Source: Chloroflexota bacterium | GTDB lineage: Bacteria; Chloroflexota; DTOL01; DAOUCN01 | DNA length: 51,064 bases | Assembly (NCBI GenBank): GCA_034431995.1 | Contig: DAOUCN010000125.1 | Coordinates: forward strand, 1-51,064 | Direction: 5' to 3' | In this document: positions 1 through 51,064 of the stretch, one piece after another | How positions within the stretch are numbered: the stretch's first letter is position 1 | How the letters are laid out: each line of letters begins with the position of its first letter | Made by a program: the position numbers and the translations under genes | The notes under the pieces: model-generated | The model's input: the letters and a program-made list of their open reading frames with translations, nothing else | Told to the model about the DNA's origin: nothing | Databases searched by the model: none

Positions 1-109
1 GCCTGGGGGGTGCGCCCCCCACTACCCCCTCACAGCGACCGAGGTGTCACAGCGACCGAGGTGTCACAGCGACCGAGGTGTCACAGCGACCGAGGTGTCA
101 CACCGACCG
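1..109. repeat. Terminal direct repeat, left copy (partner 50979..51064)
   Basis: nt 1-86 reappear at 50979-51064 with one A/G mismatch (nt 32 vs 51010). The left copy has 4 full 17-bp units and the right copy 3. GGGGGG-TGCG-CCCCCC hairpin at nt 5-20. Confidence 0.85.
34..101 (+). repeat. Tandem array 4 x 17 bp (AGCGACCGAGGTGTCAC), followed by a degenerate partial unit ACCGACCG
   Basis: Perfect head-to-tail units at 34-50, 51-67, 68-84 and 85-101, read directly. Confidence 0.95.
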
Positions 110-171
110 CGCGGCGCGCGCGCGCGAAGCACAGAGCCCTGTCCACGGTGCTTGCAGGGGTGTAGACGCAA

Positions 172-206
172 CTGTCCCCCGATCGGCGCGGCCGACCAGG
201 GGACAG
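172..206 (-). terminator. Stem-loop downstream of the last leftward gene (candidate terminator)
   Basis: Outer stem CTGTCCCC (172-179) / GGGGACAG (199-206) with an inner TCGGC-GCG-GCCGA stem. Lies about 90 nt past the stop at 299. Only a weak T-run follows on the minus strand. Confidence 0.4.
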
Positions 207-298
207 GGGTTGGCGAGAGCCTAGGCTAGAGCCAGGTCAGGATGAACCAAACAGCGACCACGACGAACCATGCTGTGAGCTTTGACATGGTGGGGCGC

Positions 299-688
299 CT
301 ACTTCGTCCAAGACAGCTGGTCTCGGTTCGCCTCGATGTACTCTTGGATCCGGGGGGCGAACTGGAGGAGGCGCATCCACTGGGGAGCGTACAGCGTGAC
401 AGGGTAGCGGCCGAGGCCTGTCACCTTGACGTTCTTCTTCTCTCCCATTGACACTCCCAGGTGGCTGCCTTGCGTGCTGGTACGCTGGAGCAACCTGGCG
501 TTCTCGGCACGGAGGCGTTCGAGCTCGGCGAGGAGGTTAGCAGGTGCCGTGTCATCCGACTGAGCAGGTGCCGGTTCCGGGGTCGCCAAGCAAGCCTTGG
601 CGGCCGTCACGCCGTCGGCCTCGATGGGGACGCCCTGACTGTGGGCGGCGATGATCTTCTCAGCCACGTCCTTCGTCATGGTGTTCAT
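299..688 (-). CDS. Hypothetical early protein (129 aa)
   Basis: ORF 299..733 trimmed to the ATG at 688, which is preceded by AGGAGG with a 6-nt spacer. No domain recognised. Confidence 0.7.
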   Translation of the reverse strand: MNTMTKDVAEKIIAAHSQGVPIEADGVTAAKACLATPEPAPAQSDDTAPANLLAELERLRAENARLLQRTSTQGSHLGVSMGEKKNVKVTGLGRYPVTLYAPQWMRLLQFAPRIQEYIEANRDQLSWTK

Positions 689-792
689 GTTCGACCTCCT
701 AGTTGTGGGCGGCGGGATTGCCGCTGGAGCCATTGTGGCCCGGCCGGACCTGCCCGGTCAGGTGCCATGTCAGGTGCCGGCTGGCCTCGGTG

Positions 793-1002
793 TCAGGGCA
801 GCCAGGGCATGGGCCGCCCAGCCAGCGCTTCACATACTCGTTGTCTGGCGTGTTCCTCCTCCTCCATTTGGCGAGTCATCTCCTTGACGCAGGCAGCGTC
901 CTCGGGCGACAGGGCGTGCTCGTGCCGGGGGACACGCAGGCACACCAACAGGGCACTCAGCTGTCTGTCAGACAGCAGGGACATCCACACTGGGACGTTC
1001 AT
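793..1002 (-). CDS. Hypothetical protein (69 aa)
   Basis: ORF track; ATGA start/stop overlap with the upstream gene at 999-1002. Confidence 0.6.
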   Translation of the reverse strand: MNVPVWMSLLSDRQLSALLVCLRVPRHEHALSPEDAACVKEMTRQMEEEEHARQRVCEALAGRPMPWLP

Positions 1003-1250
1003 GACTTCACCACGACGACAACCTGGCTGACAGTCAGCTCGTCTCTGTAGACTGTGACGTCCTCCCCGTCGAGGTAGCCCAGAATGTCCACCACGCCCTC
1101 AACCAAGCGCTCGGCTTCGGCGTGAGACAGGCTCCAGCGAGACTGCCAGGCGGCCATCGACTGAGCCGGATCATTCTGGGCAGCCAAAAGGTGCGCCAAA
1201 GGCTGTTCCCCTGGCTTTCCGGGCTTCGTGGGCTTCGCGATGTCAGACAT
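999..1250 (-). CDS. Hypothetical protein (83 aa)
   Basis: ORF track; ATG at 1250 preceded by GAGGAG. Confidence 0.7.
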   Translation of the reverse strand: MSDIAKPTKPGKPGEQPLAHLLAAQNDPAQSMAAWQSRWSLSHAEAERLVEGVVDILGYLDGEDVTVYRDELTVSQVVVVVKS

Positions 1251-1259
1251 AGGCTCCTC

Positions 1260-1469
1260 TCACGCCTCGTTGTAGGGGGGCTGGATGGCCCGGAGCCAAG
1301 TGGTGATCTCCTGGCCACGCACGTTATCCAGGCTGACAGTGTGGAATGGCTGTCTGGCGTAGAACTCGAACGCCTCGGCAGCCTGGCCCGTCTCATCGTC
1401 GGTGAAGACACGGGAGAACAGGCCGGGGGGCTTGTCAGGCTCGTAGATGAAGACAGACAGGATGAACAT
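1260..1469 (-). CDS. Hypothetical protein (69 aa)
   Basis: ORF 1260..1535 trimmed to the ATG at 1469 (MFILSVF...), which is preceded by GGAGGTG. Confidence 0.65.
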   Translation of the reverse strand: MFILSVFIYEPDKPPGLFSRVFTDDETGQAAEAFEFYARQPFHTVSLDNVRGQEITTWLRAIQPPYNEA

Positions 1470-1621
1470 CAGACACCTCCATTGGCTCGTCAGAGCCAGG
1501 TTGCGGCCAGCCATCATGGCCGGCGGTGCGACCATTATAGCCCGGCGGCCACTGGTACACGGGAAAGAAGGCCCCCTGGAGCCTGACAGGAGGTAGGTCG
1601 CCAGGCCCCAGGAGGGTGTGA

Positions 1622-1658
1622 TCCGTATACGCAGATACTAGATCTGTCCGTATACGGA
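1622..1658. promoter_or_regulatory. Two GTATAC-core operator-like sites (TCCGTATACGC 1622-1632; perfect 12-bp palindrome TCCGTATACGGA 1647-1658)
   Basis: Same 9-nt core TCCGTATAC as the triple repeat at 7877-7919. Sits in the 183-bp intergenic gap between 1469/1535 and 1718. AT-rich island in GC-rich DNA. Confidence 0.55.
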
Positions 1659-1717
1659 GTCGTCGCAGGTGAACTCTTCTTGACAGCGGGAGAGGCCCTC
1701 GCAGCGGTCAGGATGCA

Positions 1718-1888
1718 TCAGTGGCTAACCTCGCGTTTGCGGTGGTGAGTGAGCGTGCTGGACAGGATACGCCAGCGTTCGAGCTCGATGGAGCACTCTG
1801 CACACACCTTCCAGGCCAACTCATGGGAAGGCTGAGCAGGGTGACAGATGAGGGGCTTCTGACAGAGTGTGCAGAGTGGCTGGGTCAT
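1718..1888 (-). CDS. Small Cys-rich zinc-ribbon-like protein (56 aa)
   Basis: MTQPLCTLCQKPL...CAECS has two CxxC pairs. ATG at 1888 behind AGGAGG. ATGA overlap with the upstream gene. Confidence 0.6.
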   Translation of the reverse strand: MTQPLCTLCQKPLICHPAQPSHELAWKVCAECSIELERWRILSSTLTHHRKREVSH

Positions 1889-2244
1889 GGGACCTCCTGA
1901 CAGCCAACACCTCGGGTGCCGGTGATGCGAGGGGTAATCGGAGGGCCATGACGAGGAGTGGGCTCGTAGGTGTAGGCGTAGCAGCACAGCAGGTGACTGG
2001 TCACCGACCGACAGTAGCCGTCGTAGCCGGGAGTCGGCTGGGGCTGAGACTGGTCACTGATACGCCGCCGATCTATCTGGGGCAGAGAGGGCAGGTAGTC
2101 AGGCTGCGTGTAGAACTGGATCTGGGGCACAGGGGTGGGATTACCACCTGGTTCCGCGGGGAAACAACTGTGCAGGATGAAGCTGAGACAGATCAGCGCC
2201 GTCGCGAGCAGGTAGTAGAGGGTGAGCCGCTGCAGGGAGGTCAT
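1885..2244 (-). CDS. Hypothetical membrane or secreted protein (119 aa)
   Basis: ORF 1885..2322 trimmed to the ATG at 2244 (ATGA overlap with the upstream gene). N-terminal hydrophobic helix LTLYYLLATALICLSFIL. Confidence 0.6.
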   Translation of the reverse strand: MTSLQRLTLYYLLATALICLSFILHSCFPAEPGGNPTPVPQIQFYTQPDYLPSLPQIDRRRISDQSQPQPTPGYDGYCRSVTSHLLCCYAYTYEPTPRHGPPITPRITGTRGVGCQEVP

Positions 2245-2597
2245 GACAGGCACCGTGCGACAGTGGGATCGACCTGATCCCCGATGTAGTGGCCCTTGGG
2301 ATGGGTGGCAGCGAAGCACCACTCCTTGACGCGCTCCTCAAGGACCATGCCGTGGATGACAGGCCAGTCTCGCAGGCACTGGAGGCAGTCTACCAACTCC
2401 AAAGCCACACCAGCAGCTTGTCGATTGAGGCTGCGTAGCTGAGTGTCGATGCCACAGCAGGCGATGGAAGGGTAGCCGCGGCTATCAACTTCCCAGATGT
2501 GGGTGAGACGGGCGTCGGGATCGCTGTTTCTGAGGCCGGCGGAGAACCAGCCGGTGCAGAATCCAGCGGGAAAGTAGCTTTGCATAACGCCATACAT
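2241..2597 (-). CDS. Hypothetical protein (118 aa)
   Basis: ORF track; ATG at 2597 behind AGGAGGA. Element copy a lies just upstream. Confidence 0.7.
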   Translation of the reverse strand: MYGVMQSYFPAGFCTGWFSAGLRNSDPDARLTHIWEVDSRGYPSIACCGIDTQLRSLNRQAAGVALELVDCLQCLRDWPVIHGMVLEERVKEWCFAATHPKGHYIGDQVDPTVARCLS

Positions 2598-2611
2598 GGG
2601 GTTCCTCCTAT

Positions 2612-2654
2612 CTCGTCGGGCCTCCGGCCCTCCGAGGGCCTGGGGTTTGAGCCC
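2612..2654 (-). repeat. Dispersed bipartite element, copy a
   Basis: Minus-strand reading GGGCTCAAACCCCAGGCCCTCGGAGGGCCGGAGGCCCGACGAG; hairpin GGGCC-GGA-GGCCC. Confidence 0.85.
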
Positions 2655-2860
2655 TCCCGGCCATCGCAGGGCCAGACAACCAGATCCCTAGAGCTAACTG
2701 TTCTCGTAGGGGCTGACTGGGGCTGACTCATCCCAGATCCTCGGGGGCTAGAGGGAAAGGGGCCACTCGCACTATTCACTATCGCCCCAGGGTCGTCACT
2801 GATCCAGTGGATCTCAGATCAAGCGAGCAAGCGACAGGGAACAGTGGCCCCGAGTCCACA

Positions 2861-3211
2861 TTACGCCTGGTGGTTCTTGACGACGATGCCCAGGGCCTGG
2901 CACGCCCGGAAGGCGTGGTAGCGGAAGTGGCCCTTGGGGCAGTTGGCGAAGTCCGCGCTGCGGGACAGGGTCACGATGGCGCGGTTGGTACGCGCATCGA
3001 GGCGCCGAAAGGCGTTGCGAGGGAGGGCGTTGGCCCGGATGACGCCGGTGATGGAGGTCTTGAGGGCCTTGGCAGCGGCATCGCCCTTCGTGCTCTCGGG
3101 GCCACGCAAGCCGGTCAGGACATCCCAGAGCTTGGTCTTCTCGCTGTCCTCCACGTCGGGGCTGACGAGGAAGGCGTCAATGGCGTCGAGCATCTCACGG
3201 CTGGTGAGCAT
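2861..3211 (-). CDS. Hypothetical protein (116 aa)
   Basis: ORF 2861..3226 trimmed to the ATG at 3211 behind AAAGGAGA. The track start at 3226 is a TTG. Confidence 0.7.
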   Translation of the reverse strand: MLTSREMLDAIDAFLVSPDVEDSEKTKLWDVLTGLRGPESTKGDAAAKALKTSITGVIRANALPRNAFRRLDARTNRAIVTLSRSADFANCPKGHFRYHAFRACQALGIVVKNHQA

Positions 3212-3239
3212 AGGGTCTCCTTTCAAGAGAACTAGCCTG

Positions 3240-3326
3240 CTAGTGGTTGTACCATCCCGAGATCAGCAGGAAGACCAGCAGGATGGTGTAGATCACGGCT
3301 GCGACACTTCGTTCTCGGTCACTCAC
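3240..3326 (-). CDS. Possible 28-aa single-pass membrane peptide (VSDRERSVAAVIYTILLVFLLISGWYNH)
   Basis: GTG start overlapping a 4-codon mini-ORF that carries the GGGAGG RBS. Below the ORF-track size cutoff; translated by hand. Confidence 0.25.
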   Translation of the reverse strand: MSDRERSVAAVIYTILLVFLLISGWYNH

Positions 3327-3381
3327 GGCACCCTCATAGGAACCTCCCTGTTGTTTGCCGGCAAATGTGTGGGTCGCTGGG

Positions 3382-4644
3382 TCAGTCGGACAGGGGGAGA
3401 GAGCGACCGCTCTTGGTCCCTGCCACGCTGGACAACCGCCGCTTGGGACGCGGGGAGTCCAATGCGTAGTTTGGCGAGGCGAAGCAGAGCTCTTCGAGCA
3501 GGCTGGCGTACTTCTTGGCGTGCCGCTTGGTCATGGGTGGGGTGTAACAGCCCGTCTCCAGGACACGCACGGCCATGATCTCGCCAGGGAGGTAGCGCTC
3601 ACGGCACCACTTGGCAGAGAGTTCTGCGAGGTCACGGCCACAGAAGAGGCAGCCGGTGAGCTCAACCAGGGAGTAGTAGACGCCACAACTCTGACAGACC
3701 TGACAGCCATCGAGGCCGTTGAGGATCTGGAGGGACTTCTGGCGCACCTTTATGCTCCCGAACACCTTCCAGGGCAGGTGCCGACCCCTGATGCTGGCGG
3801 TTCCTCGTGGTGTGTCGGTGCCCTTCCCCTTGGAACCGCTGCTGTACTGGGTGGAGTAGGGCTTCATAGGGGACGCGCAGGCCATGGGTCCCGTGTAAGC
3901 GGTGAAGATGCGGTCGGAGAAGGCCAGCGTGGTGTCGGTGGTGCAGAGCATGGCATTGCCGTCCACATAGTACAGCCTGCGGTTCTCCAGTGAGGCGTAG
4001 GTCTCGATGTGGAAGCCAGCGAGACGAGCCGCAGAGAGCAGGGAGGACTCGGTGGAGGCCCAGACGACAGCGAAGGGCTTCTTGCCGAAACGGCCACCAC
4101 CACCGAGACCTTTGCCGTAGAACAGCTGGGCGACGGTCAGCTGCCCGTGGTACATTCGGCACAGGTAGGTGCGGAGGGGGTTGCGCTGGTCCATGTACTC
4201 GATGGCGCCGTAGCAGGACACCTCGGAGAGGTCCTTGCCCTCAGCGATGTGGGCGAAGATGTGCTGGGAATCGACATCGAAAGAGCGATTGTGCTGTCGC
4301 TGCAGGCTGTCGTGGTTGTACACGACGCCATTGTGGGCACCAATGATGTGATCGTGGGTGAAGGGGTGGTTGTTGGCGATGACGTGGGCACCAATGGTCT
4401 TGGCTCGTGTGTGGAGCATCATGGCGTGGTAGGCGCCGAAGATGTGGGAGTCGAGACTGTCAGTGAGACGAGTCTCACACTTCAGAATCTCGATGTCGTG
4501 GGCGAAGGGACGCAGGGCAGCGAAGCCCCAGCCATCCGTGCCACGCCGTTCCATTTCGACGGCTACGACCGAGCAGAACACGGGGAACATGGGTGGCGCC
4601 TGCACGAGATTGTCGCGCAGACGGTATCCGAACAGGCCGCACAT
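3382..4644 (-). CDS. Class-II (Ntn, N-terminal Cys) glutamine-amidotransferase-like enzyme with a C-terminal CxxCxxC...CxxC zinc ribbon (420 aa)
   Basis: Begins MCGLFGY. Contains blocks ERRGTDGWG, LHTRAKTIG..NNHPF, GAHNGVVYNH and DVDSQHIF, arranged as in GlmS/PurF-type GATase domains. TAATG coupling to the upstream gene. Confidence 0.8.
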   Translation of the reverse strand: MCGLFGYRLRDNLVQAPPMFPVFCSVVAVEMERRGTDGWGFAALRPFAHDIEILKCETRLTDSLDSHIFGAYHAMMLHTRAKTIGAHVIANNHPFTHDHIIGAHNGVVYNHDSLQRQHNRSFDVDSQHIFAHIAEGKDLSEVSCYGAIEYMDQRNPLRTYLCRMYHGQLTVAQLFYGKGLGGGGRFGKKPFAVVWASTESSLLSAARLAGFHIETYASLENRRLYYVDGNAMLCTTDTTLAFSDRIFTAYTGPMACASPMKPYSTQYSSGSKGKGTDTPRGTASIRGRHLPWKVFGSIKVRQKSLQILNGLDGCQVCQSCGVYYSLVELTGCLFCGRDLAELSAKWCRERYLPGEIMAVRVLETGCYTPPMTKRHAKKYASLLEELCFASPNYALDSPRPKRRLSSVAGTKSGRSLPLSD

Positions 4645-6062
4645 TAGGCTGCCCTCCTTGTGATAAGCCGGCGGGACTCCGTGACAGGCTCCAGCCAGGC
4701 CAATTGTTGGGAGAGAACGCCGCGGATGTCGGGGGACAGGACGTCCGGGATCTCTCCGTGGACAGACGAGTTGATACGATGGCCGCTGTTGTCGGCCTGA
4801 AGGGTGTAGTGCGCCAGTCTCCGGATTCGGGGACCAGACAGGGTTGGCAACGAGTGGGCCTGGTAGAGCTCGTTCCAGCGCAAGGCGATGTAGTTGCGGA
4901 GGATGGGCGGGAGGACCGCCACCAGCTGCTTGAGCCGCTCACAGGTGTAGTGAATACCCTCGGAGGAGAAAATCCGGAGGGTGCTCCAGCTGGGGACGGT
5001 GGCGAAGTTGGGCACGTCAGGGAACAGGGAGTCCAGATCGCTGTCCCGCATGGTGTAGGCGAGGTCTGCGAGGGTCGCCATCAAGGCAGCCCAGCCGAAC
5101 ATGGCCCAGCCACGCAGTTCGCCAGGGTGGATACGGACTTCCATCGTGCCACGGAAGAGCCAGGAGTGGACGTTCAGGGCACGATAGCGGAGATTGTGGC
5201 TCTGGGAGGCCCGGAGACGAGTCAGGGCGGAGGCAGAGATGCCGGTGCCGTACAGGTCAGTGTAGAGGGCACGCTTGGTAACCGCGACACGCTTGGCCAG
5301 GCTGCGATTGATGCGCCGGTCGAAGGCAGGCCCACAGGGCTGGGAGTAGTGGTTGAAGGCTCGTCCAGGGGAAGCGATGAAGAACAGGGCACGCTCCAAC
5401 CTGGCATAGAGCTTGATGTAGCGAGCAGCGGTCAGCCAGTCGAAATCCCGGCAGTCAACGTGACAGTGCATACCGGCGCGTTCGTTGACGACGCCAGCCT
5501 GGGCCTCGAAGGCGTCACCAAGTTGGGTGAGTTGGCTGTACAGGAAGTCGCCAGCGGCAGGGGAGGTGCGAAGCTCGAAGCCCTCGGTAGGGAGGGAGCC
5601 ATCGTGGCCGATGTCACAGCCCCAGCGATCAGCCACCTTGTTGACGGGAGAGGGAGCCACGCGGGGGTGCAGACCGACGCCACAGCACTCGACTTCGACG
5701 GCAGCGAGGCGAGAAGAGGACCAGACCTGGCGATTCTTCAGGCTGTCGGCGTACCAGAAGCGCCCTTCCGCGTCCCCGGTGTGGCAGACGGCCTGGCGGG
5801 AGGGAGGGGTGTCGAGGGGCAGAGCAGGCCAGTGGTCTCGCCAAGAGGGGAGGAGGACACCAGCACAAGTGTGACAAAGGTCCTGGGAGTTGACGACTAC
5901 CAGGGGCGTGTGGGCCGTCAGGCAGCGGTCGCACCGTGCTCCACCGCAGAGCAGGGGAAACTCGGTGTGACAGGCCGGACAGATGTGGCCGTCACACAGC
6001 GCGCTGGCTGGCGTGGGCCGTTGACAGTATTGACAGGGAACGGGTGGAACGACTCTGGGCAT
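4644..6062 (-). CDS. Amidoligase_2-type (glutamine-synthetase/GCS2-like) COOH-NH2 ligase with N-terminal multi-CxxC zinc ribbons (472 aa)
   Basis: Blocks AAVEVECCG, GHDGSLPTEGFELRTSP and GMHCHVD match the E-x-E / D-G-S..E..SP / H-x-H pattern of the family. The first ~75 aa hold four CxxC pairs. Strong RBS AAAGGAGG before the ATG at 6062. Confidence 0.75.
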   Translation of the reverse strand: MPRVVPPVPCQYCQRPTPASALCDGHICPACHTEFPLLCGGARCDRCLTAHTPLVVVNSQDLCHTCAGVLLPSWRDHWPALPLDTPPSRQAVCHTGDAEGRFWYADSLKNRQVWSSSRLAAVEVECCGVGLHPRVAPSPVNKVADRWGCDIGHDGSLPTEGFELRTSPAAGDFLYSQLTQLGDAFEAQAGVVNERAGMHCHVDCRDFDWLTAARYIKLYARLERALFFIASPGRAFNHYSQPCGPAFDRRINRSLAKRVAVTKRALYTDLYGTGISASALTRLRASQSHNLRYRALNVHSWLFRGTMEVRIHPGELRGWAMFGWAALMATLADLAYTMRDSDLDSLFPDVPNFATVPSWSTLRIFSSEGIHYTCERLKQLVAVLPPILRNYIALRWNELYQAHSLPTLSGPRIRRLAHYTLQADNSGHRINSSVHGEIPDVLSPDIRGVLSQQLAWLEPVTESRRLITRRAA

Positions 6063-6086
6063 TTGAACCTCCTTTCTAGGGGATGG

Positions 6087-7640
6087 TCAGACAGGATCAG
6101 TGACGACGATCTGGCCCCTACGAGTGAGACGGCCGGTCGGAGATCTCGCCAGCAGGGCTGTGGGGAGGGGATCAGACGTGATCGTGCCGCGCAGAGTGAC
6201 AGAAGGGCAATCCACGACCAGGTAGGAGATCAGTTCCTCCTCGGTGGCGTGGTTCGAGGACATGGCAGCGAGGAACTGGTCGAGCCGACGGTTGGCGCAC
6301 ACCAGGTGGGCCAGATGAGTGGGGCCAATGTGTTGCAGGCGAGAGTGAAGCTCTCCCTCGTCCAGACTGCGGCTGTGGTCCCAGAAGAGGGTGCGAATCC
6401 AGTTGTGCCAGGTGTAGCGAATCTGGTCGATCTGGTAGGCCGCGCTAAGCAGGGTCTCGAACAGGCGTCTGCTACCCAGGTTGGGGTTGCCCAAGACGGG
6501 ATGTACCCAGTCAGCCCCGCCGTACATGGCGATGGCAAGCCGGAATAGGCGGTGTTCCAGGCGCCAGATGAGCACCGCAACCAGTTCGGCTGGGTGGATG
6601 TGACTGTGCTGTTCGCCGGAAAGCGTCAGTTCGCCAGACGACAGCAGGTAGGCGCAGTATTCGCCGCCGTCAGTCAGCGTGTAGTGCCCCCGCACGAGGG
6701 GGCTGGTAGTGGAAATCTGGCGGGTGGTGCGGGTGACGTTGATGGGCCGCGACGAGTCACCACGGCCCGTCCACTGACGCCAGGTAGCCAGACGATCCCT
6801 GTAGGCGACCGAGGCCGGCACGCCGTACATCAGGAGGGTCATGAAGGGGTGCGTGTTCGACATGGCAGGCCACTGGACGGAATCAGCGGGGAGCGTCCCA
6901 AACTCAGGGACCTCGTAGACATCCCCGAAAGGGTGATGCAGAGGAATGCTGGGAACCAGCCGTTCCCAGGCACGCCGATGCACGACAGAAGCGTTGGTGC
7001 CCTGGTAGCGGAACTGAGGCCACTGCCCCATGCCAATGAACCACTGACGCTGGACGTGCACCGTGCGAGCGTGGTTGACGATGAGCCTGCCAACTTGGCC
7101 AATCACGTCAACCAGGGCTGCCGGCATCGCCGGCCGGCGAGCGGGACGTGCCGGGCGAGCGACGAACCAGGCTGGGTCCTGGGGCAGCAGGTAGAGCTTC
7201 GGGCCCATGTGGCGCAGTAAGCGCGCCGTCCAGTGGGCAGCGGGGACAGCGACCGCGTCATCCGCATTCTGGTTGGCCGGTGTGGCTGCGCGAGGCAGGA
7301 ACACGCCAACAGAACCAGGGATGACAATGCGAGAGAACGCTGCCGGTTCGAGCCACTCGGAGGGGTATCGCTGAGGTTCGAGGGGCCAGGGCAGGAACTC
7401 CGGCTGGTAGCTCTCTGGGATGTACCGGCGGTCCTGGGCATCCCGGAAAGCCTGCACGAAGGCTTCCTGGAGCAGCGCGATCCACGCATTGGGAGCATGG
7501 AGATAGGCACGCGGGTAGTAGGCCCGCTGCCAGTTGACGTTGCGCCCGATGTAGTCCACGAGGTAGTGAAGCACCAGCTCCCGCGTATCGGCACGCAGAG
7601 TAGGCGAGCCAGGCTGGACGTAGCCGATGAGATTAGGCAT
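6087..7640 (-). CDS. Large Trp-rich hypothetical protein (517 aa); first long gene of the amidoligase operon
   Basis: ORF 6087..7796 trimmed to the ATG at 7640 (MPNLIGY...) behind GGAGGG. No domain recognised. Confidence 0.75.
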   Translation of the reverse strand: MPNLIGYVQPGSPTLRADTRELVLHYLVDYIGRNVNWQRAYYPRAYLHAPNAWIALLQEAFVQAFRDAQDRRYIPESYQPEFLPWPLEPQRYPSEWLEPAAFSRIVIPGSVGVFLPRAATPANQNADDAVAVPAAHWTARLLRHMGPKLYLLPQDPAWFVARPARPARRPAMPAALVDVIGQVGRLIVNHARTVHVQRQWFIGMGQWPQFRYQGTNASVVHRRAWERLVPSIPLHHPFGDVYEVPEFGTLPADSVQWPAMSNTHPFMTLLMYGVPASVAYRDRLATWRQWTGRGDSSRPINVTRTTRQISTTSPLVRGHYTLTDGGEYCAYLLSSGELTLSGEQHSHIHPAELVAVLIWRLEHRLFRLAIAMYGGADWVHPVLGNPNLGSRRLFETLLSAAYQIDQIRYTWHNWIRTLFWDHSRSLDEGELHSRLQHIGPTHLAHLVCANRRLDQFLAAMSSNHATEEELISYLVVDCPSVTLRGTITSDPLPTALLARSPTGRLTRRGQIVVTDPV

Positions 7641-7729
7641 CAGTCCCTCCTGTGGGTGTGCTTGATGCCTTCCCAACAGCTGGGGCAGCTGAAGAAGGCA
7701 CGAAGCAAGGTGAGCAGCGATTGGATCAT
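7640..7729 (-). CDS. Small 29-aa CxxC peptide (MIQSLLTLLRAFFSCPSCWEGIKHTHRRD)
   Basis: Translated by hand. Strong RBS AAAGGAGG before the ATG at 7729. Its TGA overlaps the ATG of the 517-aa gene (TGATG). Confidence 0.45.
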   Translation of the reverse strand: MIQSLLTLLRAFFSCPSCWEGIKHTHRRD

Positions 7730-7876
7730 GGAACCTCCTTTGTGATTGTGTGGATGGATGAGGTGCGGCGCACCGCCATTGTAGCGCGGCGGCCACTACT
7801 ACGTCTCAAGACGCAGCTCTCCCATCCTCTCTCCCTCCCTTCTAGCCGCCGGGGACGGGAGGGCTGGAGCAGGAGT

Positions 7877-7919
7877 TCCGTATACTGCTCTCTCCGTATA
7901 CTGGACGATCCGTATACTG
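7877..7919. promoter_or_regulatory. Three direct repeats of TCCGTATACTG with 16-bp periodicity (operator-like array)
   Basis: Copies at 7877-7887, 7893-7903 and 7909-7919. Located in the divergent intergenic region, between element copy b and the first leftward gene. Confidence 0.6.
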
Positions 7920-7926
7920 GCAAGAC

Positions 7927-7966
7927 CCTTCGCGCTTCGCGCTCAGGGGGCCTGGGGTTTGGGCTC
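7927..7966 (-). repeat. Dispersed bipartite element, copy b (head of the leftward block)
   Basis: Minus-strand reading GAGCCCAAACCCCAGGCCCCCTGAGCGCGAAGCGCGAAGG; hairpin GCGC-GAA-GCGC. Confidence 0.85.
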
Positions 7967-8040
7967 CTCTCTCTCTCTCTCTCTCTAATATGTATATGTG
8001 TTGTGTGTGTGTGTGTGTGTGTGTGTGGAGAGAGAGAGAG
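7967..8040. repeat. Microsatellite cluster: (CT)10 7967-7986, alternating AT/GT stretch, (TG)13 8002-8027, (GA)6 8028-8040
   Basis: Read directly. The (CT) and (GA) runs are mutually complementary, so they form inverted-repeat arms around the TG tract. Confidence 0.95.
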
Positions 8041-8085
8041 GGAGGTCCCCGGCCCCCTACTTGCACAGGGGGGCTGAATTAAAGG

Positions 8086-8110
8086 ATGTATACGCGCACG
8101 CGCACGCGCG
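8086..8110. repeat. 25-nt strictly alternating purine-pyrimidine tract (ATGTATACGCGCACGCGCACGCGCG)
   Basis: Read directly. Includes a degenerate GTATACG operator-like core and 2.5 units of CGCGCA. Confidence 0.85.
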
Positions 8111-8197
8111 GTCGTCATTATTCGCGGCGCGGCGTTGCGGCGCAACGGTTGAATAATTCCCGGCGGTCGCCGTCTATGGGCGCAGGAGGATCGTTTA

Positions 8198-8458
8198 ATG
8201 TACGGCGGATTCGAGTGTCCCGAGTGTGGATCGCACGAGCACACGGTCGTGGAGGAGGGTCCGAGCGCCAACTGCCTCGCGCATCTGAAGGAACAAATCC
8301 GACTGCTGAGGGTCACGCGCACCGCGACGCCGCTCGCGTATGCGGACGCGGTTCTTCTAATGTTGCGCGCCCTCCGCACCGGACCGTCCGCGTCGGCCAT
8401 CGTCGAGCGGTTGAATAAACGCGGCGTGTTCTTCGTCCGAGTTGACAAGCCGGGTTGA
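8198..8458 (+). CDS. Small hypothetical protein with an N-terminal CPEC..H.H motif (86 aa)
   Basis: ORF track; ATG preceded by AGGAGGA. First gene of the rightward block. Confidence 0.7.
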   Translation: MYGGFECPECGSHEHTVVEEGPSANCLAHLKEQIRLLRVTRTATPLAYADAVLLMLRALRTGPSASAIVERLNKRGVFFVRVDKPG

Positions 8459-8492
8459 GTCGGCTAACATTACAAGCGAAAGGAGAGAGGTC

Positions 8493-8864
8493 ATGCCCCG
8501 CACCGCAATTCGGAAGCGGCTCTATGGCGTCACGCAGACGCAGTTGGAAGAGGTCTATCAGCTGCGTGAGCAGGCCAAGGAGCTCAAGGCTCATCTTCGG
8601 GTGATCGAGGAGCTCAAGGCTCATCTTCGGGTGATCGAGGATCTCGTAGGAGAGCGAGAGGAGATGATCGTGGATCTCCTCACACACGAGGCATCGGTCG
8701 AGCCCGGCCCCATCACCCCAAACCCCCGCGAGGAGGCTCGTCGGGCACCCAAGTGGAAGGAGGCGTACATCGAGGCATTGGGATTCGAGGCAGCACAGAA
8801 GGTGATCGAAGCCACGAAGCCGCATGTGCGCGTCGTGCTCGATCTGATTCGTACCCACAACTAA
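8493..8864 (+). CDS. Coiled-coil-like hypothetical protein (123 aa) carrying an in-frame 10-codon tandem duplication
   Basis: ORF 8442..8864 trimmed to the ATG at 8493 behind AAAGGAGAGAGG. ELKAHLRVIE occurs twice in tandem. Confidence 0.7.
   Translation: MPRTAIRKRLYGVTQTQLEEVYQLREQAKELKAHLRVIEELKAHLRVIEDLVGEREEMIVDLLTHEASVEPGPITPNPREEARRAPKWKEAYIEALGFEAAQKVIEATKPHVRVVLDLIRTHN
8581..8640 (+). repeat. Perfect 2 x 30-bp tandem duplication inside a CDS
   Basis: AGCTCAAGGCTCATCTTCGGGTGATCGAGG at 8581-8610 and again at 8611-8640. Confidence 0.95.
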
Positions 8865-8878
8865 GAAGGAGATACCCC

Positions 8879-9265
8879 ATGAGTTCTGCTACCAAGAACG
8901 CTGCGATTCTGCTCGCCTACTACAAGCGCGTCGGCCTGGCCTCCAGCGCCGTCGGCATCACCGACCCGACGTTCCGTCGTGCCCTACGCGGCAAGCCCGT
9001 GCGCTGGGGAACGACGACGGCCCTGAGTCGTGCTGTGGCTGCCCTGACGCCTCGAGAAGAGATCAGCAAACGCCTGACAAAGGCCCAGACCAAGCTCAAC
9101 CGCAAACACCAGACCAGTATGGCGACCTTCCTGCCCGACATCCAGTGGGGGATGGGAAGCATCGTCCGCAAGAACACAGTGACGGTCGAAGAACTCCTGG
9201 CCCTGCGCGACCAGATCCTCGACGTGGCTGCGCGCCTCAATGGCCAGAGCCAGGCTGCAGCGTAA
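8879..9265 (+). CDS. Hypothetical protein (128 aa); DNA-binding role is only a weak guess
   Basis: ORF 8753..9265 trimmed to the ATG at 8879 behind GAAGGAGA. Confidence 0.6.
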   Translation: MSSATKNAAILLAYYKRVGLASSAVGITDPTFRRALRGKPVRWGTTTALSRAVAALTPREEISKRLTKAQTKLNRKHQTSMATFLPDIQWGMGSIVRKNTVTVEELLALRDQILDVAARLNGQSQAAA

Positions 9266-9557
9266 GCGGGCCATCATCGGCGGCCAGACCCTGACACTCT
9301 ACAGTCCGGACGGGAAGCTGTGGGTCTCGAACCCGCGTGACCTTCCCGCCATCCTTGCGAGATTCGACGCCCGTATGCGAGGCGAAGGCGACTGGACGGG
9401 CGCCTCTAAGGACGCAGACCACAGGAGAGAACCATGCCTGCCCAACGATCACCCAACACCGCTGACCCATCGGCCGTTCGCCGCGATGCCCTCGGTCAGC
9501 TTGAACAGATCGAGATGGCCCTCGCGGCGGCGCTCGACCAACTCTCACGAGGCCTGA
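9240..9557 (+). CDS. Hypothetical ORF (105 aa); 3' third overlaps the next gene out of frame
   Basis: ORF track. The first ~65 codons look protein-like. The rest overlaps 9434..9622 by 124 nt. Confidence 0.35.
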   Translation: MARARLQRKRAIIGGQTLTLYSPDGKLWVSNPRDLPAILARFDARMRGEGDWTGASKDADHRREPCLPNDHPTPLTHRPFAAMPSVSLNRSRWPSRRRSTNSHEA

Positions 9558-9622
9558 ACCTGGCGCTGTATCAGGTTCGCCGGATGCGGATGGCGCAGGA
9601 GCAAGAAGATGCCGAAAGCTGA
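9434..9622 (+). CDS. Hypothetical protein (62 aa)
   Basis: ORF track; ATG behind CAGGAGAGAACC. Confidence 0.6.
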   Translation: MPAQRSPNTADPSAVRRDALGQLEQIEMALAAALDQLSRGLNLALYQVRRMRMAQEQEDAES

Positions 9623-9806
9623 GAACGTGTATGTGCCGTACATGACACGTCGCATGCGAAAGGACTTGCGAGATCGCATTCGACTCATGTCGGCACGCCG
9701 GAAGGCGGGCGGGCTGCCGATGGACCGCATGGAAGACGTGTTCAACCAAGCGATCGCGATCGGCCTCGCTCTCCTGGAGAAGCGCGAAACAGAGGGGCAA
9801 CGGTAA
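9609..9806 (+). CDS. Hypothetical basic protein (65 aa)
   Basis: ORF track; overlaps its neighbours by a few nt in operon style. Confidence 0.6.
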   Translation: MPKAENVYVPYMTRRMRKDLRDRIRLMSARRKAGGLPMDRMEDVFNQAIAIGLALLEKRETEGQR

Positions 9807-10759
9807 TGCTCGGACCAAACGGAGAGCTCTACCTTGACAACAGCATGGCGAGTGCCTTGGCAACGTGCGACACCAAGGCCTTCCTGCGCTACGTCCACGG
9901 CTACACCACCGAAGGGGAGCAGGCCGTCCTCCACAGCGGCACCGCTGGGCATGAGGCCCTGGCGGTGTACTTCCAGACCGGCGACCGCGAGGCGGCGTTG
10001 GACAAGCTGGACGCCATGTACAAGGACTTCTCGAAGAAGTACGTCCCGGAGGGCGACCGCCTGTGCTGGCGCAACGTCCGGGACATCGTGGATGCATGGA
10101 TCACCAGCCGGCACGGCAAGCTACCGTTCCGTGTCAGCAGTCCAGACCGCATTGAGATCGGCTTCGCCTGCCCGGTGGACGAGGCAGGCTCGGTCATCCT
10201 GACCGGGCGCATGGATCTCCAGGCCGAGAGCCTGCACGATGGGTCGGCCATCGTCATCGACCACAAGTTCACTGGGCGCATCAACCCCGTCTGGACGCGC
10301 AAGTGGAAGCTGGACAGCCAGATGTCCGGCTACCTGTTCGCCGCGCAGTCCTACTTTCCTGATGTGACGGGCTGCTACATCAACGCCATCGAGCTCTCGA
10401 AGCTGCCAAGCGCGGAGAACCGCAAGTGTCGCCTGCATGCCGTGGCCTACAGCGAGTGCCGGATGCACCACCTGAACGCCCAGATCATCGGGCCGATCCA
10501 GCGCAGTGAGGAAGCCATCGAGAACTGGCGGCACACGTTCCTCGCGCTGGCCGACAAGTACCGGCGGATGCTCAAGGCCTACCCAGACCTAAACGCCCTG
10601 CCCCGCGTGCGGATGCAGGGGATGTTCAGCAACAGCTGCACCTACTGCGACCTCCAAGAGTTCTGTGCCTTCGGGCGCCCGCTGCGGAACCTGAAGGGGA
10701 TGCTCGTCCACAAGCCGTGGAAGCCCTACGAGGTCGCCTTCGACAAGGAGAACGCATGA
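9806..10759 (+). CDS. PD-(D/E)XK RecB/Cas4-family exonuclease with a C-terminal Cys cluster (317 aa)
   Basis: GRMDL...VIDHKF (D...D-x-K core), SQMSGYLF (Q-x3-Y motif), and cysteines C..C plus CTYCDLQEFC near the C-terminus, as in Cas4-like Fe-S nucleases. Confidence 0.75.
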   Translation: MLGPNGELYLDNSMASALATCDTKAFLRYVHGYTTEGEQAVLHSGTAGHEALAVYFQTGDREAALDKLDAMYKDFSKKYVPEGDRLCWRNVRDIVDAWITSRHGKLPFRVSSPDRIEIGFACPVDEAGSVILTGRMDLQAESLHDGSAIVIDHKFTGRINPVWTRKWKLDSQMSGYLFAAQSYFPDVTGCYINAIELSKLPSAENRKCRLHAVAYSECRMHHLNAQIIGPIQRSEEAIENWRHTFLALADKYRRMLKAYPDLNALPRVRMQGMFSNSCTYCDLQEFCAFGRPLRNLKGMLVHKPWKPYEVAFDKENA

Positions 10760-10983
10760 CTGACCAATACATCAAAGGCACGCAAACCGACCGGCCCATC
10801 GCTCCGTCCGGACAGGTGTTCATCTGCGGGGCCTGCGGAAAGCGGTCGCGGGACATCTACGGGGATCAGGCCATCGACCAGGGCTGGGACTCCTCGTGCT
10901 TCATCAACTCGCACCTGATGCCGGAGGACGAGGCTCAGCGACTGCACGAGCAAATGCGCCCGAACCGTCCATCCCTCACATGA
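10756..10983 (+). CDS. Hypothetical protein (75 aa)
   Basis: ORF 10717..10983 trimmed to the ATG at 10756 (ATGA overlap with the nuclease stop). Confidence 0.6.
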   Translation: MTDQYIKGTQTDRPIAPSGQVFICGACGKRSRDIYGDQAIDQGWDSSCFINSHLMPEDEAQRLHEQMRPNRPSLT

Positions 10984-11177
10984 AACTCGTGATTGACGCC
11001 GCGAAGCTGGCCCATGACACCGAGACCGTCGTCGTGGCCTTCGTGAAGATCAACGACAAGCACTCGGGAACGCTGCTGTTCTCGTCCATCGACGAAGCGT
11101 CGGAGTTCATCGGACTGCTGCGACTCGCCATTGAGGAGTCCCTGCCCGAGCACGACCTCGTGGTCTTCCACTCGTAG
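10980..11177 (+). CDS. Hypothetical protein (65 aa)
   Basis: ORF 10896..11177 trimmed to the ATG at 10980 (ATGA overlap with the upstream stop). Confidence 0.6.
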   Translation: MKLVIDAAKLAHDTETVVVAFVKINDKHSGTLLFSSIDEASEFIGLLRLAIEESLPEHDLVVFHS

Positions 11178-11213
11178 CCCAAACCCCAAGCCCGCTGAGG
11201 GCGAAGCCCGAAG
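11177..11213 (+). repeat. Dispersed bipartite element, copy m
   Basis: GCCCAAACCCCAAGCCCGCTGAGGGCGAAGCCCGAAG; hairpin GGGC-GAA-GCCC. Followed by AAAGGAG and the ATG at 11228. Confidence 0.85.
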
Positions 11214-11227
11214 CGAAAGGAGAACCG

Positions 11228-11434
11228 ATGGAGTACCTATTCGACGCCGGCCTCGCCGGGGCCGTCATCTACCTGATCTGGTGCGTGTGGGAGGCCTCAG
11301 AGACCGATCAGACACGCTGGACTACGCAGCAGCAGATCAACACGCGGCTGATCGACGTCACGCAGTCCCTCGCCAAGAGCGTCCACCAGTACGACATCTT
11401 GCGTGAGGCGCGGTCGCGGAACCTCAACATCTAG
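11228..11434 (+). CDS. Small membrane protein (68 aa)
   Basis: ORF track; hydrophobic segment AGLAGAVIYLIWCVW; RBS AAAGGAG. Confidence 0.6.
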   Translation: MEYLFDAGLAGAVIYLIWCVWEASETDQTRWTTQQQINTRLIDVTQSLAKSVHQYDILREARSRNLNI

Positions 11435-11476
11435 TGGCTTGCGGCACTCCGACGCACCGCGTAGAAAGGACCCTTC

Positions 11477-12289
11477 ATGCCAGCCAAGAAGAAAGAGAAG
11501 CCCTCCACCCGACCACCAATCAACCTCGGACTGATGGGGGAAGCAGGCGCAGGGAAGTCCTCCTGTGCTGACACGTTCCCCGGTCCGAAGATCATCCTGG
11601 CCTTTGACTCGCGGTCCAAGATGACTCCCTATCTACGCGGGTACAAAGTCGCAGAGGAGGATGTCGATGGTGTAACTGTCCTGACCGCCACCCACAACGG
11701 AGAAGTCGTCAACATCGTTGAGCTCTACCACAACAGCGACGCCGACACGCCGGACGCCTGGAACAAGTTCCGCCGTCGTCTGCGGCACCTGATGACGGAC
11801 ATCCGCGAGTGGGGCATCCAGTCGGTCGTCTTCGACAGCGCCACGTTCGCCGGCCTGGCGGCTCGCAAGTACAGCGAGTACATGCTGAACAAGACGGGGC
11901 AGCCGAAGGACCACTGGATGTACGTCACCGACCAGCTGGAGGACGTCCTGTTCAACCGGCTGGCCAACCTGCCCTCGCTCGGCGTGAACTTCGTCTGCAC
12001 GTTCCATGTGGACGAGGACAAGGACGAGTCGCAGGGCCTGATCGTGCGGAACGCTCTGATGCCGGGACGCCTGCGGAAGCAGACGCCCTCCCTGTTCGGG
12101 GAGTTCTACCGCTGCTTCGTGCAGCGCGAGGGCGCCACGACCAAGGAGCGGGCGAAGGCTGAGCCGGAGTACCTGCTGCAGACGCGCCCGAACGAGCAGT
12201 ACAATGCCGCCACGCAGCTACAGCCACCTGACCCGTGCCCGGCCAACTACGAGGCGCTGTGGTCCAACTATGAACAAGGAGGAGAATGA
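11477..12289 (+). CDS. AAA_24 / Sak4-like RecA-family ATPase (270 aa)
   Basis: Walker A GEAGAGKS, Walker-B-like VVFDSA, and its position directly upstream of a DUF669-like gene. Confidence 0.7.
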   Translation: MPAKKKEKPSTRPPINLGLMGEAGAGKSSCADTFPGPKIILAFDSRSKMTPYLRGYKVAEEDVDGVTVLTATHNGEVVNIVELYHNSDADTPDAWNKFRRRLRHLMTDIREWGIQSVVFDSATFAGLAARKYSEYMLNKTGQPKDHWMYVTDQLEDVLFNRLANLPSLGVNFVCTFHVDEDKDESQGLIVRNALMPGRLRKQTPSLFGEFYRCFVQREGATTKERAKAEPEYLLQTRPNEQYNAATQLQPPDPCPANYEALWSNYEQGGE

Positions 12290-12471
12290 GTAGCCTGAGA
12301 ATGCTCGCGGCCCAGGTGATGCTGGGACAAGAAGTCTTCGACGCCTGGAAGGCCTGGCAGCGGGGCGACACGACCGAGGCTCAGCTGCTGGAAGAACTCA
12401 ACCAGTCGGTGTTGGTCTACATCGACTCAACCAAGGAGCAACCAAATGGGAATCAAGGTTCCGTGGGGTGA
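12286..12471 (+). CDS. Hypothetical protein (61 aa)
   Basis: ORF track; ATGA overlap with the upstream stop. Confidence 0.5.
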   Translation: MSSLRMLAAQVMLGQEVFDAWKAWQRGDTTEAQLLEELNQSVLVYIDSTKEQPNGNQGSVG

Positions 12472-13114
12472 CATCCCCGACTTCTCGATGCTGCCGAAGG
12501 GCATCTACCTGCTCGCCATCAGGGCGCTGGAGCCCTACAACAAGGAGGAGAACAACAAGCTGATCGTCAAGGCGACCTTCGAGGCCGTCGAGCCGAGCGA
12601 GTACGCGGGCATGACGTTCCGCGAGTACCTGGTCATCGGCTCGGACGAGGACCCGGAAGCTGAGGATCCGGAGACGTGGAAGCGCACGTCAGGCTCGCGC
12701 AAGCTGGCGCGCATCCTCCGCAAGGCCAACGTGGACTTCTCGGATGATCTGGAGGACACTTGCGAGGTCGCCCAGAACGCCGAGTTCGCGGCCCTGGTCG
12801 AGGTCGAGGAGCAGCAGGAAGGCGCGTATGCGGGCCGCAAGAACAACCGCATCGGCCAGATCTACGAGGCGGGAACGGTCGAGCCCTCCATCCTGGAGGA
12901 AGGCGTGAAGCGTCCGGCTGCCAAGAAGCCGGCCCCGGCCCCGGTCCGTGCAGTGGCGAAGCCGGCCCCCAAGCTGGCGGCGCGTCCGTCCCGCATGGTG
13001 AACCCGGCGCCGCCTGCCGAGGAGGAAGAGGTCGAGGTGGTCGAGGAGGAAGAGGTCCAGGAGGAGCCCCGTCGGGTAGCCCGCCCTCCCGTGGGCGGAC
13101 GCGCGCGTCGGTAA
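12446..13114 (+). CDS. DUF669-like putative ssDNA-binding protein with a Pro/Ala/Lys-rich and acidic tail (222 aa)
   Basis: N-terminal pattern LPKGIYLLAI...KLIVKATFEAVE resembles DUF669. The Sak4 plus DUF669 pairing is typical of phages. RBS AAGGAG. Confidence 0.55.
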   Translation: MGIKVPWGDIPDFSMLPKGIYLLAIRALEPYNKEENNKLIVKATFEAVEPSEYAGMTFREYLVIGSDEDPEAEDPETWKRTSGSRKLARILRKANVDFSDDLEDTCEVAQNAEFAALVEVEEQQEGAYAGRKNNRIGQIYEAGTVEPSILEEGVKRPAAKKPAPAPVRAVAKPAPKLAARPSRMVNPAPPAEEEEVEVVEEEEVQEEPRRVARPPVGGRARR

Positions 13115-13274
13115 AGCGTCCGCCCAAAGTCGAGCTGATCCCGTGCTGCCTCTGCGAACAAGAGGGACGTGTCGAGGGGGTCCCGCGCGAGCGGTACATC
13201 GAACACGTTGCACAGCACGAGCGTCAGCGCTACACTGATTAGGCGCTGGCTGACCTCCCCAGCGTGCTGTTCAG

Positions 13275-13324
13275 GAGACCCCAGGGGACTTTCCTCCTTT
13301 CACCCCTGGGGTCTCTCTGTTTGG
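13275..13324 (+). terminator. Strong stem-loop plus T-rich tail (intrinsic-terminator-like) inside the rightward block
   Basis: Perfect 13-bp stem GAGACCCCAGGGG (13275-13287) / CCCCTGGGGTCTC (13303-13315), 15-nt loop, then TCTGTTTGG. Confidence 0.6.
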
Positions 13325-13331
13325 AGGACCC

Positions 13332-13760
13332 ATGTCTGCTGACGATGGCTTGGTTCACTACCCGTCTGGCGCCACCCGGAGCGCCGACGCTGACGACTTC
13401 CGCTACGATCTCCTGCCCCTCTGCGCGCTCGCCCGGTGGGCGCAGCGCATGGGGCACGGTGCCAAGACGCACGGCGATCACAACTGGAAGAAAGGCTTCC
13501 CGGCTGGCGTCATCGAGAACCACCTGATGCGCCACCTAGTCATGTGGATGGAAGGCGACCGGAGCGACGACCACCTGGCAGCGATCATGTGCAACGTCGC
13601 CTTCCTGATACACTTCGAGGAGACCACGAAGCCGACTCGCGCTCCACAGATCCCGTCTCCGCGCTGCCCAATGGTGTACAGTCCCGATCCCGAGGGGCCT
13701 CTTCAGTATTGCGTCAAGTACGATGGACATACTGACGAGCATGCGTGGGGGAAGCCATGA
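13332..13760 (+). CDS. DUF5664-like protein (dATP/dGTP diphosphohydrolase N-terminal domain type, MazG-like all-alpha) (142 aa)
   Basis: RYDLLPLCALARWAQRMGHGAKTHGDHNWKKG....HLMRHLVMWMEGD..DDHLAAIMCNVAFL follows the family pattern (LLP..AL...GA.KYG..NW.KG...RH...W..G...D.L.H...N..FL) as I recall it. Confidence 0.6.
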   Translation: MSADDGLVHYPSGATRSADADDFRYDLLPLCALARWAQRMGHGAKTHGDHNWKKGFPAGVIENHLMRHLVMWMEGDRSDDHLAAIMCNVAFLIHFEETTKPTRAPQIPSPRCPMVYSPDPEGPLQYCVKYDGHTDEHAWGKP

Positions 13761-14038
13761 GCGGCCGGAACGAGGTCCGTCAGGCGGGCATCATCTTCAC
13801 CGAGGACGAGATCAACCTGCTGCTCGACTGTGTGAAGCACCGCATGACGAAGATGCAACGCATGTCCCGCTGGCACCGACTCACGCAGAACCTGGTCAAC
13901 TCCCACGAGTACGTCCGTCTGCTCAAGCTGCGGACCATGCTATCGCTCGGGCTGGTCAGTAGCCAATTGGCTAAATCTCCGCTCGGCGTTCCGCCTCGCG
14001 GGGCTCGGGGTTTGAGCTCCCCACCGGAGGACGCATGA
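13757..14038 (+). CDS. Hypothetical protein (93 aa)
   Basis: ORF 13745..14038 trimmed to the ATG at 13757 (ATGA overlap). Its 3' end runs through element copy c. Confidence 0.55.
   Translation: MSGRNEVRQAGIIFTEDEINLLLDCVKHRMTKMQRMSRWHRLTQNLVNSHEYVRLLKLRTMLSLGLVSSQLAKSPLGVPPRGARGLSSPPEDA
13982..14020 (-). repeat. Dispersed bipartite element, copy c (inverted relative to local transcription)
   Basis: Minus-strand reading GGAGCTCAAACCCCGAGCCCCGCGAGGCGGAACGCCGAG; hairpin GGCG-GAA-CGCC. Confidence 0.85.
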
Positions 14039-16494
14039 AGCCCGTCAAGCCCATCGGCCCCCTGAATGCTCGCATCGCCCTGATCGGGGAGGCGCCGGGC
14101 AAGTGGGAGGCCCTGCGTGGCGAGCCCTTCGTGGGGGCAGCGGGCCAGAAGCTGGACACCTGGCTGCGCGAGTTAGGGGTCAACCGCCAGGACCTGTACA
14201 TCTGCAACGTCTTGGACTTCAAGCCGGCCGACACCGCCGCCAAGAACAATGACCTATCCTCGGTCTCGAAGGCCGAGATGGAGGCCGGGATCACCCGCCT
14301 GCATGAGCGCATGGCCGCGCTAGAGGACCCCTACGTCCTAGTGCCGACGGGGAACACGGCGCTGAAGGCGCTGACGGGGCTGAACGGGATCACCAAGTAC
14401 CGGGGGTCCATCGTCAGCTACGAGGACCTGAATGGGCGCACGATCAAGGTGATCCCCACTCTCCATCCGGCGAGCATCTTCTACGACGCGCATCCGGCCT
14501 GGGCCGAGAAGCACATCCGGATCGACTGGCGGCGCATCGTCGAGGAGTCCAAGACCCGCGAGATTGTGGTCCCGGAACGCCACCACCTGGTCTTCCCCAC
14601 GGAGAAGGAGATCAAGCAGTTCTACACAGAGGCCAAAAATGCGGAGATGATGTCCATCGACATCGAGACGCATAACGGGGCTATACTGTGTGTCGGATTC
14701 AGCTACGACCCGTCGTTCAGCCTCACGTTGCCGCTGCGCGACCGCCGCATGAAGCACAACCAGTCGTACATGCGGGAGTGGATTCACCGGCTGTGCTCGC
14801 TCGACACGGCGAAGGTGATGCAGAACGGGTTCTACGACGCCTATTGGCTCTGGATGAAGGAGCACATCTGGGTCGTGAACTACCTGTGGGACTGCAAGGC
14901 CATGCACCACTGTCTGGACCCCGTGGACCAGCACAGCCTGGCCTACATGCAGTCGGTCTACACGCTGGAGCCGTACCACAAGGACGAGGCCAAGGACGCC
15001 GACAAGAAGAACCAGTACATCAACGACATCGAGGCCTTGCACGTTTACTGCGGGCTGGACAACTGCGTGCAGCGGGAACTGGCCGGCACCTTCAAGGGGA
15101 TGCTGGAGGAGCAGGGGCGGCTGGAGTTCTACATGCAGCACTACGCGGCGATGTTCGAGCCCCTGCTGCACATGATGATCGGGGGTATCCGGACGGCGAG
15201 CGAGGACCGGCTGATGCGGCACGCGCAGTCGCAGGCCCGGACCATCGAGATCCAGGACCAGCTGACGGCGCTGATCGGATACTCGATCCACGCCAAGAAG
15301 GACCTGTCCCCGAAGAAGCTGGCGCAGGCCCTGTACGAGACGCTGAAGCTGCCCAAGCAGTTCAAGAAGGGCACCAAGACGGCCGACGAGGTGGCGTTGC
15401 GGAAGCTGCTCCTCTACGCCCAGGAGAAGCTGCGGAACGTGAACAACCCCCGGTCTCGCAACCGGGACCCGGAGCACTGGCAGAAGGTCATCACGGTGCT
15501 GGAGCTCTTGCTGGAGAGCCGGGGCACGACCAAGGTGCGGGCCTTCGTGGACCAGCGGAAGGCCGACAAGGACGGCTATCTGCGCTGCGAGTTGGGGTTC
15601 ACCACCGAGTCGGGGCGCCTGGAGTCCAAGAAGAACCCGCTGGGGACCGGCCAGAACCTGCAGAACATCGACCGCCGGGCCAGGGACACGTTCATCCCGG
15701 ACGAGGGGCACATCTTCCTGGAAGTGGACATGTCGCAGATCGAGTCCCGGATCATCTTCTGCCTGACTGGGGACGAGAAGCTGATCGAACTGGCCCGCAC
15801 GAAGCCGTGGGAGTTCGACCAGCACACCTACAACGCAAGCCGGCTGTTCGGGGTGCCCGAGGCCGAGGTCACCAAGGAGCAGCGGCACATCGGGAAGATC
15901 GCCGTGCATGGCGCCCAGCGCGGGATGCGAGGGAAGCGGCTGTCCGAGAACCTGCTGAAGCAGGGGACGGTGAAGACCCCGAAGGAGTGCGACGAACTGG
16001 TGGACCGCTACTTCGCGGAGTTCCCGGCGCTCAACGACTACTTCGCCAGCATTCGGAAGAAGGTCCTGACAGATCGCTACCTGCAGAACAGCTGGGGCCG
16101 GATCTGGGACGTGCGCTGGGAGTGGCTCTCGGATGATCTGTACCGCCGGGCGTACAGCTTCCTGCCCCAGTCCGAGACGGCCGATCTGCTGAACCAGTGG
16201 GGGCTGATCCCCCTGCACGATCACCTGTCGATCCGCCAGGGCGAGACGCCATGGCCTCGGCTGGTGATGCAGATCCATGACGCGCTGTTGGTCTCCACCC
16301 CGCCACAATACGCCTTCGAGCTCGCGGTGTTCCTGCAGCGTCACCTGGAGCGGACTCGCACGCTGACCAACGGGGTCACCCTGAGCGTCCCAGTGACGTT
16401 CAAGATCGGGCGCACCTGGAAGGGCGACTACGAGTTCAACCAGCTACCGTCCGAGGAGGAGTTCAGTGCCGCAGTTGCCAAGCTATCCGCCTGA
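14035..16494 (+). CDS. Family-A DNA polymerase with an N-terminal family-4-like uracil-DNA-glycosylase domain and a 3'-5' exonuclease domain (819 aa)
   Basis: UDG part: GEAPG...GEPFVGAAGQKL...LHPAS. Exonuclease motifs: SIDIETH, QNGFYDAYWL, YCGLDNC. Polymerase motifs: A VDMSQIESR, B RHIGKIAVHGAQRGM, C QIHDALLV. Confidence 0.85.
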   Translation: MKPVKPIGPLNARIALIGEAPGKWEALRGEPFVGAAGQKLDTWLRELGVNRQDLYICNVLDFKPADTAAKNNDLSSVSKAEMEAGITRLHERMAALEDPYVLVPTGNTALKALTGLNGITKYRGSIVSYEDLNGRTIKVIPTLHPASIFYDAHPAWAEKHIRIDWRRIVEESKTREIVVPERHHLVFPTEKEIKQFYTEAKNAEMMSIDIETHNGAILCVGFSYDPSFSLTLPLRDRRMKHNQSYMREWIHRLCSLDTAKVMQNGFYDAYWLWMKEHIWVVNYLWDCKAMHHCLDPVDQHSLAYMQSVYTLEPYHKDEAKDADKKNQYINDIEALHVYCGLDNCVQRELAGTFKGMLEEQGRLEFYMQHYAAMFEPLLHMMIGGIRTASEDRLMRHAQSQARTIEIQDQLTALIGYSIHAKKDLSPKKLAQALYETLKLPKQFKKGTKTADEVALRKLLLYAQEKLRNVNNPRSRNRDPEHWQKVITVLELLLESRGTTKVRAFVDQRKADKDGYLRCELGFTTESGRLESKKNPLGTGQNLQNIDRRARDTFIPDEGHIFLEVDMSQIESRIIFCLTGDEKLIELARTKPWEFDQHTYNASRLFGVPEAEVTKEQRHIGKIAVHGAQRGMRGKRLSENLLKQGTVKTPKECDELVDRYFAEFPALNDYFASIRKKVLTDRYLQNSWGRIWDVRWEWLSDDLYRRAYSFLPQSETADLLNQWGLIPLHDHLSIRQGETPWPRLVMQIHDALLVSTPPQYAFELAVFLQRHLERTRTLTNGVTLSVPVTFKIGRTWKGDYEFNQLPSEEEFSAAVAKLSA

Positions 16495-17677
16495 CGAGAC
16501 CACCGATCTCCTGACCTGGTACGTCTACGCAGTCGGGGAGTCGGAGGTCCCCGAGATCTTCCACCACTGGTGCTTCCTCAGCCTGGTCGCGTCCTGCGTG
16601 CAGAACCGGGTGTGGGTGCCTCGGTTCCGCTCCAAGATGTACCCCAACCTGTACCTGATGCTGATCGGGGAGTCGGGGTGCGGCAAGAATACGGCTATCG
16701 GCCTCGCCCAGCGGCTAGGACGCGAGCTCGACCGCCAGTCGGCCGTGAACCCGTACCGGGGGAAGATCACCGCACAGGCCCTGATCTCGCGCCTGGGGAC
16801 CCCTCCTGGGCAGAAGCCGAACCCCTCGTACATTTGGCTGGTGACCCCGGAACTGTCGATGGCAGTCGGGGATGGGGACCAGGCCAGGGGCTTCGTGAAG
16901 CACATGACGGAGCTCTACGAGGGGGACTACGACTTCATGGAGGAGACCCGGACACGGGGGACGTTCTGCCTGAAGGACCCCTGCGTGAACTGGCTGTCGG
17001 GGACCACGCCCGACTGGCTGGTGGACACGGTGTCGCGGAAGGACATCCAGTCCGGGTTCTTCGCCCGCGTCCAGCCCATCTGGGGTGAGAAGTCCGAGAA
17101 GCGCTACGTTCAGCCGGCCATCCCGGCGCGGGCCGATGACGTCTGGCACGGGCTGATCGGGCGGCTGAACCTCTTGACGTCGCTCACGGGCGGCTTCGCC
17201 GTCACGCGCAACGCCCGGCAGGCGCATGCGGACTGGTACCTGAACCGCCGTAAGCCGGCCAAGGAAGAGGGCACGCTGCCCTACTGGGAGCGGCAGGACG
17301 ACATCGTCTGGAAGCTGGCGATGGTGTTCAGCCTCTGCCGGGAGCCGGACCTGGAGATCCGGGCGCAGGACATGGAGCGGGCCATCGTGTACTCGGAGAG
17401 CGTCCGCGAGTTCATCCCGCAGCTGCAGGAGTACACCTGGCAGAACAAGCAGACCGAGATGCTGGACTTCGTGATCGCCCTGATCCGCCGAGCCGGGGGA
17501 CGGGCACACCACTCGATGCTCCTGCGGAAGGTCGGAGGCCGAGGGATGCACGCCCAGGAGTTCAGCCAGCTGATGCAGACCCTGGAGGAGCAGCGCCGCA
17601 TTATCCGGACGGTGAAGAAGTCTCGGGGGATGAAGGGCACCACCACCATCTACAGCCTGATTGAGGAGGACGACTGA
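16466..17677 (+). CDS. P-loop NTPase, DUF3987/VirE-like putative replicative helicase (403 aa)
   Basis: Walker A LIGESGCGKN. GTG start at 16466 behind GAGGAGGA. Position directly after the polymerase. No primase domain seen. Confidence 0.55.
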   Translation: MPQLPSYPPDETTDLLTWYVYAVGESEVPEIFHHWCFLSLVASCVQNRVWVPRFRSKMYPNLYLMLIGESGCGKNTAIGLAQRLGRELDRQSAVNPYRGKITAQALISRLGTPPGQKPNPSYIWLVTPELSMAVGDGDQARGFVKHMTELYEGDYDFMEETRTRGTFCLKDPCVNWLSGTTPDWLVDTVSRKDIQSGFFARVQPIWGEKSEKRYVQPAIPARADDVWHGLIGRLNLLTSLTGGFAVTRNARQAHADWYLNRRKPAKEEGTLPYWERQDDIVWKLAMVFSLCREPDLEIRAQDMERAIVYSESVREFIPQLQEYTWQNKQTEMLDFVIALIRRAGGRAHHSMLLRKVGGRGMHAQEFSQLMQTLEEQRRIIRTVKKSRGMKGTTTIYSLIEEDD

Positions 17678-17856
17678 TGCCCATTCGAGACAAGGCCGGC
17701 GTGACGGCGATGCCCTGTGGCTGCGCCATCATCTACGAGTGGAACGAGCTCGAAGGCTTTACGGCGTTCGACCTTCGCCTGTGTGGCGAGGTCCACCGCC
17801 CGAAGCCCAAGAGCCCAAACCCCGAGCCCGCCGAGGACGAAGTCCGAGGCGACTAG
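17677..17856 (+). CDS. Small Cys-containing protein (59 aa, MPIRDKAGVTAMPCGCAIIYEW...)
   Basis: Translated by hand (one codon below the track cutoff). TGATG coupling to the helicase-like gene with GAGGAGGA upstream. Its 3' end contains element copy n. Confidence 0.4.
   Translation: MPIRDKAGVTAMPCGCAIIYEWNELEGFTAFDLRLCGEVHRPKPKSPNPEPAEDEVRGD
17811..17849 (+). repeat. Dispersed bipartite element, copy n
   Basis: GAGCCCAAACCCCGAGCCCGCCGAGGACGAAGTCCGAGG; hairpin GGAC-GAA-GTCC. Confidence 0.8.
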
Positions 17857-17857
17857 G

Positions 17858-20365
17858 TTAGTCGCGCAACCGCTCGTACTGCTGCCGGAAGGCGGCACCC
17901 AGACCACCGAGCTCACGGCTCGTGGCCGAGATTAGGCGGTCCTGGTCGTCTCGGGTGTCGTCTCCGGTGAGCAGTCCGATGCCCATCGAGTTGATCGACC
18001 CGATGCCGTCCATCATGTTCACCAGGGTCGAGGCGACCGGCGGGATGAACATGTTGGTCAGGTTGAAGCGGTTACCCTGTGAGGCGGACCACGCGATGTC
18101 CGACAGTATCCCGAGGCTCCCCGCCTGGACGAAGGCCGCTACGCCGAATGCCAGCGTGGACATGGAGAACGGGTCGGCCATCGCCTCGTCCAGCCAGTTG
18201 TCGATCTGCTGAGACAACTCGGTCTCGCCCATCGTAAAGGCCCGCAACTTCGCCAGGCCGTAGCCAAGCGCCGGGTAGGTCAGCAGCACTGCTGCCACCG
18301 CTCGCCGCCGACGCGCCAGGTCCCCGTGGGGACCGATGACCTCGTTGGTCATGAAGCGGGCCTGGTTCAGGGCGAAGGTCTTGAACTGGTAGACGAACTT
18401 CCCGAGAGCATGCTCGTTGGCCCACAGCGGGAGGAATTGCACGCCTCCACGGAACTGGGTGGAATCAGAGACCCGGACGCCCGCGATCTCCCGCATGAAC
18501 TTGATGGCCTGCTCGTCGCCGTCGATGACCGCCTTCCGCAGCGGCTCCCAGTGGAAGCCGAGCTCCTTCGTGCGGGCTATCATCTCGGCCAGCTGCGAGC
18601 CCTTGGGCTCGGTCTTCATCACGCGGATGATGTCGTCGAAGTAGTGCTCGCCCGCCCGCTGGGCCAGGAAGCGGTTCATGACTTCGACCTTCTCGAAGGC
18701 CGACAGCGAGAACCCCGTCAGCTTCTCGCGGCCCACCTGGAGGCTCTTGATGATGCGGTTGTCCGGCACGGCACGGAGCAGCTGCGCAAAGCCGTTGCTC
18801 TGCACCTCTTGGAGCGAGTCCTGGAGGAACATGAGGGCGGACTGCCCCTCGAACATGCGCTTCGGCATGGCCCCGGTGCGCTCGACGTAGCGGCGCATAG
18901 CAAACCGATCCTGTGAGGACATCGTGATCGCGTCCCGTGCCGCCAGGATGAAGGGGCGCAGTCCGACACGGGTGACGGTGTTCGCGGACTGGGTAAGGTT
19001 CGACAGCACCGCCAGCGACAGCTTCGCGGCCTGCCAGTTGTAGAGCTCACGGGCCACACCAGACAGGTGCGCGCCTTCCTTGCCGATTTCCAGCCAGTAG
19101 GCCTTCTTGGCGACGCCGTATTGCTTCCCGCTGGTCTTGCGGATCTGTTCGAGGTAGCCGTGGACCCGCTCGTCCTTTGGGCCGAAGACCGTCCACTCGG
19201 CCATGCGGCGAGAGTTACGGGATATGGCAGTGACGTAGGCCTGACGGGCGTTGGTGGTGTAGCCATCAACCCCAAGACGGTCCGCCTCAACGTGCCCGGA
19301 ACGACGCTCAGCGTTCTTGGAGACGTACCGCTCTAGGATGGCTTCGGCTTCGGCGTACTTCAGGGGCTCGCCGTGCTTGGCCGAGGAGCGGATCAGACGC
19401 TGGACCGCCATCTCCCGATTGGTTGCCAGCCCCGCCTCAGCGATGACCTGGAGGGCGTCTTCCTTGGAGATCGTGCGCCCCTGCGAGGAGGCCGCCTCCA
19501 CCACATCGTCTACCAGCTGACGGGTCACGCGCTTCTCGCGCAGCGCCACCATGTCGAAGAAGTGGGGGAAGTAGTTGCCCGTCGGGTTCAACTCGGAGAT
19601 GCCGACCTTGGCCTTCACCGGGATCCCAAGGCGGGACATGCCGTCGTGGAACTCGTCCATGATCTTGGTGAGTTCGAGGCGTACCTGCTCCAGGGTCTCT
19701 CGACGCGTCGGGTTCGGGACCTCACCGTGCTCGACGTAGCGCTGGAAGCCGACCTCGATCTCGTCGGGGGTCAGCCGCTTGAGCGCTGCATCCGCACGGA
19801 CCATCGCCTGGCCCTTGAGCGACGCCTCCAGTTGGTTGGCTTGCCGGAACAGGTTCGCCAGCGCGTTGCCAGCCGGTCCCATGCGCGAGAGGGACGACTC
19901 CAGGGGAATCATCGCCTTCGCGCCGCCCAACTCCTGGAGGACCCGGAAGCCCGTGGTGTAGCGAGTGACGTCGGTCATCGCCGGCTTCCCGTCCAGGTAC
20001 TGGGCAGCGGTGGTGTACAGGTCGTTGACCGAGAGCGGCTCCGACTGGTTCAACTCGGCGGCGATGGTCTTCTCGGCCTCGTTGATACGGCGGGTCGTGC
20101 GCGCCTTGTTCTTGCGCGAGTCGGAGAACGCTCGCAGGGCCTGCAGCGTCTTCTCGCGGGCCTCAACCAAGGTGTCCCCCGCCAGGGTGGACGTCTGCGG
20201 CACCTCGCCCCAGGCCTTGTGGACGACGAAGATCTTGTTGTCCTCGCCACGGTAGATCTTGGCCCCTACACCGCGCCCGTACTGGACGAGACTCCCCAGA
20301 TCGGGGTCGTCCTTGTCCACGCGCTTCAGGTGCGGATGCTTCACGCAGAATGGATCAAGAGGCAT
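17858..20365 (-). CDS. Large virion / internal (ejection-type) protein, function unknown (835 aa)
   Basis: ORF track; RBS TAGGAG. Last gene of the late block. C-terminal hydrophobic Gly/Ala-rich segments. Confidence 0.75.
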   Translation of the reverse strand: MPLDPFCVKHPHLKRVDKDDPDLGSLVQYGRGVGAKIYRGEDNKIFVVHKAWGEVPQTSTLAGDTLVEAREKTLQALRAFSDSRKNKARTTRRINEAEKTIAAELNQSEPLSVNDLYTTAAQYLDGKPAMTDVTRYTTGFRVLQELGGAKAMIPLESSLSRMGPAGNALANLFRQANQLEASLKGQAMVRADAALKRLTPDEIEVGFQRYVEHGEVPNPTRRETLEQVRLELTKIMDEFHDGMSRLGIPVKAKVGISELNPTGNYFPHFFDMVALREKRVTRQLVDDVVEAASSQGRTISKEDALQVIAEAGLATNREMAVQRLIRSSAKHGEPLKYAEAEAILERYVSKNAERRSGHVEADRLGVDGYTTNARQAYVTAISRNSRRMAEWTVFGPKDERVHGYLEQIRKTSGKQYGVAKKAYWLEIGKEGAHLSGVARELYNWQAAKLSLAVLSNLTQSANTVTRVGLRPFILAARDAITMSSQDRFAMRRYVERTGAMPKRMFEGQSALMFLQDSLQEVQSNGFAQLLRAVPDNRIIKSLQVGREKLTGFSLSAFEKVEVMNRFLAQRAGEHYFDDIIRVMKTEPKGSQLAEMIARTKELGFHWEPLRKAVIDGDEQAIKFMREIAGVRVSDSTQFRGGVQFLPLWANEHALGKFVYQFKTFALNQARFMTNEVIGPHGDLARRRRAVAAVLLTYPALGYGLAKLRAFTMGETELSQQIDNWLDEAMADPFSMSTLAFGVAAFVQAGSLGILSDIAWSASQGNRFNLTNMFIPPVASTLVNMMDGIGSINSMGIGLLTGDDTRDDQDRLISATSRELGGLGAAFRQQYERLRD

Positions 20366-20383
20366 ACACCACTCCTAGCACAT

Positions 20384-20424
20384 CCCCTCGGCCTTGCGGC
20401 CTCGGGGGGCCTGGGGTTTGGCCC
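20384..20424 (-). repeat. Dispersed bipartite element, copy d
   Basis: Minus-strand reading GGGCCAAACCCCAGGCCCCCCGAGGCCGCAAGGCCGAGGGG; hairpin GGCC-GCAA-GGCC. It fills the 60-bp gap between two large genes. Confidence 0.85.
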
Positions 20425-20425
20425 A

Positions 20426-23400
20426 TTACGGGCACTTCTTGGACGGCTCGCGCTTGCCGGCTTCGACGTTGGCTTTGATGGCGTCCGCCTTGGCGCCGGG
20501 GGGATGGGTCTCGGCCGCACCGGGCTTCTCCCACCCGATCAATTCACTTTCCAGGTAGTCCAAGCGCCGGGCCATCTGCTCGTCGAGGAAGATGGCCATG
20601 CGGCGGCGCATCGCGTTGCCCTTCTCGCCCTTTGCCACGACCCACTCGTTCACCGGGTCGAAGACGGTCTTCTCCTTGAAGGCGAGCGTCGGGCTCTCCG
20701 TGTCCACGACGGTCGTCTTCCGCCTCTTGTACATGGGACCGGCCAGGTTGTACTTCTGACGCGGCTCCAGATTGCGGACGTCGCTGGTGAAGCGGTTCTC
20801 CAACTCCTGCTCCATCATCCCGACGAAGTCGTCGAATGTGCCTCGGGCGTTCCCGCGCGCGGTGGTGCCCGTCTTGTGGAGCATGGCGAAGGTGTTGTCG
20901 TCGTACTCGGCCCCGATGCCGACCTTGGCGCGCTTGGACATCGCCCGATTCTCGGGGTGAATCCACTCGGCCAGCCGGAGCTCGCCGTCTTCCAGGGCAG
21001 ATAGGATGTTGACGATGGGAATCGTGACCGGCTCCTCGGAGATGCCTCCGACCATATACACGTCGGCGCCTTCGACCTTGGTGATGCGGTAGAGGAAGTC
21101 GGGGTTCTTCTTGTCCGGGGACATGATGTAGATTTCCTGCCCCGGCTTGATCTCGCGCTCGCCCGCGACCTGGCGCAGACGCTCCAGCTTCAGCTGCTTC
21201 TCCTTGGCAGTTGCTCGCTTCAGGAGGGCGGATTGGACCTTCAGGTTGCCGGACTGGTCCAGCAGCGCAAAGAGTTGATCCCCGTTCTCGTAGCGGACGG
21301 TGGCCCCGCCATCGAGGCCGATGCTCACCACGGTCACCTGCTCGCCCGGTCCGCCTTCGAGCGGGCCACGGAGGGTAATCTGCTGCCCCGGCTCCAGGCG
21401 GGCGCCGGCCGAGATGAACGGAGGCGGCTGGTTCCGCATCACGAACTCGATCTCGTTGGCGCTGATGCCTTCCTGGGCAGGCAGCCACCGGCCGGTCTTC
21501 TTGTCGCGGCTCTTGGGCGTGAAGGTCGTGATCTCGCCCGTGGGACCGACGGCCGCAATGTCCGTGCCCAGGAGGCCCTTGATCGGACGGGCACGGGTCT
21601 GCACGGCCCGGTCCAGGTTCATCACGATGGGCGGGAGGGGCTGGATCGCGGAGTTCGCGGCCACGGAAGCGGTGTTGACGACCTTCCCGGAGGTGGAGTC
21701 GATGGTGTAGCCGGCGCGCTCGATGACCGCCTGGGCGTAGTCGTCCTCGGTCATGCCCAGCTGCCGGAGGGCGTCCTTGCGGGACCACGAGCCGGCCATC
21801 TCGTCCGCGATCGCGACGGCGTCGAGGTTAGCCTTCTTCTTGAGCTCGTCCACCTTGGTGACCAGCTGGTCAAGGGCGCCCTTGACGTCCCCCTTCTCGG
21901 GGGTGATACCGGCCTCCTTCAAGGCCTGCTTCAGCTGCTTCGAGTAGGTCTTCGGCGGGCCGTTCTTCTTGTAGCGGTTGGCCACCGCCTCCATCGTGGG
22001 CGTGATGCCCTCGGTGTTGGCGAAGATGTGCCCGGCCAGGGTCCGGCCCTTCTCGCGGGCCTTCGTCTCCCGCAGTTCGGACGGGGTGACCTGGTTCTCC
22101 TTGGCGAACTTCTTGACCGCGTCTTCCCCGGCGTCGAAGACCGTGTCCTTGAAGGTCTTGGTGTAGCGGCCCAGCACATCGGAGACGGGCGAGACCTCCG
22201 TGGGGGCAACCTCGGGGCTGAACTTCTGGGAGAGGTAGGCCTGGGTGTACGCCAGGACCTCCAACTCGTTATCGACTTCCTTCTGGGCCTTCCCGAGGCG
22301 GGCAATCGTCTTGTCGGGGTGCTCGCTCGGGTACGGGGTGCGGTCGAGGAAGTCCGTGAGTTCGCGGGGCGTGCGACCCTCGATGGGGTCGGACTCCAGC
22401 ATGATTTTCTCCCAGACGTGGGCGAAGTCGTCCGCCGTCTGGGGCACCTTGGGGCGCAGCATCGGGAGGCCGGCACGACCAGGGGGCTCGGCCACTTCCA
22501 TCGGACGGCCGAACTCGTCTAGCACCTGGGACGGCCGGGTGTTCTGGTAGAAGTCGGGGAGATCGGGGATCGCCTCAGCGCTCTTGGTCGGGTCGAGGAA
22601 CGTGCGCTTGCCGCCCGGCGTGACGCCCGGCAGCAGGTACACGGGGGTCTCGCGACTCTTGCCGGCTGGATCGAGGGGGTCGCGGACGAGCTCCCCGAAC
22701 TTGTTGATCTCGTTGAACTTTCCCTCGATGTTCTGGATGTGGATCATCCCCGCCTTGTGGGCGTCGATCAGCTGCTGCATCCGTTCGGGGGTGAGGTTGG
22801 TCTCGGTCTTGTCCCAGCGCTTCTGGAAGCCGAACTCTGGCGCATCCACGGTCGGCTCGTAGTGGATGGTCAGTGGCTTGTCGTTGAACTTGACCTCGGT
22901 GCGGAGGACGGCGTCCCGCTGCATCCGGAGGATGTGCTGGCCGACCTCGGTGTGGAGGAGCTCGGGCTGCGCCTTCAGGAGGTCGCGGATCATCTTGGCC
23001 TCGGGGCCGTACACCGGCTGCGTGGCGACCTTCTCCGCAAAGGTGGCGGCCTCCTCGGTCGTCATGCCGGTCTTCTTCTTCACGGCGTTGACGAAGGCGG
23101 GGCCGTCTTCGTTGACGAACTTGGCGAAGCCGGAGTCGTTCAGGCCTTCGAGGCCCTGGAGGATGCGCTGGGTGCGGAACTGGCCGAACTTCTGAGCGGC
23201 ACGGCCGAGGCCCAAGAAGCCGAGCGACAGGATGCCGACGCCCAGCGGGGTCTCGACGAAGTCCTCGAAGGGCTTGACCTCGCCGCGCTCCATCGCGGAG
23301 ACGCCGCCCAGCATCACGCCAGCGGTGATGTCGGTGGCCAGGAGCCCGGCGTACTTGCGCGCCACGGCGGACTTGCCGATCTGGGCAGCGAGGGTGGTGG

Positions 23401-23893
23401 CTTCCTCGGCTCCGACCTTGGCGAGCGCGCCCGTGACCCCTTCGGCCAGCGGCGTCAGGAGTTTGGCGCCTGCGTACTTAATCGCCACACTAGCACCCGC
23501 CCCCATGAGGACCGTCTCGACGGCGTCACGGGCGCCTTCCTGGAAGGCACGGGCGATGGGGTCTTCACTGGCGCCGAAGGTCTTCTCGGTGAAGTAGCGA
23601 CCGGGCTCGCCCGCCTGTGCGGAGCGGTAGCCATGAATCGCGCCCCCAACAATGGGGACGACGGAGGCCACGTCGGCAGCCGTCTCGCCCCAGCCCGGCT
23701 TCATCTGACGCAGCAGATCCCCAGCTACGGTGGACTGCTCGTCCGGCGTCAGGCCAGCGAACCCAGCATCCTGCGAGGCCAGGTGCTCGCGGAAGATGTC
23801 GAGTTGATCTGCCGGCCCCAGCCCACCAAAGCCAGGGTCGCGGATGACGCGGTTCAGGTTGTTGAGCCGCTGCTGCTCTTCCGGCAGAGGCAT
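20426..23893 (-). CDS. Very large virion-type protein (1155 aa) with N-terminal Gly/Ala-rich hydrophobic segments
   Basis: ORF track; largest ORF in the window. No catalytic motif recognised. Confidence 0.8.
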   Translation of the reverse strand: MPLPEEQQRLNNLNRVIRDPGFGGLGPADQLDIFREHLASQDAGFAGLTPDEQSTVAGDLLRQMKPGWGETAADVASVVPIVGGAIHGYRSAQAGEPGRYFTEKTFGASEDPIARAFQEGARDAVETVLMGAGASVAIKYAGAKLLTPLAEGVTGALAKVGAEEATTLAAQIGKSAVARKYAGLLATDITAGVMLGGVSAMERGEVKPFEDFVETPLGVGILSLGFLGLGRAAQKFGQFRTQRILQGLEGLNDSGFAKFVNEDGPAFVNAVKKKTGMTTEEAATFAEKVATQPVYGPEAKMIRDLLKAQPELLHTEVGQHILRMQRDAVLRTEVKFNDKPLTIHYEPTVDAPEFGFQKRWDKTETNLTPERMQQLIDAHKAGMIHIQNIEGKFNEINKFGELVRDPLDPAGKSRETPVYLLPGVTPGGKRTFLDPTKSAEAIPDLPDFYQNTRPSQVLDEFGRPMEVAEPPGRAGLPMLRPKVPQTADDFAHVWEKIMLESDPIEGRTPRELTDFLDRTPYPSEHPDKTIARLGKAQKEVDNELEVLAYTQAYLSQKFSPEVAPTEVSPVSDVLGRYTKTFKDTVFDAGEDAVKKFAKENQVTPSELRETKAREKGRTLAGHIFANTEGITPTMEAVANRYKKNGPPKTYSKQLKQALKEAGITPEKGDVKGALDQLVTKVDELKKKANLDAVAIADEMAGSWSRKDALRQLGMTEDDYAQAVIERAGYTIDSTSGKVVNTASVAANSAIQPLPPIVMNLDRAVQTRARPIKGLLGTDIAAVGPTGEITTFTPKSRDKKTGRWLPAQEGISANEIEFVMRNQPPPFISAGARLEPGQQITLRGPLEGGPGEQVTVVSIGLDGGATVRYENGDQLFALLDQSGNLKVQSALLKRATAKEKQLKLERLRQVAGEREIKPGQEIYIMSPDKKNPDFLYRITKVEGADVYMVGGISEEPVTIPIVNILSALEDGELRLAEWIHPENRAMSKRAKVGIGAEYDDNTFAMLHKTGTTARGNARGTFDDFVGMMEQELENRFTSDVRNLEPRQKYNLAGPMYKRRKTTVVDTESPTLAFKEKTVFDPVNEWVVAKGEKGNAMRRRMAIFLDEQMARRLDYLESELIGWEKPGAAETHPPGAKADAIKANVEAGKREPSKKCP

Positions 23894-23898
23894 CAGCG

Positions 23899-25383
23899 TT
23901 ACGGCTTCGGAATCCGTCGGAGCAGACGGCGGCCTCCCGGCTGCTCGGGCTGAGTAGACGGAGAGACAGAGAACACCTTGGGCGGTGTCTGCGAGATGAT
24001 CGACTCAGACGTGACGGGAGGAGCCGGTGGACCGGCTTGTCCGGCACGAACCGGCCGCTCAGTGGGGGCCGGAGCCGGCGGCGGCAAGCCCTTGGACAGA
24101 CGCTCTCGCACCTGCTCAGCCGTCTCGCCCGTTCCGCCCTGGTTCGTCTCGATTCCCTCTGTGCCACTGGCCTGCACTACCATCTTCTGGAAGTGCTCGA
24201 TGGCATTGTTCGCTGCCAGGGCAGCCGACTCGTCTCCATCTGCACCAGCCGCACGCAGCTGACGGACGCTGAAGACCTCGCCGTTGTAGTACACCGGCAG
24301 CGTGTCCTTCACTGTCTCCAGGGTCGGAATCAGCAGTTCCTGGGGAATGCCACCCATACCAGAGACCGCCTTGAGGGCCATGTCGGCACGATACCCGTCC
24401 ACCAACGACGCCTGCTCGGACTCGCTCATCTTCCGCTTGGACCGCTTGGCGGCGTTGAAGGCTTCCTGCACCTGAGTGAAGGCCTCGTCCAGCTTCAGAT
24501 TGGCGATGGTCTGCTGCGTCGCCTGGACCGCAGCGGCCTTGGCCTTCACCGCCTGGAAGTTAGGACCGAGTTTCTGCTGCAACGCCGGAGACGCCTTCCC
24601 GGTGAGGTAGAACTCCGCGATCTCGGGGATCGTGACCCCGGCCGGCAGTCGGTCGCCCGCCGCCTTCACTGAATCCACCAAGGCTTCCTGGAAGGAGGCC
24701 GCCTGCTGCGCCTTCAGCGAGGTGTTCAAGCGCTCGGTCGCACCTTCCTGACCAACCAAAACGCGGCCCAAAGCGGCAACGTCACTCCGAGCGGCTCGGG
24801 CGTCCTTCCGCTCCTCGCCCTCGTTGAACCGCCTCTGCGTCCCGGCTTCCTTCTCCGCTGCGATGCGCCCGCGCGAGATGATGTCGTCCATCGTATTCTG
24901 GCGCGAGGTCGTGGTCACGGCCGTCGTCTTGGCCATCTCGTTGTAGGCCTTGGGGTTCGCGATGGCGAGCATGGCCGGCATCGACTGGATGCGGCGCTGG
25001 TACTCCTGGCCGATCTCCTGCGGCGAGGCGACGTCCGGCATGTACACGGTCGGGCCGACATCCTTGGGAAGGGTCTTGTACGGGCTGAAGATCGCCTTCC
25101 GAGCATCCTCAGCAGACTGGAAGGTGTGCTGGGCGACCGTCAGCATGCCGTTGACGATCTCATCGTCCTTGTAGACCTTCTTCAGGAAGGCCCGAACGCC
25201 CGGAGCAGTAGGGTCGAGGGTGCCATTCTCCAGGTTGTGGCGGATGAACTGGTCCGTCGCCTGGCGCTGGAAGGCCTCCAAGCCCTGCTTCTCGTTCTCC
25301 CGACGACGAAGCTCGCGCAGGCCCAGCCCCGTCGCTACCGCGCCGCCCAAGAGCCCCAGTGCTGCTCCGATGTTGTTTCCCAT
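23899..25383 (-). CDS. Virion-type protein (494 aa) with an N-terminal Gly-rich hydrophobic segment
   Basis: ORF track; begins MGNNIGAALGLLGGAVATGLGL. Confidence 0.75.
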   Translation of the reverse strand: MGNNIGAALGLLGGAVATGLGLRELRRRENEKQGLEAFQRQATDQFIRHNLENGTLDPTAPGVRAFLKKVYKDDEIVNGMLTVAQHTFQSAEDARKAIFSPYKTLPKDVGPTVYMPDVASPQEIGQEYQRRIQSMPAMLAIANPKAYNEMAKTTAVTTTSRQNTMDDIISRGRIAAEKEAGTQRRFNEGEERKDARAARSDVAALGRVLVGQEGATERLNTSLKAQQAASFQEALVDSVKAAGDRLPAGVTIPEIAEFYLTGKASPALQQKLGPNFQAVKAKAAAVQATQQTIANLKLDEAFTQVQEAFNAAKRSKRKMSESEQASLVDGYRADMALKAVSGMGGIPQELLIPTLETVKDTLPVYYNGEVFSVRQLRAAGADGDESAALAANNAIEHFQKMVVQASGTEGIETNQGGTGETAEQVRERLSKGLPPPAPAPTERPVRAGQAGPPAPPVTSESIISQTPPKVFSVSPSTQPEQPGGRRLLRRIPKP

Positions 25384-25384
25384 T

Positions 25385-25424
25385 GCTCAAACCCCAAGCC
25401 CCTGGAGGCCGACAGGCCGACAGG
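25385..25424 (+). repeat. Dispersed bipartite element, copy l (inverted relative to local transcription)
   Basis: GCTCAAACCCCAAGCCCCTGGAGGCCGACAGGCCGACAGG; hairpin GGCC-GACA-GGCC. It occupies the whole 41-bp gap between two genes. Confidence 0.85.
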
Positions 25425-25913
25425 TCATGCGAGCGCCGCCAGTGCGGAGATGATCCCAATCGCCGCAGACGCTCCGCCCATCGCCGTCTGCGTCCCAGCC
25501 TGGTTCAACTGATCCTGGGCCTGTGCTGCCTGCGCCAGCCCGCGTGCCACAATCGGCGGGGCGCCGTAGGCGTACTGCTGGGCTTGCTGCCCCAACTGGT
25601 TGGCATACTCGACCGGGAAGCGGTTGATCGCCTTCTCTCCCTGGTAGCGCTGATTCACGACACCCTGTCCGAGGATGGCACCCCCACCCATGTTGCCGGC
25701 CAGCGACTCGCTCTTGTTGAGCGCCATTCCTAAGGCCCGCCGCTGATCGTCCATCGCCTTGGCGAGGATCGGGATCTGCGCGCCCACGCCGCCCGTGTTG
25801 AGGGCCTCGAAGCCCTGGTTCATGAACGTCTGGCGCGCAGGACGACCTTCACGCTCCAAGGTGTTCGTGAACTTGGAGAGGGATTCTGCTGGTGGATTAC
25901 CTTTGCCGCCCAT
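25425..25913 (-). CDS. Gly/Gln/Ala-rich virion-type protein (162 aa), paralogue of 25921..26472
   Basis: Begins MGGKGNPPAESLSKFTNTLEREGRPAR; compare MGGKGVPGGDTLANFANSLIAEGQPTR in the neighbour. Confidence 0.75.
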   Translation of the reverse strand: MGGKGNPPAESLSKFTNTLEREGRPARQTFMNQGFEALNTGGVGAQIPILAKAMDDQRRALGMALNKSESLAGNMGGGAILGQGVVNQRYQGEKAINRFPVEYANQLGQQAQQYAYGAPPIVARGLAQAAQAQDQLNQAGTQTAMGGASAAIGIISALAALA

Positions 25914-25920
25914 CAGTGCC

Positions 25921-26472
25921 TCATTCGCTCAGGTCAATCGACGGAGTCGGAATCTCCGGTGGCGTGTACCTGTTCGAGCGCAGCTGCGCGAACTGGTTGA
26001 CGACGTCCGCCACTCCGCTCGCAGCCGTGCTGAGCCCCTGGAGGCCGGACATCTCGTTCGAGAGGCCCAGCTGGTTCCGCGCCTCGAAGCCCGACATGAT
26101 CGTCGGGACGGAGCCGAACGACGCCGACACGCCCTGGTTGGCGATCTGCTGCGCGTAGTTGGTCGGGATCTTCCCCGCTTCGAGGAAGCCCCGACGTGTG
26201 GCGTCGCTCAGGCCGGTGAACGCGGCCGACGAGCGTCCGATACCGGACGCCTGCATCTGCTCGCGTTGATCGGTCAAGCCCTGGCTGATGGCGCTGAACG
26301 CCTCAGTCAGCTTCTGGCTCAGGAGGGGCTTCGCACCGCCGGAAACGGTTCCCCGCATCATCGCCTCGTTGGCTCGGCGCTGGGTCTCCCGACGAGTCGG
26401 CTGCCCTTCCGCGATCAACGAGTTGGCGAAGTTGGCTAGCGTGTCCCCGCCTGGCACGCCCTTTCCACCCAT
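25921..26472 (-). CDS. Gly/Gln/Ser-rich virion-type protein (183 aa), paralogue of 25425..25913
   Basis: Shared N-terminal block with the downstream gene. ORF track. Confidence 0.75.
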   Translation of the reverse strand: MGGKGVPGGDTLANFANSLIAEGQPTRRETQRRANEAMMRGTVSGGAKPLLSQKLTEAFSAISQGLTDQREQMQASGIGRSSAAFTGLSDATRRGFLEAGKIPTNYAQQIANQGVSASFGSVPTIMSGFEARNQLGLSNEMSGLQGLSTAASGVADVVNQFAQLRSNRYTPPEIPTPSIDLSE

Positions 26473-26956
26473 GCTCGAAACCCTCTCTCGTCAACACAAC
26501 GACGTGTGCGTCGTCTCCGTCGAACAGCCGGGGAACCGTCCCCAGATGCGTGAATCCAATCGTCCGGTGAATGGGCAGCAAGCGAGCTTGCTTGGTGAGT
26601 CCGATAAGTACTGGAAATGCTTGAGTTGCGCGGTCGAAGAAGTCATGTGTCACACGAGCTGCTGCCTTGGTTGTACGATACTTGGGGCTAATCCACAAGC
26701 CCACAAAGGCGCCAGACAGGATGGGCTCCAGCCAACCAGCAAACCAGATGCCATCCTCCAACCGCTCCGACTTCGGGCAGAAGGCCAGCGCCCGAGGGGG
26801 ACGCCAGAACTGGAGGAAGTCCGAGGGGGTGTCGGTCTGCTGGGGCTCAGCGACCAGGTGCCGCTCCCCGTTCTGGACCAATTCGTACCACCAGCCCAGG
26901 ATTCGCATGTCCGCCCCGATGGACGGGGTGTAGTGCCACAATCCTTCGTCGATCAT
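26303..26956 (-). CDS. Tentative GNAT-like acetyltransferase-fold protein (217-aa ORF; last ~55 codons overlap the next gene)
   Basis: WISPKYRTTKAAARV...IGFTHLG...VVLTREGFE loosely resembles GNAT motif A and the beta-bulge region. RBS GAGGAGG. The Arg-rich tail looks like read-through. Confidence 0.45.
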   Translation of the reverse strand: MIDEGLWHYTPSIGADMRILGWWYELVQNGERHLVAEPQQTDTPSDFLQFWRPPRALAFCPKSERLEDGIWFAGWLEPILSGAFVGLWISPKYRTTKAAARVTHDFFDRATQAFPVLIGLTKQARLLPIHRTIGFTHLGTVPRLFDGDDAHVVVLTREGFEHGWKGRARRGHASQLRQLVDRGRAADSSGDPAPSQRGDDAGNRFRRCEAPPEPEAD

Positions 26957-26966
26957 TGTGCCTCCT

Positions 26967-27009
26967 CTCGCTTCGGCCTGGCGGCCTCAGCGGGCCTGGG
27001 GTTTGAGGC
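26967..27009 (-). repeat. Dispersed bipartite element, copy e
   Basis: Minus-strand reading GCCTCAAACCCCAGGCCCGCTGAGGCCGCCAGGCCGAAGCGAG; hairpin GGCC-GCCA-GGCC. Followed by GAGGAGG and the ATG at 26956. Confidence 0.85.
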
Positions 27010-27010
27010 T

Positions 27011-29497
27011 TCAGGCGGCGTCCTGGTCGGGGTGGTAGACGTCGAGCTCGATCCCGAAGATCTCAACGGCTGCCGTCGTCAGAGCGCCCTGGAGCCGAAT
27101 CGCAATCCGCTTCCCGTTCGTCAGCGTCTCGTATGAGACGGTCTCGCGGGCTGCGGTATTCAGTATCCAGGTGGCGACGACGGCATCGTCGGCGATGAGG
27201 GTCGCGGTGATCTCCTCGCCCCCGGTGTTGAGGTCGATGTGGACACGTCGCACAACACCTCGCACATCAGGTGAGAGGCGCAGCGTGGCCGACTCCATGT
27301 CGAAGTCGAGGTCGAAGCCGCCATCCGAGGTCAGTCCGGGGACATCGACCAGGAAGACGCCGTTGCCGTCCACGCCCTCGGTTACGACGAAGTCGTCCAC
27401 GTCCTCTTCGTAGGCGAGGCCGGTGGCGGCGAAGTCGATCTCGCGCCAAGTGCCCTGGATGAGGTCGAGCGCCAGGATGCGGGTGCCGTCCGAGACCCAG
27501 TATTCGTTGCGCCCGAAGCAGGCGGTGTCCCCGACGAAGGCCGCGATGACGTCGGTGTCCGTCCCTCGGAAGGGGAGGGAGACGGCGTCGTGCGCGACCA
27601 GAGCTGACGCGTTGCCGTCAAAGACCCGGACCCCGTCCGTGGCGAAGTAGATGATGCCGTTGGGGGTGACGGCGATGGTGTAGGGGTGGAGCGTTCCGGG
27701 GGCGCCCGCGATCTGCCGGGCCACGACGATGTCGGTGCCGGTCACCTGCCAGACCTTCGACTCGGAGAAGACGTACAGGGAGCCGTTCCACGAGACCGCG
27801 CCGGTCAGGGGGTCGGCGTCGTTGGTGATCTCCAGGAAGTCCTTCACCGCCTCGGGCCGTCCCTGGGGCGAGAAGTTCAGGCGACCCCGGAAGCCGGGGG
27901 TCGTCTCCAGCGTCCAGGCGCGGCCCTGGTGCCATACGACCCAGTGCGTCTTGGACGACGGCGGGGTGTTGGTGATCTCGAGCTCTTCGATGTTGAGGAC
28001 GTCGGCGTCGGCGCGGGAGTCCGAGTTGGTGGAGTCGGCCACGTCGTCGTCATAGGTCAGGGTGCCGTTGGCGACTTCCCAGGCCTTGAAGAAGGCGACC
28101 CCGTTGCCGAACGTGCGCCACGCTTCGACCTTGTCCACCTGGGGATCGAGGGACACGGGGATGTTCTCGACGTGGATGGACTGGCGCACCGCACCGGTGA
28201 TGCTGGCGTAGTCGATGTCGTCCACGATCCCGTCCCCGTCCCGGTCGATGAACAGGGGGTTGGAGCGGTGGCCGGTGGTCGAGTTCAAGAAGGTGAAGGC
28301 GTAGCGGTAGTCGCCGGAGATGCCCACGCGACCGACCAGCTTCATCCCGTCCACATAGATGACGGTGGTGTCGGGGCTGCCGGTGCCGCGCCGGTTGATG
28401 CGGGCGTAGATCTGGTACTTGGTGATGTTCGTCCAGCTGGGGCTCCCGGTGGTGAAGAACAGGTGCTTGGGCACCAAGAGGCGGACCCAGGTGTCGGCCG
28501 ACAGGGGGAACTGCTCCTCGAAGACCTCGGTCTCGATGCGCTGGGTCTCGAAGATCGAGGCGTTCTGCCCGTTGCGAAACTGCTCCGGCGGCCAGTGGCC
28601 CTGGGACTTGTAGAGGTCGAAGGCCTTGCGATCCCCGAGGGTCGGGGCGTAGCGCTTGGTCGGGTCGGCCGGGTAGTACTGCGCGGTGAAGGCCTCGTTG
28701 CGGGTCTTCGCGTTGAAGCGCGACGTCAGGAAGTCGTACTGGTAGTAGTTCTGGTCGTCCGACATGAAACGCAGCTGGAAGGCGACGACGGTCTCGGGAC
28801 GGTTCGTCTGCACCCACAGCGCGATCAGGTCCTCGTCGGGGGACGTGCGGCCGTTGTTGACCGTGAAGTCCTGCGGCGTGGCGAAGTTGTAGTTGATGAC
28901 GCACTTCTGGTTGGCGGTGTCGAAGGGGATCTGGAGGGCCGCCGAGCCTTCCTGGTTCGGGGTACCGAAGGCCAGAGCGGCGGCGCCAGCGGGGGTGAAG
29001 ACCGCCGAACGGGAGCCGACCGCGCTGTCGAAGGAGTCGATGAGCGTGGCGTTCTCATCGCCCAAGGAGAGGTTCGGCTTCGAGGTCGGCGGGTCGATGC
29101 CCCACTTGGAGGTCGAGAAGTCGGGGGCGATCTTGATCTGCTTCCCCTCGTTGGCCACGAAGAGGTAGTCCTCCAGGCCAATGAAGGGCGGGGCCTTGGC
29201 GTAGCACAGCTTCCCGCCGTCGAAGCCGGTGGTGATGGTGAAGACGCTGGGGGAACTGTCACGCACGAGGCCGTTGTTCAGGCCGTAGAAGCGCTCGCCC
29301 CGGTAACGGACCGGGGAGTGGAACCCGCCGGCCACGACGCGACGCTGGCTCCCGGAGCGGGAACGGACCGAGCCACGCCCTTGGAGGACGTGGACGTTCT
29401 TGGCGCGACGCAGGGCCTGCGGCGGCAAGTCATCGCTCGGAGGAGAGACGACGAGGCCAGCGGACCAGTCACGGAAGGTGTAACGCCGCCACGGCAT
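27011..29497 (-). CDS. Large tail/virion structural protein with beta-propeller-like repeats; possible tail tube or nozzle (828 aa)
   Basis: ORF track. Size and position between head-completion-type genes and internal proteins. Repeated motifs such as YFATDGVRVFDGN and LYVFSESKVWQVTG. The product assignment is inference. Confidence 0.7.
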   Translation of the reverse strand: MPWRRYTFRDWSAGLVVSPPSDDLPPQALRRAKNVHVLQGRGSVRSRSGSQRRVVAGGFHSPVRYRGERFYGLNNGLVRDSSPSVFTITTGFDGGKLCYAKAPPFIGLEDYLFVANEGKQIKIAPDFSTSKWGIDPPTSKPNLSLGDENATLIDSFDSAVGSRSAVFTPAGAAALAFGTPNQEGSAALQIPFDTANQKCVINYNFATPQDFTVNNGRTSPDEDLIALWVQTNRPETVVAFQLRFMSDDQNYYQYDFLTSRFNAKTRNEAFTAQYYPADPTKRYAPTLGDRKAFDLYKSQGHWPPEQFRNGQNASIFETQRIETEVFEEQFPLSADTWVRLLVPKHLFFTTGSPSWTNITKYQIYARINRRGTGSPDTTVIYVDGMKLVGRVGISGDYRYAFTFLNSTTGHRSNPLFIDRDGDGIVDDIDYASITGAVRQSIHVENIPVSLDPQVDKVEAWRTFGNGVAFFKAWEVANGTLTYDDDVADSTNSDSRADADVLNIEELEITNTPPSSKTHWVVWHQGRAWTLETTPGFRGRLNFSPQGRPEAVKDFLEITNDADPLTGAVSWNGSLYVFSESKVWQVTGTDIVVARQIAGAPGTLHPYTIAVTPNGIIYFATDGVRVFDGNASALVAHDAVSLPFRGTDTDVIAAFVGDTACFGRNEYWVSDGTRILALDLIQGTWREIDFAATGLAYEEDVDDFVVTEGVDGNGVFLVDVPGLTSDGGFDLDFDMESATLRLSPDVRGVVRRVHIDLNTGGEEITATLIADDAVVATWILNTAARETVSYETLTNGKRIAIRLQGALTTAAVEIFGIELDVYHPDQDAA

Positions 29498-29874
29498 CAG
29501 CGTCCCTCCGCGATGCCCCGTCGAGACAATAGCAGCTGCGTCTCGCGGATGGCCGCCTGGAACAGCTGCAGGGCCTTGTAGATCTCGGGGATGACGACCT
29601 CGGCCAGGTCATCGACACTGGCGGTGTTGCCTTCGTCGGGCGCGAACTCGGTGCCCTTCAGGATGTTGAGGGGACCGGGCGTGGAGAAGCGCAGGTAGGA
29701 GATCCCCTGGATGGCCTGGTTATTCATGTCCAGGGCCTGCTTCCGGCCGGGGCCAGAGCCGCCCTGTCCTTCGAGGACTGTGATGGCCTCTTCGATAGTG
29801 CGAAGGCGTTCGTTCAACTCGCGCACGAAGGCCGAGTCCACGGCGCTGCTACGGAGATCGGAGACAGACCGCAT
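29497..29874 (-). CDS. Hypothetical structural-module protein (125 aa)
   Basis: ORF 29497..30003 trimmed to the ATG at 29874 (TGATG coupling at both ends). Confidence 0.65.
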   Translation of the reverse strand: MRSVSDLRSSAVDSAFVRELNERLRTIEEAITVLEGQGGSGPGRKQALDMNNQAIQGISYLRFSTPGPLNILKGTEFAPDEGNTASVDDLAEVVIPEIYKALQLFQAAIRETQLLLSRRGIAEGR

Positions 29875-30458
29875 CACATCACCATCTGACGGAGGACTTG
29901 CCCGGTCTCTGACAGGACCTTGGCGAGCGCGGGGTCCTGGTGGTCGGACTCGCGGTTGAACTCGCGGGACGCGATCTCCAGGGCGATCCAGTCCTCCATC
30001 CACGGGAGGACATCAGTGCGGTACTCGCTGTGGACGACGACCAGGGCGTTGTCGGGGAGATCGACGCCGAAGGGCTCGCCGTTGGGGAACGAGAAGGACC
30101 CGGTGACGGCGGTGCTCTTGGGGTAGAGGCGGAACTGCGCCTTCTCTTCGTTCTCCTTGACCCAGGCAACGGGCGTGCCAGTGGAGGACTGCCAGGTGCG
30201 AGCGAGGACTTCGATGGTCTCCTGACGCTCGGCCGAGAGGATCTTGCCGTCGAAGAAGATGTCGAAGATCTCGATGGCCCCCGGGGGGTAGTCGTAGGGA
30301 CCCTGGCCAGAACTGACGGCCATAAGCGTAGTGGCGCACATGACGGCTTCGCGCCCCTGCTCGTAGATCACGTCGTCCAGGAAGCGATTCAGCGCCGCGT
30401 CGTCCGCCAGGTCGTTGGCATAGAACTGGGCCAAAGCTACGACATCAGCGCGGGACAA
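29874..30458 (-). CDS. Hypothetical structural-module protein (194 aa)
   Basis: TTG start at 30458, 6 nt after AAGGAGA. ORF track. Confidence 0.7.
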   Translation of the reverse strand: MSRADVVALAQFYANDLADDAALNRFLDDVIYEQGREAVMCATTLMAVSSGQGPYDYPPGAIEIFDIFFDGKILSAERQETIEVLARTWQSSTGTPVAWVKENEEKAQFRLYPKSTAVTGSFSFPNGEPFGVDLPDNALVVVHSEYRTDVLPWMEDWIALEIASREFNRESDHQDPALAKVLSETGQVLRQMVM

Positions 30459-31056
30459 GGGGAATCTCCTTCACCTGGAGTTGGATGGTCGAGAGGACGG
30501 AGGTGATCGAGTCGATCATGCGGCCTTTGAGGCAACAGAGCAAGAGGGCGAGGTTGACGCAGAGCGGGTGATAGTCGTCCGGGATGCTGACGGTGTTGTC
30601 CTCGTCGTCGAAGGCCGGCAGCAGGGGGACGTACTTGACCTCGCAGAGCGCGGCGGTGGAGAGCGCTGGGTAGATGGCGAGGATGTCGCGGCCGATGGGC
30701 GCCCAGGCTTCCAAGCGCGTCTTGTCGGCATCGGTGTCCGTCAGCCAGTCCAGCTTCCAGGCCCGGAACTGCTGGTACCGGACGGGATCCAGCCGACGCT
30801 TGGTCGCCCCCGCATCCGTCAGTTGGAACACATCCAAGATGCGGACGCAGTCGCTGGCGAACTCCACGAAAGGGTAGAGCGTCCGCGAAGCCTTCGTGCT
30901 GAGGGAGATCGTCTCCTGGACCAGCGCGAACTTGGCATTCAGCATGCGCTGTGACGTGCTGAGTGCTGTGCGAAGATCGGCCCGGCTGAAGGCCGTCGCG
31001 TTCAGATCGCGGAGGCGCTCCGCCAGGACGTCAGACAGTTCATGTACTGCTGCCAT
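30445..31056 (-). CDS. Hypothetical structural-module protein (203 aa)
   Basis: ORF track. The ATG at 31056 directly abuts element copy f. Confidence 0.7.
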   Translation of the reverse strand: MAAVHELSDVLAERLRDLNATAFSRADLRTALSTSQRMLNAKFALVQETISLSTKASRTLYPFVEFASDCVRILDVFQLTDAGATKRRLDPVRYQQFRAWKLDWLTDTDADKTRLEAWAPIGRDILAIYPALSTAALCEVKYVPLLPAFDDEDNTVSIPDDYHPLCVNLALLLCCLKGRMIDSITSVLSTIQLQVKEIPLVPR

Positions 31057-31101
31057 CTCTTCGCTCGCTGCGCTCGCTCAGAGGGCCTGGGGTTTGAGCC
31101 C
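31057..31101 (-). repeat. Dispersed bipartite element, copy f (hairpin replaced by a direct repeat)
   Basis: Minus-strand reading GGGCTCAAACCCCAGGCCCTCTGAGCGAGCGCAGCGAGCGAAGAG, followed immediately by ATG. Confidence 0.8.
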
Positions 31102-31104
31102 AGG

Positions 31105-32043
31105 TCACGGACGGTTCCCACGGGCATAGATCTCGCCACGCGCATCGACGATGTCCCCGTAGGGGTAGAGGCCTGCCTTCTGGAGAACAAAAGAAACGTC
31201 GTCGATGCCGCGATCCTGCTTCATGCCGGTGAGGCACATGCGTTCCCAGAGCGTGCGCTGCACCTGGGACTCGTTGCGCCAGAAGGCGGCGATCTCGACC
31301 TGGGCGCGGTCGGCAGCCTGCGCGGCCTTGAAGCGGAAGAGGTCGATCAGCGCGCCCTCGCGGAGGAGCGAGGAATCACAGTGAGACGGGATCTCGTCTG
31401 ACAGGGCCAGGACCACAGGCTCTTTCCAGTATACATAGTGGATGATCTCCGACTGGGGGCTGTAGGGATAGATCTCCAGCTGCTTGGCCTTGGTGGTGTC
31501 GTGCTCGCCTACCTCGGCCCAGTATAGGGGATAGGAGGCGGTGAGGACTCGGTCGGGGTAATAATGGTCCAGAACGGAGACCGAGACGTTCCGCAATGCG
31601 GTGCGAAGACGCATATGGACCAGAGTACCAATCCAACGCACATCAGTCGCCAGAGCCGAGAAGCGCTGGGTAACGTGGTAGCCCAGGCCGGCACCCGAGT
31701 CCTCGGAGAAGGCGGACGCCAAGGTAATCGTGGGCGCCGAGTACGCAGAGATCTTGTACCACGCGGACCGGACCCGGAGATGACGGCCAACGATGGACGA
31801 GGAGAGGGCGGCTTGGGCGGTGGCGTCGGCTGTGACACTGGTTGATCCCTCCGTGACCGTGACCGTACCGGCGGTGATGACGGCAGGGATGACGAGTTCC
31901 CCGACTTCGCGGAGGTGACGAAGCCGCGCCTTGGAGGCGAACTGGCGGTAGCGCTGCGCGACCCAGTTGCCCGCTTGGACGAGACCGGCCGAGCTATCGA
32001 CGGCCGCCAGGACTTCCGTGGCGACCTGTTCGACGGTGGCCAT
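31105..32043 (-). CDS. Hypothetical virion structural protein (312 aa)
   Basis: ORF track; TGATG coupling to the upstream gene. Confidence 0.75.
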   Translation of the reverse strand: MATVEQVATEVLAAVDSSAGLVQAGNWVAQRYRQFASKARLRHLREVGELVIPAVITAGTVTVTEGSTSVTADATAQAALSSSIVGRHLRVRSAWYKISAYSAPTITLASAFSEDSGAGLGYHVTQRFSALATDVRWIGTLVHMRLRTALRNVSVSVLDHYYPDRVLTASYPLYWAEVGEHDTTKAKQLEIYPYSPQSEIIHYVYWKEPVVLALSDEIPSHCDSSLLREGALIDLFRFKAAQAADRAQVEIAAFWRNESQVQRTLWERMCLTGMKQDRGIDDVSFVLQKAGLYPYGDIVDARGEIYARGNRP

Positions 32044-32228
32044 CAGCGCCAGTTCGGCAACCCGAGTGGAATGCCGAGAAGCGTGGGGAGGACGTAGAGG
32101 ACCACGGCGAAGAGGACGACCCCTTTGCCGATGGCTTTGTAGGGCTCCTCGATGGGCAGCTTGTCGATCGGCCAGACCGCAAAGCCCACGACGAGAGCGA
32201 GGACGACGATGTTGAGCAGGAGAGGCAT
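32043..32228 (-). CDS. Small two-helix membrane protein (61 aa)
   Basis: MPLLLNIVVLALVVGFAVW...VVLFAVVLYVLPTLLGI; coupled at both ends. Confidence 0.6.
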   Translation of the reverse strand: MPLLLNIVVLALVVGFAVWPIDKLPIEEPYKAIGKGVVLFAVVLYVLPTLLGIPLGLPNWR

Positions 32229-32437
32229 CAGCGAGTCCTCACACCGACATAGTGCTTCTTCGGGTGATCCGCGCTGGACGCGGCGAACTCCCGCAGCTGC
32301 TTGTCGGACATCGAACGGAGGAGGCCCTTGACCGTGGGCCGGACCCCCTCCGGGATGTCTTTCATCTCCTGCTGCCCGCGCTTGACGGCCAGCGCCATCC
32401 TCATGAGGTGACGCTGGGCTTCGCTCTTGGCAGGCAT
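32228..32437 (-). CDS. DUF3008-like small protein (69 aa)
   Basis: ORF 32228..32704 trimmed to the ATG at 32437. MPAKSEAQRHLMRMALAVKRGQ...SMSDKQLREFA follows the MPAKSKAQ...KRG...MS.K.L.EFA pattern as I recall it. Confidence 0.5.
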   Translation of the reverse strand: MPAKSEAQRHLMRMALAVKRGQQEMKDIPEGVRPTVKGLLRSMSDKQLREFAASSADHPKKHYVGVRTR

Positions 32438-32441
32438 GGGA

Positions 32442-32891
32442 TTACGGGGTGTTCGTGACGGTCGGGGCAGGCCCCGGCGTCTGAATCGCCTGCGTACGGT
32501 CGAACCAGATGCAGTCCCAGTCTCGGCCAGTGTCGTTCGTCGAGTTGACCAGCGAACTGATCCGGATGGCAACGCTGTTGTTGGCCACAACACGAGTGCC
32601 GCTGTGGACCAACGCGCCATCGAGGGAGGCCGGCACGGAGCAGATGATCGGATCTCCGATCTGGATGCCTGGCACGGCAACGACGGTCTCGGCCGACTGC
32701 CCAAGGTTGAGGGAGGCAGGGTCTACGCGAACCGAGATATGGACCCAGGCCGCGAAGTCGGACTTGCCATCGCGGGGCACCACCGTCTGCGTCGGCGTAT
32801 TCGTGGGAGTCAGGGTCGGGGTATTGGTCTGGGCAAGAGCCTCCCCGCCCACCAGGAGGCAGGCGAGGAGGATCAGGGCACGCTTCAGCAT
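32442..32891 (-). CDS. Secreted protein: Sec-type signal peptide plus TPT-rich linkers (149 aa)
   Basis: ORF 32442..33020 trimmed to the ATG at 32891. MLKRALILLACLLVGGEALAQ then TNTPTLTPTNTPTQT; C-terminus TPGPAPTVTNTP. Confidence 0.65.
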   Translation of the reverse strand: MLKRALILLACLLVGGEALAQTNTPTLTPTNTPTQTVVPRDGKSDFAAWVHISVRVDPASLNLGQSAETVVAVPGIQIGDPIICSVPASLDGALVHSGTRVVANNSVAIRISSLVNSTNDTGRDWDCIWFDRTQAIQTPGPAPTVTNTP

Positions 32892-32895
32892 GGAA

Positions 32896-33795
32896 TCACC
32901 CGCCGGTCGAACCGTCGATCCCGCGCCAGCTTCCGAAGCCCTTGGTGTGGCGCTGGTACGACGTGAAGACCGCGTTCTTGGTCCAGGGATCGTCGAAGGC
33001 GTCGAAAATCGGGTGGTCACGCCACAGGAAGTTCAGGTCGTGGACACCCTTGCTCGCCATCATGAACCAGTAGTTCGTGTTGGAAAGGTAGTGAACCACC
33101 ATCCAACTCAGGTCCTCTTCGATCAGGGCGTTGATCTCGTTGTCCGCCGTGTACGGCTTACCCGAGCTCCCCAGGATCTCGCGGGCCACGAACTTGTTCT
33201 CCGGCGCGATGATGCACATCGACGGGGCCATCAGGCGCGGGAGGTTGCGCTCGCTGGTCATGTTCTCGAACCGAGTGATCGCAGACTGGATGCCGGTGAT
33301 CGAGAACGCGATGTCCACGGTGGGGCGGTTGCGACGGGTGACCCCGTCCAGCCCGACGTGGGCACCACACAGCGCCTCGGACGCGGTGAAGCCGTAGTAG
33401 CTGGTGTCGAAGGCGTTGTTCAAGAGCGAGAACGCATCGACTTCCTGGCGGTTGCGAGAGGCGCGCTTCATCTCCGCGATCATCTCGCGCATGACGCCGT
33501 AGAGCTCGTCACGCCACATCTCCCAGGTAATCTCCACGGCCATGCCGAAGGGCGAAGCCTCGTAGGTCTTCTGCCCGCCGATCAGCGGCTCGTCGAGGGA
33601 GAACTGCGAACCCTCGCTCTTGGCCGGCATGGTGCCGAGACCGGCGATCTGGAGATCCTTGACCGGATTCCAGCCCATGTCGTCCACGTTGAAGATCCGT
33701 TCGTACTCCGTCGGCCGGTCCTTGCCGGTCTCGACGTAGACACGCCGGAAGTCGATCTGGAGCAGTTCCGCAAAACCGCCACGTCCGATTGCCAT
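32896..33795 (-). CDS. Major capsid protein, HK97-fold type (299 aa)
   Basis: Position after the scaffold and decoration-like genes. Size, strong RBS GGGGGAGAG, and a sequence pattern reminiscent of Mu gpT-like coat proteins. Not verified by search. Confidence 0.75.
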   Translation of the reverse strand: MAIGRGGFAELLQIDFRRVYVETGKDRPTEYERIFNVDDMGWNPVKDLQIAGLGTMPAKSEGSQFSLDEPLIGGQKTYEASPFGMAVEITWEMWRDELYGVMREMIAEMKRASRNRQEVDAFSLLNNAFDTSYYGFTASEALCGAHVGLDGVTRRNRPTVDIAFSITGIQSAITRFENMTSERNLPRLMAPSMCIIAPENKFVAREILGSSGKPYTADNEINALIEEDLSWMVVHYLSNTNYWFMMASKGVHDLNFLWRDHPIFDAFDDPWTKNAVFTSYQRHTKGFGSWRGIDGSTGG

Positions 33796-33821
33796 GTATC
33801 TCTCCCCCTAACCCTTCAGGA

Positions 33822-34295
33822 TCACGACACGCCGTACAGCGTGATGTCTACGGTGAAGACACCGCGCACGCGACCGTTGACGGTCCCAACGGCGTCTACG
33901 AACTCCAGGATGCGGAAGCGAGCATCGGCGTCCGTCTTCCCGGCGTCGATGTACCAGTAGCCGTCGGCATGCTTCGTCACGCCGTACTCGGCGTAGCGGT
34001 CGGTGACCGCCAGCGTGTGGTCGGCCGCTGCCGCCCCCAGCAGCTTGGCCTCGAACAACTGGTTCGGCAGCGCCGGGGTGAACCGAATGTCGGTGCCCTG
34101 CGTACCGCTGGCCGCCTGCTCGGAGACGCCCACGATGTCGGTCGGGTCCGTGCCGCCTTCGGCCAGGTACCCTGCGTTGTCTACGAGGATGGCGCCCTTC
34201 TCGAAGGTCTCGCCGGCATCCTCGGGGCCGGTGATGGACGGCGTGGCGTTGAGGCCCAGTGCCTTCGACGGCCCGAATCGTTCGCTGTACGGCAT
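33822..34295 (-). CDS. Head decoration / cement-type protein, tentative (157 aa)
   Basis: Small Gly/Ala-rich ORF immediately upstream of the capsid gene with a strong RBS. Assignment by position. Confidence 0.5.
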   Translation of the reverse strand: MPYSERFGPSKALGLNATPSITGPEDAGETFEKGAILVDNAGYLAEGGTDPTDIVGVSEQAASGTQGTDIRFTPALPNQLFEAKLLGAAAADHTLAVTDRYAEYGVTKHADGYWYIDAGKTDADARFRILEFVDAVGTVNGRVRGVFTVDITLYGVS

Positions 34296-34319
34296 TGTCT
34301 ACTCCCCCTCTGGGATTGC

Positions 34320-34979
34320 TTACTTGCGTCCGGGTAGTGGAAGCCCGGGCACACCTGACTCGGATTTGAGCATATTACCCAGCGCTTGTCCAGCGACTTG
34401 ACGTGCGGCGGCGCGCTGTTGCATTCGGTTCATCATTTCGCCCGACGCTTCGGTGTGAACGATGATGCCGTACTGGCGCAGCTTGTCCTGGTACTCGGCC
34501 AGGGTCTCGGTCACGCCCTCCTGCTGCATGCGGCGGCGGGCACGGTCCTTGCGGAGGTTGCGGAGCGCCAGGTCTTTGCGGATTCGCATGAGGATGCAGT
34601 CGCCCCAGCGACGGGTGGTGTCCGCCCCGATGCCCTTCAGTTCTTTGGCCTCGGGGTTGTCCCCCTGGACGACTTCCCAGCCCTCGATCTGGGCCTTGCG
34701 GATGAAGTAGCCCGAGCGGCCAGTGAACTGCCAGTGGTACTCGTACTCCGGCAGGCGCCCGGTGACCTCAGAACTGTCCAGGTGCTGGAGGATCTCGTTG
34801 ATGGGCTGGTACTTGGTGGGATCGATCTTGCCCGCCTCCACATCGTTCGCCAGTTCCTCGGCCAACTCGTCCAGTTCGTCCTTGCGCCGCGCCAGGACCT
34901 CCTTACGTTCATCGCCGGCCGGCGGCAGGTTCGGCTCGATGTGAGCGGCCTGGTTTTTCTTGATGCCTCGTGCGCGCAT
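34320..34979 (-). CDS. Hypothetical head-module protein (219 aa)
   Basis: ORF 34320..35024 trimmed to the ATG at 34979 (TAATG coupling to the scaffold-like gene). Confidence 0.7.
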   Translation of the reverse strand: MRARGIKKNQAAHIEPNLPPAGDERKEVLARRKDELDELAEELANDVEAGKIDPTKYQPINEILQHLDSSEVTGRLPEYEYHWQFTGRSGYFIRKAQIEGWEVVQGDNPEAKELKGIGADTTRRWGDCILMRIRKDLALRNLRKDRARRRMQQEGVTETLAEYQDKLRQYGIIVHTEASGEMMNRMQQRAAARQVAGQALGNMLKSESGVPGLPLPGRK

Positions 34980-35806
34980 TAGTTGGCCTCCATGTCCTTG
35001 GCCACCTTGGCGTAGGCAGCCCAATCAGCGTACCCCAGCTGACGCGCGAAGGCATCCGGGGACTGGTTGCGTGACTTGAGGGCCTGCGCCGCGTCCGCGC
35101 CACAGAGCTCCTCAACGGTGGGGATCTTCTCGCCGCTTTCCTGCTTGGTGACAGGGCGGATCAGGGAGGCCACGGGGTCGTTGACGACGTCCGCGTCTGC
35201 CATGCCCTGGGCCGCACGCACCCGGTCGGAGACGATCTCATCCAGGTGGTCCGAAACGACCTTGGCGTAGGCGACCTCGTAGACGCTGGGGTTGGTCAGG
35301 GCGTCAGCGGGCAGCTGGCCCAAGTAGCTGCGGATCTCGTCCGCGTACTTGCTGTAGTACGGCAGCTTGGCGCGGGCAGCGTCCTCGGTCAGCTTGGCCA
35401 AGGCCGAGACACCCGTCTCGCGCAGGGGGTTGATGTGCTGCGCCAACAACTGGCGCTCCCGCTTCTCCCCCTCGATCTGGGCCAGACGACGCATCATGGC
35501 CGCGCCGTGGCCGCTCTGCATGGCCTCTTCGATCTCTTCGTCCGTCGGCTCCACGATGTCCGGCAGCAGAATCTGCGCCGGTCGCTGCGGCTCCGGGGAC
35601 ATGTTGCGGGACAGCACCGCCCCCAGGTTCGCCTGGATGGCTGACAGCTGACCCTCGATCAAGCTCTGGAACTGCTTGAACTCGTCGGTCGGAACGAAGT
35701 TCCGGCCTCCCTCATTCCCGGAATCGGACGCCTCCGGCGCGTTGCTCTCCGGGGTCTCGGGGACGAGATTCGACTTGGGCACCTTTGGCCCGTGCTTTGA
35801 AGGCAT
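34979..35806 (-). CDS. Scaffolding-like protein (275 aa)
   Basis: Acidic, helix-rich and low-complexity. Lies between portal and capsid. ATG at 35806 behind GGAGGAGG. Confidence 0.6.
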   Translation of the reverse strand: MPSKHGPKVPKSNLVPETPESNAPEASDSGNEGGRNFVPTDEFKQFQSLIEGQLSAIQANLGAVLSRNMSPEPQRPAQILLPDIVEPTDEEIEEAMQSGHGAAMMRRLAQIEGEKRERQLLAQHINPLRETGVSALAKLTEDAARAKLPYYSKYADEIRSYLGQLPADALTNPSVYEVAYAKVVSDHLDEIVSDRVRAAQGMADADVVNDPVASLIRPVTKQESGEKIPTVEELCGADAAQALKSRNQSPDAFARQLGYADWAAYAKVAKDMEAN

Positions 35807-36065
35807 TCAGCGCCTCCTCCTCTTTGACTGGTGCAGTCACTGACCCGCTCAGTCTCTTCAGGGCTGCGTACTCTCCCCGCAGCGTTGGGATCTGCTCCAG
35901 GTCGCCAGCCGGATCGGCTAGCCGTTCGAGTACCCGGTGCTGTTGGTCATCAATCCACTCGAGCAAGGAACGATAGGCGAGTGGATTCTGGCACAAAAAG
36001 TCACGCCAGAACAGGATATCCCCGTCGGGCTTCGCCCTCCGGGGGCTCGGGGTTTGGGCGGTCAT
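35712..36065 (-). CDS. Hypothetical protein (117 aa); N-terminus encoded by element copy g, 3' end overlaps the scaffold gene by 95 nt
   Basis: ORF track; ATGA overlap with the portal stop. Confidence 0.5.
   Translation of the reverse strand: MTAQTPSPRRAKPDGDILFWRDFLCQNPLAYRSLLEWIDDQQHRVLERLADPAGDLEQIPTLRGEYAALKRLSGSVTAPVKEEEALNAFKARAKGAQVESRPRDPGEQRAGGVRFRE
36022..36061 (-). repeat. Dispersed bipartite element, copy g
   Basis: Minus-strand reading CCGCCCAAACCCCGAGCCCCCGGAGGGCGAAGCCCGACGG; hairpin GGGC-GAA-GCCC. Confidence 0.85.
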
Positions 36066-37951
36066 GCGGGCGGGCCTCCTTGACCCCCACCGCCTTGCGG
36101 TTCACCGCCACCCATCGCGCCCATTATCTGCTGGGCCATACCCTGCAGACCTATAGCCGTATTTGCCTCCACGCCGCCGATGGTCGGCTGCTGCTGGACG
36201 AGGTCGTCGAAGGCGATCAGGAAGGTCTCGGGGTCGCGAATCTGGTCGAAGGTCAGGATCAGGCGCTCCAGGGCCTCGGAGGAGGCGATGGCGATCCGGC
36301 GCGCAACCTCGCGCAGCTGGTCGGGCACCTGGGGATTCGAGGTCATGGCTACCAGCTGCATGACCTTTTCGTAGTAGCTGCCCATGAGGTTCATGAGGAG
36401 CAGGGCGTTCTGGCGGTCGCTGTCGCGGTTGGAACTCGCGGAACTGGCGGTCAGTTCGAGGGCGACGGCCTCGTCGAAGTCCGGAGAGGTCATGGTTGTC
36501 AGGACGGCTTCGGCATGCTGGTCCCCGACGATGCGGCGGATCTTGTCCTGCGCGGCCAGGTCACCAGCCAGGAGACGCTCCTGGTAGCGGAAGAGGGCGT
36601 GGCGCACGGCGTCTGCGACAGCCAGGCGCATGCCGTCGAACGCGGGGGTGAAGCGCTTGTTCACCTGCTGCAGCACCGACAGGGCGGTGATGCCGGGCGT
36701 TCGTGTGCCGAGCGGAGCGGACGGGCGGGCCTGCGAGATGTCAGAGACACCTACGCGGCGCTCGGCATAGGCCATGAGGATCGCTTCCGCGATCTGTGAA
36801 GAGGGGTAGACGTCTCCCAGCTGGAGGGCGGCGACGCTGTTCTTGGGGTCCTCGGAGAGGAGGACCTTGTTGGGCCAGATCGTCATCGTCTCGTCGATCT
36901 CGCCCTGTTTGCCGATCCACATGCGGCAGTTGGCCAGCATCATGTTCAGCATCCGGTGGTTGTGGGTCTCGGAGATCTCCTCCTCCAAGGGCTTCAGCAT
37001 CTCCAGGGGTCCCATCCCATAGAACAAGTGGGGACGCAGCTGGTAGCGCATGGCCACGAAGGGGCGACGCTGGAAGGGGTTCCACCGGCAGCGCAGGATC
37101 GACTTCGAGCTCCGGTCGTAGGTGATGAGGAGGTCTTCGGCGCGGCCGTCCCCGTCCACGTCGTAGTAGGCGTAGATGTCCCAGATCTCGTAGAGGTCGC
37201 GGGTCTCTTCGCCGGACTTGCGCTGACGGCCCAGCTGCTCGCGCTTCTGACGCACCGTGTCATCGGCCCCAGCGGTCTGCGCGGCGGTAATGTCCCAGCC
37301 CATCGTCTTCTGGCGCAGGACCATCTCGTCCTTGGTCAGCCAGTAGCGCATGGCGACCCAGCGAGCGTCCTGCAAATCAGAGGCCGCACCACCAGGGACC
37401 AGGAAGTCCTGGATGGGGACGCAGAAGATGGAGGGGCCAATATGGGAGAGCTCGACGGTCTTGGTCTTGCGGTGCCGGTTGATCCAGGGGATGTAGAGGA
37501 CCGCCGTGCCCAGCTGGACGTTGTCCAGGAGCGCATTGTCCACGGACCCGCGCAGGCCCCACTCGTTGGCCACGCCCCAGTTGATGAACTTCTGCAGGCC
37601 CTTGGCCGCAGCCGCGTACTTCGCGCCGATGGGCCGACAGGTCACGACCGGGGCCACCTGCCAGATTAGATCGACCGACTGGGCGTAGATGGCATCGGCC
37701 GCCATCGCGCCCACGGGAACCTCATAGTTGGGCGCGTTCTCGATGGGGACGTTGCGGATCTCCATCTTGGGCTGCGCCTCGTACATGCGGAGGCACTCGC
37801 GCCACATGGCTTCCAAGCTCGCCCGGGCGGAGAGCGCGTCTTCGAGCTCCTCTGTCACCCAGTTCGCCAACGCCTTGTAGGCGTCAGTGCGGGTAGACGG
37901 GCTGCCTTCGACGGGGAGAAGTTCGACGGTCTGCGTCAATTGAGTACCCAC
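36062..37951 (-). CDS. Portal protein (629 aa; start uncertain, GTG 37951 or TTG 37939)
   Basis: Size, position upstream of scaffold and capsid, an acidic YDVDGDGRAEDLL segment, and a Gly/Gln-rich C-terminus. Not verified by search. Confidence 0.7.
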   Translation of the reverse strand: MGTQLTQTVELLPVEGSPSTRTDAYKALANWVTEELEDALSARASLEAMWRECLRMYEAQPKMEIRNVPIENAPNYEVPVGAMAADAIYAQSVDLIWQVAPVVTCRPIGAKYAAAAKGLQKFINWGVANEWGLRGSVDNALLDNVQLGTAVLYIPWINRHRKTKTVELSHIGPSIFCVPIQDFLVPGGAASDLQDARWVAMRYWLTKDEMVLRQKTMGWDITAAQTAGADDTVRQKREQLGRQRKSGEETRDLYEIWDIYAYYDVDGDGRAEDLLITYDRSSKSILRCRWNPFQRRPFVAMRYQLRPHLFYGMGPLEMLKPLEEEISETHNHRMLNMMLANCRMWIGKQGEIDETMTIWPNKVLLSEDPKNSVAALQLGDVYPSSQIAEAILMAYAERRVGVSDISQARPSAPLGTRTPGITALSVLQQVNKRFTPAFDGMRLAVADAVRHALFRYQERLLAGDLAAQDKIRRIVGDQHAEAVLTTMTSPDFDEAVALELTASSASSNRDSDRQNALLLMNLMGSYYEKVMQLVAMTSNPQVPDQLREVARRIAIASSEALERLILTFDQIRDPETFLIAFDDLVQQQPTIGGVEANTAIGLQGMAQQIMGAMGGGEPQGGGGQGGPPA

Positions 37952-39105
37952 GCGACGAAGGTACCGGACGCCGGATCGACGGTCCCGCCAGACATGTTGC
38001 AGAAGATGACGCTGACGGTGTTCGCCGCGTTCGCGTACCCGTAGAAGATCCGCCCAGCGCCCTGAGCAGCGGTCGGCGCTCCCACGAAGACGGCGTCACC
38101 CGCTGCCGCGCCCGTGACCGTGATGGTCGAAGCGGCGGCGCAGTCCCCGTCCAGGGTGCTGCCGAAGTCGATGGTGCCTGTGCCCTTGTAGAGGCCAGAG
38201 AGGGTCGAGCCAGCTGCCGGGACCTTGAGGGTGGTAAAGACGCCTGTGTTCGGGGTCGTGGAGCCGATGGGGCCGGGGGACGTCCAGTCACCGCTATCCA
38301 GAAGATCGACGTTCAGGTTCGGCACCTTCGTCTGCGACGTGATGACGAGGGGCGGCGTGCCCGACGAGACGGTGGACGTGATGGTCGAGAAGGACGGGGT
38401 CGCGTTGGTGGCGACGCTCTGGCCGATGGCCACGCTGATGGTACCCGAGCCGTTGGTGACCGTGACCCCCGTGCCCCCAGTGATGGAGCCGACCGTCGGC
38501 TTGGCCCCGGTGGCGCCAATCAGCAGCTGGCCGTTGGTGAGCGTCACGCCCTCCAGATCGCCGGTCGCGTTGGACCGAATGCCCTGGTTGGGAGAGACAT
38601 CACCGTAGGGAACACGGGTGTAGAGTTGGGTGGAACTGGTGACCGACCCGCCGGAGGTGGTGATCTCCGCGATCACGATGCCGTCGTCGGCAGCCGCAAT
38701 CGTGGGCTCGGTGACCGAGGTACAGTCTACGAGGAAGTTGGTCGAACCCTGGCGAACGAAGTTGTCGATGGTCGAAGGGGTCGTATCCTTGGAGACCGCA
38801 AGCCAGCAGGTGTCGTTATCGGAGTAGGTGACCGAGCCAGACGCCGAGACATAGTACCCGCCGGGGAAGGCGATGCAGGACGAAATGGACTTCGTCAGCC
38901 CGGCCCCCGTCGAATGGGTACAACCCGACACCACGACCGAGTTGAAGATCAAGGCGTAGCGATCCGCGTCCTCCTGTTGTAGGAAGGACTGGAGCGTCGT
39001 CAGGAAGCTGGCTCCCGACGACGGCACCGTGTTGACTGTCTGGGTGGTCCCCTGGGCCCCGGAAGCCCAGAGGATCAGAGCCAGGAGCGCCCCCCAGCGC
39101 TGCAT
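37936..39105 (-). CDS. Tail-fibre-like protein with an N-terminal Sec-type signal sequence (389 aa)
   Basis: MQRWGALLALILWASGAQG. Fibre-type repeats LTNGQLLIGATGAKPTVGSITGGTGVTVTNGSGTISV and VPNLNVDLLD. Confidence 0.7.
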   Translation of the reverse strand: MQRWGALLALILWASGAQGTTQTVNTVPSSGASFLTTLQSFLQQEDADRYALIFNSVVVSGCTHSTGAGLTKSISSCIAFPGGYYVSASGSVTYSDNDTCWLAVSKDTTPSTIDNFVRQGSTNFLVDCTSVTEPTIAAADDGIVIAEITTSGGSVTSSTQLYTRVPYGDVSPNQGIRSNATGDLEGVTLTNGQLLIGATGAKPTVGSITGGTGVTVTNGSGTISVAIGQSVATNATPSFSTITSTVSSGTPPLVITSQTKVPNLNVDLLDSGDWTSPGPIGSTTPNTGVFTTLKVPAAGSTLSGLYKGTGTIDFGSTLDGDCAAASTITVTGAAAGDAVFVGAPTAAQGAGRIFYGYANAANTVSVIFCNMSGGTVDPASGTFVAWVLN

Positions 39106-39314
39106 TACGACGCCTTGCTGCCGCTTCGCGCCGACTCGGCATAGACGCCGTTGGTGGAGATCGCCTGCCGCATGGTGATCGCACCCGCTCCGAAGAAGAC
39201 GCCATCCGGGATGGCATCGAGGATGGGAACCTCAATGCCGAAGGCCGTCAGCACCGTCTTGGTCAGGTAGATCACCGCGAGCCAGAAGGTCTTGCTTTTC
39301 AGGAGGGCCATCAT
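39105..39314 (-). CDS. Holin-like small membrane protein (69 aa)
   Basis: Two hydrophobic helices and a charged C-terminus. Lies two genes downstream of the endolysin in the same operon. Confidence 0.5.
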   Translation of the reverse strand: MMALLKSKTFWLAVIYLTKTVLTAFGIEVPILDAIPDGVFFGAGAITMRQAISTNGVYAESARSGSKAS

Positions 39315-39424
39315 GAACTCCGCACGTTGCGAACCGACCCCGACTTGGGGGCCTTGCCGTTGCCCTTGCCTCCAGCCTTGGGGCCGGGCAGCTTCACTGA
39401 CTGACTATACACCTTCTTCATCAT
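39311..39424 (-). CDS. Small Lys/Gly-rich basic peptide (37 aa, MMKKVYSQSVKLPGPKAGGKGNGKAPKSGSVRNVRSS)
   Basis: Translated by hand. RBS GAGGAGA. 4-nt overlap with the holin-like gene. Confidence 0.4.
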   Translation of the reverse strand: MMKKVYSQSVKLPGPKAGGKGNGKAPKSGSVRNVRSS

Positions 39425-39442
39425 GTTGTCTCCTCTACCAGA

Positions 39443-39766
39443 TCATCGAACCCCTTGCCACTCGAAGCTGAAGTGGTTGCCGTCACCGAACCGGCCACCC
39501 CAGCGGGCCAGGGGATGTTGGGTTTCCCACCACTCCCCGAGCGAGCGGTAGTCTTCCGACTTCGTCAAGTAGTGGCCGGCGGGCCGGTCCAGCAAGAGAT
39601 CGACTGCCAGGCCTACCCGATGCGTCGAGTGCGGGTGCCCGTAGGTCACGCGAGGATCGCGGAAGGCATCGCGCAGGCGCGGCCAGTAGCCCTGTCGGAT
39701 GGCCTCGACAATGAGCCGAGCGACCAGTTCCGTGTGAGCGTATTGGAGTCGGAGGAGCTCACTCAT
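39443..39766 (-). CDS. Endolysin, peptidase M15 type (VanY / L-alanyl-D-glutamate peptidase-like) (107 aa)
   Basis: ORF 39443..39988 trimmed to the ATG at 39766 (MSELL...), downstream of element copy h. Zn-ligand pattern HSTHRVGLAVDL ... DGNHFS. Confidence 0.75.
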   Translation of the reverse strand: MSELLRLQYAHTELVARLIVEAIRQGYWPRLRDAFRDPRVTYGHPHSTHRVGLAVDLLLDRPAGHYLTKSEDYRSLGEWWETQHPLARWGGRFGDGNHFSFEWQGVR

Positions 39767-39998
39767 CGAAGGTGTCCTGCCACAAATCTCCTCGGCCTTC
39801 GGCCTCGGAGGGCTCGGGGTTTGAGCCGTCATCGTCCCACACAAGCTGCTGCGGGTAGAGCGTCTGCGGGTACGGGTTGGCGTTCCTCGGGGGGTAGGAA
39901 TAGACGAATTGGTAGGAGTCGCCCCGGTTGATCCACCACACGTCCGCTGACGCCAGCCCTGGGAGACCCAGGACCAGCGCCAGGACAAGGACGCGCAT
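39759..39998 (-). CDS. Small secreted protein (79 aa)
   Basis: Signal peptide MRVLVLALVLGLPGLASA. Its 3' end runs through element copy h. Confidence 0.55.
   Translation of the reverse strand: MRVLVLALVLGLPGLASADVWWINRGDSYQFVYSYPPRNANPYPQTLYPQQLVWDDDGSNPEPSEAEGRGDLWQDTFDE
39788..39827 (-). repeat. Dispersed bipartite element, copy h
   Basis: Minus-strand reading GGCTCAAACCCCGAGCCCTCCGAGGCCGAAGGCCGAGGAG; hairpin GGCC-GAA-GGCC. Confidence 0.85.
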
Positions 39999-40243
39999 TA
40001 GATGCCCCAGCCGTGGGGCGCGACGCTGAAGCCGAAGACGAAGGGCGCCCAGCCCTTGTAGGGGTCGGCGTCCGTGAAGACGGCCTTCAGGTCGTCCATC
40101 ATCACGCGGATGTGCTCGACCGTAGCCGCCACCTCCGCGTAGGGGATGCCGTCCGCGATCTTCACGCGCTGCTTCTCGGCGGTGAAGCCCGGCGGAACCG
40201 GGGTCGTGTAGTAGACAGTGACGTCGTAGAGTCCAGAGGGCAT
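39998..40243 (-). CDS. Hypothetical protein (81 aa)
   Basis: ORF track; RBS AAGGAGA. Confidence 0.65.
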   Translation of the reverse strand: MPSGLYDVTVYYTTPVPPGFTAEKQRVKIADGIPYAEVAATVEHIRVMMDDLKAVFTDADPYKGWAPFVFGFSVAPHGWGI

Positions 40244-40255
40244 GTTCGTGTCTCC

Positions 40256-40363
40256 TTACGGCAGATTATACCACACGGATTCGAGCCAGAAATGGTAGCA
40301 GAACGAGGCGAAGGTCGCCGCTCCCAGGAGCCACCAAAAGTGGCGGATCTCTCGGTTGGACAT
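40256..40363 (-). CDS. Small membrane peptide (35 aa, MSNREIRHFWWLLGAATFASFCYHFWLESVWYNLP)
   Basis: Translated by hand; TGATG coupling to the upstream gene. Confidence 0.4.
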   Translation of the reverse strand: MSNREIRHFWWLLGAATFASFCYHFWLESVWYNLP

Positions 40364-42459
40364 CAATCCGGTGCGGCCTTGTTGCAGGCAGGCAGGGTGC
40401 AGCTGTTGCACTTGGTCGCGTTGAGGCCGGTGTTGGTGTAGCTGGCCCCGCCGCCCGAGCAGACGCAGCCGCCCAGGGCGCCGTTGATGCCGCAGGAGCA
40501 GATGCGACAGATGTCGGTGTCGGACAGTTCGTGGTCCTCCACGAAGCAGGTGTCCACGGTGCCGGTCCAGCCGAAGTCACCGCCGCCAGCCTGGAAGGTG
40601 CCAGTCGTGGTGCTGCCGATGTCGCTCTGAGTCGCTGCGGAGCCGAAGCCGCTGCCGCCTGCGTAGGCCTTCAGTTCGTTGTTGGCGTCGTCGAAGGTGC
40701 AGGCTGCGAAGGTCAGGGAGTTGGCCGTCCAACTGTTCAGGGCCGTATTAGCGCTCACCGCGGCGGTCGCGGCCGGCTTGCTCTGACAGGTGACGTTGTT
40801 GTTGGTCGTGGTGCGCTGGATGTTCCAGCGGTTGGTCGCGCTGGTCCAGTACATCATGGTGCCGGCTTCGGCGTCCGTCGGCACATAGCCGTAGCAGCCC
40901 CAGGTGGCGCCCGCGACGCTGGCCAAGTTGATCTCGTTACAAGTGCCGGCGTCACAGCTGAGATACTCGCTGAGACTCGTGTCGGCCTGAGCGCCGCCGG
41001 AGCCGAAGGCATAGTGGCCGGACGTGGTGTCCTTCAAGACGTTGTTGTTGTTCGCCAGCGCGCAGTCGGTCGTGCAGGTGCCGGTCGAGGCGCGGGTCGC
41101 GCCCGAGGCCTCGTCCATCTCCCAGACCGCCACAAAGCTGGACGACCAGTCGGGGGCCGAGACGTCGCCGCTGGTGGCCGTCGGGGTAGCCGTCGGAGCC
41201 GGGGTGTTCGTGATGGTCGGCGTGCTGGTTACGGTGACGGTGGCGGTACGGGTGACCGTCGGGACCGGCGTGTCGAGCGTCGTCGGCGCGGCCTTGCACC
41301 AGAAAGCGCTGAAGTAGGTCTGCGTGTTGTCGTTGCAACTGGTCTCGGTGGCCGGACCGCCGGTCACCTCCATGCTGCCGTTCACCAGGCGCAGACCGTC
41401 CGTGTCGTCCGGAGCCGCTTGCTGCTGGATGTAGAAGTCGTCGCCCGTGATGTTGCCCGGACCCGCCAAGTTGTTCGAGATGTTCTGGGCACGGATGGCA
41501 TCGCACTCCTGGTGCGCGCAGCCGCTGGGAGTCCCCAACTCGTCGAAGAAGTCCTCCATCGTCACGACGCCCGTGATGGAGCACGCAGCCGGGCCAAAGG
41601 TCTGAACGTCGGCTCCCGTGCCGCAGTTGTTGCCGCCCGAGGTGCCGTTGCCGGTCCAGTTGAAGACGCCGCCTTCGGTGGAGTTGGCGACGTTCCACCA
41701 CGCGCCGTGATACACCACCGCGTTCTCGTTCAGGTGACTGCCGACTTCAACGGTGTTGGTGCCCAGGCCCCGGATCATGTTGGCGTCCGAGGCGGCACCC
41801 GTGCTGTGCGCCCAGATCACGGACTGGGTCGTGGCCATGTCGGACGTCTTGCCGACAAAGGCGTTCGCCGCCACGGGGGCGTCCCCGTTGTTGATATTCT
41901 GGATCATCACCAGACTGGCCGTCGTCAGGTTCCCGGCGTTCTGGAGCGTGATCGTGCGGGGCGAGGACCCGTTGCCCGTGTAGGTGAAGGTCCCGTGCCA
42001 ATTGGGCGCCGTAGACCACTCGTACCAGCAGAAGTTCTCCAAGTTCTCGTTGAGGCTATCGCCGTTGGTGACGTCCGTGGCGTTGGCGTCCACGATGAAG
42101 CCGTTACTGGAGTAGCCGTCGAAGAGCGACGTGCCGGTGTTGTTGACGCAGTTCGACTGCCCGCGCCCAAGAATACCGGCGCCGACCAGGGTCGGAGAGA
42201 GCCAGCGGTTGCAGAAGGCCTCGGACGTCGTGACCTTGTTGACGAAGAGGAGACCCGCATTGGTCGCGGGGATGCCGGTCTGAATGAGGCGGTTCTGGGT
42301 GCCGTCTCCCCGATAGCAGCCGTAGGCGAAGAGCCGAGGCGTCTCCTCCGTCGCGAGGGAGGTCAGCGGGCAGCAGCACTCCGTACACGGGCCATCGAGC
42401 CCAGGCGCCGCTTCGGGGAGCAGGCTGAGCAGGAGACCCAGAACCGCCAGCAGGCGCAT
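40363..42459 (-). CDS. Secreted Cys-rich two-domain protein with an internal TPT linker; C-terminal LamG/ConA-like domain is tentative (698 aa)
   Basis: Signal peptide MRLLAVLGLLLSLLPEAAPG. About 30 Cys. Linker TPVPTVTRTATVTVTSTPTITNTPAPTATPTATS. Confidence 0.75.
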   Translation of the reverse strand: MRLLAVLGLLLSLLPEAAPGLDGPCTECCCPLTSLATEETPRLFAYGCYRGDGTQNRLIQTGIPATNAGLLFVNKVTTSEAFCNRWLSPTLVGAGILGRGQSNCVNNTGTSLFDGYSSNGFIVDANATDVTNGDSLNENLENFCWYEWSTAPNWHGTFTYTGNGSSPRTITLQNAGNLTTASLVMIQNINNGDAPVAANAFVGKTSDMATTQSVIWAHSTGAASDANMIRGLGTNTVEVGSHLNENAVVYHGAWWNVANSTEGGVFNWTGNGTSGGNNCGTGADVQTFGPAACSITGVVTMEDFFDELGTPSGCAHQECDAIRAQNISNNLAGPGNITGDDFYIQQQAAPDDTDGLRLVNGSMEVTGGPATETSCNDNTQTYFSAFWCKAAPTTLDTPVPTVTRTATVTVTSTPTITNTPAPTATPTATSGDVSAPDWSSSFVAVWEMDEASGATRASTGTCTTDCALANNNNVLKDTTSGHYAFGSGGAQADTSLSEYLSCDAGTCNEINLASVAGATWGCYGYVPTDAEAGTMMYWTSATNRWNIQRTTTNNNVTCQSKPAATAAVSANTALNSWTANSLTFAACTFDDANNELKAYAGGSGFGSAATQSDIGSTTTGTFQAGGGDFGWTGTVDTCFVEDHELSDTDICRICSCGINGALGGCVCSGGGASYTNTGLNATKCNSCTLPACNKAAPD

Positions 42460-42460
42460 A

Positions 42461-42883
42461 TCAGGGGGTGTTGGTCGGGGTGGCCGTCGGCGTCTCGGTC
42501 GGCGTGGCCGTCGGGGTAGACGTGCGAACGTAGGCCTCGTCCACCGACAGGATCGCCCCGTCGGCGCTCATGCAGTAGAGTTCCTGGTCGGGGTACTTGC
42601 AGATCACTCGGCCGCTGCCGGCCGAGTAGCGGAAGCCCGAGCCCGTGCCGGGGGTCACCGACAGGAGCGCCGAGGTGTAGCCGCAGTAGGCGGCTCCAGC
42701 GGCATCGCTGTCTACCTGGATGGCCAGTTCCTCGCGGCCCGACTTCTGGCCGATGGCCTGCGGGGTGGCCGACAAGATGACCCGCGACGCGACCCGAAGA
42801 GACGAGACCTGTGCCGCGAACCCGGCAGCCGCCAGGACCAGGACGGTCGCGGCAACGAGAAGATGGAATCCATGCTTCGTCAT
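42461..42883 (-). CDS. Secreted protein with a C-terminal TPT repeat tail (140 aa)
   Basis: ORF 42461..42949 trimmed to the ATG at 42883. MTKHGFHLLVAATVLVLAAAGFAAQ; C-terminus TPTATPTETPTATPTNTP. Confidence 0.65.
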   Translation of the reverse strand: MTKHGFHLLVAATVLVLAAAGFAAQVSSLRVASRVILSATPQAIGQKSGREELAIQVDSDAAGAAYCGYTSALLSVTPGTGSGFRYSAGSGRVICKYPDQELYCMSADGAILSVDEAYVRTSTPTATPTETPTATPTNTP

Positions 42884-42890
42884 GACTGCC

Positions 42891-43163
42891 TCACTCGTGC
42901 TGCAAGAGGATCGTGCCGCCGGTCGGGATCGACGTGACGACCACGCCATCGACCCAGCCGACTAGGTCCTCGGAACGGGTCTCGTTGGCGTTCATGGCGC
43001 CGGAGTTGTAGATCACCTCGCCGTCGCTGTTGGTCAATTCGAAGTTCCCGCTGTTGGTGGTCGTGTAGCAGAAGATCCCGCCGCACAACTTGATCTTGTC
43101 CGGCCAGGTGTCCGCCTGCGCGGTCATCTGGAGCATCCCGTTGCCGAGTACCGAAACTGCCAT
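42891..43163 (-). CDS. Hypothetical protein (90 aa)
   Basis: ORF 42891..43235 trimmed to the ATG at 43163 (TGATG coupling). Confidence 0.55.
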   Translation of the reverse strand: MAVSVLGNGMLQMTAQADTWPDKIKLCGGIFCYTTTNSGNFELTNSDGEVIYNSGAMNANETRSEDLVGWVDGVVVTSIPTGGTILLQHE

Positions 43164-43327
43164 CAGTGGGTCTCCTTCGCCTTCTGCTGCTCGGTCAGCA
43201 TCCCGTTTACGGCAGCAGTGATCTGGCTGCGCCAAGCGTACCAGGTCCGTACCTCACCGACAAGCACAACAAAGGCCAAGGCAACGAGGATGCCCGCGCC
43301 AAAGGCCAGCGTTCGATGGAACCACAT
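43163..43327 (-). CDS. Small single-pass membrane protein (54 aa, MWFHRTLAFGAGILVALAFVVLVGEV...)
   Basis: Translated by hand; RBS AGGAGG 4 nt before the ATG at 43327. Confidence 0.5.
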   Translation of the reverse strand: MWFHRTLAFGAGILVALAFVVLVGEVRTWYAWRSQITAAVNGMLTEQQKAKETH

Positions 43328-43335
43328 GGAACCTC

Positions 43336-45306
43336 CTAGTTGTTCGAGGACGCGATCTCGATCCAGTAGCCCAAGTCCTGAGCAAAGTAGAGGGTCAGGC
43401 TGTCCCCTGTCCCCAGCGTCTTGTTGATGCTGCCGTTCAGCTTCACATTGGACCCTGCGAGCGAGGACTCGTCTTGAATCACGATGGAATCGGCGTTGTC
43501 CACGTTGACCAGGATCAGGAACCGCGCCTTGCCGCCCGTGATGCCGGCATCGTCCGGGTCCGCGATGGTCGGGATAGACGTCAGGGTCAACGTCCCACCA
43601 GTCGAGTTCGTCAGGGCCTTGGCCGTCGTGTCGGAGCCGATGACCGCCGAGGCGCCCGCCAGGTTCTGGGCCGTTGCCGGGAAGACCGTCGGGCTCTCGT
43701 TCGAGATGCCGACGATGTTGGTCCCAGTCAGGACCGGGATGCGGAGGCCTACGTCGTCTACGATGGTCCCGGCCCCGCCATTCGCGCCCACGTCGAACGC
43801 ACGGCGCGTGTTGACCGTGGCACCCGCATCGACCTGAATGCCCGCCGAGTAGCTGTAGAGCGTCCCGATGGTCAGGGTGCCAGCGGTGGTGCCGAAGGTC
43901 GGGCTGGTGTCGAAACTCTTCCAGAGGGTGATCGTCGAGTTGGCGTCGGTCGTGACCGTCGAATCATCGACGAACGTGCTGATCGAGCTCCAGGTCCGCG
44001 ACTCTCCGGTCTGGTTGGTGATCGTCAAGCTGTTCTGGAAGAGCTCGATGGTGCCGTTGTCGTCGTTCCACTGGGTCGATCCGAGCAACACGAAGCCCGC
44101 GAACAGCCCGTTGGCCGCGCTGATGACCACGCTGTCCGAGAAGATGCTCATGACCCCATCGTACGCCGGAACGCCGCCCGTGACCGTGGCCCCACCTGCG
44201 AAGTAGGTGGTCTGCCCCTCCATGTTGACGTCCTCGAAGTAAGACGCGGGGACGGACGCGCCCGAAGCGCCCAAGTTGCCGCCGTCCGAGATCAGGGCGC
44301 CGGTCTCGCCGTTTAGGTGCCACTGAGTCATGCAGCTATTAACCGCCGATCCCGTCGATCCAGATGGGCACGACTGAAACTGGATGTTGCCCCCAGTCCC
44401 GGCACCCGTTCCGGCGCCACCGCGCAGCTGAAGTGGTCCCGCATTCTTGTCGGTCCCTCCAGACAGGTCGGACGCCCGCACCATGCCCGCGACAGACTCG
44501 CTGGTCGTGGCGCAGCCGTGGCCGACGCAGACGTTCTGGATGGGATGGATCGAACTCCCGATGCCGATCTTGTTGCTGCTGGACTCCGAGCACTGGTCCC
44601 CGATGCAGTTGCCGCCATTGGTGCAGTTCGCGCCCCGGCCGATGCAGATCGGGCTGGTGCCCGTGCAGCCCAGGTTCAGTGCGCCGAGGCAGACACCGCC
44701 CGTCGCGGTTGCGATGCCCAGGTAGGTCTGACCCAGCTGAACGGTCTGGTCGCCAGTGACCGTGCATTCGCTTCCGACGCACGCTGAGACCGAACCAGTG
44801 ATGGTACAGAGATCACCCACACAGGCGCCTTGCGCGGTCGAACACGACGAGCCATAGCCGACAGTGGTGCAGTTTGCGGCCGTCGAGGACGCACTCTTGC
44901 CGATGGCGATGCTCTGCAAGGCGGCGGCCGATGCCCCGTGCCCGACTGCAACGGAACTGACGCCATCCGCCGCCGCACCCGTCCCAACGAGTGAACTGTT
45001 CAGGCCCGCGCCCGGGCACGAGCAGTCCGTGGCGACGACGCCCGTGACGATGGGCTCGAAGGCCCCGCCGTTGACCGAGGCGACCAGCTGATCGGCTACG
45101 GCATCGCACTGGATGGCGCAGCGATTGGCCAATGCCGGGGTCGGGGTCGCAGAGACGCCCTTCAGGTTGACCTGAACACGGTCGCCGTCCTTGTCCTTCT
45201 CGCCTGCCAGCTTCGTCTCGGCCAGGGAAGAGTCGAACTCGCCCGCGTGCTGCGCGCACGCCATCGTGGGCAGCAAGAGAGCCAGGGCTAGGATCAGACG
45301 CTTCAT
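43336..45306 (-). CDS. Secreted or lipoprotein-like Cys-rich fibre/adhesin protein with YadA-head-like (Hep_Hag-like) repeats (656 aa)
   Basis: MKRLILALALLLPTMACAQ. Repeats SVAVGHGASA / SIAIGKSASS / TTVGYGSS. About 25 Cys. Confidence 0.75.
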   Translation of the reverse strand: MKRLILALALLLPTMACAQHAGEFDSSLAETKLAGEKDKDGDRVQVNLKGVSATPTPALANRCAIQCDAVADQLVASVNGGAFEPIVTGVVATDCSCPGAGLNSSLVGTGAAADGVSSVAVGHGASAAALQSIAIGKSASSTAANCTTVGYGSSCSTAQGACVGDLCTITGSVSACVGSECTVTGDQTVQLGQTYLGIATATGGVCLGALNLGCTGTSPICIGRGANCTNGGNCIGDQCSESSSNKIGIGSSIHPIQNVCVGHGCATTSESVAGMVRASDLSGGTDKNAGPLQLRGGAGTGAGTGGNIQFQSCPSGSTGSAVNSCMTQWHLNGETGALISDGGNLGASGASVPASYFEDVNMEGQTTYFAGGATVTGGVPAYDGVMSIFSDSVVISAANGLFAGFVLLGSTQWNDDNGTIELFQNSLTITNQTGESRTWSSISTFVDDSTVTTDANSTITLWKSFDTSPTFGTTAGTLTIGTLYSYSAGIQVDAGATVNTRRAFDVGANGGAGTIVDDVGLRIPVLTGTNIVGISNESPTVFPATAQNLAGASAVIGSDTTAKALTNSTGGTLTLTSIPTIADPDDAGITGGKARFLILVNVDNADSIVIQDESSLAGSNVKLNGSINKTLGTGDSLTLYFAQDLGYWIEIASSNN

Positions 45307-45671
45307 GCAAAGTCCTCACGAACGTAGGCATAGACGTAGTGCCGGCTGTCAGGCTGCGAATCGACGTGCGCGGACAGCTTGAACTTGACGTAGGGGGCCT
45401 TGAAGTCCGGCGGATAGAGCACCTGCCACTGTTCGGAGACGACGTTGGTGCAGAGATCGTCGTTGGCAGCCCAGTCCTGGAACTGATCCTCCTGGATGCC
45501 GCCGGCCCACTCCAGGGTGTACTTCGGCGTGCCTTCCACGGACGTCGCCTTGCACCAGATCGACTCAATCCGGACGTAGTCCCGCATCTTGATGATGCCG
45601 GAGATCTCGTAGTAGTTCGGCGTCACCAGCTGGTTGTCGAACAGCTTCATGATGACCAGATTCTGCGGCAT
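45303..45671 (-). CDS. Hypothetical protein (122 aa)
   Basis: ORF 45303..45686 trimmed to the ATG at 45671 (TGATG coupling); ATGA coupling downstream. Confidence 0.65.
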   Translation of the reverse strand: MPQNLVIMKLFDNQLVTPNYYEISGIIKMRDYVRIESIWCKATSVEGTPKYTLEWAGGIQEDQFQDWAANDDLCTNVVSEQWQVLYPPDFKAPYVKFKLSAHVDSQPDSRHYVYAYVREDFA

Positions 45672-46990
45672 CAGAGGGTCTCCCATCCGGTCTCGTCGCG
45701 GATTTGGGCGATCCGGTCCCGTCCAACGAGGTATTCCCCCTCGAAGAAGGTCCGGCCATCCCAGATGTGACTCAGTTTCACGTCAAAGGCTCCAGTCTTC
45801 TGGTCCGACCGTACCATGCCGAAGCCCTGCTGCCAATTCTGGAGTGCGTTGACGCCCGGAACGAACCCATCGAGGCGGCAGATGCACCCGGGCGAGTACC
45901 CCACGTACTGAGAAGCGCCCTGATGGTCGTGCAGGGTGCGGGACGCCTCCCCAACACGGTGGATGTGGCCCATCATGAAGCTGAATCGGACCGTTTCGAG
46001 CACCGATTCGAGGGTCTGCTGGGTCTTGGGGCGGTGTTTGTCGCCGTGGATGAAGGCGAAGTGGGGCGTCAGCCAGTAGATGTTGTCCGGATAGCCCCCA
46101 ACGTAGGTCACGCCGAGGCTCTTGAGGTCGATCATCCCCGGCACGGAGAGGAGTTTCTCGTTCTCGTTGAACGGGGAGAGCAGCGCGGAGTAGGGCAGGG
46201 CCACGCTGGCGGCCAGATCCCATAGTCGGCGCTCGTGGTTGCCTTCCAGGTAGACGATCTCAGCGTCCGGCGACGCGATCCGTAGCTGCGCGAGCCACCA
46301 ACCGAGCTCTCGGAGGGCTGGCTGAAGGGTAAAGAAGTGCTCCGGACGTCGGCGGTACTTGATAGTGAACTCGGTGACGTCCACCATGTCCCCCAGGAGG
46401 ACGATCTTGGTCGGCCGGGTGCGCTCCGCGACCTGGACACAGACGTCCCAGGCCCGTCGGTCGTGCATCGGGGTCAGACGCCCGGTCTTCAGGTCCCGCT
46501 CGTAGCCGTTCTGCGAGTCCGGGATGACGAGCGTGACGTCTTGACTCTTCGGCGCTTCGCGCCTCAGAGGGCTTGGGGTTTGAGCATTCCGACGGATGAT
46601 GAAGGTGACCGGCTTCGGGGTCTCGGGGGCGGCGGCAGCGCGGACGAACCAGACCTTGATCTGGTAGGCGGGGCTCCCGTCGGCCAGGGTCCAGTTGTTC
46701 CCGAGCCAGTGATCGACCGTCCAGACGGCCGGATCGACCTTCAGGAGGGCAAGGAAGTCCTCCAGGGTCGGCGGCGACGTGACGAACGTGCCGGTGGCGT
46801 AAGCAACGTGACCGTCCTGCTCGAATGACGGCGTACGGTTGACTTCGGGTTTGCGGGCACCCGACGCCCGCCAGGCCGCCTTCTGTCGAGACCGGCACCG
46901 ACGGTGCTGGTTCCGAGTGGGCTGGCCCGAACCGGGGTGGATGGGTTCTTTGCAGATCGAGCAGATACCCGCCGGGGTCACGGCGGGCAT
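45671..46990 (-). CDS. Calcineurin-like metallophosphoesterase with an extra N-terminal domain (439 aa)
   Basis: Motifs VIPDSQ, LLGDMVD, EGNHE, FIHGD and MGHIH in canonical order. Element copy i sits in frame in the inter-domain linker. Confidence 0.75.
   Translation of the reverse strand: MPAVTPAGICSICKEPIHPGSGQPTRNQHRRCRSRQKAAWRASGARKPEVNRTPSFEQDGHVAYATGTFVTSPPTLEDFLALLKVDPAVWTVDHWLGNNWTLADGSPAYQIKVWFVRAAAAPETPKPVTFIIRRNAQTPSPLRREAPKSQDVTLVIPDSQNGYERDLKTGRLTPMHDRRAWDVCVQVAERTRPTKIVLLGDMVDVTEFTIKYRRRPEHFFTLQPALRELGWWLAQLRIASPDAEIVYLEGNHERRLWDLAASVALPYSALLSPFNENEKLLSVPGMIDLKSLGVTYVGGYPDNIYWLTPHFAFIHGDKHRPKTQQTLESVLETVRFSFMMGHIHRVGEASRTLHDHQGASQYVGYSPGCICRLDGFVPGVNALQNWQQGFGMVRSDQKTGAFDVKLSHIWDGRTFFEGEYLVGRDRIAQIRDETGWETL
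46547..46585 (-). repeat. Dispersed bipartite element, copy i (inside the phosphoesterase CDS, in frame)
   Basis: Minus-strand reading GCTCAAACCCCAAGCCCTCTGAGGCGCGAAGCGCCGAAG; hairpin GGCGC-GAA-GCGCC. Encodes ...AQTPSPLRREAPK... Confidence 0.85.
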
Positions 46991-46993
46991 GCG

Positions 46994-47158
46994 TTACTTG
47001 GACGTCGAGCGGTTGATCCCACCACCCTTGGTGGGGTTCCCGCCTCGGCCGCTGATCCCGTAGGTCTTCTTCGGGGTGGCCGCGCCCGACTTGCCCTGCT
47101 TGTGGTTGTTCGTCTCCTTGCTGGAGACGCGCTTCAGGCCGGTGTCGAAGTCACTCAT
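46994..47158 (-). CDS. Small Lys/Gly-rich basic protein (54 aa, MSDFDTGLKRVSSKETNNHKQGKSGAATPKK...)
   Basis: Translated by hand; TGATG coupling to the upstream gene. Confidence 0.4.
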   Translation of the reverse strand: MSDFDTGLKRVSSKETNNHKQGKSGAATPKKTYGISGRGGNPTKGGGINRSTSK

Positions 47159-47499
47159 CACTCAGTCTCCTTCTTGTTCGCTGCGATGGCTCGATCGATC
47201 TTGTGCTCGATCCGTTCTAGCTGTTTGACGACGTGGGGTAGGGCGCCTTGGATCTCTGCGATCTTCTCGCCGTGTGCGGCTCCGGTCTTGGTCAGTTCGT
47301 TGATCGAGTTGTTGACGTTGGTCAGCCATAGCACACAGCCAGAGCTAATCAAAGCAGCAATGATGCCAAGCACCCACTTGAGGGCCGGGTCCATGCTCGG
47401 GGGCGGCGGGAACTCGTGGTTGTGCTCGTCGAGAACAGTCAGACGTTTACCATGCGGCGTGTGCTCGCTACCGTTGAGTGATTCCGCCGTGTCTATCAT
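47158..47499 (-). CDS. Membrane-anchored coiled-coil protein (113 aa)
   Basis: ORF track; TM segment WVLGIIAALISSGCVLWL followed by a helical tail. Confidence 0.6.
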   Translation of the reverse strand: MIDTAESLNGSEHTPHGKRLTVLDEHNHEFPPPPSMDPALKWVLGIIAALISSGCVLWLTNVNNSINELTKTGAAHGEKIAEIQGALPHVVKQLERIEHKIDRAIAANKKETE

Positions 47500-48109
47500 C
47501 CCACTCCCGCATTCGCCGCTCGATGTGTGCCGGTCCCGCTCCTGACTGGCGCAAGTAGCGTGCCAGTGCGTCTCGCTCTGCGTTCTTTAGAGCAGGTGCC
47601 GTCCGTTTGGGCAAGAGGGAACACGCCGAGGCTAGGGCATCGACGAGGTCTACGGTCTGGCCCATCGGGTGGGAGCGGAGCTCAGCCAAGAGCTCGACCT
47701 GGCTATCCTGCACGAACAGGCGGCCCTGCGCTATGATGGGCTGGAGGATCGAGCGGTTGCGGAAGTACTTGTCGATCTTGTTGGACTGCGGGACGCCCTG
47801 GAGGTTCAAGCGCTGGTTGGTGAAGCGGGCCTCGCGCCGGAGGGAGCCGCCGAAGAGGGAAGCCAGGCCGTTCTCCTCGATGCCGAAGATGATGGGCCTG
47901 AACTGGATGTTGATGCGGAAGATGTTCTCGATGATCCGGTCGGTCGAGGCGCGCTCGGCCCAGGTGTTCAGGACGAAGATCCGCTGCAGCCAGTCCTGAC
48001 CGACGGTCACGACGGCGGTGCGGGCGCGGGTCTTCTTCACGGTCTGCTTCCCGCCAGCGGGGTCGCAGAACGAGACGATGTCCGCGAGGCTACTGACGGG
48101 CTGTTCCAT
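47468..48109 (-). CDS. terL: Terminase large subunit, C-terminal RNase-H-like nuclease half as a separate ORF (213 aa)
   Basis: Acidic triad context FCDPAGG, FGIEENG and VDLVDAL in the usual order. Confidence 0.75.
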   Translation of the reverse strand: MEQPVSSLADIVSFCDPAGGKQTVKKTRARTAVVTVGQDWLQRIFVLNTWAERASTDRIIENIFRINIQFRPIIFGIEENGLASLFGGSLRREARFTNQRLNLQGVPQSNKIDKYFRNRSILQPIIAQGRLFVQDSQVELLAELRSHPMGQTVDLVDALASACSLLPKRTAPALKNAERDALARYLRQSGAGPAHIERRMREWDDRHGGITQR

Positions 48110-48392
48110 GTCGTGCGCGGCGGATCACACGCACTCGCCGAATGCAGCCGTGCGGGATGGCGAAGTAGCCGTTGGCCTCGTCGTGGCCGCGTCCAGCATC
48201 GCCCAGGAGGAGCGACAGGACGAGGTCCTTCTTGGTGGAGCCGATGATGTAGCCGGCTGCGCGGCAAGCCTGAGAGGTGGCGCGAGAGGCTTCCCCGCCG
48301 TCGGTCCAGGCGCTGTAGACGGCCGGATCGTCGAACTCGACTTCGATGATGGAGAACTGAGGCAGTTTGGGACCCTTGGTCAGTTTGGTCAT
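48090..48392 (-). CDS. Hypothetical 100-aa ORF nested between the two terminase halves
   Basis: ATGA overlap with the ATPase-half stop and a 20-nt overlap with the nuclease-half start. Protein-like composition. No domain recognised. Confidence 0.5.
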   Translation of the reverse strand: MTKLTKGPKLPQFSIIEVEFDDPAVYSAWTDGGEASRATSQACRAAGYIIGSTKKDLVLSLLLGDAGRGHDEANGYFAIPHGCIRRVRVIRRARHGTARQ

Positions 48393-49543
48393 GCGGACCG
48401 TCCTTTCCGGTGTTTGAAGAACTCGTCTCGTCCCAGTAGACGATCATACGAGTGCTTCGTCAAGCGCTGTCCCCGCAGGGGCTTGTGCTCGGCGGAAGGG
48501 GTAAAACGGGCGCGGTCCTCGGTCAGGGCGTCGAGCGGGGACTCCTCGAAAACCAGTTGATTATCCAGGACTTGGAAGCGACGCAGCAGCGTCATGTCGA
48601 AGTCCACGAGGTCGGGGTCCCCGGCGGAGTTCATGTAGAGGAGGGGAAACATGGTCCGCATCTCGCGCTGCAGGCGCTGCAGGGACTCTAGGGAGAATCG
48701 CTCGGGGAAGATGGGCTTGCCGTCCTCGATGGCCGCGCGACGCATGACCTCGACGGAATCGTCGGTGTCCATCAGCTGCTCGTAGATGTCTCCGATGGCC
48801 CAGCGCGTCCCAGTGATGATCTCCAGGGACTTGTCGGGATCATCCATCAGGGCGCGGCTGGTGGCATGCCAGTCCACGGTAGACTGCATGATGGTGGGGG
48901 AGTTGGCCGACTCCAAGTCGATCAGGTCGTCGAAGTAGTGAACGTTGAAGTGGTAGCCGGCGATGGTGCCGCCCACGCCGATGGTCTCGACCGAGGCCTC
49001 CTTGAAGATCTCCGGACGGGGCAGGAGGATGCGCTCAGCGTTCCAGTATTTGGCCTGGCGCTTCGGCTCGTCCCAAACGCGGTCGGGCCAGAGGGCCTTC
49101 AGAATCTGGTTGCTCTCGTAGACCATCATGATCTCGGAGAGGGTGGAGCGCGAGAGGTCGGCTGTCTTGGAGCCGAGGAGGATGCGGGTCGAGCGGCCAT
49201 CGGAGTGGCCGAGGTTGCCGACGCCGTCGGGGAACCAGACGTTGGCGCCGTCCGGCTGGATCAGCAGGTGAATGACGGCCGCCTTGCAGATGGTCGTCTT
49301 CAGGTGATCGCGGGGCATCAGCAGGAGTTTCCGGTAGGGCGGAACCCTCTGGAGCCAGTTGCAGACGGGGAGATGGAGGGAGGGCGAGAGGAGGCTGTAG
49401 CCCATCACCCCCTTGGCGAAGACGAAGAGGTTCGCCTCAGCCTGCTTCTTGAAGTCCGCGACGAACTGCCCGGCCTGTGTACTACCAGCCTGACGAACCT
49501 GGCCCGTGCGCGCGTCGAGGACCAGTTCCCTGGCGTCCATCAC
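48389..49543 (-). CDS. terL: Terminase large subunit, N-terminal ATPase half (384 aa; start GTG 49543 or ATG 49540)
   Basis: Walker-A-like MPRDHLKTT, Walker B HYFDDLID, coupling motif ITGTRW, and FPERFSLESLQRL...LYMNS. Confidence 0.8.
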   Translation of the reverse strand: MMDARELVLDARTGQVRQAGSTQAGQFVADFKKQAEANLFVFAKGVMGYSLLSPSLHLPVCNWLQRVPPYRKLLLMPRDHLKTTICKAAVIHLLIQPDGANVWFPDGVGNLGHSDGRSTRILLGSKTADLSRSTLSEIMMVYESNQILKALWPDRVWDEPKRQAKYWNAERILLPRPEIFKEASVETIGVGGTIAGYHFNVHYFDDLIDLESANSPTIMQSTVDWHATSRALMDDPDKSLEIITGTRWAIGDIYEQLMDTDDSVEVMRRAAIEDGKPIFPERFSLESLQRLQREMRTMFPLLYMNSAGDPDLVDFDMTLLRRFQVLDNQLVFEESPLDALTEDRARFTPSAEHKPLRGQRLTKHSYDRLLGRDEFFKHRKGRSA

Positions 49544-49632
49544 TCCCAGTCATCCAGGAAGAACCCCCAGATGCCGAGGCCCACGATCGTGACGACGCAG
49601 CCGACGAACAGCCCGAGCAGGAACATCGCCAT
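49540..49632 (-). CDS. Small membrane peptide (30 aa, MAMFLLGLFVGCVVTIVGLGIWGFFLDDWE)
   Basis: Translated by hand; TGATG coupling at both ends, between the small and large terminase genes. Confidence 0.45.
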   Translation of the reverse strand: MAMFLLGLFVGCVVTIVGLGIWGFFLDDWE

Positions 49633-50180
49633 CAGACCTCCTCCGCTTCTGCCGCTTCCTTCTCAGCCAGGAAGGTGGCGAACTCGTCTACGTTGGCCAG
49701 GGGAACGGTCTCGAACTCCGCGTCGATGACCGGGACGGGCTTGCCGCTGGCCTGGGCCACGGCGGTGACCATCGCCTGCAGGGAGCGCTCGTCCAGGGAA
49801 ATGTGGATGGTCTTCTCCTCGGACTTGTGCTCGACCTTGGGGTAGAGACGGTCCACGTCGGTGGAGATGTCACGGGCCGCCTGGAGGCGAATGGAGTCCA
49901 TCGCCTTGTCGTTGTCCCGGAGGTTGACCTTGAACTCGAAGTTCTTGATGACCTCCTGGCGGATGCGCTCCAGGAAGTCCGCGAAGGTCATGTCGTGCAG
50001 GGAGCTCCGGAGCTCGTTCAGCTGCGCGACGAACAGGGGGGAGTTGATGATGGTGGAGACGCGGTTCGCGTGGTAGCCCAGGGCGTCCGCGATGTCCTTG
50101 GTGCGCTTGCCGGCGAGCACCATGTAGAGCATCAGCTGATGCCTCTGGTTCACCCGAGCAATCTTATTCGCGCCTGACAT
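49632..50180 (-). CDS. Small-terminase-like HTH protein (182 aa)
   Basis: ORF 49632..50249 trimmed to the ATG at 50180. HTH-like GKRTKDIADALGYHANRVSTI. Lies immediately upstream of terL. Confidence 0.6.
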   Translation of the reverse strand: MSGANKIARVNQRHQLMLYMVLAGKRTKDIADALGYHANRVSTIINSPLFVAQLNELRSSLHDMTFADFLERIRQEVIKNFEFKVNLRDNDKAMDSIRLQAARDISTDVDRLYPKVEHKSEEKTIHISLDERSLQAMVTAVAQASGKPVPVIDAEFETVPLANVDEFATFLAEKEAAEAEEV

Positions 50181-50195
50181 GTGCCCCCGATAGTA

Positions 50196-50242
50196 CAAGG
50201 CGGCCGGACTTACCTCCCAGTAAGAGGGGGCCGACCGCCTTG
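50196..50242 (-). promoter_or_regulatory. Structured leader stem-loop between the promoter and the small-terminase start
   Basis: CAAGGCGGCCGG (50196-50207) pairs with CCGACCGCCTTG (50231-50242) at 11 of 12 positions. Inner CTTAC/GTAAG stem. Confidence 0.5.
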
Positions 50243-50243
50243 T

Positions 50244-50260
50244 GCCCAAACCCCAGAGCC
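50244..50260 (+). repeat. Box-only partial copy (k) of the dispersed element
   Basis: GCCCAAACCCCAGAGCC; no adjacent hairpin. Confidence 0.5.
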
Positions 50261-50266
50261 ATCTCC

Positions 50267-50295
50267 ATTCTAGCGAACGTGAGACTCGGTGTCAA
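50267..50295 (-). promoter_or_regulatory. Near-consensus sigma70-type promoter reading leftward into the terminase operon
   Basis: Minus strand: TTGACA (50295-50290), 17-nt spacer, TAGAAT (50272-50267). Confidence 0.65.
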
Positions 50296-50385
50296 GCGGT
50301 TCCGCGTCGCGGCGGAAGAGAAAGACGAGATCGACGGCGTGGCCGTGGTGGCGGAACATCCGGACGAGTTCCCGGCCCTGCTGGA

Positions 50386-50423
50386 GCAGACGGACGGCCA
50401 CCTCGGGGTCAGCCGTCCGCTGC
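50386..50423 (-). terminator. GC-rich stem-loop just after the stop of the 55-aa ORF (terminator-like, no U-tract)
   Basis: GCAGACGGACGGC / GCCGTCCGCTGC: 12 bp with one bulge and a 13-nt loop. Confidence 0.35.
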
Positions 50424-50430
50424 CACCAGA

Positions 50431-50598
50431 TCAGCACTTTTTGCCTTTGCCCTTCTTCTTCTTCTTCATGGCATACTCCTTGAAGTTGTAGAGCCCATAT
50501 CGCTTCGCGCTGGCGCGCTCAGCGGGCTCGGGGTTTGAGCTGATTGGGCCGACCAGCCCGATGGTGGCGAGTCCCCAGCCCAGCAGGAGATCGGTCAC
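50431..50598 (-). CDS. Small protein with an N-terminal hydrophobic segment and a poly-Lys tail (55 aa, VTDLLLGWGLATIGLVG...AMKKKKKGKGKKC)
   Basis: GTG start at 50598 overlapping the upstream stop (GTGA). An alternative short start is the ATG behind AAGGAG, giving MKKKKKGKGKKC. Contains element copy j. Confidence 0.35.
   Translation of the reverse strand: MTDLLLGWGLATIGLVGPISSNPEPAERASAKRYGLYNFKEYAMKKKKKGKGKKC
50501..50540 (-). repeat. Dispersed bipartite element, copy j
   Basis: Minus-strand reading GCTCAAACCCCGAGCCCGCTGAGCGCGCCAGCGCGAAGCG; hairpin GCGC-GCCA-GCGC. Confidence 0.85.
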
Positions 50599-50837
50599 GC
50601 GGGGACCTCGGGGGGCTTGTAGCCGACGGAGCGCCAGAGGCGGGCCAGGAAGGCGGGGTAGGCTTCGAGGACGAACAGGTCCCCGACCTCCGCAACGGTG
50701 ACGCGGGTGGCGCCGGAGCGGACGCCCGACGCCGGCCGGACACGGACGATGGCGGCCGTGCGGAGGACCTCGGAGTGGCTGTCTTCGGCCGTGCCCTCGG
50801 GGGAGATGAAGGTGGCGACGGTGCAGGCGATGAACAT
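50595..50837 (-). CDS. Hypothetical protein (80 aa)
   Basis: ORF 50595..50921 trimmed to the ATG at 50837 downstream of GAGGAG. Confidence 0.5.
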   Translation of the reverse strand: MFIACTVATFISPEGTAEDSHSEVLRTAAIVRVRPASGVRSGATRVTVAEVGDLFVLEAYPAFLARLWRSVGYKPPEVPA

Positions 50838-50978
50838 GGCGGCCGGGCTCCTCTGTGTGGTGGGGGGTACTGTAGCGCGGGCGAGGGTGGCGGTCCAGGA
50901 GATGGTGGATGTAAAGGGCAAAAGTGTGGGAAAAATGTAGACGATTACTCGGGGTGCTTGCCGCGCCGCGCGCGAAGT

Positions 50979-51064
50979 GCCTGGGGGGTGCGCCCCCCAC
51001 TACCCCCTCGCAGCGACCGAGGTGTCACAGCGACCGAGGTGTCACAGCGACCGAGGTGTCACAC
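50979..51064. repeat. Terminal direct repeat, right copy (partner 1..109)
   Basis: Same 33-nt head plus 17-bp units as at nt 1. The window ends inside the array. Confidence 0.85.
51012..51062 (+). repeat. Tandem array 3 x 17 bp (AGCGACCGAGGTGTCAC)
   Basis: Units at 51012-51028, 51029-51045 and 51046-51062. Confidence 0.95.

Follow-up and report, generated by a model that had tools for sequence, protein, structure and literature searches.

A conserved, strand-specific box-and-hairpin element dispersed through a previously undescribed 51-kb phage genome

The stoperators of cluster A mycobacteriophages and the start-associated sequences of cluster K are short, invariant, asymmetric sites that are dispersed mostly through small intergenic gaps, are oriented with transcription, and have one copy at the main promoter. 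Structured sites are also found in phage messages: the lambda nut site (boxA + boxB), present twice per phage, combines a linear box with a small hairpin behind it, the loop of which is closed by G...A, and T7 carries about ten structured intercistronic RNase III sites along its long operons. Other sites act as DNA. In the podovirus tf, the genome of which is 46 kb long, one strand carries 14 nicks, and a 9-bp consensus marks each of them (PMC3517423). The GCGNAGC/GCGNNAGC motifs known as mini-hairpin DNA occur in the G4 primer site, in RSF1010 ssiA, and in the N4 early promoters (2026 review, PMC13037366). In ssiA, RepB' contacts six single-stranded nucleotides 5' of the hairpin (nt 7-27) as well as the first C-G pair, and begins the primer in the 3' tail (PMC8567376), while the hairpin of a G4-type origin marks the primase start on SSB-coated single-stranded DNA, and the hairpin promoters of N4 are recognized in their single-stranded form by the virion RNA polymerase, which starts RNA synthesis there (PMC13037366).

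The window analyzed here (the whole stretch of DNA, 51,064 nt) is a complete and previously undescribed 51-kb phage genome, and it contains a real, conserved, strand-specific signal. A preliminary description of this DNA had listed 13 full copies and one box-only copy, k, all of which we confirm (Table 1), and its core observation proves to be real and stronger than first stated. The box, CAAACCCC, occurs 15 times, compared to 1.44 expected, and none of 100 dinucleotide shuffles reaches 15. Thirteen of these 15 sites belong to a full element, GCY-CAAACCCC-RRGCC followed by a hairpin of the form C-NNN-GA-[4-5 bp]-GNA or GNNA loop-[..]-GA-N'N'N'-G; the 15th site, at 8719(+), has no hairpin and scores 8.8 bits in our covariance model, which is noise. 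A strict box-plus-hairpin template finds 12 copies in the genome (it leaves out the nested variant, f) and none in 50 shuffles, and the hairpin template without the box never occurs in the genome. The covariance model recovers the 13 copies at 40-70 bits (E 1e-11 to 1e-21), with the next match at 9.5 bits.

Table 1. Copies of the element, the box-only copy k, and the associated promoter, in order of position; R1, R2 and R3 are close relatives of this phage.
Feature	Coordinates	Strand	Sequence or structure	Score (bits)	Context
a	2612..2652	-	GCT-CAAACCCC-AGGCC, hairpin C TCG GA GGGCC GGA GGCCC GA CGA G	51.6	15 nt from its end to ATG at 2597, SD between; R1 and R2 orthologues have other stems
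b	7926..7964	-	C CCT GA GCGC GAA GCGC GA AGG G	65.1	Divergent control region, upstream of 3x CAGTATACGG operators; ~170 nt upstream of conserved -10 (TACAAT) of leftward operon
m	11177..11215	+	C GCT GA GGGC GAA GCCC GA AGC G	67.9	Occupies gap from TAG stop to SD/ATG at 11228
c	13979..14017	-	C CGC GA GGCG GAA CGCC GA GCG G	64.9	Last codons of ORF 13745-14038, antisense to + gene block, directly before DNA polymerase start
n	17813..17851	+	C GCC GA GGAC GAA GTCC GA GGC G	66.3	3' end of final + strand ORF, convergent junction with late genes
d	20384..20423	-	C CCC GA GGCC GCAA GGCC GA GGG G	62.3	Between genes for 1155 aa and 835 aa; ATG 19 nt on
l	25385..25424	+	C CTG GA GGCC GACA GGCC GA CAG G	62.5	Exactly fills 41-nt gap between two leftward genes; orientation opposite to both
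e	26969..27008	-	C GCT GA GGCC GCCA GGCC GA AGC G	61.3	Between TGA stop and SD/ATG; same junction in R3 without element
f	31057..31099	-	Nested variant, two tandem-GA modules, GCA loop: TCT-GA-GC-GA-GC-GCA-GC-GA-GC-GA-AGA	40.0	Adaptor gene ATG 1 nt after; nested form also in R1
g	36021..36059	-	C CCG GA GGGC GAA GCCC GA CGG G	65.8	Codons 3-16 (MTAQTPSP...) of ORF 35712-36065, whose ATG overlaps portal stop codon
h	39788..39826	-	C TCC GA GGCC GAA GGCC GA GGA G	70.3	Boundary ahead of M15-peptidase (endolysin-like) gene
i	46545..46585	-	C TCT GA GGCGC GAA GCGCC GA AGA G	53.8	In frame (AQTPSPLRREAPKS) inside 439-aa phosphoesterase-like ORF, in variable linker
k	50244..50260	+	Box only (GCCCAAACCCCAGAGCC), without hairpin		Reversed relative to transcription
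Sigma-70 promoter	50267..50295	-	TTGACA-17-TAGAAT, near-consensus, 11/12 matches		Heads terminase/late operon; conserved in R1 and R2
j	50501..50540	-	C GCT GA GCGC GCCA GCGC GA AGC G	63.9	Right-end region, poorly conserved, probably non-coding; strong promoter ~200 bp downstream

The hairpin had been described as a conserved GAG, a GC stem and loop, and a GA(A/G)G, which overlooked that the inner stem is flanked by an outer covarying 3-bp stem and an invariant closing C-G pair, and that the conserved 'GAG...GA' represents tandem G·A pairs (5'-GA/3'-AG). The helices are 9-10 pairs long. The loops, previously given as GAA or 4 nt, are GNA triloops in 25 of 33 parsed hairpins and GNNA tetraloops in the other eight (only two of which are GNRA), and are closed by C-G in 28/33. 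Copy f, which had been read as a direct repeat, is instead a version of this hairpin in which a second GA/GA module is nested. The hairpin is preceded by an invariant, C-rich 5' segment, GCYCAAACCCCRRGCC, and followed by a short 3' tail, G-W-N-W-N-G, with T (19) or A (14) at its +2 position. The complementary arms that were thought to flank the box are paired about as much as in shuffles (76.3% vs 76.0%) and do not covary, and there is no support for the suggestion that they expose AAACCCC in a loop.

Scanning this genome and its relatives with the covariance model, a check proposed in the preliminary description, gave a total of 38 copies across four genomes, this one and those of the close relatives R1, R2 and R3, with orthologous copies at syntenic sites that carry different stems in different genomes. 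Across these copies, 98.8% of the positions concerned are paired, seven of seven pairs have changed on both sides, and the covariation score is 0.76, compared to 0.15 in shuffles, with slid controls about 40% paired; a G·U pair occupies only 1 of 258 cells. Compensatory stem changes are present both within the genome and between orthologues, which strongly supports selection on a structure formed by single-stranded DNA or RNA, as was originally claimed. All 38 copies have a perfect box, at protein identities between genomes of 63-84%. The element is restricted to one subclade, within which copy e is missing in R3 and an extra copy, x, is found in R2; zero copies were found in five relatives that are more distant but share the gene order.

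The copies are far more evenly spaced than expected by chance (interval CV = 0.33, P = 2e-5 to 6e-5). They are split 10:3 between the strands, with a minus-strand copy roughly every 5 kb genome-wide, these ten ranking among the 2 most even of 286 subsets, and plus-strand copies in the 8-27 kb region only. Eleven of the 13 (rather than ten, as first counted) are oriented with the local genes, the exceptions being c and l, whose antisense orientation is kept in R1 and R2 for c and in R1 for l. In five cases (a, m, d, e and f), orthologues included, the element takes up precisely the space from a stop codon to the following Shine-Dalgarno sequence (SD), which in these five begins 4-5 nt past the hairpin. 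The element also tolerates coding sequence, as g and i are translated, the latter mid-gene: the reading frame of g is preserved in R1 and R3 despite indels, and the linker containing i has the same length in three genomes, the element overwriting the existing linker with no added length. Finally, k covers approximately +8 to +24 of the transcript from the 50267..50295(-) promoter, the leader of which contains the box complement; the 17 nt of k are the same in R1 and R2, while the adjoining bases are variable.

Compared with the systems above, the element looks most like sites where primers or transcripts start on single-stranded DNA, and our best guess, which we put forward tentatively, is that it may be a strand-specific single-stranded-DNA priming or initiation signal, a role absent from those considered previously and which we now place first. 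The RSF1010 (IncQ) signals ssiA and ssiB are likewise ~40 nt long and strand-specific, and are active only as single-stranded DNA; ssiA comprises a 5' recognition segment, a ~21-nt hairpin with a cGAAg mini-hairpin tip, and a 3' start tail (PMC8567376, PMC13037366), and in the phage element, too, the 5' segment and the closing C-G pair are the invariant parts, with the stem variable. However, ssiA and ssiB are present once each, on opposite strands at a single origin, whereas the phage element has 13 copies over 51 kb, a longer (~16 nt) recognition segment of unrelated sequence, and a hairpin with tandem G·A pairs, and a RepB'-like primase was not found. The DnaG-dependent complementary-strand origins of G4, St-1 and alpha3 are similar in that a stable, SSB-free hairpin carries GCGAAAGC- or GCGTTAGC-type mini-hairpins, but G4 is a single-stranded-DNA phage with a single origin of three hairpins, which lacks the invariant C-rich box and has zero sequence similarity to the element.

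On the model of the ssi signals or of the G4 complementary-strand origin, the element would be read as single-stranded DNA in three parts, namely the invariant 5' segment, the hairpin with its fixed C-G pair, and the 3' tail, with the tip of the hairpin predicted to be an unusually stable DNA-type mini-hairpin that combines tandem sheared G·A pairs with a loop of the c-GNA-g or c-GNNA-g type. Once unwinding has exposed the strand and the phage SSB has covered it, the hairpin would remain folded and mark an entry site, at which a primase or other initiating polymerase, either from the host or an unrecognized phage enzyme, would bind the box and begin a primer. We infer that the active form is DNA and not RNA, and that its partner is a priming enzyme.

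Such a priming signal is consistent with the selection on structure, with DNA-like details (the GNA/GNNA loops, which match the mini-hairpin DNA motifs, the C-G closure, and the near absence of G·U), with the even spacing, and with an indifference to translation, copy c lying antisense in a coding tail. The phage also has a replication gene set (PolA, P-loop helicase, DUF669-type SSB, annealase and exonuclease) with no recognizable primase in its genome, and it has canonical sigma-70 promoters and U-tract hairpin terminators that are separate from the element. Against this, a box-reading priming enzyme was not found, and the distant relatives have the same replication genes without the element and without a recognizable primase, such that the element is not required by this type of replisome generally. 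In addition, the 3' tail lacks a single conserved template base, the co-orientation with genes and the five filled gaps have the look of an mRNA element, and k is left without explanation at a strong promoter. RNA, too, has tandem G·A pairs and G...A-closed loops, and short stems may not tolerate G·U.

Nearly as likely, and likewise tentative, is a cis-acting RNA element in polycistronic mRNAs. Here, the binding partner of the single-stranded box would be either a phage or host factor with sequence specificity or the complementary 5' leader from the 50295 promoter, and the hairpin, directly 5' of the next ribosome-binding site, would act as a barrier or insulator that stabilizes the downstream (or upstream) message or sets translation of the next gene; alternatively, the element could reload a factor for elongation or antitermination at intervals of about 4 kb. 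The sense-strand majority and the precise fit of the five gap-filling copies favor this, as does the fact that the GA/GA pairs and G...A loops, which are purine-specific features, belong to the transcribed-sense strand. When the box strand is folded as RNA, the hairpin is recovered, several copies having z-scores between -2.3 and -3.7, and the transcript of the strongest promoter opens with a 17-nt complement of the box, which three genomes conserve. The mRNA processing or 5'-stabilizing hairpin suggested earlier suits the five stop-to-SD copies, but not the translated g and i or the antisense c and l, and it is a poor fit for b and j because these lie upstream of their nearest conserved promoters. 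Further points against an RNA element are the position of n at a convergent 3' end, the scarcity of G·U, and the predominance of triloops and non-GNRA tetraloops; an Rfam search gave zero matches even at E = 1, an RNA-binding partner was not found, and each sub-model (stabilizer, processing site, nut-like site) suits at most about 8 of the 13 copies. The nut site shares the order of box and small G...A-loop hairpin, but is untranslated and N-dependent, in contrast to an element of which two copies are translated and two antisense, and the RNase III sites of T7, although similarly multiple and intercistronic along operons, need ~20 bp of duplex.

We consider it unlikely that the element is a DNA-level site for a protein other than a primase, either a one-strand nick, as in T5, phiKMV-like phages and Pseudomonas phage tf, or a stoperator-like regulator site, in which case the regulator would also control the 50295 promoter through k. 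The box is invariant, asymmetric, dispersed, evenly spaced and mainly on one strand, and phage tf offers a precedent in a podovirus genome with around a dozen strand-specific short-consensus sites, terminal repeats, and convergent gene blocks (PMC3517423). However, the nick consensus has no hairpin, the tf nicks are on one strand, uneven, and clustered in one genome half, and no nickase, HUH or HNH protein was found when searched for in this genome. The likeness to stoperators and start-associated sequences, raised in the preliminary description, holds for dispersal, invariance of the box, gap location, orientation, and a copy at the main promoter, where the hairpin-less k is operator-like. 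It does not account for the strand-specific hairpin: those sites are 13-14 bp, duplex protein-binding or translation-linked, without a covarying hairpin, of unrelated sequence, and from another host group, and a duplex-binding protein has no need of such a hairpin.

Less probable again is a phage-specific promoter, in which the box would be read by an unrecognized phage RNA polymerase or sigma-like factor, with the hairpin at the transcript 5' end, or in which the DNA hairpin itself would be the promoter, as in N4. Some 20 conserved positions followed by a structure, at 13 sites spread like T7 promoters and often 1-30 nt ahead of a start codon, would suit this, and in N4 the early promoters are formed by DNA hairpins, which have stems of 5-7 bp and GGA or GAA triloops (PMC13037366). 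Nevertheless, N4 has approximately three such promoters, clustered at its early end, and requires a 3,500-aa virion polymerase, whereas the phage element spans all gene classes and has a long conserved box 5' of the hairpin. No RNA polymerase or sigma factor was found by Pfam, PHROGs, NCBIfam and PDB sequence searches or motif scans, and the large uncharacterized virion proteins have homologues in element-free relatives. Moreover, canonical host promoters lie elsewhere in the genome, three or four conserved copies would fire antisense, with c, l and n yielding antisense RNA, g is located 3' of the start codon that it would be expected to serve, and the would-be promoter region is GC-rich and hard to melt.

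A selfish, REP-like miniature repeat that spread in the subclade ancestor with no function for the phage is very improbable. Its confinement to one subclade, its position at gene boundaries in both orientations, the variable presence of e and x, and a box-plus-palindrome layout reminiscent of REP elements would fit, but this is contradicted by the perfect box and compensatory changes at orthologous sites in diverged genomes, by the replacement of existing linker with copy i at no gain in length, and by the non-random spacing; the stems are unlike between copies, such that the copies are not recent, and a transposase was not found in the genome. Least likely of all is a terminator, attenuator, or programmed -1 frameshift signal, despite the GC-rich hairpin at gene ends (n closes the + block) and the match of AAACCCC to X XXY YYZ with a 6-nt spacer and hairpin behind it, a layout that resembles frameshift sites in the frame SNPEP of h, n and j, as the element has no U-tract, of the kind found in the canonical terminators elsewhere in the genome, copies are found at the heads of operons and within an ORF that looks essential, translation in the shifted frames yields no conserved product, and most copies follow a stop codon, so that ribosomes would never reach the heptamer.

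The earlier interpretation is partly supported overall. Taking the single-stranded-DNA priming signal as our preferred explanation, the direction of the replication forks can also be inferred, although the positive GC skew of the plus strand, if replication-derived, suits rightward and not leftward forks, and both the fork directions and the division into two series are post hoc. With these qualifications, c and l would be members of two regular series and not exceptions, and the ten minus-strand and three plus-strand copies may represent hard-wired start sites for discontinuous-strand synthesis in this phage.

The dispersed element, a conserved C-rich box followed by a hairpin, is a real, conserved and clearly selected feature of this genome. 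Its core, CAAACCCC, occurs 15 times in the window against 1.44 occurrences expected, a count reached by no shuffle. All 13 full copies (a-j, l, m and n) listed in the preliminary description were found in place, and a strict box-plus-hairpin template matched 12 times in the window (copy f being a nested variant) and in 0/50 shuffles, while the hairpin template without a box did not occur at all. A covariance model built from 10 copies scored the 13 at 40-70 bits, with the next match in the window at 9.5 bits. The fifteenth core, inside an early ORF, has no hairpin, scores 8.8 bits with the model and is probably a chance match.

Protein searches recovered three close relatives carrying the element: R1, a 53-kb Logan contig (portal 81%, family-A DNA polymerase, PolA, 84% identical); R2, in JGI and ENA contigs (PolA 70% identical); and R3, a JGI contig (portal 73% identical). 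The model found 13 copies in R1, 9 in 31 kb of R2 and 3 in 15 kb of R3, at scores of 28-66 bits, with no further match above 15 bits in these relatives. Every copy in the window, as well as the box-only copy k, has an orthologue in R1 at the same junction and in the same orientation, both antisense copies included. The box is identical in 38/38 copies, and the stems differ among orthologues. The covariation proposed earlier extends to these related genomes, with 98.8% of cells paired and 7/7 pairs changed on both sides in the 38-copy alignment, which contains a single G·U pair. The covariation score is 0.762 compared to 0.150 after shuffling, a value reached by 0/500 shuffles, and sliding the partner by 1-3 columns lowers pairing to 33-42%.

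Five distant relatives with the same gene order (R4, in L262/L263, L014, L015, L264 and L265; portal 45-50%, PolA 51% identical) contain no copy and no analogous repeat, as the covariance model, a tandem-GA hairpin scan, k-mer counts and intergenic folding returned ordinary hairpins only; the element is thus an innovation of one subclade. Copy number within this subclade is not fixed, and turnover is rare yet real: copy e is missing from R3 at a compact stop-SD-start junction (L254 13950-13990), and R2 carries one additional co-oriented copy, x, around the homologue of a 494-aa gene (L259 20458-20508). Since e and l are the closest pair in the window, 1.6 kb apart, one copy may stand in for two. 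Exact-pattern scans for CAAACCCCRRGCCCNNNGAG in viral, metagenome and genome collections gave, among the matches listed, single hairpin-less matches only, which we take as chance. None of the 4227 Rfam covariance models matched at gathering thresholds (relaxing E up to 1 brought in only low-complexity miRNA artefacts), and a literature search by sequence string found no earlier description of the motif.

Read on the box strand, the 5′ part of the element is G-C-Y, the core and R-R-G-C-C, followed by a hairpin of the form C-NNN-GA-(4-5 bp)-loop-(4-5 bp)-GA-N′N′N′-G and a W-N-W-N-G tail. The inner stem of the preliminary description stands, to which three outer pairs, covarying in every copy and previously missed, must be added. 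The closing pair joins the last C of 'GCCC' to the G 3′ of the hairpin in 35/35 parsed copies, and the two conserved GA dinucleotides are opposed as tandem G·A pairs. Copy f, formerly taken for a direct repeat, has the common fold plus a second, nested GA/GA module, as does its R1 orthologue, and in some R2 and R3 copies the outer stem is swapped for another tandem-GA module, C-GA-C / G-GA-G. GNA triloops account for 25/33 loops (GAA 13, GGA 7, GTA 4, GCA 1) and tetraloops for 8/33 (GCCA 4, GCAA 2, GACA 1, GTCA 1), with C-G as the loop-closing pair in 28/33. The short flanking arms once suggested to present the box in a loop show no covariation, being paired in 76.3% of cases against 76.0% in shuffles, and this idea was rejected on that ground. 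The stem sequence is free and the box and closing pair are fixed, and the active form is one strand of defined polarity, with the box strand invariably the one to form the GA/GA pairs and G...A loops.

Positions of the element copies and of other features in the window
Feature	Position	Strand	Remark
Left-end tandem repeats	1-119		4-5 copies of the 17-bp unit CACAGCGACCGAGGTGT
Direct terminal repeat, 85 bp	50979-51063		repeats the window start, 99% identical
Gene block	1-7.8 kb		leftward
Gene block	8.1-17.9 kb		rightward
Gene block	17.9-50.2 kb		leftward
Element copies a-j	2.6, 7.9, 14.0, 20.4, 27.0, 31.1, 36.0, 39.8, 46.5, 50.5 kb	-	
Element copies m, n, l	11.2, 17.8, 25.4 kb	+	
Copies with AAACCCC in the S-N-P-E-P frame	h 39788-39826; n 17813-17851; j 50501-50540		
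Box-only copy k	50244-50260	+	no hairpin
Fifteenth core	8719-8726	+	
Hairpin-plus-U terminators	near 1580; near 13300		
Second non-coding region	1620-1690		~1.65 kb
Amidoligase_2 and class-II glutamine amidotransferase pair; dATP/dGTP diphosphohydrolase-like gene	3382-6062 (-); 13332-13760 (+)		
Divergent control region	7860-8060		
ORF of the SSB-like protein	12446-13114		DUF669 type
ORF with 'primase' PHROG matches	16466-17677		
Conserved ORF	34979-35806		
ORF starting with copy g	35712-36065		
Extended -10	near 40275		TGGTATAAT
Fibre-like proteins	40363-42459; 43336-45306	-	
Large terminase subunit	47468-49543	-	apparently split
Terminase, nuclease part	47468-48109	-	
100-aa ORF	48090-48392		
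Terminase, ATPase part	48389-49543		
Terminase-operon leader	50180-50262	-	~80 nt
Plus-strand ORF	50240-50491	+	rejected
Promoter	50295-50267		TTGACA-17-TAGAAT

The window is a complete phage genome of 51,064 bp with short terminal redundancy, as judged from its direct terminal repeat and left-end tandem repeats. It encodes an SU10-type portal, capsid protein and adaptors, a terminase with its large subunit in two ORFs, PolA with an N-terminal UDG-like domain, a P-loop DUF3987 helicase, a PD-(D/E)XK exonuclease, a Sak4-like annealase, a DUF669-type SSB-like protein, a dATP/dGTP diphosphohydrolase-like protein, and a pair formed by an amidoligase and a glutamine amidotransferase. No near-identical DNA was found among INPHARED phages, and protein relatives in the phage collection reach at most 27% identity; with at least 239 portal homologues in metagenomes (E <= 1e-20), the group is widespread and environmental. 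The ATPase and nuclease parts of the large terminase subunit, both assigned by PHROG 38, flank a small ORF with no function assigned. Taken together, the amidoligase/amidotransferase pair, the diphosphohydrolase-like gene and the UDG-like domain of the polymerase hint that this lineage has modified nucleotides or modified DNA. Two large, Cys- and Gly-rich fibre-like proteins have signal-peptide-like N-termini (MRLLAVLGLLLSLL... and MKRLILALALLLPTMACAQ), unusual among tail fibres, and one of them shows a weak match to a YadA-head repeat.

Copies sit in varied surroundings. Five (a, m, d, e and f) occupy stop-to-SD gaps, 2-8 nt after the stop codon and 1-19 nt ahead of the next SD/ATG. Copy g is translated: the ATG of its ORF overlaps the stop codon of the portal gene, and the reading frame (MTAQTPSP...) runs across the element and continues as a conserved protein, in a frame that R1 and R3 preserve despite indels. 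This minus-strand ORF, itself conserved in R1 and R3, shares 95 nt with the next conserved ORF of that strand, which is read in another frame; the arrangement could reflect overlapping genes or, alternatively, programmed frameshifting within a head-assembly gene. Copy i falls in frame midway through a 439-aa phosphoesterase-like ORF in three genomes, and alignment with homologues lacking the element shows a variable linker of unchanged length at this point; hence the copy was written into a pre-existing linker and not inserted. Copies h and n are found within ORF tails, and j in a poorly conserved right-end region that is probably non-coding. The antisense copies c and l oppose the local genes, c within the coding tail that immediately precedes the polymerase gene and l filling a 41-nt gap, such that 11/13 copies are co-oriented with the genes around them. 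Copy b precedes three putative CAGTATACGG operators, and ~170 nt separate it from a downstream -10 box that all three genomes retain. The divergent control region here has extended (CT)n, (TG)n and (GA)n tracts along with an AT-rich patch, and its three repeats share a palindromic core. Conservation of these repeats extends to R1 and R2, and they resemble operator sites for a distinct regulator; an origin might reside in the low-complexity region. Two more CCGTATACGG sites lie in the second non-coding region, beside a hairpin-plus-U terminator and a TATAAT box.

Genome position outweighs coding context. Intervals between copies range from 1.6 to 6.8 kb with a CV of 0.33, a value this low having P = 6e-5 under random placement and P = 2e-5 under random choice among 62 gene junctions. 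The ten minus-strand copies have a CV of 0.25, and only 2/286 ways of picking 10 of the 13 sites are as even, while the three plus-strand copies are confined to 8-27 kb; R1 shows the same pattern. When the copies are split post hoc into two series, antisense c and l become regular members of these series.

In kind, the element resembles known single-strand initiation signals and hairpin promoters. We tentatively rank first the possibility that it would act as a strand-specific initiation (priming) signal on single-stranded DNA, on the grounds of its loop and pairing type, its layout, its tolerance of coding and antisense positions, and the replication genes of the phage. The evidence leans to DNA rather than RNA as the active strand: triloops dominate, tetraloops are mostly non-GNRA, loops are closed by C-G and G·U is nearly absent. 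The same loop features define the 'mini-hairpin DNA' motifs GCGNAGC and GCGNNAGC, which are unusually stable, bind SSB poorly, and have been reported at the G4 primer site, RSF1010 ssiA and the N4 early promoters (PMC13037366). The layout of the element equals that of ssiA, where the primase RepB′ binds six single-stranded nucleotides 5′ of the hairpin (nt 7-27) together with its first C-G pair, and where the primer starts at T32, within the 3′ tail (PMC8567376). Set beside ssiA/ssiB (PMC8567376), the 38 copies show the same parts: a single-stranded segment for recognition on the 5′ side, a hairpin of ~21 nt in which the first pair is fixed and the tip is a mini-hairpin, and a tail on the 3′ side. 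This likeness is in layout only, as the element has no sequence similarity to the RSF1010 sites. Copies are, moreover, tolerated in translated sequence and antisense, and the phage encodes a polymerase, a helicase and an SSB with no recognisable primase.

On the other side, ssi sites go with a cognate Pri-type primase encoded by their own replicon, and searches by Pfam, PHROGs, NCBIfam and PDB sequence found no primase domain in the phage; no enzyme able to read the box was identified. The 'primase' PHROG matches of one ORF are confined to its P-loop helicase part, and an ORF considered as a primase candidate encodes the DUF669-type SSB-like protein. We note, too, that the element is absent from relatives with the same replisome, that the 3′ tail has no fixed template base, and that fork directions were assigned post hoc, with GC skew giving no clear support. 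Most specifically, a dsDNA podovirus lineage without a recognisable primase would have hard-wired discontinuous-strand priming in cis, through evenly spaced, strand-specific, SSB-resistant mini-hairpins that share one invariant entry box, with 10 on one strand genome-wide and 3 on the other by a putative origin, some forced into protein linkers to keep the spacing; we consider this fuller scenario doubtful.

The main rival to priming is a cis-acting mRNA element, a reading that is rather unlikely in our estimate, if only slightly more so than priming. It draws on the co-orientation of 11/13 copies, on the exact stop-to-SD placement of five, with the SD beginning 4-5 nt after the hairpin, and on a leader RNA complementary to the box, and has to be set against the loop and pairing features that lean to DNA. 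The leader arises at an ordinary promoter that, like the extended -10 near 40 kb, is separate from the element; copy j lies ~200 bp upstream of this promoter, and the transcript opens with GGCTCTGGGGTTTGGGC, the box complement, which is copy k. The 17 nt of k are conserved in R1 and R2, adjoining bases vary, and k may serve as the operator of a protein that binds the box, or may act as an RNA pairing with the boxes. A plus-strand ORF that would co-orient k with a gene was rejected, its conservation in relatives being limited to the promoter part. Downstream of the box complement, the terminase-operon leader contains a long, conserved-looking stem (ACAAGGCGG...CCGCCTTGT) enclosing an SD-like GGGAGG, and may be a regulatory 5′ UTR or small RNA.

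A nick site or regulator-binding site would account for the box and for k, but would leave the hairpin unexplained, and we consider it improbable. Stoperators are asymmetric duplex sites bound by a phage repressor, one of them at the early promoter and all oriented with transcription; here a box-only copy does lie at a promoter, in reversed orientation, 11/13 copies are co-oriented, and the hairpin is foreign to the stoperator family. In phage tf, 14 one-strand nicks occur at a 9-mer with no hairpin (PMC3517423). Still less probable is a phage-specific promoter. N4-type hairpin promoters combine a stem of 5-7 bp with a purine-rich loop of 3 nt; the element has its 25/33 GNA triloops on an inner stem of 4-5 bp, tetraloops in the remaining 8/33, and a helix lengthened by GA pairs and an outer stem. 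For a virion or phage RNA polymerase of the T7-like family, the large ORFs gave neither an RNA_pol domain nor an R-x3-K-x6-7-YG motif, nor any PDB sequence match, and searches of the phage for an RNA polymerase, sigma factor, primase, and HUH or HNH nuclease found none; this reading would, in addition, create 3-4 conserved antisense promoters. The 'GTCAAG' 3′ of the hairpin was rejected as an antisense -35, as no -10 is possible inside the GC-rich hairpin.

It is very unlikely that the element is a selfish repeat, given its orthologous conservation, compensatory change, linker copy and spacing. REP elements with RAYT transposase have a conserved GTAG head, a palindrome, near-identical copies and a RAYT/Y1 transposase gene, whereas here there is no GTAG head, stems differ among copies, and the scanned ORFs gave no Y1_Tnp or HUH match. 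Least probable of all is a terminator or frameshift signal. Downstream of the hairpin comes G-W-N-W-N-G, in no copy a T run, and a terminator scan called 0/13 copies, though it detected U-tract hairpins elsewhere in the genome. A -1 frameshift site needs a zero-frame X XXY YYZ heptamer, separated by a spacer of 5-9 nt from a structure further downstream, and should yield a -1 product that is meaningful; AAACCCC with its 6-nt spacer and hairpin mimics such a site in one frame, but a stop codon precedes most copies, only h, n and j have the heptamer in this frame, and the -1 frames end after ~19 codons with no conserved product. Chi-like, DNA-uptake, attC and CRISPR-repeat-mimic readings were dismissed, as stems vary among copies and no partner repeat pairs with the box.

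Among structured, dispersed cis-signals of uncultivated phage lineages, the element ranks with the cleanest examples: its box is invariant over 8-17 nt, covariation at orthologous sites proves the hairpin, and spacing is even to the point that one copy was written into a protein linker. We know of no genome-wide, evenly spaced set of signals of this kind in a tailed dsDNA phage, and if priming in cis is correct, these copies would be the first genome-wide ssi/G4-type priming signals in one. An initiation signal on single-stranded DNA would mean that tailed phages can specify primer start sites, to our knowledge so far a property of small plasmids and single-stranded DNA phages only, and would account for the working of a replisome that has no primase gene. 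Should the element act as RNA, it would be a new phage regulatory RNA motif with a sequence-specific partner, possibly the complementary leader RNA. Either way, the 13 identical boxes provide a directly testable handle on the gene-expression or replication programme of this phage group.

Follow-up and report, generated by a model that had tools for sequence, protein, structure and literature searches.

In several cellular pathways, a glutamine synthetase-fold ligase and a GATase-fold hydrolase form a pair that adds and then removes a gamma-glutamyl group. EgtA/EgtC and PuuA/PuuD are the established examples, and gamma-glutamylmethylamide synthetase with N-methylglutamate synthase provides a further precedent. 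In each case the ATP-dependent ligase gamma-glutamylates an amine and the GATase-fold Cys hydrolase removes or uses the resulting amide. EgtC is a class-II enzyme, like the GATase-like protein analyzed here, whereas PuuD belongs to class I. These pairs differ from the locus described below in that they serve cellular small-molecule pathways, lack zinc ribbons and resemble the window proteins at the superfamily level only.

A related gene cassette has been described comparatively in the phages LUZ24, phiEco32, RIO-1 and others (PMC4819975, PMC5498523, PMC11945000). These accounts describe it either as an operon that makes gamma-glutamyl amide linkages or as a putative module for modifying peptidoglycan, and the literature favors cell-wall modification as its role (PMC5498523, PMC10580990, PMC11945000), with peptidoglycan action or a block to superinfection as the hypothesis (PMC5498523, PMC10580990). 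The podoviruses with the cassette include LUZ24-, PaP3-, tf-, phiEco32-, 7-11-, RIO-1- and CW02-like phages (Iyer et al. 2009 and Hardies et al. 2013, summarized in PMC4819975, PMC5498523, PMC11945000 and PMC3890496). Among the "known unknowns" of phage genomes, the amidoligase-GATase pair is one of the most widespread; LUZ24-like therapeutic Pseudomonas phages, phiEco32-like coliphages, marine podoviruses and Arthrobacter phages all carry it. More than 15 years after the pair was first noticed, our literature search returned no report of its substrate or of its biochemical characterization, in agreement with a sequence-only reading of the present DNA.

The window is a 51,064-nucleotide stretch of contig DAOUCN010000125.1. 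As in the known cassette, an Amidoligase_2 gene adjoins a gene for a class-II GATase-like protein, and the two lie in the non-structural arm of a podovirus-like genome. The other genes of the full cassette are missing: Pfam or PHROGs scans of window ORFs detected no COOH-NH2_lig second ligase (PF14395), no ATP-grasp enzyme and no gamma-glutamyl cyclotransferase (GGCT/GGACT). Cassette members from isolate phages are 23-37% identical to the window enzymes over their cores, and three further genes of the window operon (an orphan, a micro-ORF and the gene for a 121-aa protein) are not seen in known cassettes. The block is best read as a minimal form of the phage "gamma-glutamyl amide" cassette that is specific to its lineage. 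It had been put forward as the best candidate in the window for an uncharacterized biochemical system; the system is no new find, since the pair is the reduced core of a cassette known from comparative work (PMC4819975, PMC5498523, PMC11945000). The window adds little new on the pair itself, and its two-enzyme version, free of extra ligases and cyclotransferase, could be the simplest system for finding the substrate.

Organization of the operon

An ORF check of the window places four closely spaced minus-strand genes exactly where the sequence-only reading had put them (Table 1). The micro-ORF/orphan (TGATG) and ligase/GATase (TAATG) junctions overlap by 1 nt each. In this block, described earlier as translationally coupled throughout, the orphan/ligase junction is a 24-nt gap with an AGGAGG ribosome-binding site and no overlap. 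At the same junction in three relatives the genes overlap or lie 3 nt apart.

Table 1. Positions of the operon genes, their domains and the flanking elements in the window.
Feature	Coordinates	Strand	Description
Repeat array, operator- or promoter-like	7878..7919	-	three exact CAGTATACGG direct repeats
Micro-ORF	7640..7729	-	29 aa; own ribosome-binding site; stop overlaps orphan ATG
Orphan	6087..7640	-	517 aa from ATG; basic, pI 9.3, 3.3% Trp
Amidoligase_2 ligase (glutamine synthetase-like carboxylate-amine ligase)	4644..6062	-	472 aa; PF12224, phrog_7469
Ligase N-terminal Cys-rich zinc module	5865..6035	-	residues 10-66
Ligase catalytic core	5073..5711	-	residues ~118-330; Pfam/PHROG matches and invariant columns
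GATase-like amidohydrolase (Cys1 Ntn class-II)	3382..4644	-	420 aa; PF13522
GATase C-terminal zinc ribbon	3640..3705	-	C314/C317/C320 ... C332/C335
121-aa basic protein directly downstream	2861..3226	-	possible fifth block member

The upstream repeat array noticed earlier is real. Its three copies of CAGTATACGG are exact, recur with a 16-bp period and lie ~150 nt upstream of the first start codon of the operon, and a triple GTATACG array is kept upstream of the homologous operons in all three relatives (L001, L004 and L005). A search for a sigma-70-type promoter on the operon strand found none. The label "early operon" was an overstatement, drawn from position only.

The ligase

The 472-aa protein matches PF12224 with 50.1 bits against a curated cut-off of 22 (E=4.6e-13, residues 162-316), and PHROG amidoligase families match it at 7.7e-12 and 8.8e-8, with phrog_7469 annotated as "amidoligase." The motifs from which the family had been recognized (AAVEVECCG, GHDGSLPTEGFELRTSP and GMHCHVD) are all in the translation. 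E123, E125, D154, E163, H199, H201, R234, R292, N297, E308 and R310 occupy family-invariant positions, and the catalytic set is invariant or nearly so in 11 diverse and 78 viral homologs. The metal, ATP and acyl-phosphate residues (ExE, D...E, HxH, R, N, ExR) are complete; their putative equivalents in glutamine synthetase are E129/E131, E212/E220, H269/H271, R339 and E357/R359, equated by residue numbering rather than by alignment. With a profile match above the curated cut-off and catalytic positions that align, the Amidoligase_2 assignment holds, and the protein is, as judged from its sequence, an intact enzyme of this family with a predicted activity.

The ligase core gave no sequence or profile match in the PDB, and its AF2 model is of low confidence (pLDDT 49.5, pTM 0.53). 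A Foldseek search with this low-confidence model returned YbdK (1r8g; E 0.027, probability 0.82) first, then 1tt4, then glutamine synthetases. YbdK/GCS2 is thus the best structural match of the model, but the match is weak (TM ~0.3), and YbdK has neither a zinc module nor a GATase partner.

The GATase-like protein

The 420-aa protein matches PF13522 with 36 bits against a curated cut-off of 27 (E=8.5e-9), and phmmer aligns it with the GlmS glutaminase domain 1xff (E=4e-5, ~25% identity over 90 residues). It starts MCGLFGY, which places the catalytic Cys directly after the initiator Met; the L004 gene call is too short, and the MCG start is present in the L004 DNA. All four blocks on which the class had been proposed (MCG, ERRGTDGWG, LHTRAKTIG..NNHPF and GAHNGVVYNH) are found in the translation. 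M1-C2-G3, R34, R80, T83, N105-G106 and D125 are at least 90% conserved in 38 homologs. The alignment with 1xff equates R34 with R26, R80 with R73, T83 with T76 and N105-G106 with N98-G99; D125 falls just beyond the stretch aligned by phmmer, and its match to GlmS D123 was made by eye on the VDS motif. The oxyanion-hole Asn-Gly is present, as are the Arg, Thr and Asp that bind the alpha-carboxylate and alpha-amino groups of glutamine. The class-II assignment is borne out by the PF13522 score and by the alignment of Cys2 and the pocket residues, and the protein is an intact Cys1 Ntn amidohydrolase whose activity is predicted from these features.

The fused C-terminal synthase or acceptor domain of GlmS, PurF, AsnB and GltB is absent from the protein. 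Residues ~230-420, which include the Cys4 ribbon, match no family. In its architecture the protein is similar to YafJ/EgtC-type amidohydrolases that stand alone; its scores for PF13230 (18.6 bits, where the cut-off is 23) and for the NCBIfam EgtC model (TIGR03442) are weak. On profile matches, on catalytic alignment and on prior characterization, nothing that we found overturns the sequence-only reading of the two enzymes.

Gene pairing and the proposed chemistry

The pairing of the two genes was surveyed in 80 viral contigs from IMG/VR with a relative of the window GATase, 78 of which yielded a GATase ORF. An amidoligase ORF was present in 74 of these 78 loci, nearly always directly adjacent and on the same strand, and the stop and start codons of the pair often overlapped. 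The same adjacency occurs in other contigs and in isolate phages. The pairing reported from the window is real, and by gene order the two genes are shown to be obligate neighbors across very diverse phages. In 16 of 68 viral loci, the ligase-then-GATase pair stands alone. In 28 of the 68 non-redundant loci there is a gene for a GGACT/AIG2 gamma-glutamyl(amine) cyclotransferase (PF06094, 1.7e-13), a pointer to gamma-glutamyl-amine chemistry. Since genes for GGACT, ATP-grasp and a second ligase are missing from the window, its chemistry may be simpler or different.

We favor a reading, to which we give about an even chance, in which the two-enzyme core forms a gamma-glutamyl-type amide on a probably macromolecular target and also cleaves it or puts it to use. 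The ligase would use ATP to activate a carboxylate as the acyl phosphate and then join it to an amine; analogy with other glutamine synthetase-fold ligases makes the glutamate gamma-carboxyl the most likely candidate for this carboxylate. The amidohydrolase pocket would hold the free alpha-amino and alpha-carboxylate groups of glutamine or a gamma-glutamyl moiety, and the enzyme would therefore cleave the gamma-amide of the ligase product or a close analog, which could allow the product to be edited or recycled, or the amine to be released. Both enzymes may act together as a complex, with the N-terminal double zinc ribbon of the ligase and the C-terminal ribbon of the GATase docking them together or to a macromolecular target, for which a cell-wall precursor and a host protein are candidates. 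The orphan, the micro-ORF and the 121-aa protein would be lineage-specific accessory or targeting factors. Published comparative work gives the cassette the same reading (PMC4819975, PMC5498523). A writer and an eraser in one operon would seem wasteful unless the substrate of the hydrolase differs.

The "conjugation and trimming" proposed earlier has at least one chemically reasonable competitor, a supply of glutamine-derived ammonia. The GATase would hydrolyze free glutamine and pass ammonia to the ligase, which would amidate an ATP-activated target carboxylate, for example that of the peptidoglycan stem peptide as with MurT/GatD; an envelope altered in this way might exclude superinfecting phages. 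This arrangement is rather unlikely in our judgment. It accounts for the fact that the GATase protein retains every catalytic and glutamine-binding residue found in true glutaminase domains, and for the strict adjacency and overlapping stop and start codons that are typical of stoichiometric amidotransferase complexes; the cell-wall role favored in the literature also leans this way. Glutamine synthetase itself uses ammonia, and MurT/GatD, an ATP-dependent ligase and glutaminase complex that acts on a cell-wall precursor, is a two-protein precedent in which MurT carries a Cys4 zinc ribbon. The window proteins are not homologous to either partner, since MurT has the fold of Mur ligases and GatD belongs to the class-I GATases. 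Class-II glutaminase domains are normally N-terminal fusions to a synthase, but the C-terminal half of the window GATase is a zinc-ribbon region, and we know of no glutamine synthetase-fold enzyme with a GATase partner. The frequent co-occurrence of GGACT fits gamma-glutamyl removal better than ammonia supply, as does the replacement of the GATase by Aig2 that is said in a Pfam note to occur in Firmicutes. If ammonia supply were correct, the pair would be the first case of a glutamine synthetase-fold enzyme that receives ammonia from a class-II glutaminase subunit, a reading as novel as the protein gamma-glutamylation considered below.

Zinc ribbons and the nature of the target

The ligase zinc module consists of four CxxC pairs (at residues 10, 28, 44 and 63), two more Cys and two His, and is kept in all four relatives. 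It matches no Pfam domain and gives weak LIM-, B-box- and FYVE-like scores. The GATase CxxC pairs lie at residues 314, 317 and 332, and C317, C320, C332 and C335 are invariant in the four relatives. Both enzymes do carry the extra ribbons described earlier, but these are the family norm rather than unusual: N-terminal arrays (at least two CxxC motifs before the core, median 6) are present in 72 of 78 non-redundant GATase-linked phage amidoligases. C-terminal CxxC pairs occur in 27 of 68 GATase homologs in one set and in 22 of 38 in another.

The near-universal arrays on the ligases suggest that the enzymes serve a macromolecular target and not bulk metabolism, which, if it holds, argues against the popular annotation as "auxiliary nitrogen-metabolism genes." Auxiliary genes that boost host nitrogen, glutamine or glutathione metabolism are in fact highly improbable. 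The two enzymes carry phage-typical zinc-ribbon arrays and are very distant from cellular housekeeping enzymes, as seen in the missing PDB sequence match of the ligase and the low GlmS identity of the GATase; no close homolog of either was found in 185,579 species genomes; and the pair would run a futile cycle if it acted on free glutamate and ammonia. Such a metabolic role has been suggested for OM43 phages (PMC10580990) and for a phage associated with Planctomycetes that has the same genes (PMC10945688).

A protein target brings pupylation-like tagging into consideration. The ligase would place glutamate or a glutamate-terminated peptide on lysines of host or phage proteins, the GATase would mature or remove the tag, and the orphan would be an adaptor or a target. 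PafA is a glutamine synthetase-fold ligase, and the canonical substrate of GGACT, common in related loci, is epsilon-(gamma-glutamyl)-lysine. The weak scores of the arrays against the protein-binding LIM, B-box and FYVE fingers point the same way, and the orphan has a much higher rate of evolution than the enzymes, a frequent trait of proteins that interact with the host. PafA/Dop follows the logic proposed here, with a glutamine synthetase-fold ligase that makes a gamma-glutamyl isopeptide and a partner for its deamidation or removal; Dop, however, is a PafA paralog and not an Ntn GATase, and the window has no Pup-like tag gene. No small tag protein with a C-terminal Gln or Glu was found: the micro-ORF product ends in RRD, its relatives end in GRLP or WRTT, and it is absent in L004. 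The orphan is also absent from all other amidoligase-GATase loci examined. We consider tagging quite improbable, and equally so its more specific form, a phage protein gamma-glutamylation machine in which the arrays would recognize the target, the orphan (with the micro-protein and the 121-aa protein) would steer the ligase to a host protein and the amidohydrolase would edit or reverse the mark. If true, it would be a pupylation-like host-takeover modification new for phages. Iyer et al. 2009 originally predicted tagging, according to PMC10945688 and PMC4431377, which cite that work.

Zinc ribbons can also bind nucleic acid, and the ligase could form an amide on a modified base or nucleotide while the GATase supplies ammonia or trims the adduct. 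Such hypermodification is very unlikely. To our knowledge, no amide-type base modification has been reported for LUZ24 and phiEco32, well-studied phages that bear the cassette, and none of the scanned window ORFs was found to encode an enzyme that would install a carboxyl or amine handle (methyltransferase, CmoA/CmoX, thymidylate synthase-like hydroxymethylase, 5-hydroxymethyl-dU DNA kinase or DpdA). In its favor, the window encodes a MazZ-like dGTP_diPhyd_N protein and a PolA with a UDG domain, a fusion type reported in phages with hypermodified thymidines such as SP-15 and YerA41 (bioRxiv 10.1101/2025.03.26.645540). A precedent is the decoration of 5-carboxymethylcytosine in phage DNA by ATP-dependent amide ligases, of which some have class-II glutaminase domains (PMC12783734), but CmoY is AsnB-like and does not belong to Amidoligase_2.

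Lineage-specific genes

The mechanical ORF of the 517-aa orphan extends to a GTG at 7796; the ATG start is supported because homologs begin MSNLV.YV.P. As reported earlier, the protein has no recognizable domain: Pfam, PHROGs, NCBIfam and PADLOC gave no match, and an exhaustive HMMER search of 1.84 billion representatives recovered only the L001 counterpart. Its AF2 model is unusable (pLDDT 34.6). The description as Trp-rich is right in direction but modest in degree (1.6% Trp in the other large genes of the window). Identity to syntenic counterparts is 16-24% for the orphan versus 42-53% for the two enzymes, and by these comparisons the orphan is lineage-specific and fast-evolving.

The micro-ORF encodes a CCHH knuckle (C-x2-C-x2-GIKH-x-H), and both L001 and L005 have a peptide with C..C..GIKH.H at the equivalent place. 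Outside the window, the orphan, the micro-ORF and the 121-aa gene are found only among three metagenomic relatives, and what suggests that the orphan and micro-ORF work with the enzymes is operon position and synteny in four genomes. The 121-aa gene did not appear in the sequence-only reading. Its product has no Pfam or PHROG family and no match among 50,697 phage records, and its 50-58% identity in L001 and L004 equals the conservation of the enzymes.

The paired enzymes

The minus-strand block encodes a 29-aa micro-ORF, a 517-aa orphan, a 472-aa ligase and a 420-aa class-II glutamine amidotransferase-like amidohydrolase (GATase), and represents a minimal and divergent form of a phage cassette that is known from comparative descriptions and is biochemically uncharacterized. 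The ligase matches Pfam Amidoligase_2 (PF12224) at 50.1 bits, well over the curated threshold of 22 (E = 4.6e-13), which upholds the family assignment proposed in the sequence-only reading, and it also matches the PHROG 'amidoligase' families. Alignment with ten diverse phage amidoligases was used to define the invariant columns, which are E123, E125, D154, E163, G171, H199, H201, D203, D206, R234, N297, T306, E308, R310 and W324. The acidic, histidine and arginine positions are kept in 76–78 sequences of 78 non-redundant viral homologues. The resulting pattern (ExE, D/E...E, HxH, R, ExR) presumably corresponds to the residues with which glutamine-synthetase-fold ligases handle metal, ATP and acyl phosphate. 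By sequence, no solved structure was detectable for the ligase, and its profile matched only FYVE-type zinc fingers among PDB sequences, at E = 0.3 or worse. An AlphaFold (AF2) model built from only four sequences was poor (pLDDT 49.5). The best PDB matches to this model in Foldseek were the carboxylate-amine ligase YbdK (1r8g, 1tt4) and then glutamine synthetases, a result taken as supportive and nothing further because the model is of low confidence. The C-terminal tetrapeptide RRAA is identical in all four related ligases.

The GATase matches GATase_6 (36 bits versus a cut-off of 27) and aligns with the GlmS glutaminase domain (1xff, E = 4e-5), as expected from its earlier assignment to class II. 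It begins Met-Cys, and the equivalents of GlmS R26, R73, T76 and N98-G99 are kept in the 1xff alignment; D125 was matched by eye to GlmS D123 from the VDS motif. The Met-Cys start and each of the GlmS-equivalent residues recur in no fewer than 90% of 38 homologues and mark the GATase as an intact Cys1 Ntn amidohydrolase, with a pocket that should hold the free α-amino and α-carboxylate groups of glutamine or a γ-glutamyl group. The C-terminal 190 residues have no family match and include an invariant Cys4 ribbon, and from its sequence the protein is not a classical fused amidotransferase. Judged by their conserved residues, both enzymes are shown to be intact.

Distribution of the pair and its zinc ribbons

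By tblastn, the ligase and the GATase co-occur in phages of Arthrobacter, Vibrio (Zobellviridae) and Pseudomonas (LUZ24-like) and in uncultured phages. Where metagenomic contigs contain GATase homologues, an Amidoligase_2 gene lies directly upstream. The pairing proposed from the window was borne out in a sample of 80 IMG/VR loci containing a GATase relative: a GATase ORF was obtained from 78, and 74 of these 78 also yielded an amidoligase ORF. At the 68 non-redundant loci with a GATase, the two genes nearly always adjoin on the same strand, in the arrangements GATase-ligase (31), ligase-GATase (16) and ligase-GATase-x-ligase (14), with the GATase alone in 7. Ligase and GATase start and stop codons overlap in many of the surveyed loci. 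The two genes are obligate neighbors. A GGACT/AIG2 γ-glutamyl(amine) cyclotransferase is encoded in 28 of the 68 loci. Two amidoligase genes flank the GATase in a subset of marine viral contigs from IMG/VR (loci L026-L036, L039, L042-L043, L051, L053, L055, L062 and L072), where a conserved gene of ~99 aa with a weak DUF5312 score occupies the ~300-bp gap ahead of the second ligase.

Every motif quoted in the sequence-only reading was found. The CxxC pairs lie at residues 10, 28, 44 and 63 in the ligase and at 314, 317 and 332 in the GATase. These zinc ribbons had been considered unusual and are instead the family norm: 72 of 78 non-redundant partner ligases carry two or more CxxC motifs (median six). 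The motifs are confined to the region N-terminal to the catalytic core, with none inside or after it, and form tandem units of CxxC, 13–18 residues and CxxC. Among GATase homologues, 22 of 38 in one set and 27 of 68 in another have C-terminal CxxC pairs. No Pfam domain matches the modules, whose LIM, B-box and FYVE-like scores are no more than weak. This regularity, of which we know no earlier description, is the most useful by-product of the survey because it suggests that the ligase and GATase may use the ribbons to dock with a macromolecule or with one another.

Predicted chemistry

The ligase would use ATP to activate a carboxylate and couple it to an amine, and the GATase would act on a glutamine-like γ-amide. 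Cellular precedents that combine a ligase of the glutamine-synthetase fold with a hydrolase of the GATase fold are EgtA/EgtC, PuuA/PuuD and γ-glutamylmethylamide synthetase with N-methylglutamate synthase. The favored chemistry, given about an even chance, is γ-glutamyl addition followed by removal or use of the group, and the frequent GGACT neighbor fits such addition and removal. The pair could alternatively be a two-subunit glutamine-dependent amidotransferase in which the ligase amidates a carboxylate with ammonia from glutamine, a rather unlikely arrangement with a precedent in MurT/GatD, which performs the same type of amidation on peptidoglycan. Protein tagging is an improbable function. 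DNA or nucleotide modification, including a DNA hypermodification pathway, is regarded as highly improbable: the scanned window ORFs yielded no handle-installing enzyme, although amide ligases do decorate phage DNA elsewhere (PMC12783734). Cassette genes in a Planctomycetes-associated phage have been read as nitrogen-metabolism auxiliary genes (PMC10945688); a role in bulk nitrogen metabolism is given hardly any weight here.

The cassette has also been named a 'peptidoglycan modification cassette' with a proposed function in blocking superinfection; the phages listed as having it are phiEco32, 7-11, PA11, tf, MR299-2, LUZ24, PaP3 and CW02 (PMC5498523), and further papers treat it (PMC3890496, PMC3517423, PMC10580990, PMC11945000). 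Full-text literature searches found no biochemical characterization of the cassette. One enzyme of fimbrial modification in Klebsiella, termed 'amidoligase-like' (PMC13419641), proved to be an ATP-grasp protein and was set aside as irrelevant. The earlier interpretation of the block was reasonable, with correct family assignments, but it is not new; the cassette had already been described comparatively. The pair would not surprise a specialist. The second ligase, ATP-grasp enzyme and cyclotransferase of the full cassette were not detected among the scanned window ORFs, and the window therefore represents its minimal core. This minimal version makes the substrate question testable, and a cultivable phage with the cassette would be better still. 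A defense or anti-defense annotation of the block was rejected because PADLOC gave no match.

Accessory genes and close relatives

Among 5.8 billion clustered proteins the ligase has just three close relatives, all on metagenomic contigs; none was found in IMG/VR, and a search of species genomes gave one marginal match. The block has no DNA-level match in 50,697 phage records, and no isolate is close to the window phage, whose DNA polymerase is at most 28% identical to any in those records. The three contigs (L001, L004 and L005) are syntenic with the window in the order micro-ORF (where present), orphan, ligase, GATase and 121-aa protein, with a replication arm (PDDEXK nuclease, Sak4-like ATPase, UDG-PolA) across a conserved divergent control region. 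In L004, two of the gene calls are truncated; its DNA does encode the zinc-ribbon N terminus and the MCG start.

Judged by identity to these relatives, conservation differs sharply among the operon genes, and the 121-aa protein is as conserved as the enzymes (see table). The 121-aa protein matched neither a known family nor any phage record and may be part of the system. Searches of Pfam, PHROGs, NCBIfam and PADLOC gave no family for the orphan, and an exhaustive HMMER search of 1.84 billion representatives returned a single true relative. Comparison by hhalign revealed no relation between the orphan and either the ligase family or the long extension at the N terminus of the MW202637 amidoligase, and the AF2 model of the orphan was unusable (pLDDT 34.6). 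A long acidic Asp/Glu tail terminates the orphan in the three relatives and not in the window. The micro-ORF motif C-x2-C-x2-GIKH-x-H is kept in three of four genomes, and the micro-ORF is missing from the fourth. By these comparisons the accessory genes are lineage-specific, and what ties them to the enzymes is only synteny in four genomes.

Operon layout and other features

The four minus-strand ORFs are present exactly as first described. The supported orphan start is the ATG at 7640 because three homologues open with the same MSNLV.YV.P motif. Translational coupling of all four genes had been proposed; one-nucleotide overlaps occur at two of three junctions (micro-ORF/orphan, TGATG; ligase/GATase, TAATG), and orphan and ligase are instead separated by a 24-nt spacer carrying its own AGGAGG site. 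No terminator-like sites were found between the operon genes. The CAGTATACGG repeats occur in three exact copies with a 16-bp period ~150 nt upstream of the operon.

Features of the window
Feature	Positions	Strand	Remarks
Micro-ORF, 29 aa	7640-7729	-	
Orphan, 517 aa	6087-7640	-	16-24% identity to relatives
Ligase, 472 aa	4644-6062	-	42-53% identity to relatives
Ligase C-terminal RRAA	4644-4658	-	
GATase, 420 aa	3382-4644	-	42-53% identity to relatives
28-aa ORF	3240-3326	-	transmembrane-like hydrophobic core VAAVIYTILLVFLLISGW; between GATase and 121-aa genes
Basic downstream protein, 121 aa	2861-3226	-	50-58% identity to relatives
Perfect palindrome CCGTATACGG	1648-1657		intergenic gap further down the operon
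Three operator-like repeats	7878-7919		
Divergent intergenic region	7945-8065		(TC)n, (CA)16, (GA)n tracts
140-aa ORF	8442-8864		
30-bp tandem repeat	8578-8645	+	2.3 copies, 97% matches; within 140-aa ORF
142-aa protein, dGTP_diPhyd_N	13332-13760	+	PF18909 7.5e-19
Family-A DNA polymerase, N-terminal uracil-DNA-glycosylase domain	14035-16494	+	PF03167 3.7e-24; PF00476 5.6e-40
Large terminase, seemingly split	47468-49543	-	
Terminase part, 384-aa ORF	48389-49543	-	PHROG 38 positions 266-524
Terminase part, 213-aa ORF	47468-48109	-	PHROG 38 positions 548-719
100-aa ORF between terminase parts	48090-48392		
17-bp tandem repeat TCACAGCGACCGAGGTG	30-109		4.7 copies
Shared contig ends	1-109; 50979-51064		~86 nt in common, one mismatch; includes 17-bp array

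The palindrome CCGTATACGG shares its core with the three operator-like repeats. The divergent intergenic region forms a long single-stranded-DNA hairpin (-26 kcal/mol, z = -8.0), and CA and GA microsatellites lie at the equivalent place in the three relatives. Upstream of the operon no Rfam family reached its gathering score, and a leader RNA such as a glutamine riboswitch was rejected; the (TC)n/(GA)n hairpin produces spurious miRNA-like Rfam scores there.

The window is a complete phage-like contig of 51,064 bp with a GC content of ~64%. Its shared ends indicate terminal redundancy of a complete genome, as direct terminal repeats or a circular assembly. A recent structural study describes the UDG-polymerase fusion type in phages, some with hypermodified thymidines (bioRxiv 10.1101/2025.03.26.645540). 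The dGTP_diPhyd_N match is to the N-terminal domain of MazZ-type dATP/dGTP diphosphohydrolases, and no PurZ-like gene was found among the scanned window ORFs. The terminase split could reflect an intervening element, a frameshift or an assembly error. The 30-bp repeat duplicates the peptide ELKAHLRVIE in the 140-aa ORF.

Follow-up and report, generated by a model that had tools for sequence, protein, structure and literature searches.

Among the phage proteins that depend on the Sec pathway are signal-peptide endolysins such as Lys44 of phage fOg44, the Lom and Bor proteins of lambda and the Llp protein of T5; these proteins carry cleavable signals and act in the envelope. To our knowledge, fibres are assembled in the cytoplasm in all tailed phages that have been studied, and no published case of an exported tailed-phage fibre was found in our literature search. 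The antiholin RI of phage T4 is a further Sec-dependent phage protein (PMC8385771). Sec-exported, phage-fibre-like trimers have been described in Bdellovibrio bacteriovorus, where they are named MAT (mosaic adhesive trimer) fibres (Caulton et al. 2024, PMC10769870).

The phage considered here is an uncultured, short-tailed, lytic-looking podovirus with a genome of 64% GC, and the window, that is, the whole stretch of DNA analysed, comprises 51,064 nucleotides. A preliminary description of this window singled out six ORFs with signal peptides, encoding proteins of 389, 79, 698, 140, 656 and 149 aa; all six were recovered at the same coordinates as well-supported minus-strand genes with ATG starts (Table 1). 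We propose that the six N-termini function as Sec-type signal peptides and that this property belongs to the phage clade, and assign this reading, together with the full mechanism set out below, a probability of about 0.6.

Results

The 9.5-kb stretch had been regarded as an insert, a view that was abandoned: the same module, with the same gene order, is syntenic in at least four related phage contigs (L005, L006, L008/L009 and L004). Judging from these sequences, the module with its signal-bearing proteins is conserved across the phage clade. A tblastn search for a cultured relative among 50,697 phage records returned either no match or only a partial one at 22%. The lysis genes are indeed embedded in the stretch, as had been suggested, and comprise the M15 endolysin gene, with homologues in L004, L005, L006 and L008 that have VanY/M15_4 matches, and a 69-aa holin-like gene, the stop of which overlaps the ATG of the 389-aa gene. 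The holin-like protein has a homologue in L095 (228-407) and no family match in Pfam and PHROG searches.

Table 1. Signal-bearing genes and their neighbours in the window.
Feature	Position (nt)	Strand	Evidence
149-aa protein, predicted exported, directly after major capsid gene	32442..32891	-	signal scan
389-aa fibre-like protein	37936..39105	-	phrog_31660 tail fibre, E 9e-6
69-aa holin-like membrane protein	39105..39314	-	hydrophobic segments
M15-type peptidoglycan peptidase (endolysin), 107 aa from MSELL	39443..39766	-	Pfam Peptidase_M15_4, E 9e-4
79-aa small protein, predicted exported, no Cys	39759..39998	-	signal scan
81-aa conserved module member, no signal	39998..40243	-	homologues L006 16415-16669, L005 7192-7479
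698-aa lectin-like protein, predicted exported, 30 Cys	40363..42459	-	219 homologues
140-aa partner protein	42461..42883	-	family alignment over five loci
90-aa conserved module member, no signal, from MAVSVLG	42891..43163	-	longest ORF 114 aa
656-aa adhesin or fibre, predicted exported, 21 Cys	43336..45306	-	trimeric autotransporter head profile

The signals were assessed with our own heuristic scan for n-, h- and c-regions, which had first been applied as a check to LacZ and to five signal peptides of E. coli. All six proteins scored positive, showing a basic n-region followed by a hydrophobic core and a cleavage site of the AxA type, which upholds the textbook features ascribed to them earlier, and only one of about 57 other phage ORFs was flagged by the same scan. 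An uncharged h-region of about 7-15 residues is expected of a signal peptidase I substrate; it spans 10-14 residues in five of the six proteins and 19-21 residues in the 140-aa family. Despite sequence divergence, signal-like N-termini are retained by every homologue of every family, including those of the 698-, 140- and 149-aa families in L004, L005, L006, L008/9 and L095; on this sequence evidence, the conservation is more than chance. A Tat signal would show a twin-arginine motif (S/T-R-R-x-F-L-K) behind an extended n-region; none of the six window proteins contains an RR pair, and three homologues of the 698-aa protein that begin with M-x-R-R have n-regions of only 2-3 residues and were not counted as Tat substrates.

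The signal-encoding ATGs lie 0-6 nt past the stop of the upstream gene or overlap it: the 389-aa and 79-aa genes start at a TAATG junction, the 698-aa gene at TGAT-ATG and the 656-aa gene at an ATGA overlap, and GAGG-type Shine-Dalgarno motifs precede the 140-aa and 656-aa genes. Longer alternative starts at 42949 (162 aa) and 33020 (192 aa) were rejected for their overlaps of 59 nt and 125 nt, respectively, with the upstream genes.

In the 389-aa protein, a predicted signal peptide (residues 1-19, nt 39049-39105, cleavage AQG↓TTQ) precedes a conserved N-domain that measures about 150 aa and contains four cysteines; fibre repeats follow, and the protein ends in a beta-sandwich tip. Its fibre character, proposed in the preliminary description, is confirmed by the match to phrog_31660 and by a shaft and N-domain common to fibres; the homologues with which it shares the shaft are tail fibres with a Collar domain. 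The AF2 model has a mean pLDDT of 64, and the best Foldseek matches of the tip are phage receptor-binding proteins, none of them significant (E >= 4e-3). The close homologues P0160-P0162 keep the signal and six cysteines. The mature N-domain is also homologous to that of signal-less fibres in L002 (2240-3376) and L003 (2964-4103), which begin exactly at the predicted cleavage site. The four cysteine columns of the family are occupied by Cys in 5/5 signal-bearing members and by other residues in both signal-less ones, a covariation that may go back to no more than one or two evolutionary events. Besides the signal-less fibre, L002 and L003 encode a giant beta-helix protein that does bear a signal; since both kinds are encoded together, the signal-bearing proteins may act apart from the virion fibre.

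Behind the signal MKRLILALALLLPTMACA↓Q, the 656-aa protein continues with a mature N-terminus that is conserved and with a TPTP hinge; then come beta-roll repeats that are rich in cysteine and resemble YadA heads, a GGxGTGxG motif and, at the C-terminus, a conserved domain of about 80 aa. The head-like repeats, noted earlier, are confirmed at the profile level: the family profile matches BpaC, YadA, EibD and Hep_Hag heads in PDB (E 1.5e-8 to 6e-5), and against Pfam YadA_head (cut-off 25 bits) the window protein reaches 20 bits and the L005 homologue 25.0. The C-terminus of the 656-aa protein is a fibre-tip-like domain, and the L005 homologue has a weak Phage_depo_C match. Assignment to the trimeric autotransporter adhesins (type Vc) was rejected, as the likeness is confined to the head, a Pfam scan of the protein found neither a YadA_anchor beta-barrel nor a coiled-coil stalk, and neither Omp85 nor LpxC was found in the binned host genome; lacking both, the putative host would have no outer membrane in which to anchor a YadA-type barrel. 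AxA↓Q-type sites occur in 5/6 homologues, the other family signals ending in SATASFA↓Q, TGAYG↓Q, LAVWA↓Q and SYAFA↓Q. A possible lipobox had also been suggested and was dismissed: TMAC departs from [LVI][ASTVI][GAS]C with its invariant Cys at +1, and the cysteine is absent in 5/6 homologues (P0005, P0006, P0007, the 411-aa protein of L005 and P0008), among which the motifs SFAQ, AYGQ, VWAQ, AFAQ and AFSQ are found. The 630-aa homologue in L004 has a cysteine at the same -2 position (IQACA), again with no lipobox.

From N- to C-terminus, the 698-aa protein comprises the signal (residues 1 to about 20), a CxxCCC motif, a DUF7483-like beta domain (44-388), a Thr/Pro linker (391-418), a LamG jelly-roll (430 to about 640) and a conserved Cys-rich tail. 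Neither Laminin_G_3 nor DUF7483 is matched in Pfam at E <= 0.1 by the window protein itself. Among the 81 aligned homologues, Laminin_G_3 (PF13385) is matched by 59 (best E 3e-28) and DUF7483 (PF24299) by seven. The AF2 model has a mean pLDDT of 82.6, reaching about 90-97 in the C-terminal domain, whose fold matches pentraxin, CBM40, sialidase lectin domains and laminin G in a Foldseek search of PDB (E about 1e-6); in BFVD the protein matches a DUF7483 protein (E 1e-14), LamG phage proteins and a 'structural protein' of a Synechococcus phage. Transitive homology and predicted fold thus substantiate the earlier suggestion of a LamG-like lectin at its end, and the model describes the protein as a DUF7483-like domain joined to a LamG/ConA-like lectin jelly-roll. 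Signal-like N-termini are present in 97 of 131 full-length representatives of the wider LamG family, and of these 97, 80 have an even and 17 an odd number of mature cysteines (p = 6e-11). Many cysteines of the 698-aa tail are spaced as CxxC or CxC and could bind metal instead of forming disulfides.

Three smaller proteins bear signals. The 79-aa protein, with the signal MRVLVLALVLGLPGLASA↓D, is encoded directly upstream of the endolysin and has a positional homologue in L006 (16666-16929). The 140-aa protein has a long h-region, a small three-Cys domain and a C-terminal Thr/Pro tail, and its gene ends 1 nt ahead of the ATG of the 698-aa gene; at all five loci the family member is Thr/Pro-tailed and lies immediately upstream of the 698-family gene. 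In the 149-aa protein, a signal ending in EALA↓Q leads into a Thr/Pro linker, which is followed by a beta domain with two mature cysteines and by a Thr/Pro tail; its homologue in L095 (6641-7108) shares the position, the signal and the two conserved cysteines. Linkers of the Thr-Pro-Thr kind had been seen in three proteins, and Thr/Pro linkers do occur in the 698-, 140- and 149-aa proteins. The signal-less 90-aa member, whose internal ATG is preceded by a GGAGA Shine-Dalgarno motif, has homologues in L005 (4365-4682), L006 (11427-11699) and L008 (5889-6209).

Cysteine makes up 4.3% of the 698-aa and 3.2% of the 656-aa protein, as against 0.14% (five in 3,657 residues) in six core virion proteins. 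The preliminary estimate of 25-30 cysteines in each of the two largest proteins holds approximately for the 698-aa protein (30) and is too high for the 656-aa protein (21). No fibre-like protein without a signal was found among the phage ORFs, fibre-like composition being confined to the signal-bearing proteins; as the sole fibre-like proteins of the genome, these may have a role in the virion.

The putative host was assigned from binning, from GC content and from the type of linker; a search for CRISPR spacers matching the phage found none. The binned genome belongs to Chloroflexota by RpoB and encodes two VKOR genes and one DsbA-like gene. Thr/Pro linkers occur in 124 of its 2,858 ORFs, and signal-like N-termini are found in 43% of these linker ORFs versus 14% overall. 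Gln occupies +1 in 7% of its own secretome versus 31-48% of the phage signals, and this difference in preference weakens the host assignment.

Discussion

We consider export and oxidative folding of the signal-bearing proteins likely. In the late phase, the 389-, 656- and 698-aa proteins, with the 79-, 140- and 149-aa ones, would be threaded through SecYEG, and signal peptidase I would cut five of them at AxA-type sites, often with Gln at +1; the 140-aa family, with its long h-region, may instead stay membrane-anchored by an uncleaved signal. Outside the membrane, the cysteines would be oxidised to disulfides, plausibly by a VKOR/DsbA-like system of the host, and the mature products, with Thr/Pro linkers of the kind used in secreted proteins of the putative Chloroflexota host, would be trimeric fibre or lectin proteins binding envelope glycans. 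Translocation, cleavage, disulfide formation and glycan binding are all steps that we infer from sequence.

If the proteins are exported, the chances are about even that they constitute the receptor-binding set of the phage. This set would be kept between membrane and wall until, with the membrane opened by the holin and the wall not yet broken, it encountered the particles built in the cytoplasm. In its strongest form, which we regard as doubtful, virion assembly would be divided between two compartments, heads and tails being made in the cytoplasm and all host-recognition fibres and lectins being Sec-exported, cut, disulfide-bonded and docked at lysis, with docking restricted to the interval between membrane opening by the holin and wall breakage by the M15 endolysin. 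The 149-aa protein, encoded at the position of a capsid-decoration gene, might then belong to the exported set, and the Thr/Pro-tailed 140-aa partner might serve as a tether. Such assembly, if it takes place, would be an undescribed route of tailed-phage morphogenesis.

A minority possibility that deserves attention is that the proteins are exported and never join the virion, and either mask the envelope glycans of the infected cell that serve as the phage receptor or act as adhesins or decoys that remodel its surface or sheath. Signal-bearing exclusion proteins are known in phages (Lom and Bor of lambda, Llp of T5 and Ltp of TP-J34), and masking, of the kind performed by the lipoprotein Llp of T5, would keep progeny from being lost to debris or to cells that are already infected. 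Modules such as LamG and the YadA head are characteristic of adhesins on cell surfaces, the phage's Thr/Pro linkers and tails are similar to those of wall-associated secreted proteins of the putative host, and the coexistence of both kinds of protein in L002 and L003 suggests separate roles. However, this explanation leaves the phage with no recognisable receptor-binding protein, given that no signal-less fibre-like ORF is present, and sits poorly with the homology of the 389-aa mature N-domain to that of the signal-less fibres of relatives; moreover, about 12% of the genome, tightly coupled in the late structural operon, would be a large outlay for an accessory function.

The preliminary description had set export against non-cleaved N-terminal anchors, and on this point the comparative evidence favours export, with the possible exception of the 140-aa family. 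Retention of all six proteins in the cell, with uncleaved N-termini acting as membrane tethers, trimerisation helices or assembly plugs and cysteines binding metal or becoming oxidised after release, would agree with the cytoplasmic assembly usual in studied tailed phages, with the anchor-like h-regions of the 140-aa family, with the two hydrophobic segments of a 542-aa homologue in L005 and with the CxxC-type spacing in the 698-aa tail. It appears improbable, because n/h/c features, together with small residues at -3/-1, are conserved in every family while the h-regions and sequences diverge, the signal-less homologues start at the predicted cleavage site, which implies that the segment is dispensable for the fold, and the gain of four extra cysteines in the 389-aa family tracks the signal. 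Export is further favoured by the contrast between Cys-rich signal-bearing and strongly Cys-depleted core virion proteins and by linkers of the type present in the secreted proteins of the putative host itself. An artefact of mis-called starts or chance mimicry in Ala/Leu-rich translations, to which a 64% GC genome favouring Ala, Leu, Gly and Val and a crude scan flagging 14% of binned-genome ORFs with alternative starts allowed could contribute, is effectively refuted by the single hit among about 57 other phage ORFs, by starts fixed through coupling to upstream stops and by retention of the feature in all homologues from independent samples.

Comparison with known systems

Export of the 656-aa protein as proposed here would parallel that of the trimeric autotransporter adhesins, which are Sec-exported surface adhesins and whose heads (YadA, BpaC, EibD, UspA1, Hep_Hag) have left-handed beta-roll repeats in common with the 656-aa family. 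The 698-aa protein shares its two-domain fold with DUF7483/LamG structural proteins of cyanophages and uncultured Caudoviricetes, the BFVD matches being compared by fold; it and most of its sequence relatives add a signal, a CCC(C) motif behind the signal and 12-30 cysteines, some of them in a conserved Cys-rich tail. The architecture of MAT fibres is analogous to that of the window proteins, with a signal peptide, a conserved N-domain, a fibre shaft and a variable tip, the trimer being predicted in the present case; a Pfam scan found no S74 chaperone-protease. MAT fibres have a glycan-binding tip, are encoded by cellular genes and are displayed outside the cytoplasm on the predatory diderm bacterium's own surface, whereas the window genes belong to the late operon of a lytic-looking podovirus.

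Pfam and PHROG searches found no sequence similarity to T4 RI, Lys44, Lom, Bor or Llp, and the 79-aa protein resembles T4 RI in size, topology and position beside the endolysin and holin. The known Sec-dependent phage proteins are small lysis regulators, enzymes and exclusion factors, one or two per genome, whereas the present phage encodes six signal-bearing proteins, among them every fibre-like one. The folding of Cys-rich fibre and lectin proteins probably takes place outside the cytoplasm in this clade, by a route that is undescribed for tailed phages.

Genome of the phage and order of its late genes

Contig C125, of which the window is the full length, is longer than any other in a 3.5-Mb assembly of 63% GC and is probably a complete 51-kb phage genome since its two ends share an imperfect direct repeat of ~86 bp. 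The late genes, all on the minus strand, run from the large terminase (an ATPase ORF and a nuclease ORF) through a metallophosphoesterase gene and the stretch under study to the genes of an SU10-type portal, scaffold and capsid, followed by two SU10_adaptor paralogues and large helical virion proteins. The portal search returned distant matches only, with about 25% identity to the nearest deposited phages, and in a tblastn search of 50,697 phage records the 656-, 698- and 389-aa proteins had no match or one partial match of 22%. The split of the large terminase into ATPase, nested and nuclease ORFs is kept in relatives, the nested ORF being variable: an orphan of 100-102 aa occupies this place in the window and in L006, the M15 endolysin homologue itself in L005 and L008.

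Coordinates of the signal-bearing ORFs and of the other features discussed in the text
Feature	Contig	Coordinates	Strand	Remark
149-aa ORF	window	32442-32891	minus	signal-bearing
Stretch under study	window	37936-45306		
389-aa ORF	window	37936-39105	minus	signal-bearing
Lysis genes	window	39105-39766		
M15 endolysin	window	39443-39766		start at 39766
79-aa ORF	window	39759-39998	minus	signal-bearing
~40-nt dispersed element, one copy	window	39788-39827		
34-aa peptide ORF	window	~40259-40363		hydrophobic
698-aa ORF	window	40363-42459	minus	signal-bearing
140-aa ORF	window	42461-42883	minus	signal-bearing
Segment similar to C24	window	42468-42514		
656-aa ORF	window	43336-45306	minus	signal-bearing
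113-aa ORF	window	47158-47499		i-spanin-like topology
Split large terminase	window	47468-49543		
Split large terminase	L005	2-2328		
Split large terminase	L006	5746-7818		
Split large terminase	L008	1325-3545		
542-aa ORF	L005	7504-9132		homologue of 389-aa fibre
Thr/Pro-linker DNA of host gene	C24	3245-3483		

Predicted signal peptides and composition of the six ORFs

The six ORFs are present as listed in the preliminary description, and the signal-peptide N-termini proposed there were recovered in 6/6 cases by a simple scan for n-, h- and c-regions, verified on five E. coli signal peptides and LacZ, which flags 1 of ~57 other phage ORFs. All six signal-encoding ATGs follow or overlap the stop codon of the upstream gene. 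Longer starts for the 140- and 149-aa genes were rejected, as they would overlap the upstream genes by 59-125 nt and the homologues begin at the signal; so were a frameshift that joins the 140- and 698-aa ORFs, whose frames relative to each other differ (+1 in the window vs -1 in L005/L006), a capsid protein fused to the 149-aa ORF, in which the signal would be internal, and, by a motif test, Tat targeting. The lipobox suspected in the 656-aa protein did not survive scrutiny, TMAC not being a lipobox and its Cys missing in 5/6 homologues, and the same protein has 21 cysteines, not the 25-30 previously estimated.

Cysteine makes up 4.3% of the 698-aa and 3.2% of the 656-aa protein; the six core virion proteins contain 5 Cys in 3,657 residues. 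Fibre-like composition, defined as a GSTNVY fraction of at least 0.49 with charged residues at most 0.12, is found in the window in the 389-, 656- and 698-aa proteins only; the other large proteins of the late region have many helix-forming residues and 24-27% charged ones. Three of the latter (835, 1155 and 494 aa), considered as signal-less fibres, were rejected because in these properties they resemble ejection proteins. Since fibre-like composition is restricted in this way, the phage is, as judged from sequence, without a recognisable signal-less receptor-binding protein.

Conservation of the module in related phages

Relatives were recovered by homologue searches and contig look-ups (L005, L004, L006/L095, a 53-kb contig, and L008-L010) and, at 45% portal identity, as the two contigs L002 and L003 from IMG/VR. 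Originally regarded as an insert, the stretch between terminase and portal is a conserved module, the order of which recurs in relatives from independent samples: 127-aa protein, 656 family, 90-aa protein, 140 family, 698 family, 81-aa protein, 79 family and endolysin. The 149-aa protein following the capsid gene is conserved in L095. Each homologue retains a basic residue, a hydrophobic core and small residues at -3/-1, the residues themselves being different, as in the cleavage sites predicted for the 656 family (ACA|Q, SFA|Q, AYG|Q, VWA|Q and AFA|Q). In L002 and L003, Cys-rich proteins with a signal (1,604 and 1,159 aa) are encoded upstream of the portal gene; a right-handed beta-helix is present in the 1,604-aa one. 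PHROGs yielded nothing for the 656, 698, 140, 149 and 79 families or for ten homologues, and homologues of the module proteins are absent elsewhere in the binned genome.

The lysis genes do lie inside the stretch, as had been noted, with the M15 endolysin itself taking up only part of the interval assigned to them. The 79-aa protein, adjoining endolysin and holin, may by analogy be a lysis regulator of the type of T4 RI, which is Sec-dependent (PMC8385771). The 79-aa gene contains, in its 3' part and shortly before the endolysin start, one copy of a ~40-nt dispersed element. A further ORF, with an ATG overlapping the 698-aa stop codon, encodes a hydrophobic peptide of 34 aa (MSNREIRHFWWLLGAATFASFCYHFWLESVWYNLP).

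The 656 and 389 families

The YadA-head-like repeats reported in the 656-aa protein are borne out by the family profile, which matches the heads of trimeric autotransporter adhesins (E 1.5e-8 to 6e-5); the head domains are alike, but the 656 family lacks the membrane anchor of these adhesins. The 389-aa protein likewise has the tail-fibre look ascribed to it, as it matches a tail-fibre PHROG and has the shaft common to Collar-domain tail fibres. The best fold matches of its model are phage receptor-binding proteins, none of them significant (no Foldseek match at E <= 0.001), and the family profile found nothing in PDB.

In L002 and L003, the 389-family relatives have no in-frame sequence upstream and start with MTTQTVNP.. 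and MSEETINP.., coinciding exactly with the predicted cleavage point of the 389-aa protein (AQG|TTQTVN). Four columns of the shared N-domain are Cys in 5/5 signal-bearing members (the window protein, its homologues P0160-P0162 and L005) and are occupied by G/G, M/L, T/T and V/V in the two signal-less ones. Identity to the window protein is 28% for L005 and 33% for L002, so L005 is no closer than L002. With one fibre domain present in signal-bearing and signal-less members, and its putative disulfide cysteines in the former only, the family represents a clean natural experiment on the signal. It gives the clearest test of whether the signals are used. The L005 member, a 542-aa protein, has two hydrophobic segments, the second of which (FLFAVAFLCFAAVARA|Q) directly precedes the conserved fibre N-domain; it may have arisen by in-frame fusion of a holin-like gene to the fibre gene, or an internal start may have gone unrecognised.

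The 698-aa lectin-like protein and its 140-aa partner

An exhaustive HMMER search delineated a 698 family of 219 cluster representatives. The LamG-like domain suggested for the 698-aa protein is confirmed by Laminin_G_3 matches in 59/81 aligned members (DUF7483 in 7/81) and by Foldseek, which relates the AF2 model to ConA-like lectin folds in PDB and to DUF7483/LamG phage proteins in BFVD. The model (mean pLDDT 82.6) opens with a helix, continues through a disordered segment with the CCC motif to a beta domain at 44-388, and is again disordered in the Thr/Pro linker before a jelly-roll predicted with confidence at the C-terminus. Many of the relatives, encoded in phage contexts, consist of LamG alone and are ~290 aa long; one of them adjoins two SU10_adaptor genes. 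A signal-like start is present in 97/131 full-length representatives, many with CCCC just after it, and 80 of the signal-like ones have an even mature Cys count, 17 an odd one. In the Cys-rich tail of this family the cysteines are spaced as CxxC/CxC and could bind metal. Because the homologues P0119 and P0125 start with type IV prepilin-like leaders (..GFTLLELLIVIGIL..), the Cys-rich LamG module is apparently also used on pilin-like cellular proteins.

Members of the 140-aa family combine a long h-region, an odd number of mature cysteines (3 or 5) and a terminal Thr/Pro tail with nothing beyond; their gene is always translationally coupled to that of the 698 family, the mature N-terminus of which carries a CCC or CCCC motif. 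The 140-aa family may be a membrane tether for the 698 lectin, perhaps disulfide-linked.

The putative host and the +1 glutamine

RpoB of the binned genome has its best matches in Chloroflexota assemblies (76-82% identity). Omp85 and LpxC are absent from this genome, which fits a phage without spanin genes; the 113-aa protein has one transmembrane segment followed by a coiled coil, and a lipoprotein partner for it is absent, as are outer-membrane markers in the putative host. The binned genome encodes two VKOR proteins, one gene adjacent to a DsbA-like gene, and has Thr/Pro linkers in 124 ORFs, with signal-like N-termini in 43% of these vs 14% overall.

A (-3,-1)-Gln motif occurs in 12/25 signals of the clade, 32/103 LamG-family signals and 7% of the signal-like ORFs of the binned genome, an enrichment of +1 Gln relative to the latter with Fisher p = 1e-9. 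These sites are found in the predicted signals of the 656-, 149- and 140-aa proteins and their homologues, and a comparable preference is the Q-rule of Bacteroidetes (PMC5837995). Either pyroGlu-capped mature N-termini are favoured or the true host differs from the binned genome. At the nucleotide level, the phage resembles the rest of the bin only in four repeated matches to the linker DNA in C24 (97.6% identity over 41 nt), and no CRISPR-spacer-like match to the phage was found in the binned genome. The link of the phage to this genome is circumstantial.

Discussion

In the textbook view, tailed phages are assembled wholly in the cytoplasm and their fibres are usually Cys-poor and signal-less; the Sec-dependent phage proteins known so far are small lysis or exclusion factors. 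The sequences described here point instead to export of the signal-bearing proteins, to which a probability of roughly two in three is assigned. Given export, two roles appear about equally probable. Exported fibres might attach to particles once the membrane has been opened by the holin, an idea kept in play because no signal-less receptor-binding protein is recognisable and the 389-family N-domain is shared. Alternatively, the exported proteins would mask or remodel the host surface, a role supported by the adhesin type of their domains and by L002 and L003, where a signal-less fibre occurs together with a signal-bearing beta-helix protein.

If export is correct, a whole clade sends every fibre- or lectin-like protein through Sec, and either receptor-binding proteins mature outside the cell and join the particle at lysis or phages widely secrete look-alikes that manage the host surface. 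Annotation would be affected, as "tail fibre" would no longer imply "cytoplasmic", and so would host-range prediction; expression of these proteins for study should then use an oxidising compartment, with the signal removed. In the wider LamG family, most representatives have signals.

No report of signal-bearing fibres in tailed phages was found in the published literature. Both elements of the combination, phage fibre or lectin modules and Sec export, are already known; among described systems the Bdellovibrio MAT fibres come closest, a family of Sec-exported phage-fibre-like trimers displayed on a cell surface (PMC10769870).

Follow-up and report, generated by a model that had tools for sequence, protein, structure and literature searches.

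A large terminase very probably encoded as two separate polypeptides throughout a clade of podovirus-like phages

We describe a locus in which the large terminase (TerL) is very probably made of two separately translated polypeptides, and in which this organization appears, from comparative sequence analysis, to be the inherited and selected state of a whole clade. The locus lies in a window of 51,064 nt (the whole stretch of DNA analysed) on a metagenome-derived contig that was binned in a metagenome-assembled genome (MAG) of 424 contigs. One product, TerL-N, would be the packaging ATPase and the other, TerL-C, the RNase-H-fold nuclease, with the cut placed in the inter-domain linker. The split clade appears to consist of uncultured podovirus-like phages of about 50 kb, and the split appears to be old rather than a recent disruption. 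Host inference through MAG binning was rejected; contigs of the clade were binned with Dehalococcoidia, TA06, Nitrospira and Maribacter.

Table 1. Features of the packaging-gene region, in coordinates of the window
Feature	Coordinates	Strand	Remarks
terL-N, predicted ATPase-only large-terminase subunit	48389..49543	-	384 aa from GTG 49543
terL-N C-terminal tail, clade-specific	48392..48541	-	approximately aa 335-384
ORF between the terminase halves, putative cargo, 100 aa	48090..48392	-	predicted small five-stranded beta-barrel
terL-C, predicted stand-alone RNase-H-fold nuclease subunit	47468..48109	-	213 aa
terL-C conserved C-terminal motif	47513..47563	-	ARYLRQSGAGPAHIERR
Hydrophobic mini-ORF, 30 codons	49540..49632	-	MAMFLLGLFVGCVVTIVGLGIWGFFLDDWE; read directly off the sequence
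Putative small-terminase gene	49632..50249		upstream of the mini-ORF

All three ORFs delineated in the initial annotation (the ATPase, 100-aa and nuclease ORFs) are present on the minus strand with the coordinates given there, as are the ATGA in which the ATG of the 100-aa ORF overlaps the terL-N stop (48389-48392) and the overlap of the last 20 nt of that ORF with the terL-C start (48090-48109). The assertion that the three ORFs lie in different frames proved wrong: the terL-N and terL-C ORFs share one frame, with three in-frame TGA codons between them, and the 100-aa ORF alone is shifted (-1). For terL-N, the ATG at 49540 (383 aa) is more likely to be the start than the GTG at 49543 (384 aa), and overlaps the stop of the upstream mini-ORF as TGATG. 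The mini-ORF carries a TGATG overlap at each end, joining the putative small-terminase gene to terL-N, which suggests that the packaging genes form one chain of translationally coupled ORFs; short ORFs also take this position in two relatives (L004 and L007). The sole promoter-like site (50295-50267) is upstream of the putative small-terminase gene, and no terminator was found between the terL genes in the window. The terL genes may be co-transcribed from this promoter, with translation of the packaging genes coupled via the TGATG, ATGA and 20-nt overlaps. Counting against the two-polypeptide reading, no obvious Shine-Dalgarno sequence was seen at the terL-C ATG (48109), which is situated 20 nt upstream of the stop of the 100-aa ORF. 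No second TerL was found elsewhere on the contig, and none of the three ORFs yielded a Pfam match.

The motifs quoted in the initial annotation were recovered in both halves. terL-N contains a packaging ATPase domain of the ASCE P-loop type, in which a deviant Walker A (PRDHLKTT) is accompanied by a Walker B (HYFDDLID) and a coupling motif (ITGTRW); residues R78, H80, K82, D205, D206, G245, T246 and W248 are invariant. It matches positions 266-524 of the TerL profile phrog_38 (E 8e-31), and its AF2 model (pLDDT 86) retrieves with Foldseek the TerL of the T7-like phage PhiV-1 (8dgc_E, E 5e-10) and the T4 gp17 ATPase (2o0h, E 1e-6). terL-C contains an RNase-H-fold nuclease domain with the catalytic Asp/Glu/Asp residues, namely D16 (FCDPAGG), E78 (FGIEENG) and D154/D157 (VDLVDAL), all invariant across the clade. 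It matches positions 548-719 of the same profile (E 3e-18) and aligns with residues 384-533, i.e. the nuclease part, of the intact vir526 TerL; a PDB sequence search with the nuclease profile produced chance matches only. The dN/dS values of 0.13-0.24 for terL-N and 0.20-0.23 for terL-C point to purifying selection on both genes.

Related loci were retrieved using an alignment as the query, whereas a single ATPase protein retrieved none; the sample of the split clade comprises 44 loci (39 from ENA, JGI, Logan and IMG/VR, and 5 from GenBank MAGs). Separate ATPase-only and nuclease ORFs, cut at the same linker position, were found in all 44, with no uninterrupted terL among them, whereas 49 of 49 more distant relatives (IMG/VR, ICBM1 and vir526) encode TerL in a single ORF. 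TerL is intact in the sister group of the clade (L045, L046 and L048). The best 120 of 274 ATPase homologues (42-87% identity) are all 316-455 aa long, i.e. ATPase-only. Trees of the ATPase and of the nuclease both recover the split clade as monophyletic (SH-aLRT 99 and 98, respectively), and the gene order in the split loci is N then C, the two always adjacent as a pair. Rather than both domains on one polypeptide, as expected of a TerL, there are stops and a coding insert between the ORFs. Alignment of the halves with intact TerLs bears out the placement of the break in the inter-domain linker: the cut point is homologous throughout the clade, and no residues are missing or duplicated. The distance from the YMN motif to the DPA strand is 46 aa in the intact vir526 protein versus 77 + 14 aa in the window, the excess being the clade-specific terL-N tail. 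Another split relative, MW202554.1, carries a 235-aa LAGLIDADG intein in its ATPase; the ATPase tree places it away from the clade, with weak support, and for the nuclease a tree that unites all split forms in one clade is not rejected (p-AU 0.76).

With a metagenome-derived contig binned in a 424-contig MAG, the split could in principle stem from a pair of compensating indels introduced by sequencing or assembly (an option raised in the initial annotation), or the phage could be defective and in decay. The probability of either is negligible: the identical three-ORF layout is present in independent ENA and JGI assemblies (L002 and L003) and in a Logan assembly (L004), and the same layout recurs, at identities of 36-87%, in assemblies of separate origin (ENA, JGI, Logan, IMG/VR and GenBank); the 44 loci with the split come from many studies. 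Furthermore, both halves are under purifying selection, as is the 100-aa ORF in the comparison with L002, and the indels in the 100-aa ORF are multiples of three.

Both subunits carry segments specific to the split lineages. The terL-N tail is a basic/aromatic stretch of about 50 aa, conserved across the clade (consensus RG..L....YD....R.E(Y/F)(L/F)R), that single-chain relatives lack; when split and intact TerLs are aligned, the beta-hairpin of the intact proteins runs directly into the DPA strand. The tail is modelled by AF2 with low confidence (pLDDT 42-73), which is consistent with a partner-dependent segment, and we consider it a candidate for docking the nuclease subunit. terL-N also carries an N-terminal TG.VRQAG hairpin that is absent from the intact relatives examined. 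In terL-C, the C-terminal motif (YLR...IE), with Y185, R187, I196 and E197 invariant, is common to the split lineages including MW202554.1 and missing in those intact sister proteins that were examined; we consider it another interface candidate or, alternatively, a portal-docking element. Given the conservation of both halves, TerL-N and TerL-C would reassemble non-covalently into a working motor-nuclease, with the TerL-N tail and the YLR...IE motif, both specific to split lineages, as the likely subunit contacts.

The gap between terL-N and terL-C ranges from -19 to 2128 nt. A stop/start overlap joins the two genes in 9 of 40 loci (e.g. TGATG in L007); some relatives have nothing in the slot, whereas others have 1-7 small genes that are unrelated to one another. 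The contents are non-homologous among relatives and include HTH, Metallophos (phosphoesterase), RNase_T (exonuclease), Peptidase_M15, Cys-rich and uncharacterised ORFs; the cargo of L005 alone looked HNH-like by eye, which Pfam did not confirm. In these comparisons, the site between the halves behaves as a cargo slot. Among the 40 split relatives, the offset between the halves falls 14/14/12 times into each of the three frames, which makes it a coincidence that the halves in the window share one.

That shared frame, with nothing but TGA codons (three) interrupting it, would suit a single fused TerL produced by recoding, be it TGA read-through, paired -1/+1 frameshifts or bypass of the ~280-nt insert, and bypassing is a proposed mechanism for the terminase of Streptomyces phage Hau3 (PMC10732093). 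We nevertheless regard recoding as very improbable. In its GC3, the in-frame connector resembles a non-coding frame; TGA is a true stop here because it terminates 25 of the 38 genes in the window; the offsets in relatives are random and the in-frame stops between their halves also include TAA and TAG; gaps of up to 2.1 kb contain real genes; and no slippery heptamer is visible at the junctions. Neither a conserved frame relation nor recoding signals were detected in the relatives, and TGA read-through, considered as an explanation of the shared frame, was rejected on GC3, random offsets and TGA usage.

The insert could also be a group I intron, or some other mobile or self-splicing element, whose removal from the mRNA restores one terL ORF, as suggested in the initial annotation. 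There are precedents: group I introns split terL in Jug phages (PMC12880540), the Twort terminase is annotated as three coding sequences (PMC13729910), and the LAGLIDADG intein in the ATPase of MW202554.1 indicates that mobile elements do target the terL ATPase. Here, this explanation is extremely unlikely and was rejected. Rfam searches of the whole window at the gathering score and of positions 47300-49700 at a permissive cutoff (E<=10) returned nothing relevant, with no family match for the insert and no structured intron RNA detected; the fold energy of the insert is ordinary (MFE z = -0.25), and the insert is protein-coding over its length. Protein conservation extends to the TerL-N stop codon and begins at the TerL-C start codon. 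The overlapping stop and start in nine loci leave no room for an intron, and insert-free members of the clade (including L007, L017, L021, L030, L037 and L043) do not have a continuous ORF: their stop still overlaps the next start, in a different frame. The exclusion of an intein in the initial annotation holds as well, with no Hint or intein motifs at the window junction (no Pfam match, no block A and no HN-Cys) and only 14 aa ahead of the terL-C catalytic strand.

The 100-aa ORF is truly coding, with GC3 of 0.78-0.88 in its own frame across 48350-48170 and a dN/dS of 0.25 against L002, indicative of purifying selection. Orthologues occupy the same slot in L002 and L003 (65-68% identity), L004 (39%) and L011 (~30%). 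The AF2 model (pLDDT 88), a small five-stranded beta-barrel, has only weak Sm, LSm, Hfq, bL19-like and SH3-like matches in Foldseek searches of the PDB (E 0.06-0.7, TM ~0.45), so no function can be assigned to the protein; Foldseek also matched uncharacterised phage proteins (E 6e-6 to 7e-4), including one from Pelagibacter phage HTVC025P. The profile of the ORF recovered 567 distant relatives at E<=1e-3, and 73 of 77 family members match phrog_25889, a PHROG with no assigned function; the protein of the window itself misses E<=0.01 against phrog_25889, which is reached by those 73 relatives recovered with its profile. The ORF appears to be a member of a widespread phage family with no assigned function. 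As initially noted, no HNH, GIY-YIG or LAGLIDADG match was obtained for it (Pfam, PHROG); a tblastn search of GenBank phages with a family member found no match, and a PDB sequence search with the ORF profile gave chance matches only.

An obligate third terminase subunit, an adaptor bridging TerL-N and TerL-C, might be expected to look like this ORF, which is nested and translationally coupled between the halves, kept in the slot in four related lineages down to ~30% identity, and confidently predicted to fold as a compact domain. This role is unlikely, considering that the ORF is missing in 36 of 40 split loci (9 with overlapping terL-N and terL-C, the rest with unrelated genes in the gap), that family members elsewhere are found among small uncharacterised genes with no terminase nearby, and that the ORF evolves far faster than its neighbours (39% identity to L004 versus 86% and 84%, with a dN/dS of 0.67-0.76). 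From the original proposal of a genuine two-polypeptide terminase with an accessory subunit, the two polypeptides are strongly supported by the comparative evidence, and the accessory subunit is not upheld, the ORF being mostly absent or replaced and its family occurring elsewhere away from terminases. We infer that the 100-aa ORF is dispensable cargo and not a terminase subunit; its retention in one subclade, down to ~30% identity in L011, could reflect some position-linked function.

In models of the packaging motor (T4 gp17, P74-26, HK97 and phi29), the ATPase and the nuclease are domains of one chain, and their relative movement or tethering matters for translocation and for the timing of cutting. 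A clade with the two domains on separate chains, down to ~36% identity, amounts to a natural experiment on the need for covalent linkage, on the surfaces that keep the two chains together and on whether the nuclease accompanies the motor. There are also consequences for annotation because TerL is a standard phylogenetic and completeness marker for Caudoviricetes: gene callers render the terminase genes of this clade as hypothetical proteins without Pfam matches, so that such phages may be scored as terminase-less or fragmented. The slot between the halves, a hotspot of gene turnover, is a place to seek new accessory functions. It is possible, although we lean against it, that the split is adaptive rather than neutral, with the nuclease as a dissociable subunit. 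If so, the ATPase ring could translocate DNA with no nuclease covalently tethered to it; the clade-specific tails would bring the nuclease in only for initiation and headful cuts. Such a split might also blunt host sensors that have to grasp both the ATPase and the folded nuclease at once, SeAvs3 (PMC13601566) being one, and the open site could at the same time offer accessory genes, the beta-barrel ORF among them, a protected and late-expressed place to land.

The closest known counterparts of the two-chain terminase are the single-chain T7/SIO1-type TerLs (T7 gp19, PhiV-1 8DGC chain E, PHROG 38) and, more distantly, T4 gp17, which share both catalytic modules, their order, the motifs and the D/E/D residues; the T7/SIO1-type genes are likewise located downstream of a putative small terminase. 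Here, in contrast, the modules are separate genes and polypeptides, and, compared with the intact relatives examined, carry an extra tail of ~50 aa and the TG.VRQAG hairpin in the ATPase and the YLR...IE motif in the nuclease. A literature search found no description of a two-polypeptide TerL, only intron, intein or bypass cases and the naming of P2 gpP/gpM. In P2, the names "ATPase subunit" (gpP) and "endonuclease subunit" (gpM) refer to the large and small subunits and are not known to denote a split TerL.

Genes in pieces are a second point of comparison. The nrdA gene of Aeromonas phage Aeh1 is reportedly split by mobE, a free-standing homing endonuclease (Friedrich et al. 2007 PNAS), and the T4 topoisomerase genes 39/60, with mobA, are another gene in pieces created by a free-standing homing endonuclease. 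As in these cases, the locus presents an essential enzyme in two translated, conserved and presumably functional pieces, a small ORF in the gap and gene turnover; unlike them, the gap ORF of the window has no nuclease motif or family match and is not a homing endonuclease, and the split is fixed across the clade instead of polymorphic among close relatives, with the gap often empty.

In fractured genes that carry split inteins (Dassa et al. 2009, PMC2677866), too, one gene is divided over two ORFs that flank a third, and TerL is known to host inteins, as in cyanophage Mic1 (PMC7156551). By contrast, the TerL-N tail lacks the Cys/Ser/Thr nucleophile context and an intein N-terminal block, and TerL-C has only 14 residues before its catalytic strand and no HN-Cys motif; with intein blocks absent at the junction, the halves cannot be joined by trans-splicing. 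The intron-split terL genes of Jug phages (PMC12880540) and Staphylococcus phage Twort (PMC13729910) are likewise annotated as several ORFs, but their message is restored by RNA splicing, whereas no intron RNA was detected here and insert-free relatives are still split. Finally, the phi29 packaging ATPase gp16, with its vestigial nuclease-fold C-terminal domain (PMC7672431), is an example of a packaging ATPase that works with no active nuclease covalently attached to it. In phi29, which packages unit-length, protein-primed DNA, the nuclease activity was lost, whereas in the two-chain terminase an active-looking nuclease appears to have been kept as a separate subunit.

The window encodes the large terminase as two separate genes, an ATPase half (TerL-N) and a nuclease half (TerL-C), with a 100-aa middle ORF between them (see the table), and every motif quoted in the initial annotation was found in these ORFs. 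The two halves match adjoining parts of the TerL profile phrog_38 (positions 266-524, E 8e-31, for TerL-N and 548-719, E 3e-18, for TerL-C); for the middle ORF, the Pfam and PHROG profile search produced no match. The AlphaFold model of TerL-N (pLDDT 86) superposes on the terminase of the T7-like phage PhiV-1 (8dgc_E, E 5e-10) and on the ATPase domain of T4 gp17 (E 1e-6). The likelier start of terL-N is the ATG at 49540, one codon after the GTG, which overlaps the stop codon of the upstream ORF as TGATG. The GC3 profile switches to the frame of the middle ORF between about 48380 and 48170 (GC3 0.78-0.88) and then reverts, and that frame is truly coding across this interval. The ATPase and nuclease ORFs share one frame, in which three TGA codons separate them, and do not lie in different frames as originally stated.

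Features of the terminase region, the contig and related loci
Feature	Contig	Position	Strand	Remarks
terL-C	window	47468..48109	-	213 aa; 20-nt overlap with middle ORF
Middle ORF	window	48090..48392	-	100 aa; ATG overlaps terL-N stop as ATGA
terL-N	window	48389..49543	-	384 aa counted from GTG
TG.VRQAG hairpin	window	49484-49507		aa 13-20 of TerL-N
Hydrophobic mini-ORF	window	49540-49632	-	30 codons, MAMFLLGLFVGCVVTIVGLGIWGFFLDDWE
Sigma-70-like promoter	window	50295-50267		upstream of putative small terminase
Metallophosphoesterase	window	45671-46990		439 aa; directly downstream of terL-C
End repeats	window	1-85 and 50979-51063		about 85 nt, score 82/85
Intein in ATPase	L001 (MW202554.1)	3754-4458		235 aa, LAGLIDADG-type
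Cys-rich gap ORF	L005	4232-4549		identical in L027
Middle ORF counterpart	L004	4155-4463		39% identity to window

The same layout is present in independent ENA and JGI assemblies of one related phage (L002 and L003; ATPase 74% identical to the window; 384, 96, and 219 aa, ATGA overlap included) and in the Logan assembly L004 (87% identical). A word-indexed protein search with the window ATPase that admitted proteins of up to 672 aa yielded 274 homologues, and the best 120 of these (42-87% identity) are ATPase-only because all are 316-455 aa long. Seven further contigs reached via ATPase homologues, 80 IMG/VR loci, and 15 loci from GTDB genomes were each scored with HMMs of the ATPase and nuclease halves. 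The two domains lie in different ORFs in 44/44 of the nearest loci (at least about 36% identity), and the uninterrupted terL sought among relatives was found only in distant ones: all farther relatives with both domains detected have a single ORF of about 500-590 aa for the two, for example, ICBM1, a cultured Lentibacter phage (514 aa), and vir526, an archaeal virus (570 aa).

In a maximum-likelihood phylogeny, the ATPase domains of the split forms comprise one clade (SH-aLRT 99) with a small intact sister group (L045, L046, and L048), and the nuclease tree agrees on the split clade (support 98). The GenBank podovirus MW202554.1 is split as well (551 + 62 + 229 aa); because the ATPase tree places it apart with weak support and the nuclease data do not reject a single clade of all split forms that includes it (p-AU 0.76), the split arose once or twice. 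The ATPase subunit of this already split terminase, annotated merely as 'terminase large subunit', contains an intein (CSRPD...LWLGGIIDGEAGI...VVSGYLSRN|C) at the conserved YMN motif.

Several other explanations for the interruption were considered. Removal of the insert at the RNA level as an intron, one of the options raised initially, was ruled out by a null Rfam search even at E<=10, an ordinary fold energy of the insert (z = -0.25), the coding character of the insert, and the persistence of two ORFs in relatives that lack it. An intein or split intein at the window break was rejected given that Hint motifs are absent and the available space is too small for one, as was read-through or recoding, with TGA terminating 25/38 window genes and the two halves in relatives being separated by TAA and TAG stops and set in random frames. 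Compensating frameshifts, also proposed at the outset, and artefact or decay in general were rejected in view of the split in many independent assemblies and dN/dS of 0.13-0.24 across both halves. The option of a genuine two-polypeptide terminase is strongly supported by the uniformly split nearest loci and by purifying selection on both halves.

Alignment of the concatenated TerL-N and TerL-C to intact relatives, a check that the initial annotation called for, revealed no missing and no duplicated residues. In intact TerLs, the LYMN motif is followed by a short beta-hairpin and directly by the strand bearing the first catalytic Asp (46 residues from motif to strand in vir526). In the split clade, TerL-N continues past the hairpin with an extension of some 50 clade-specific residues up to the stop codon (consensus RG..L....YD....R.EY.R), and TerL-C starts about 10-14 residues ahead of the DPA strand. 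The extension is modeled with low confidence (pLDDT 42-73), as would be expected if this segment folds on a partner. In the split lineages, TerL-C has a conserved C-terminal motif, (A)RY(L/W)R...IE(R/K), that is absent from the intact sister proteins. The conserved N-terminal hairpin of split-clade TerL-N, TG.VRQAG, in which R17 and G20 do not vary among 27 sequences, is outside the region aligning to intact TerLs. The extension, the C-terminal motif, and the hairpin are candidates for a non-covalent interface between the halves.

Among 40 split loci, the interval separating the stop of TerL-N from the start of TerL-C ranges from -19 to 2128 nt (median 274 nt), with overlapping stop and start in 9 (for example, TGATG in L007) and no room for an ORF in 11. 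Measured against TerL-N, TerL-C falls into the three possible frames 14/14/12, and the agreement in frame seen in the window is therefore due to chance. The gap occupants of different loci are not homologous to each other. Among them are an HTH protein, many unknowns, and, in the larger blocks of L020, L038, and L049, a 255-aa calcineurin-like phosphoesterase, a 119-aa M15 D-Ala-D-Ala peptidase-like protein, and a 206-aa RNase_T-family exonuclease. The Cys-rich ORF of L005, a near relative, and of L027 produced no Pfam match at E<=0.01; its HNH-like pattern (CELCG...FEFDHN...CTDCH) is that of a possible homing endonuclease.

The middle ORF of the window occupies the terL gap in no lineages but the nearest (L002/L003, L004, and the fragment L011). 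Searching 1.8 billion representative proteins with its profile identified 567 distant relatives of 75-120 aa, and 73/77 of those sampled matched phrog_25889, which has no assigned function; the two other family members that were located have small unknown genes as neighbors and lie away from any terminase. Modeled by AlphaFold with the family alignment, the protein is confidently predicted as a beta-barrel of five strands plus one short helix (pLDDT 88) that resembles only uncharacterised phage proteins (E 6e-6 to 7e-4), among them one of Pelagibacter phage HTVC025P, and, in the PDB, weakly, Sm and SH3-like barrels. It is under purifying selection in comparison with L002 (dN/dS 0.25). Against L004 it has diverged far more (39% identity, dN/dS about 0.7) than the flanking terL-N and terL-C, which are 86% and 84% identical; this suggests allele replacement or rapid diversification of the cargo gene alone. 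We read the middle ORF as swappable cargo, not a terminase subunit.

The window spans a whole contig of 51,064 bp, which is binned in a 3.5-Mb MAG and represents the genome of a podovirus-like phage; it contains the only TerL-like sequences in that assembly. It encodes a family-A DNA polymerase, primase/helicase, exonuclease, and Sak4-like protein, along with the portal, major head protein, internal virion protein, and tail-fibre-like protein, the metallophosphoesterase, and an amidoligase/GATase pair. A single sigma-70-like promoter was detected near the packaging genes, and no terminator was found between the terL ORFs. The mini-ORF is joined by TGATG overlaps to the putative small terminase and to terL-N, and L004 and L007 have short ORFs at the equivalent position. 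Within the end repeats lies a 17-nt tandem repeat (CACAGCGACCGAGGTGT) present in 4-5 copies, the number differing between the ends; this pattern fits a circular or terminally redundant genome, with the assembly broken inside the array. Five phage-sized split-clade contigs from GenBank MAGs (L099-L103) are binned with MAGs of unrelated phyla (Dehalococcoidia, TA06, Nitrospira (twice), and Maribacter). MAG binning provides no reliable host for the clade, and the MAGs probably contain mis-binned phage contigs.

Friedrich reportedly described, in 2007, a phage gene cut in two by a homing endonuclease. No description of a constitutively two-polypeptide TerL was found in the searchable literature, and the two-gene terL architecture is apparently unpublished. 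The systems described there include terL genes interrupted by group I introns (PMC12880540), the Twort terminase, whose annotation comprises three coding sequences (PMC13729910), terL inteins, as in Mic1 (PMC7156551), short inserts proposed to be bypassed in the terminase gene of Hau3 (PMC10732093), and other phage genes split in two by split inteins (PMC2677866).
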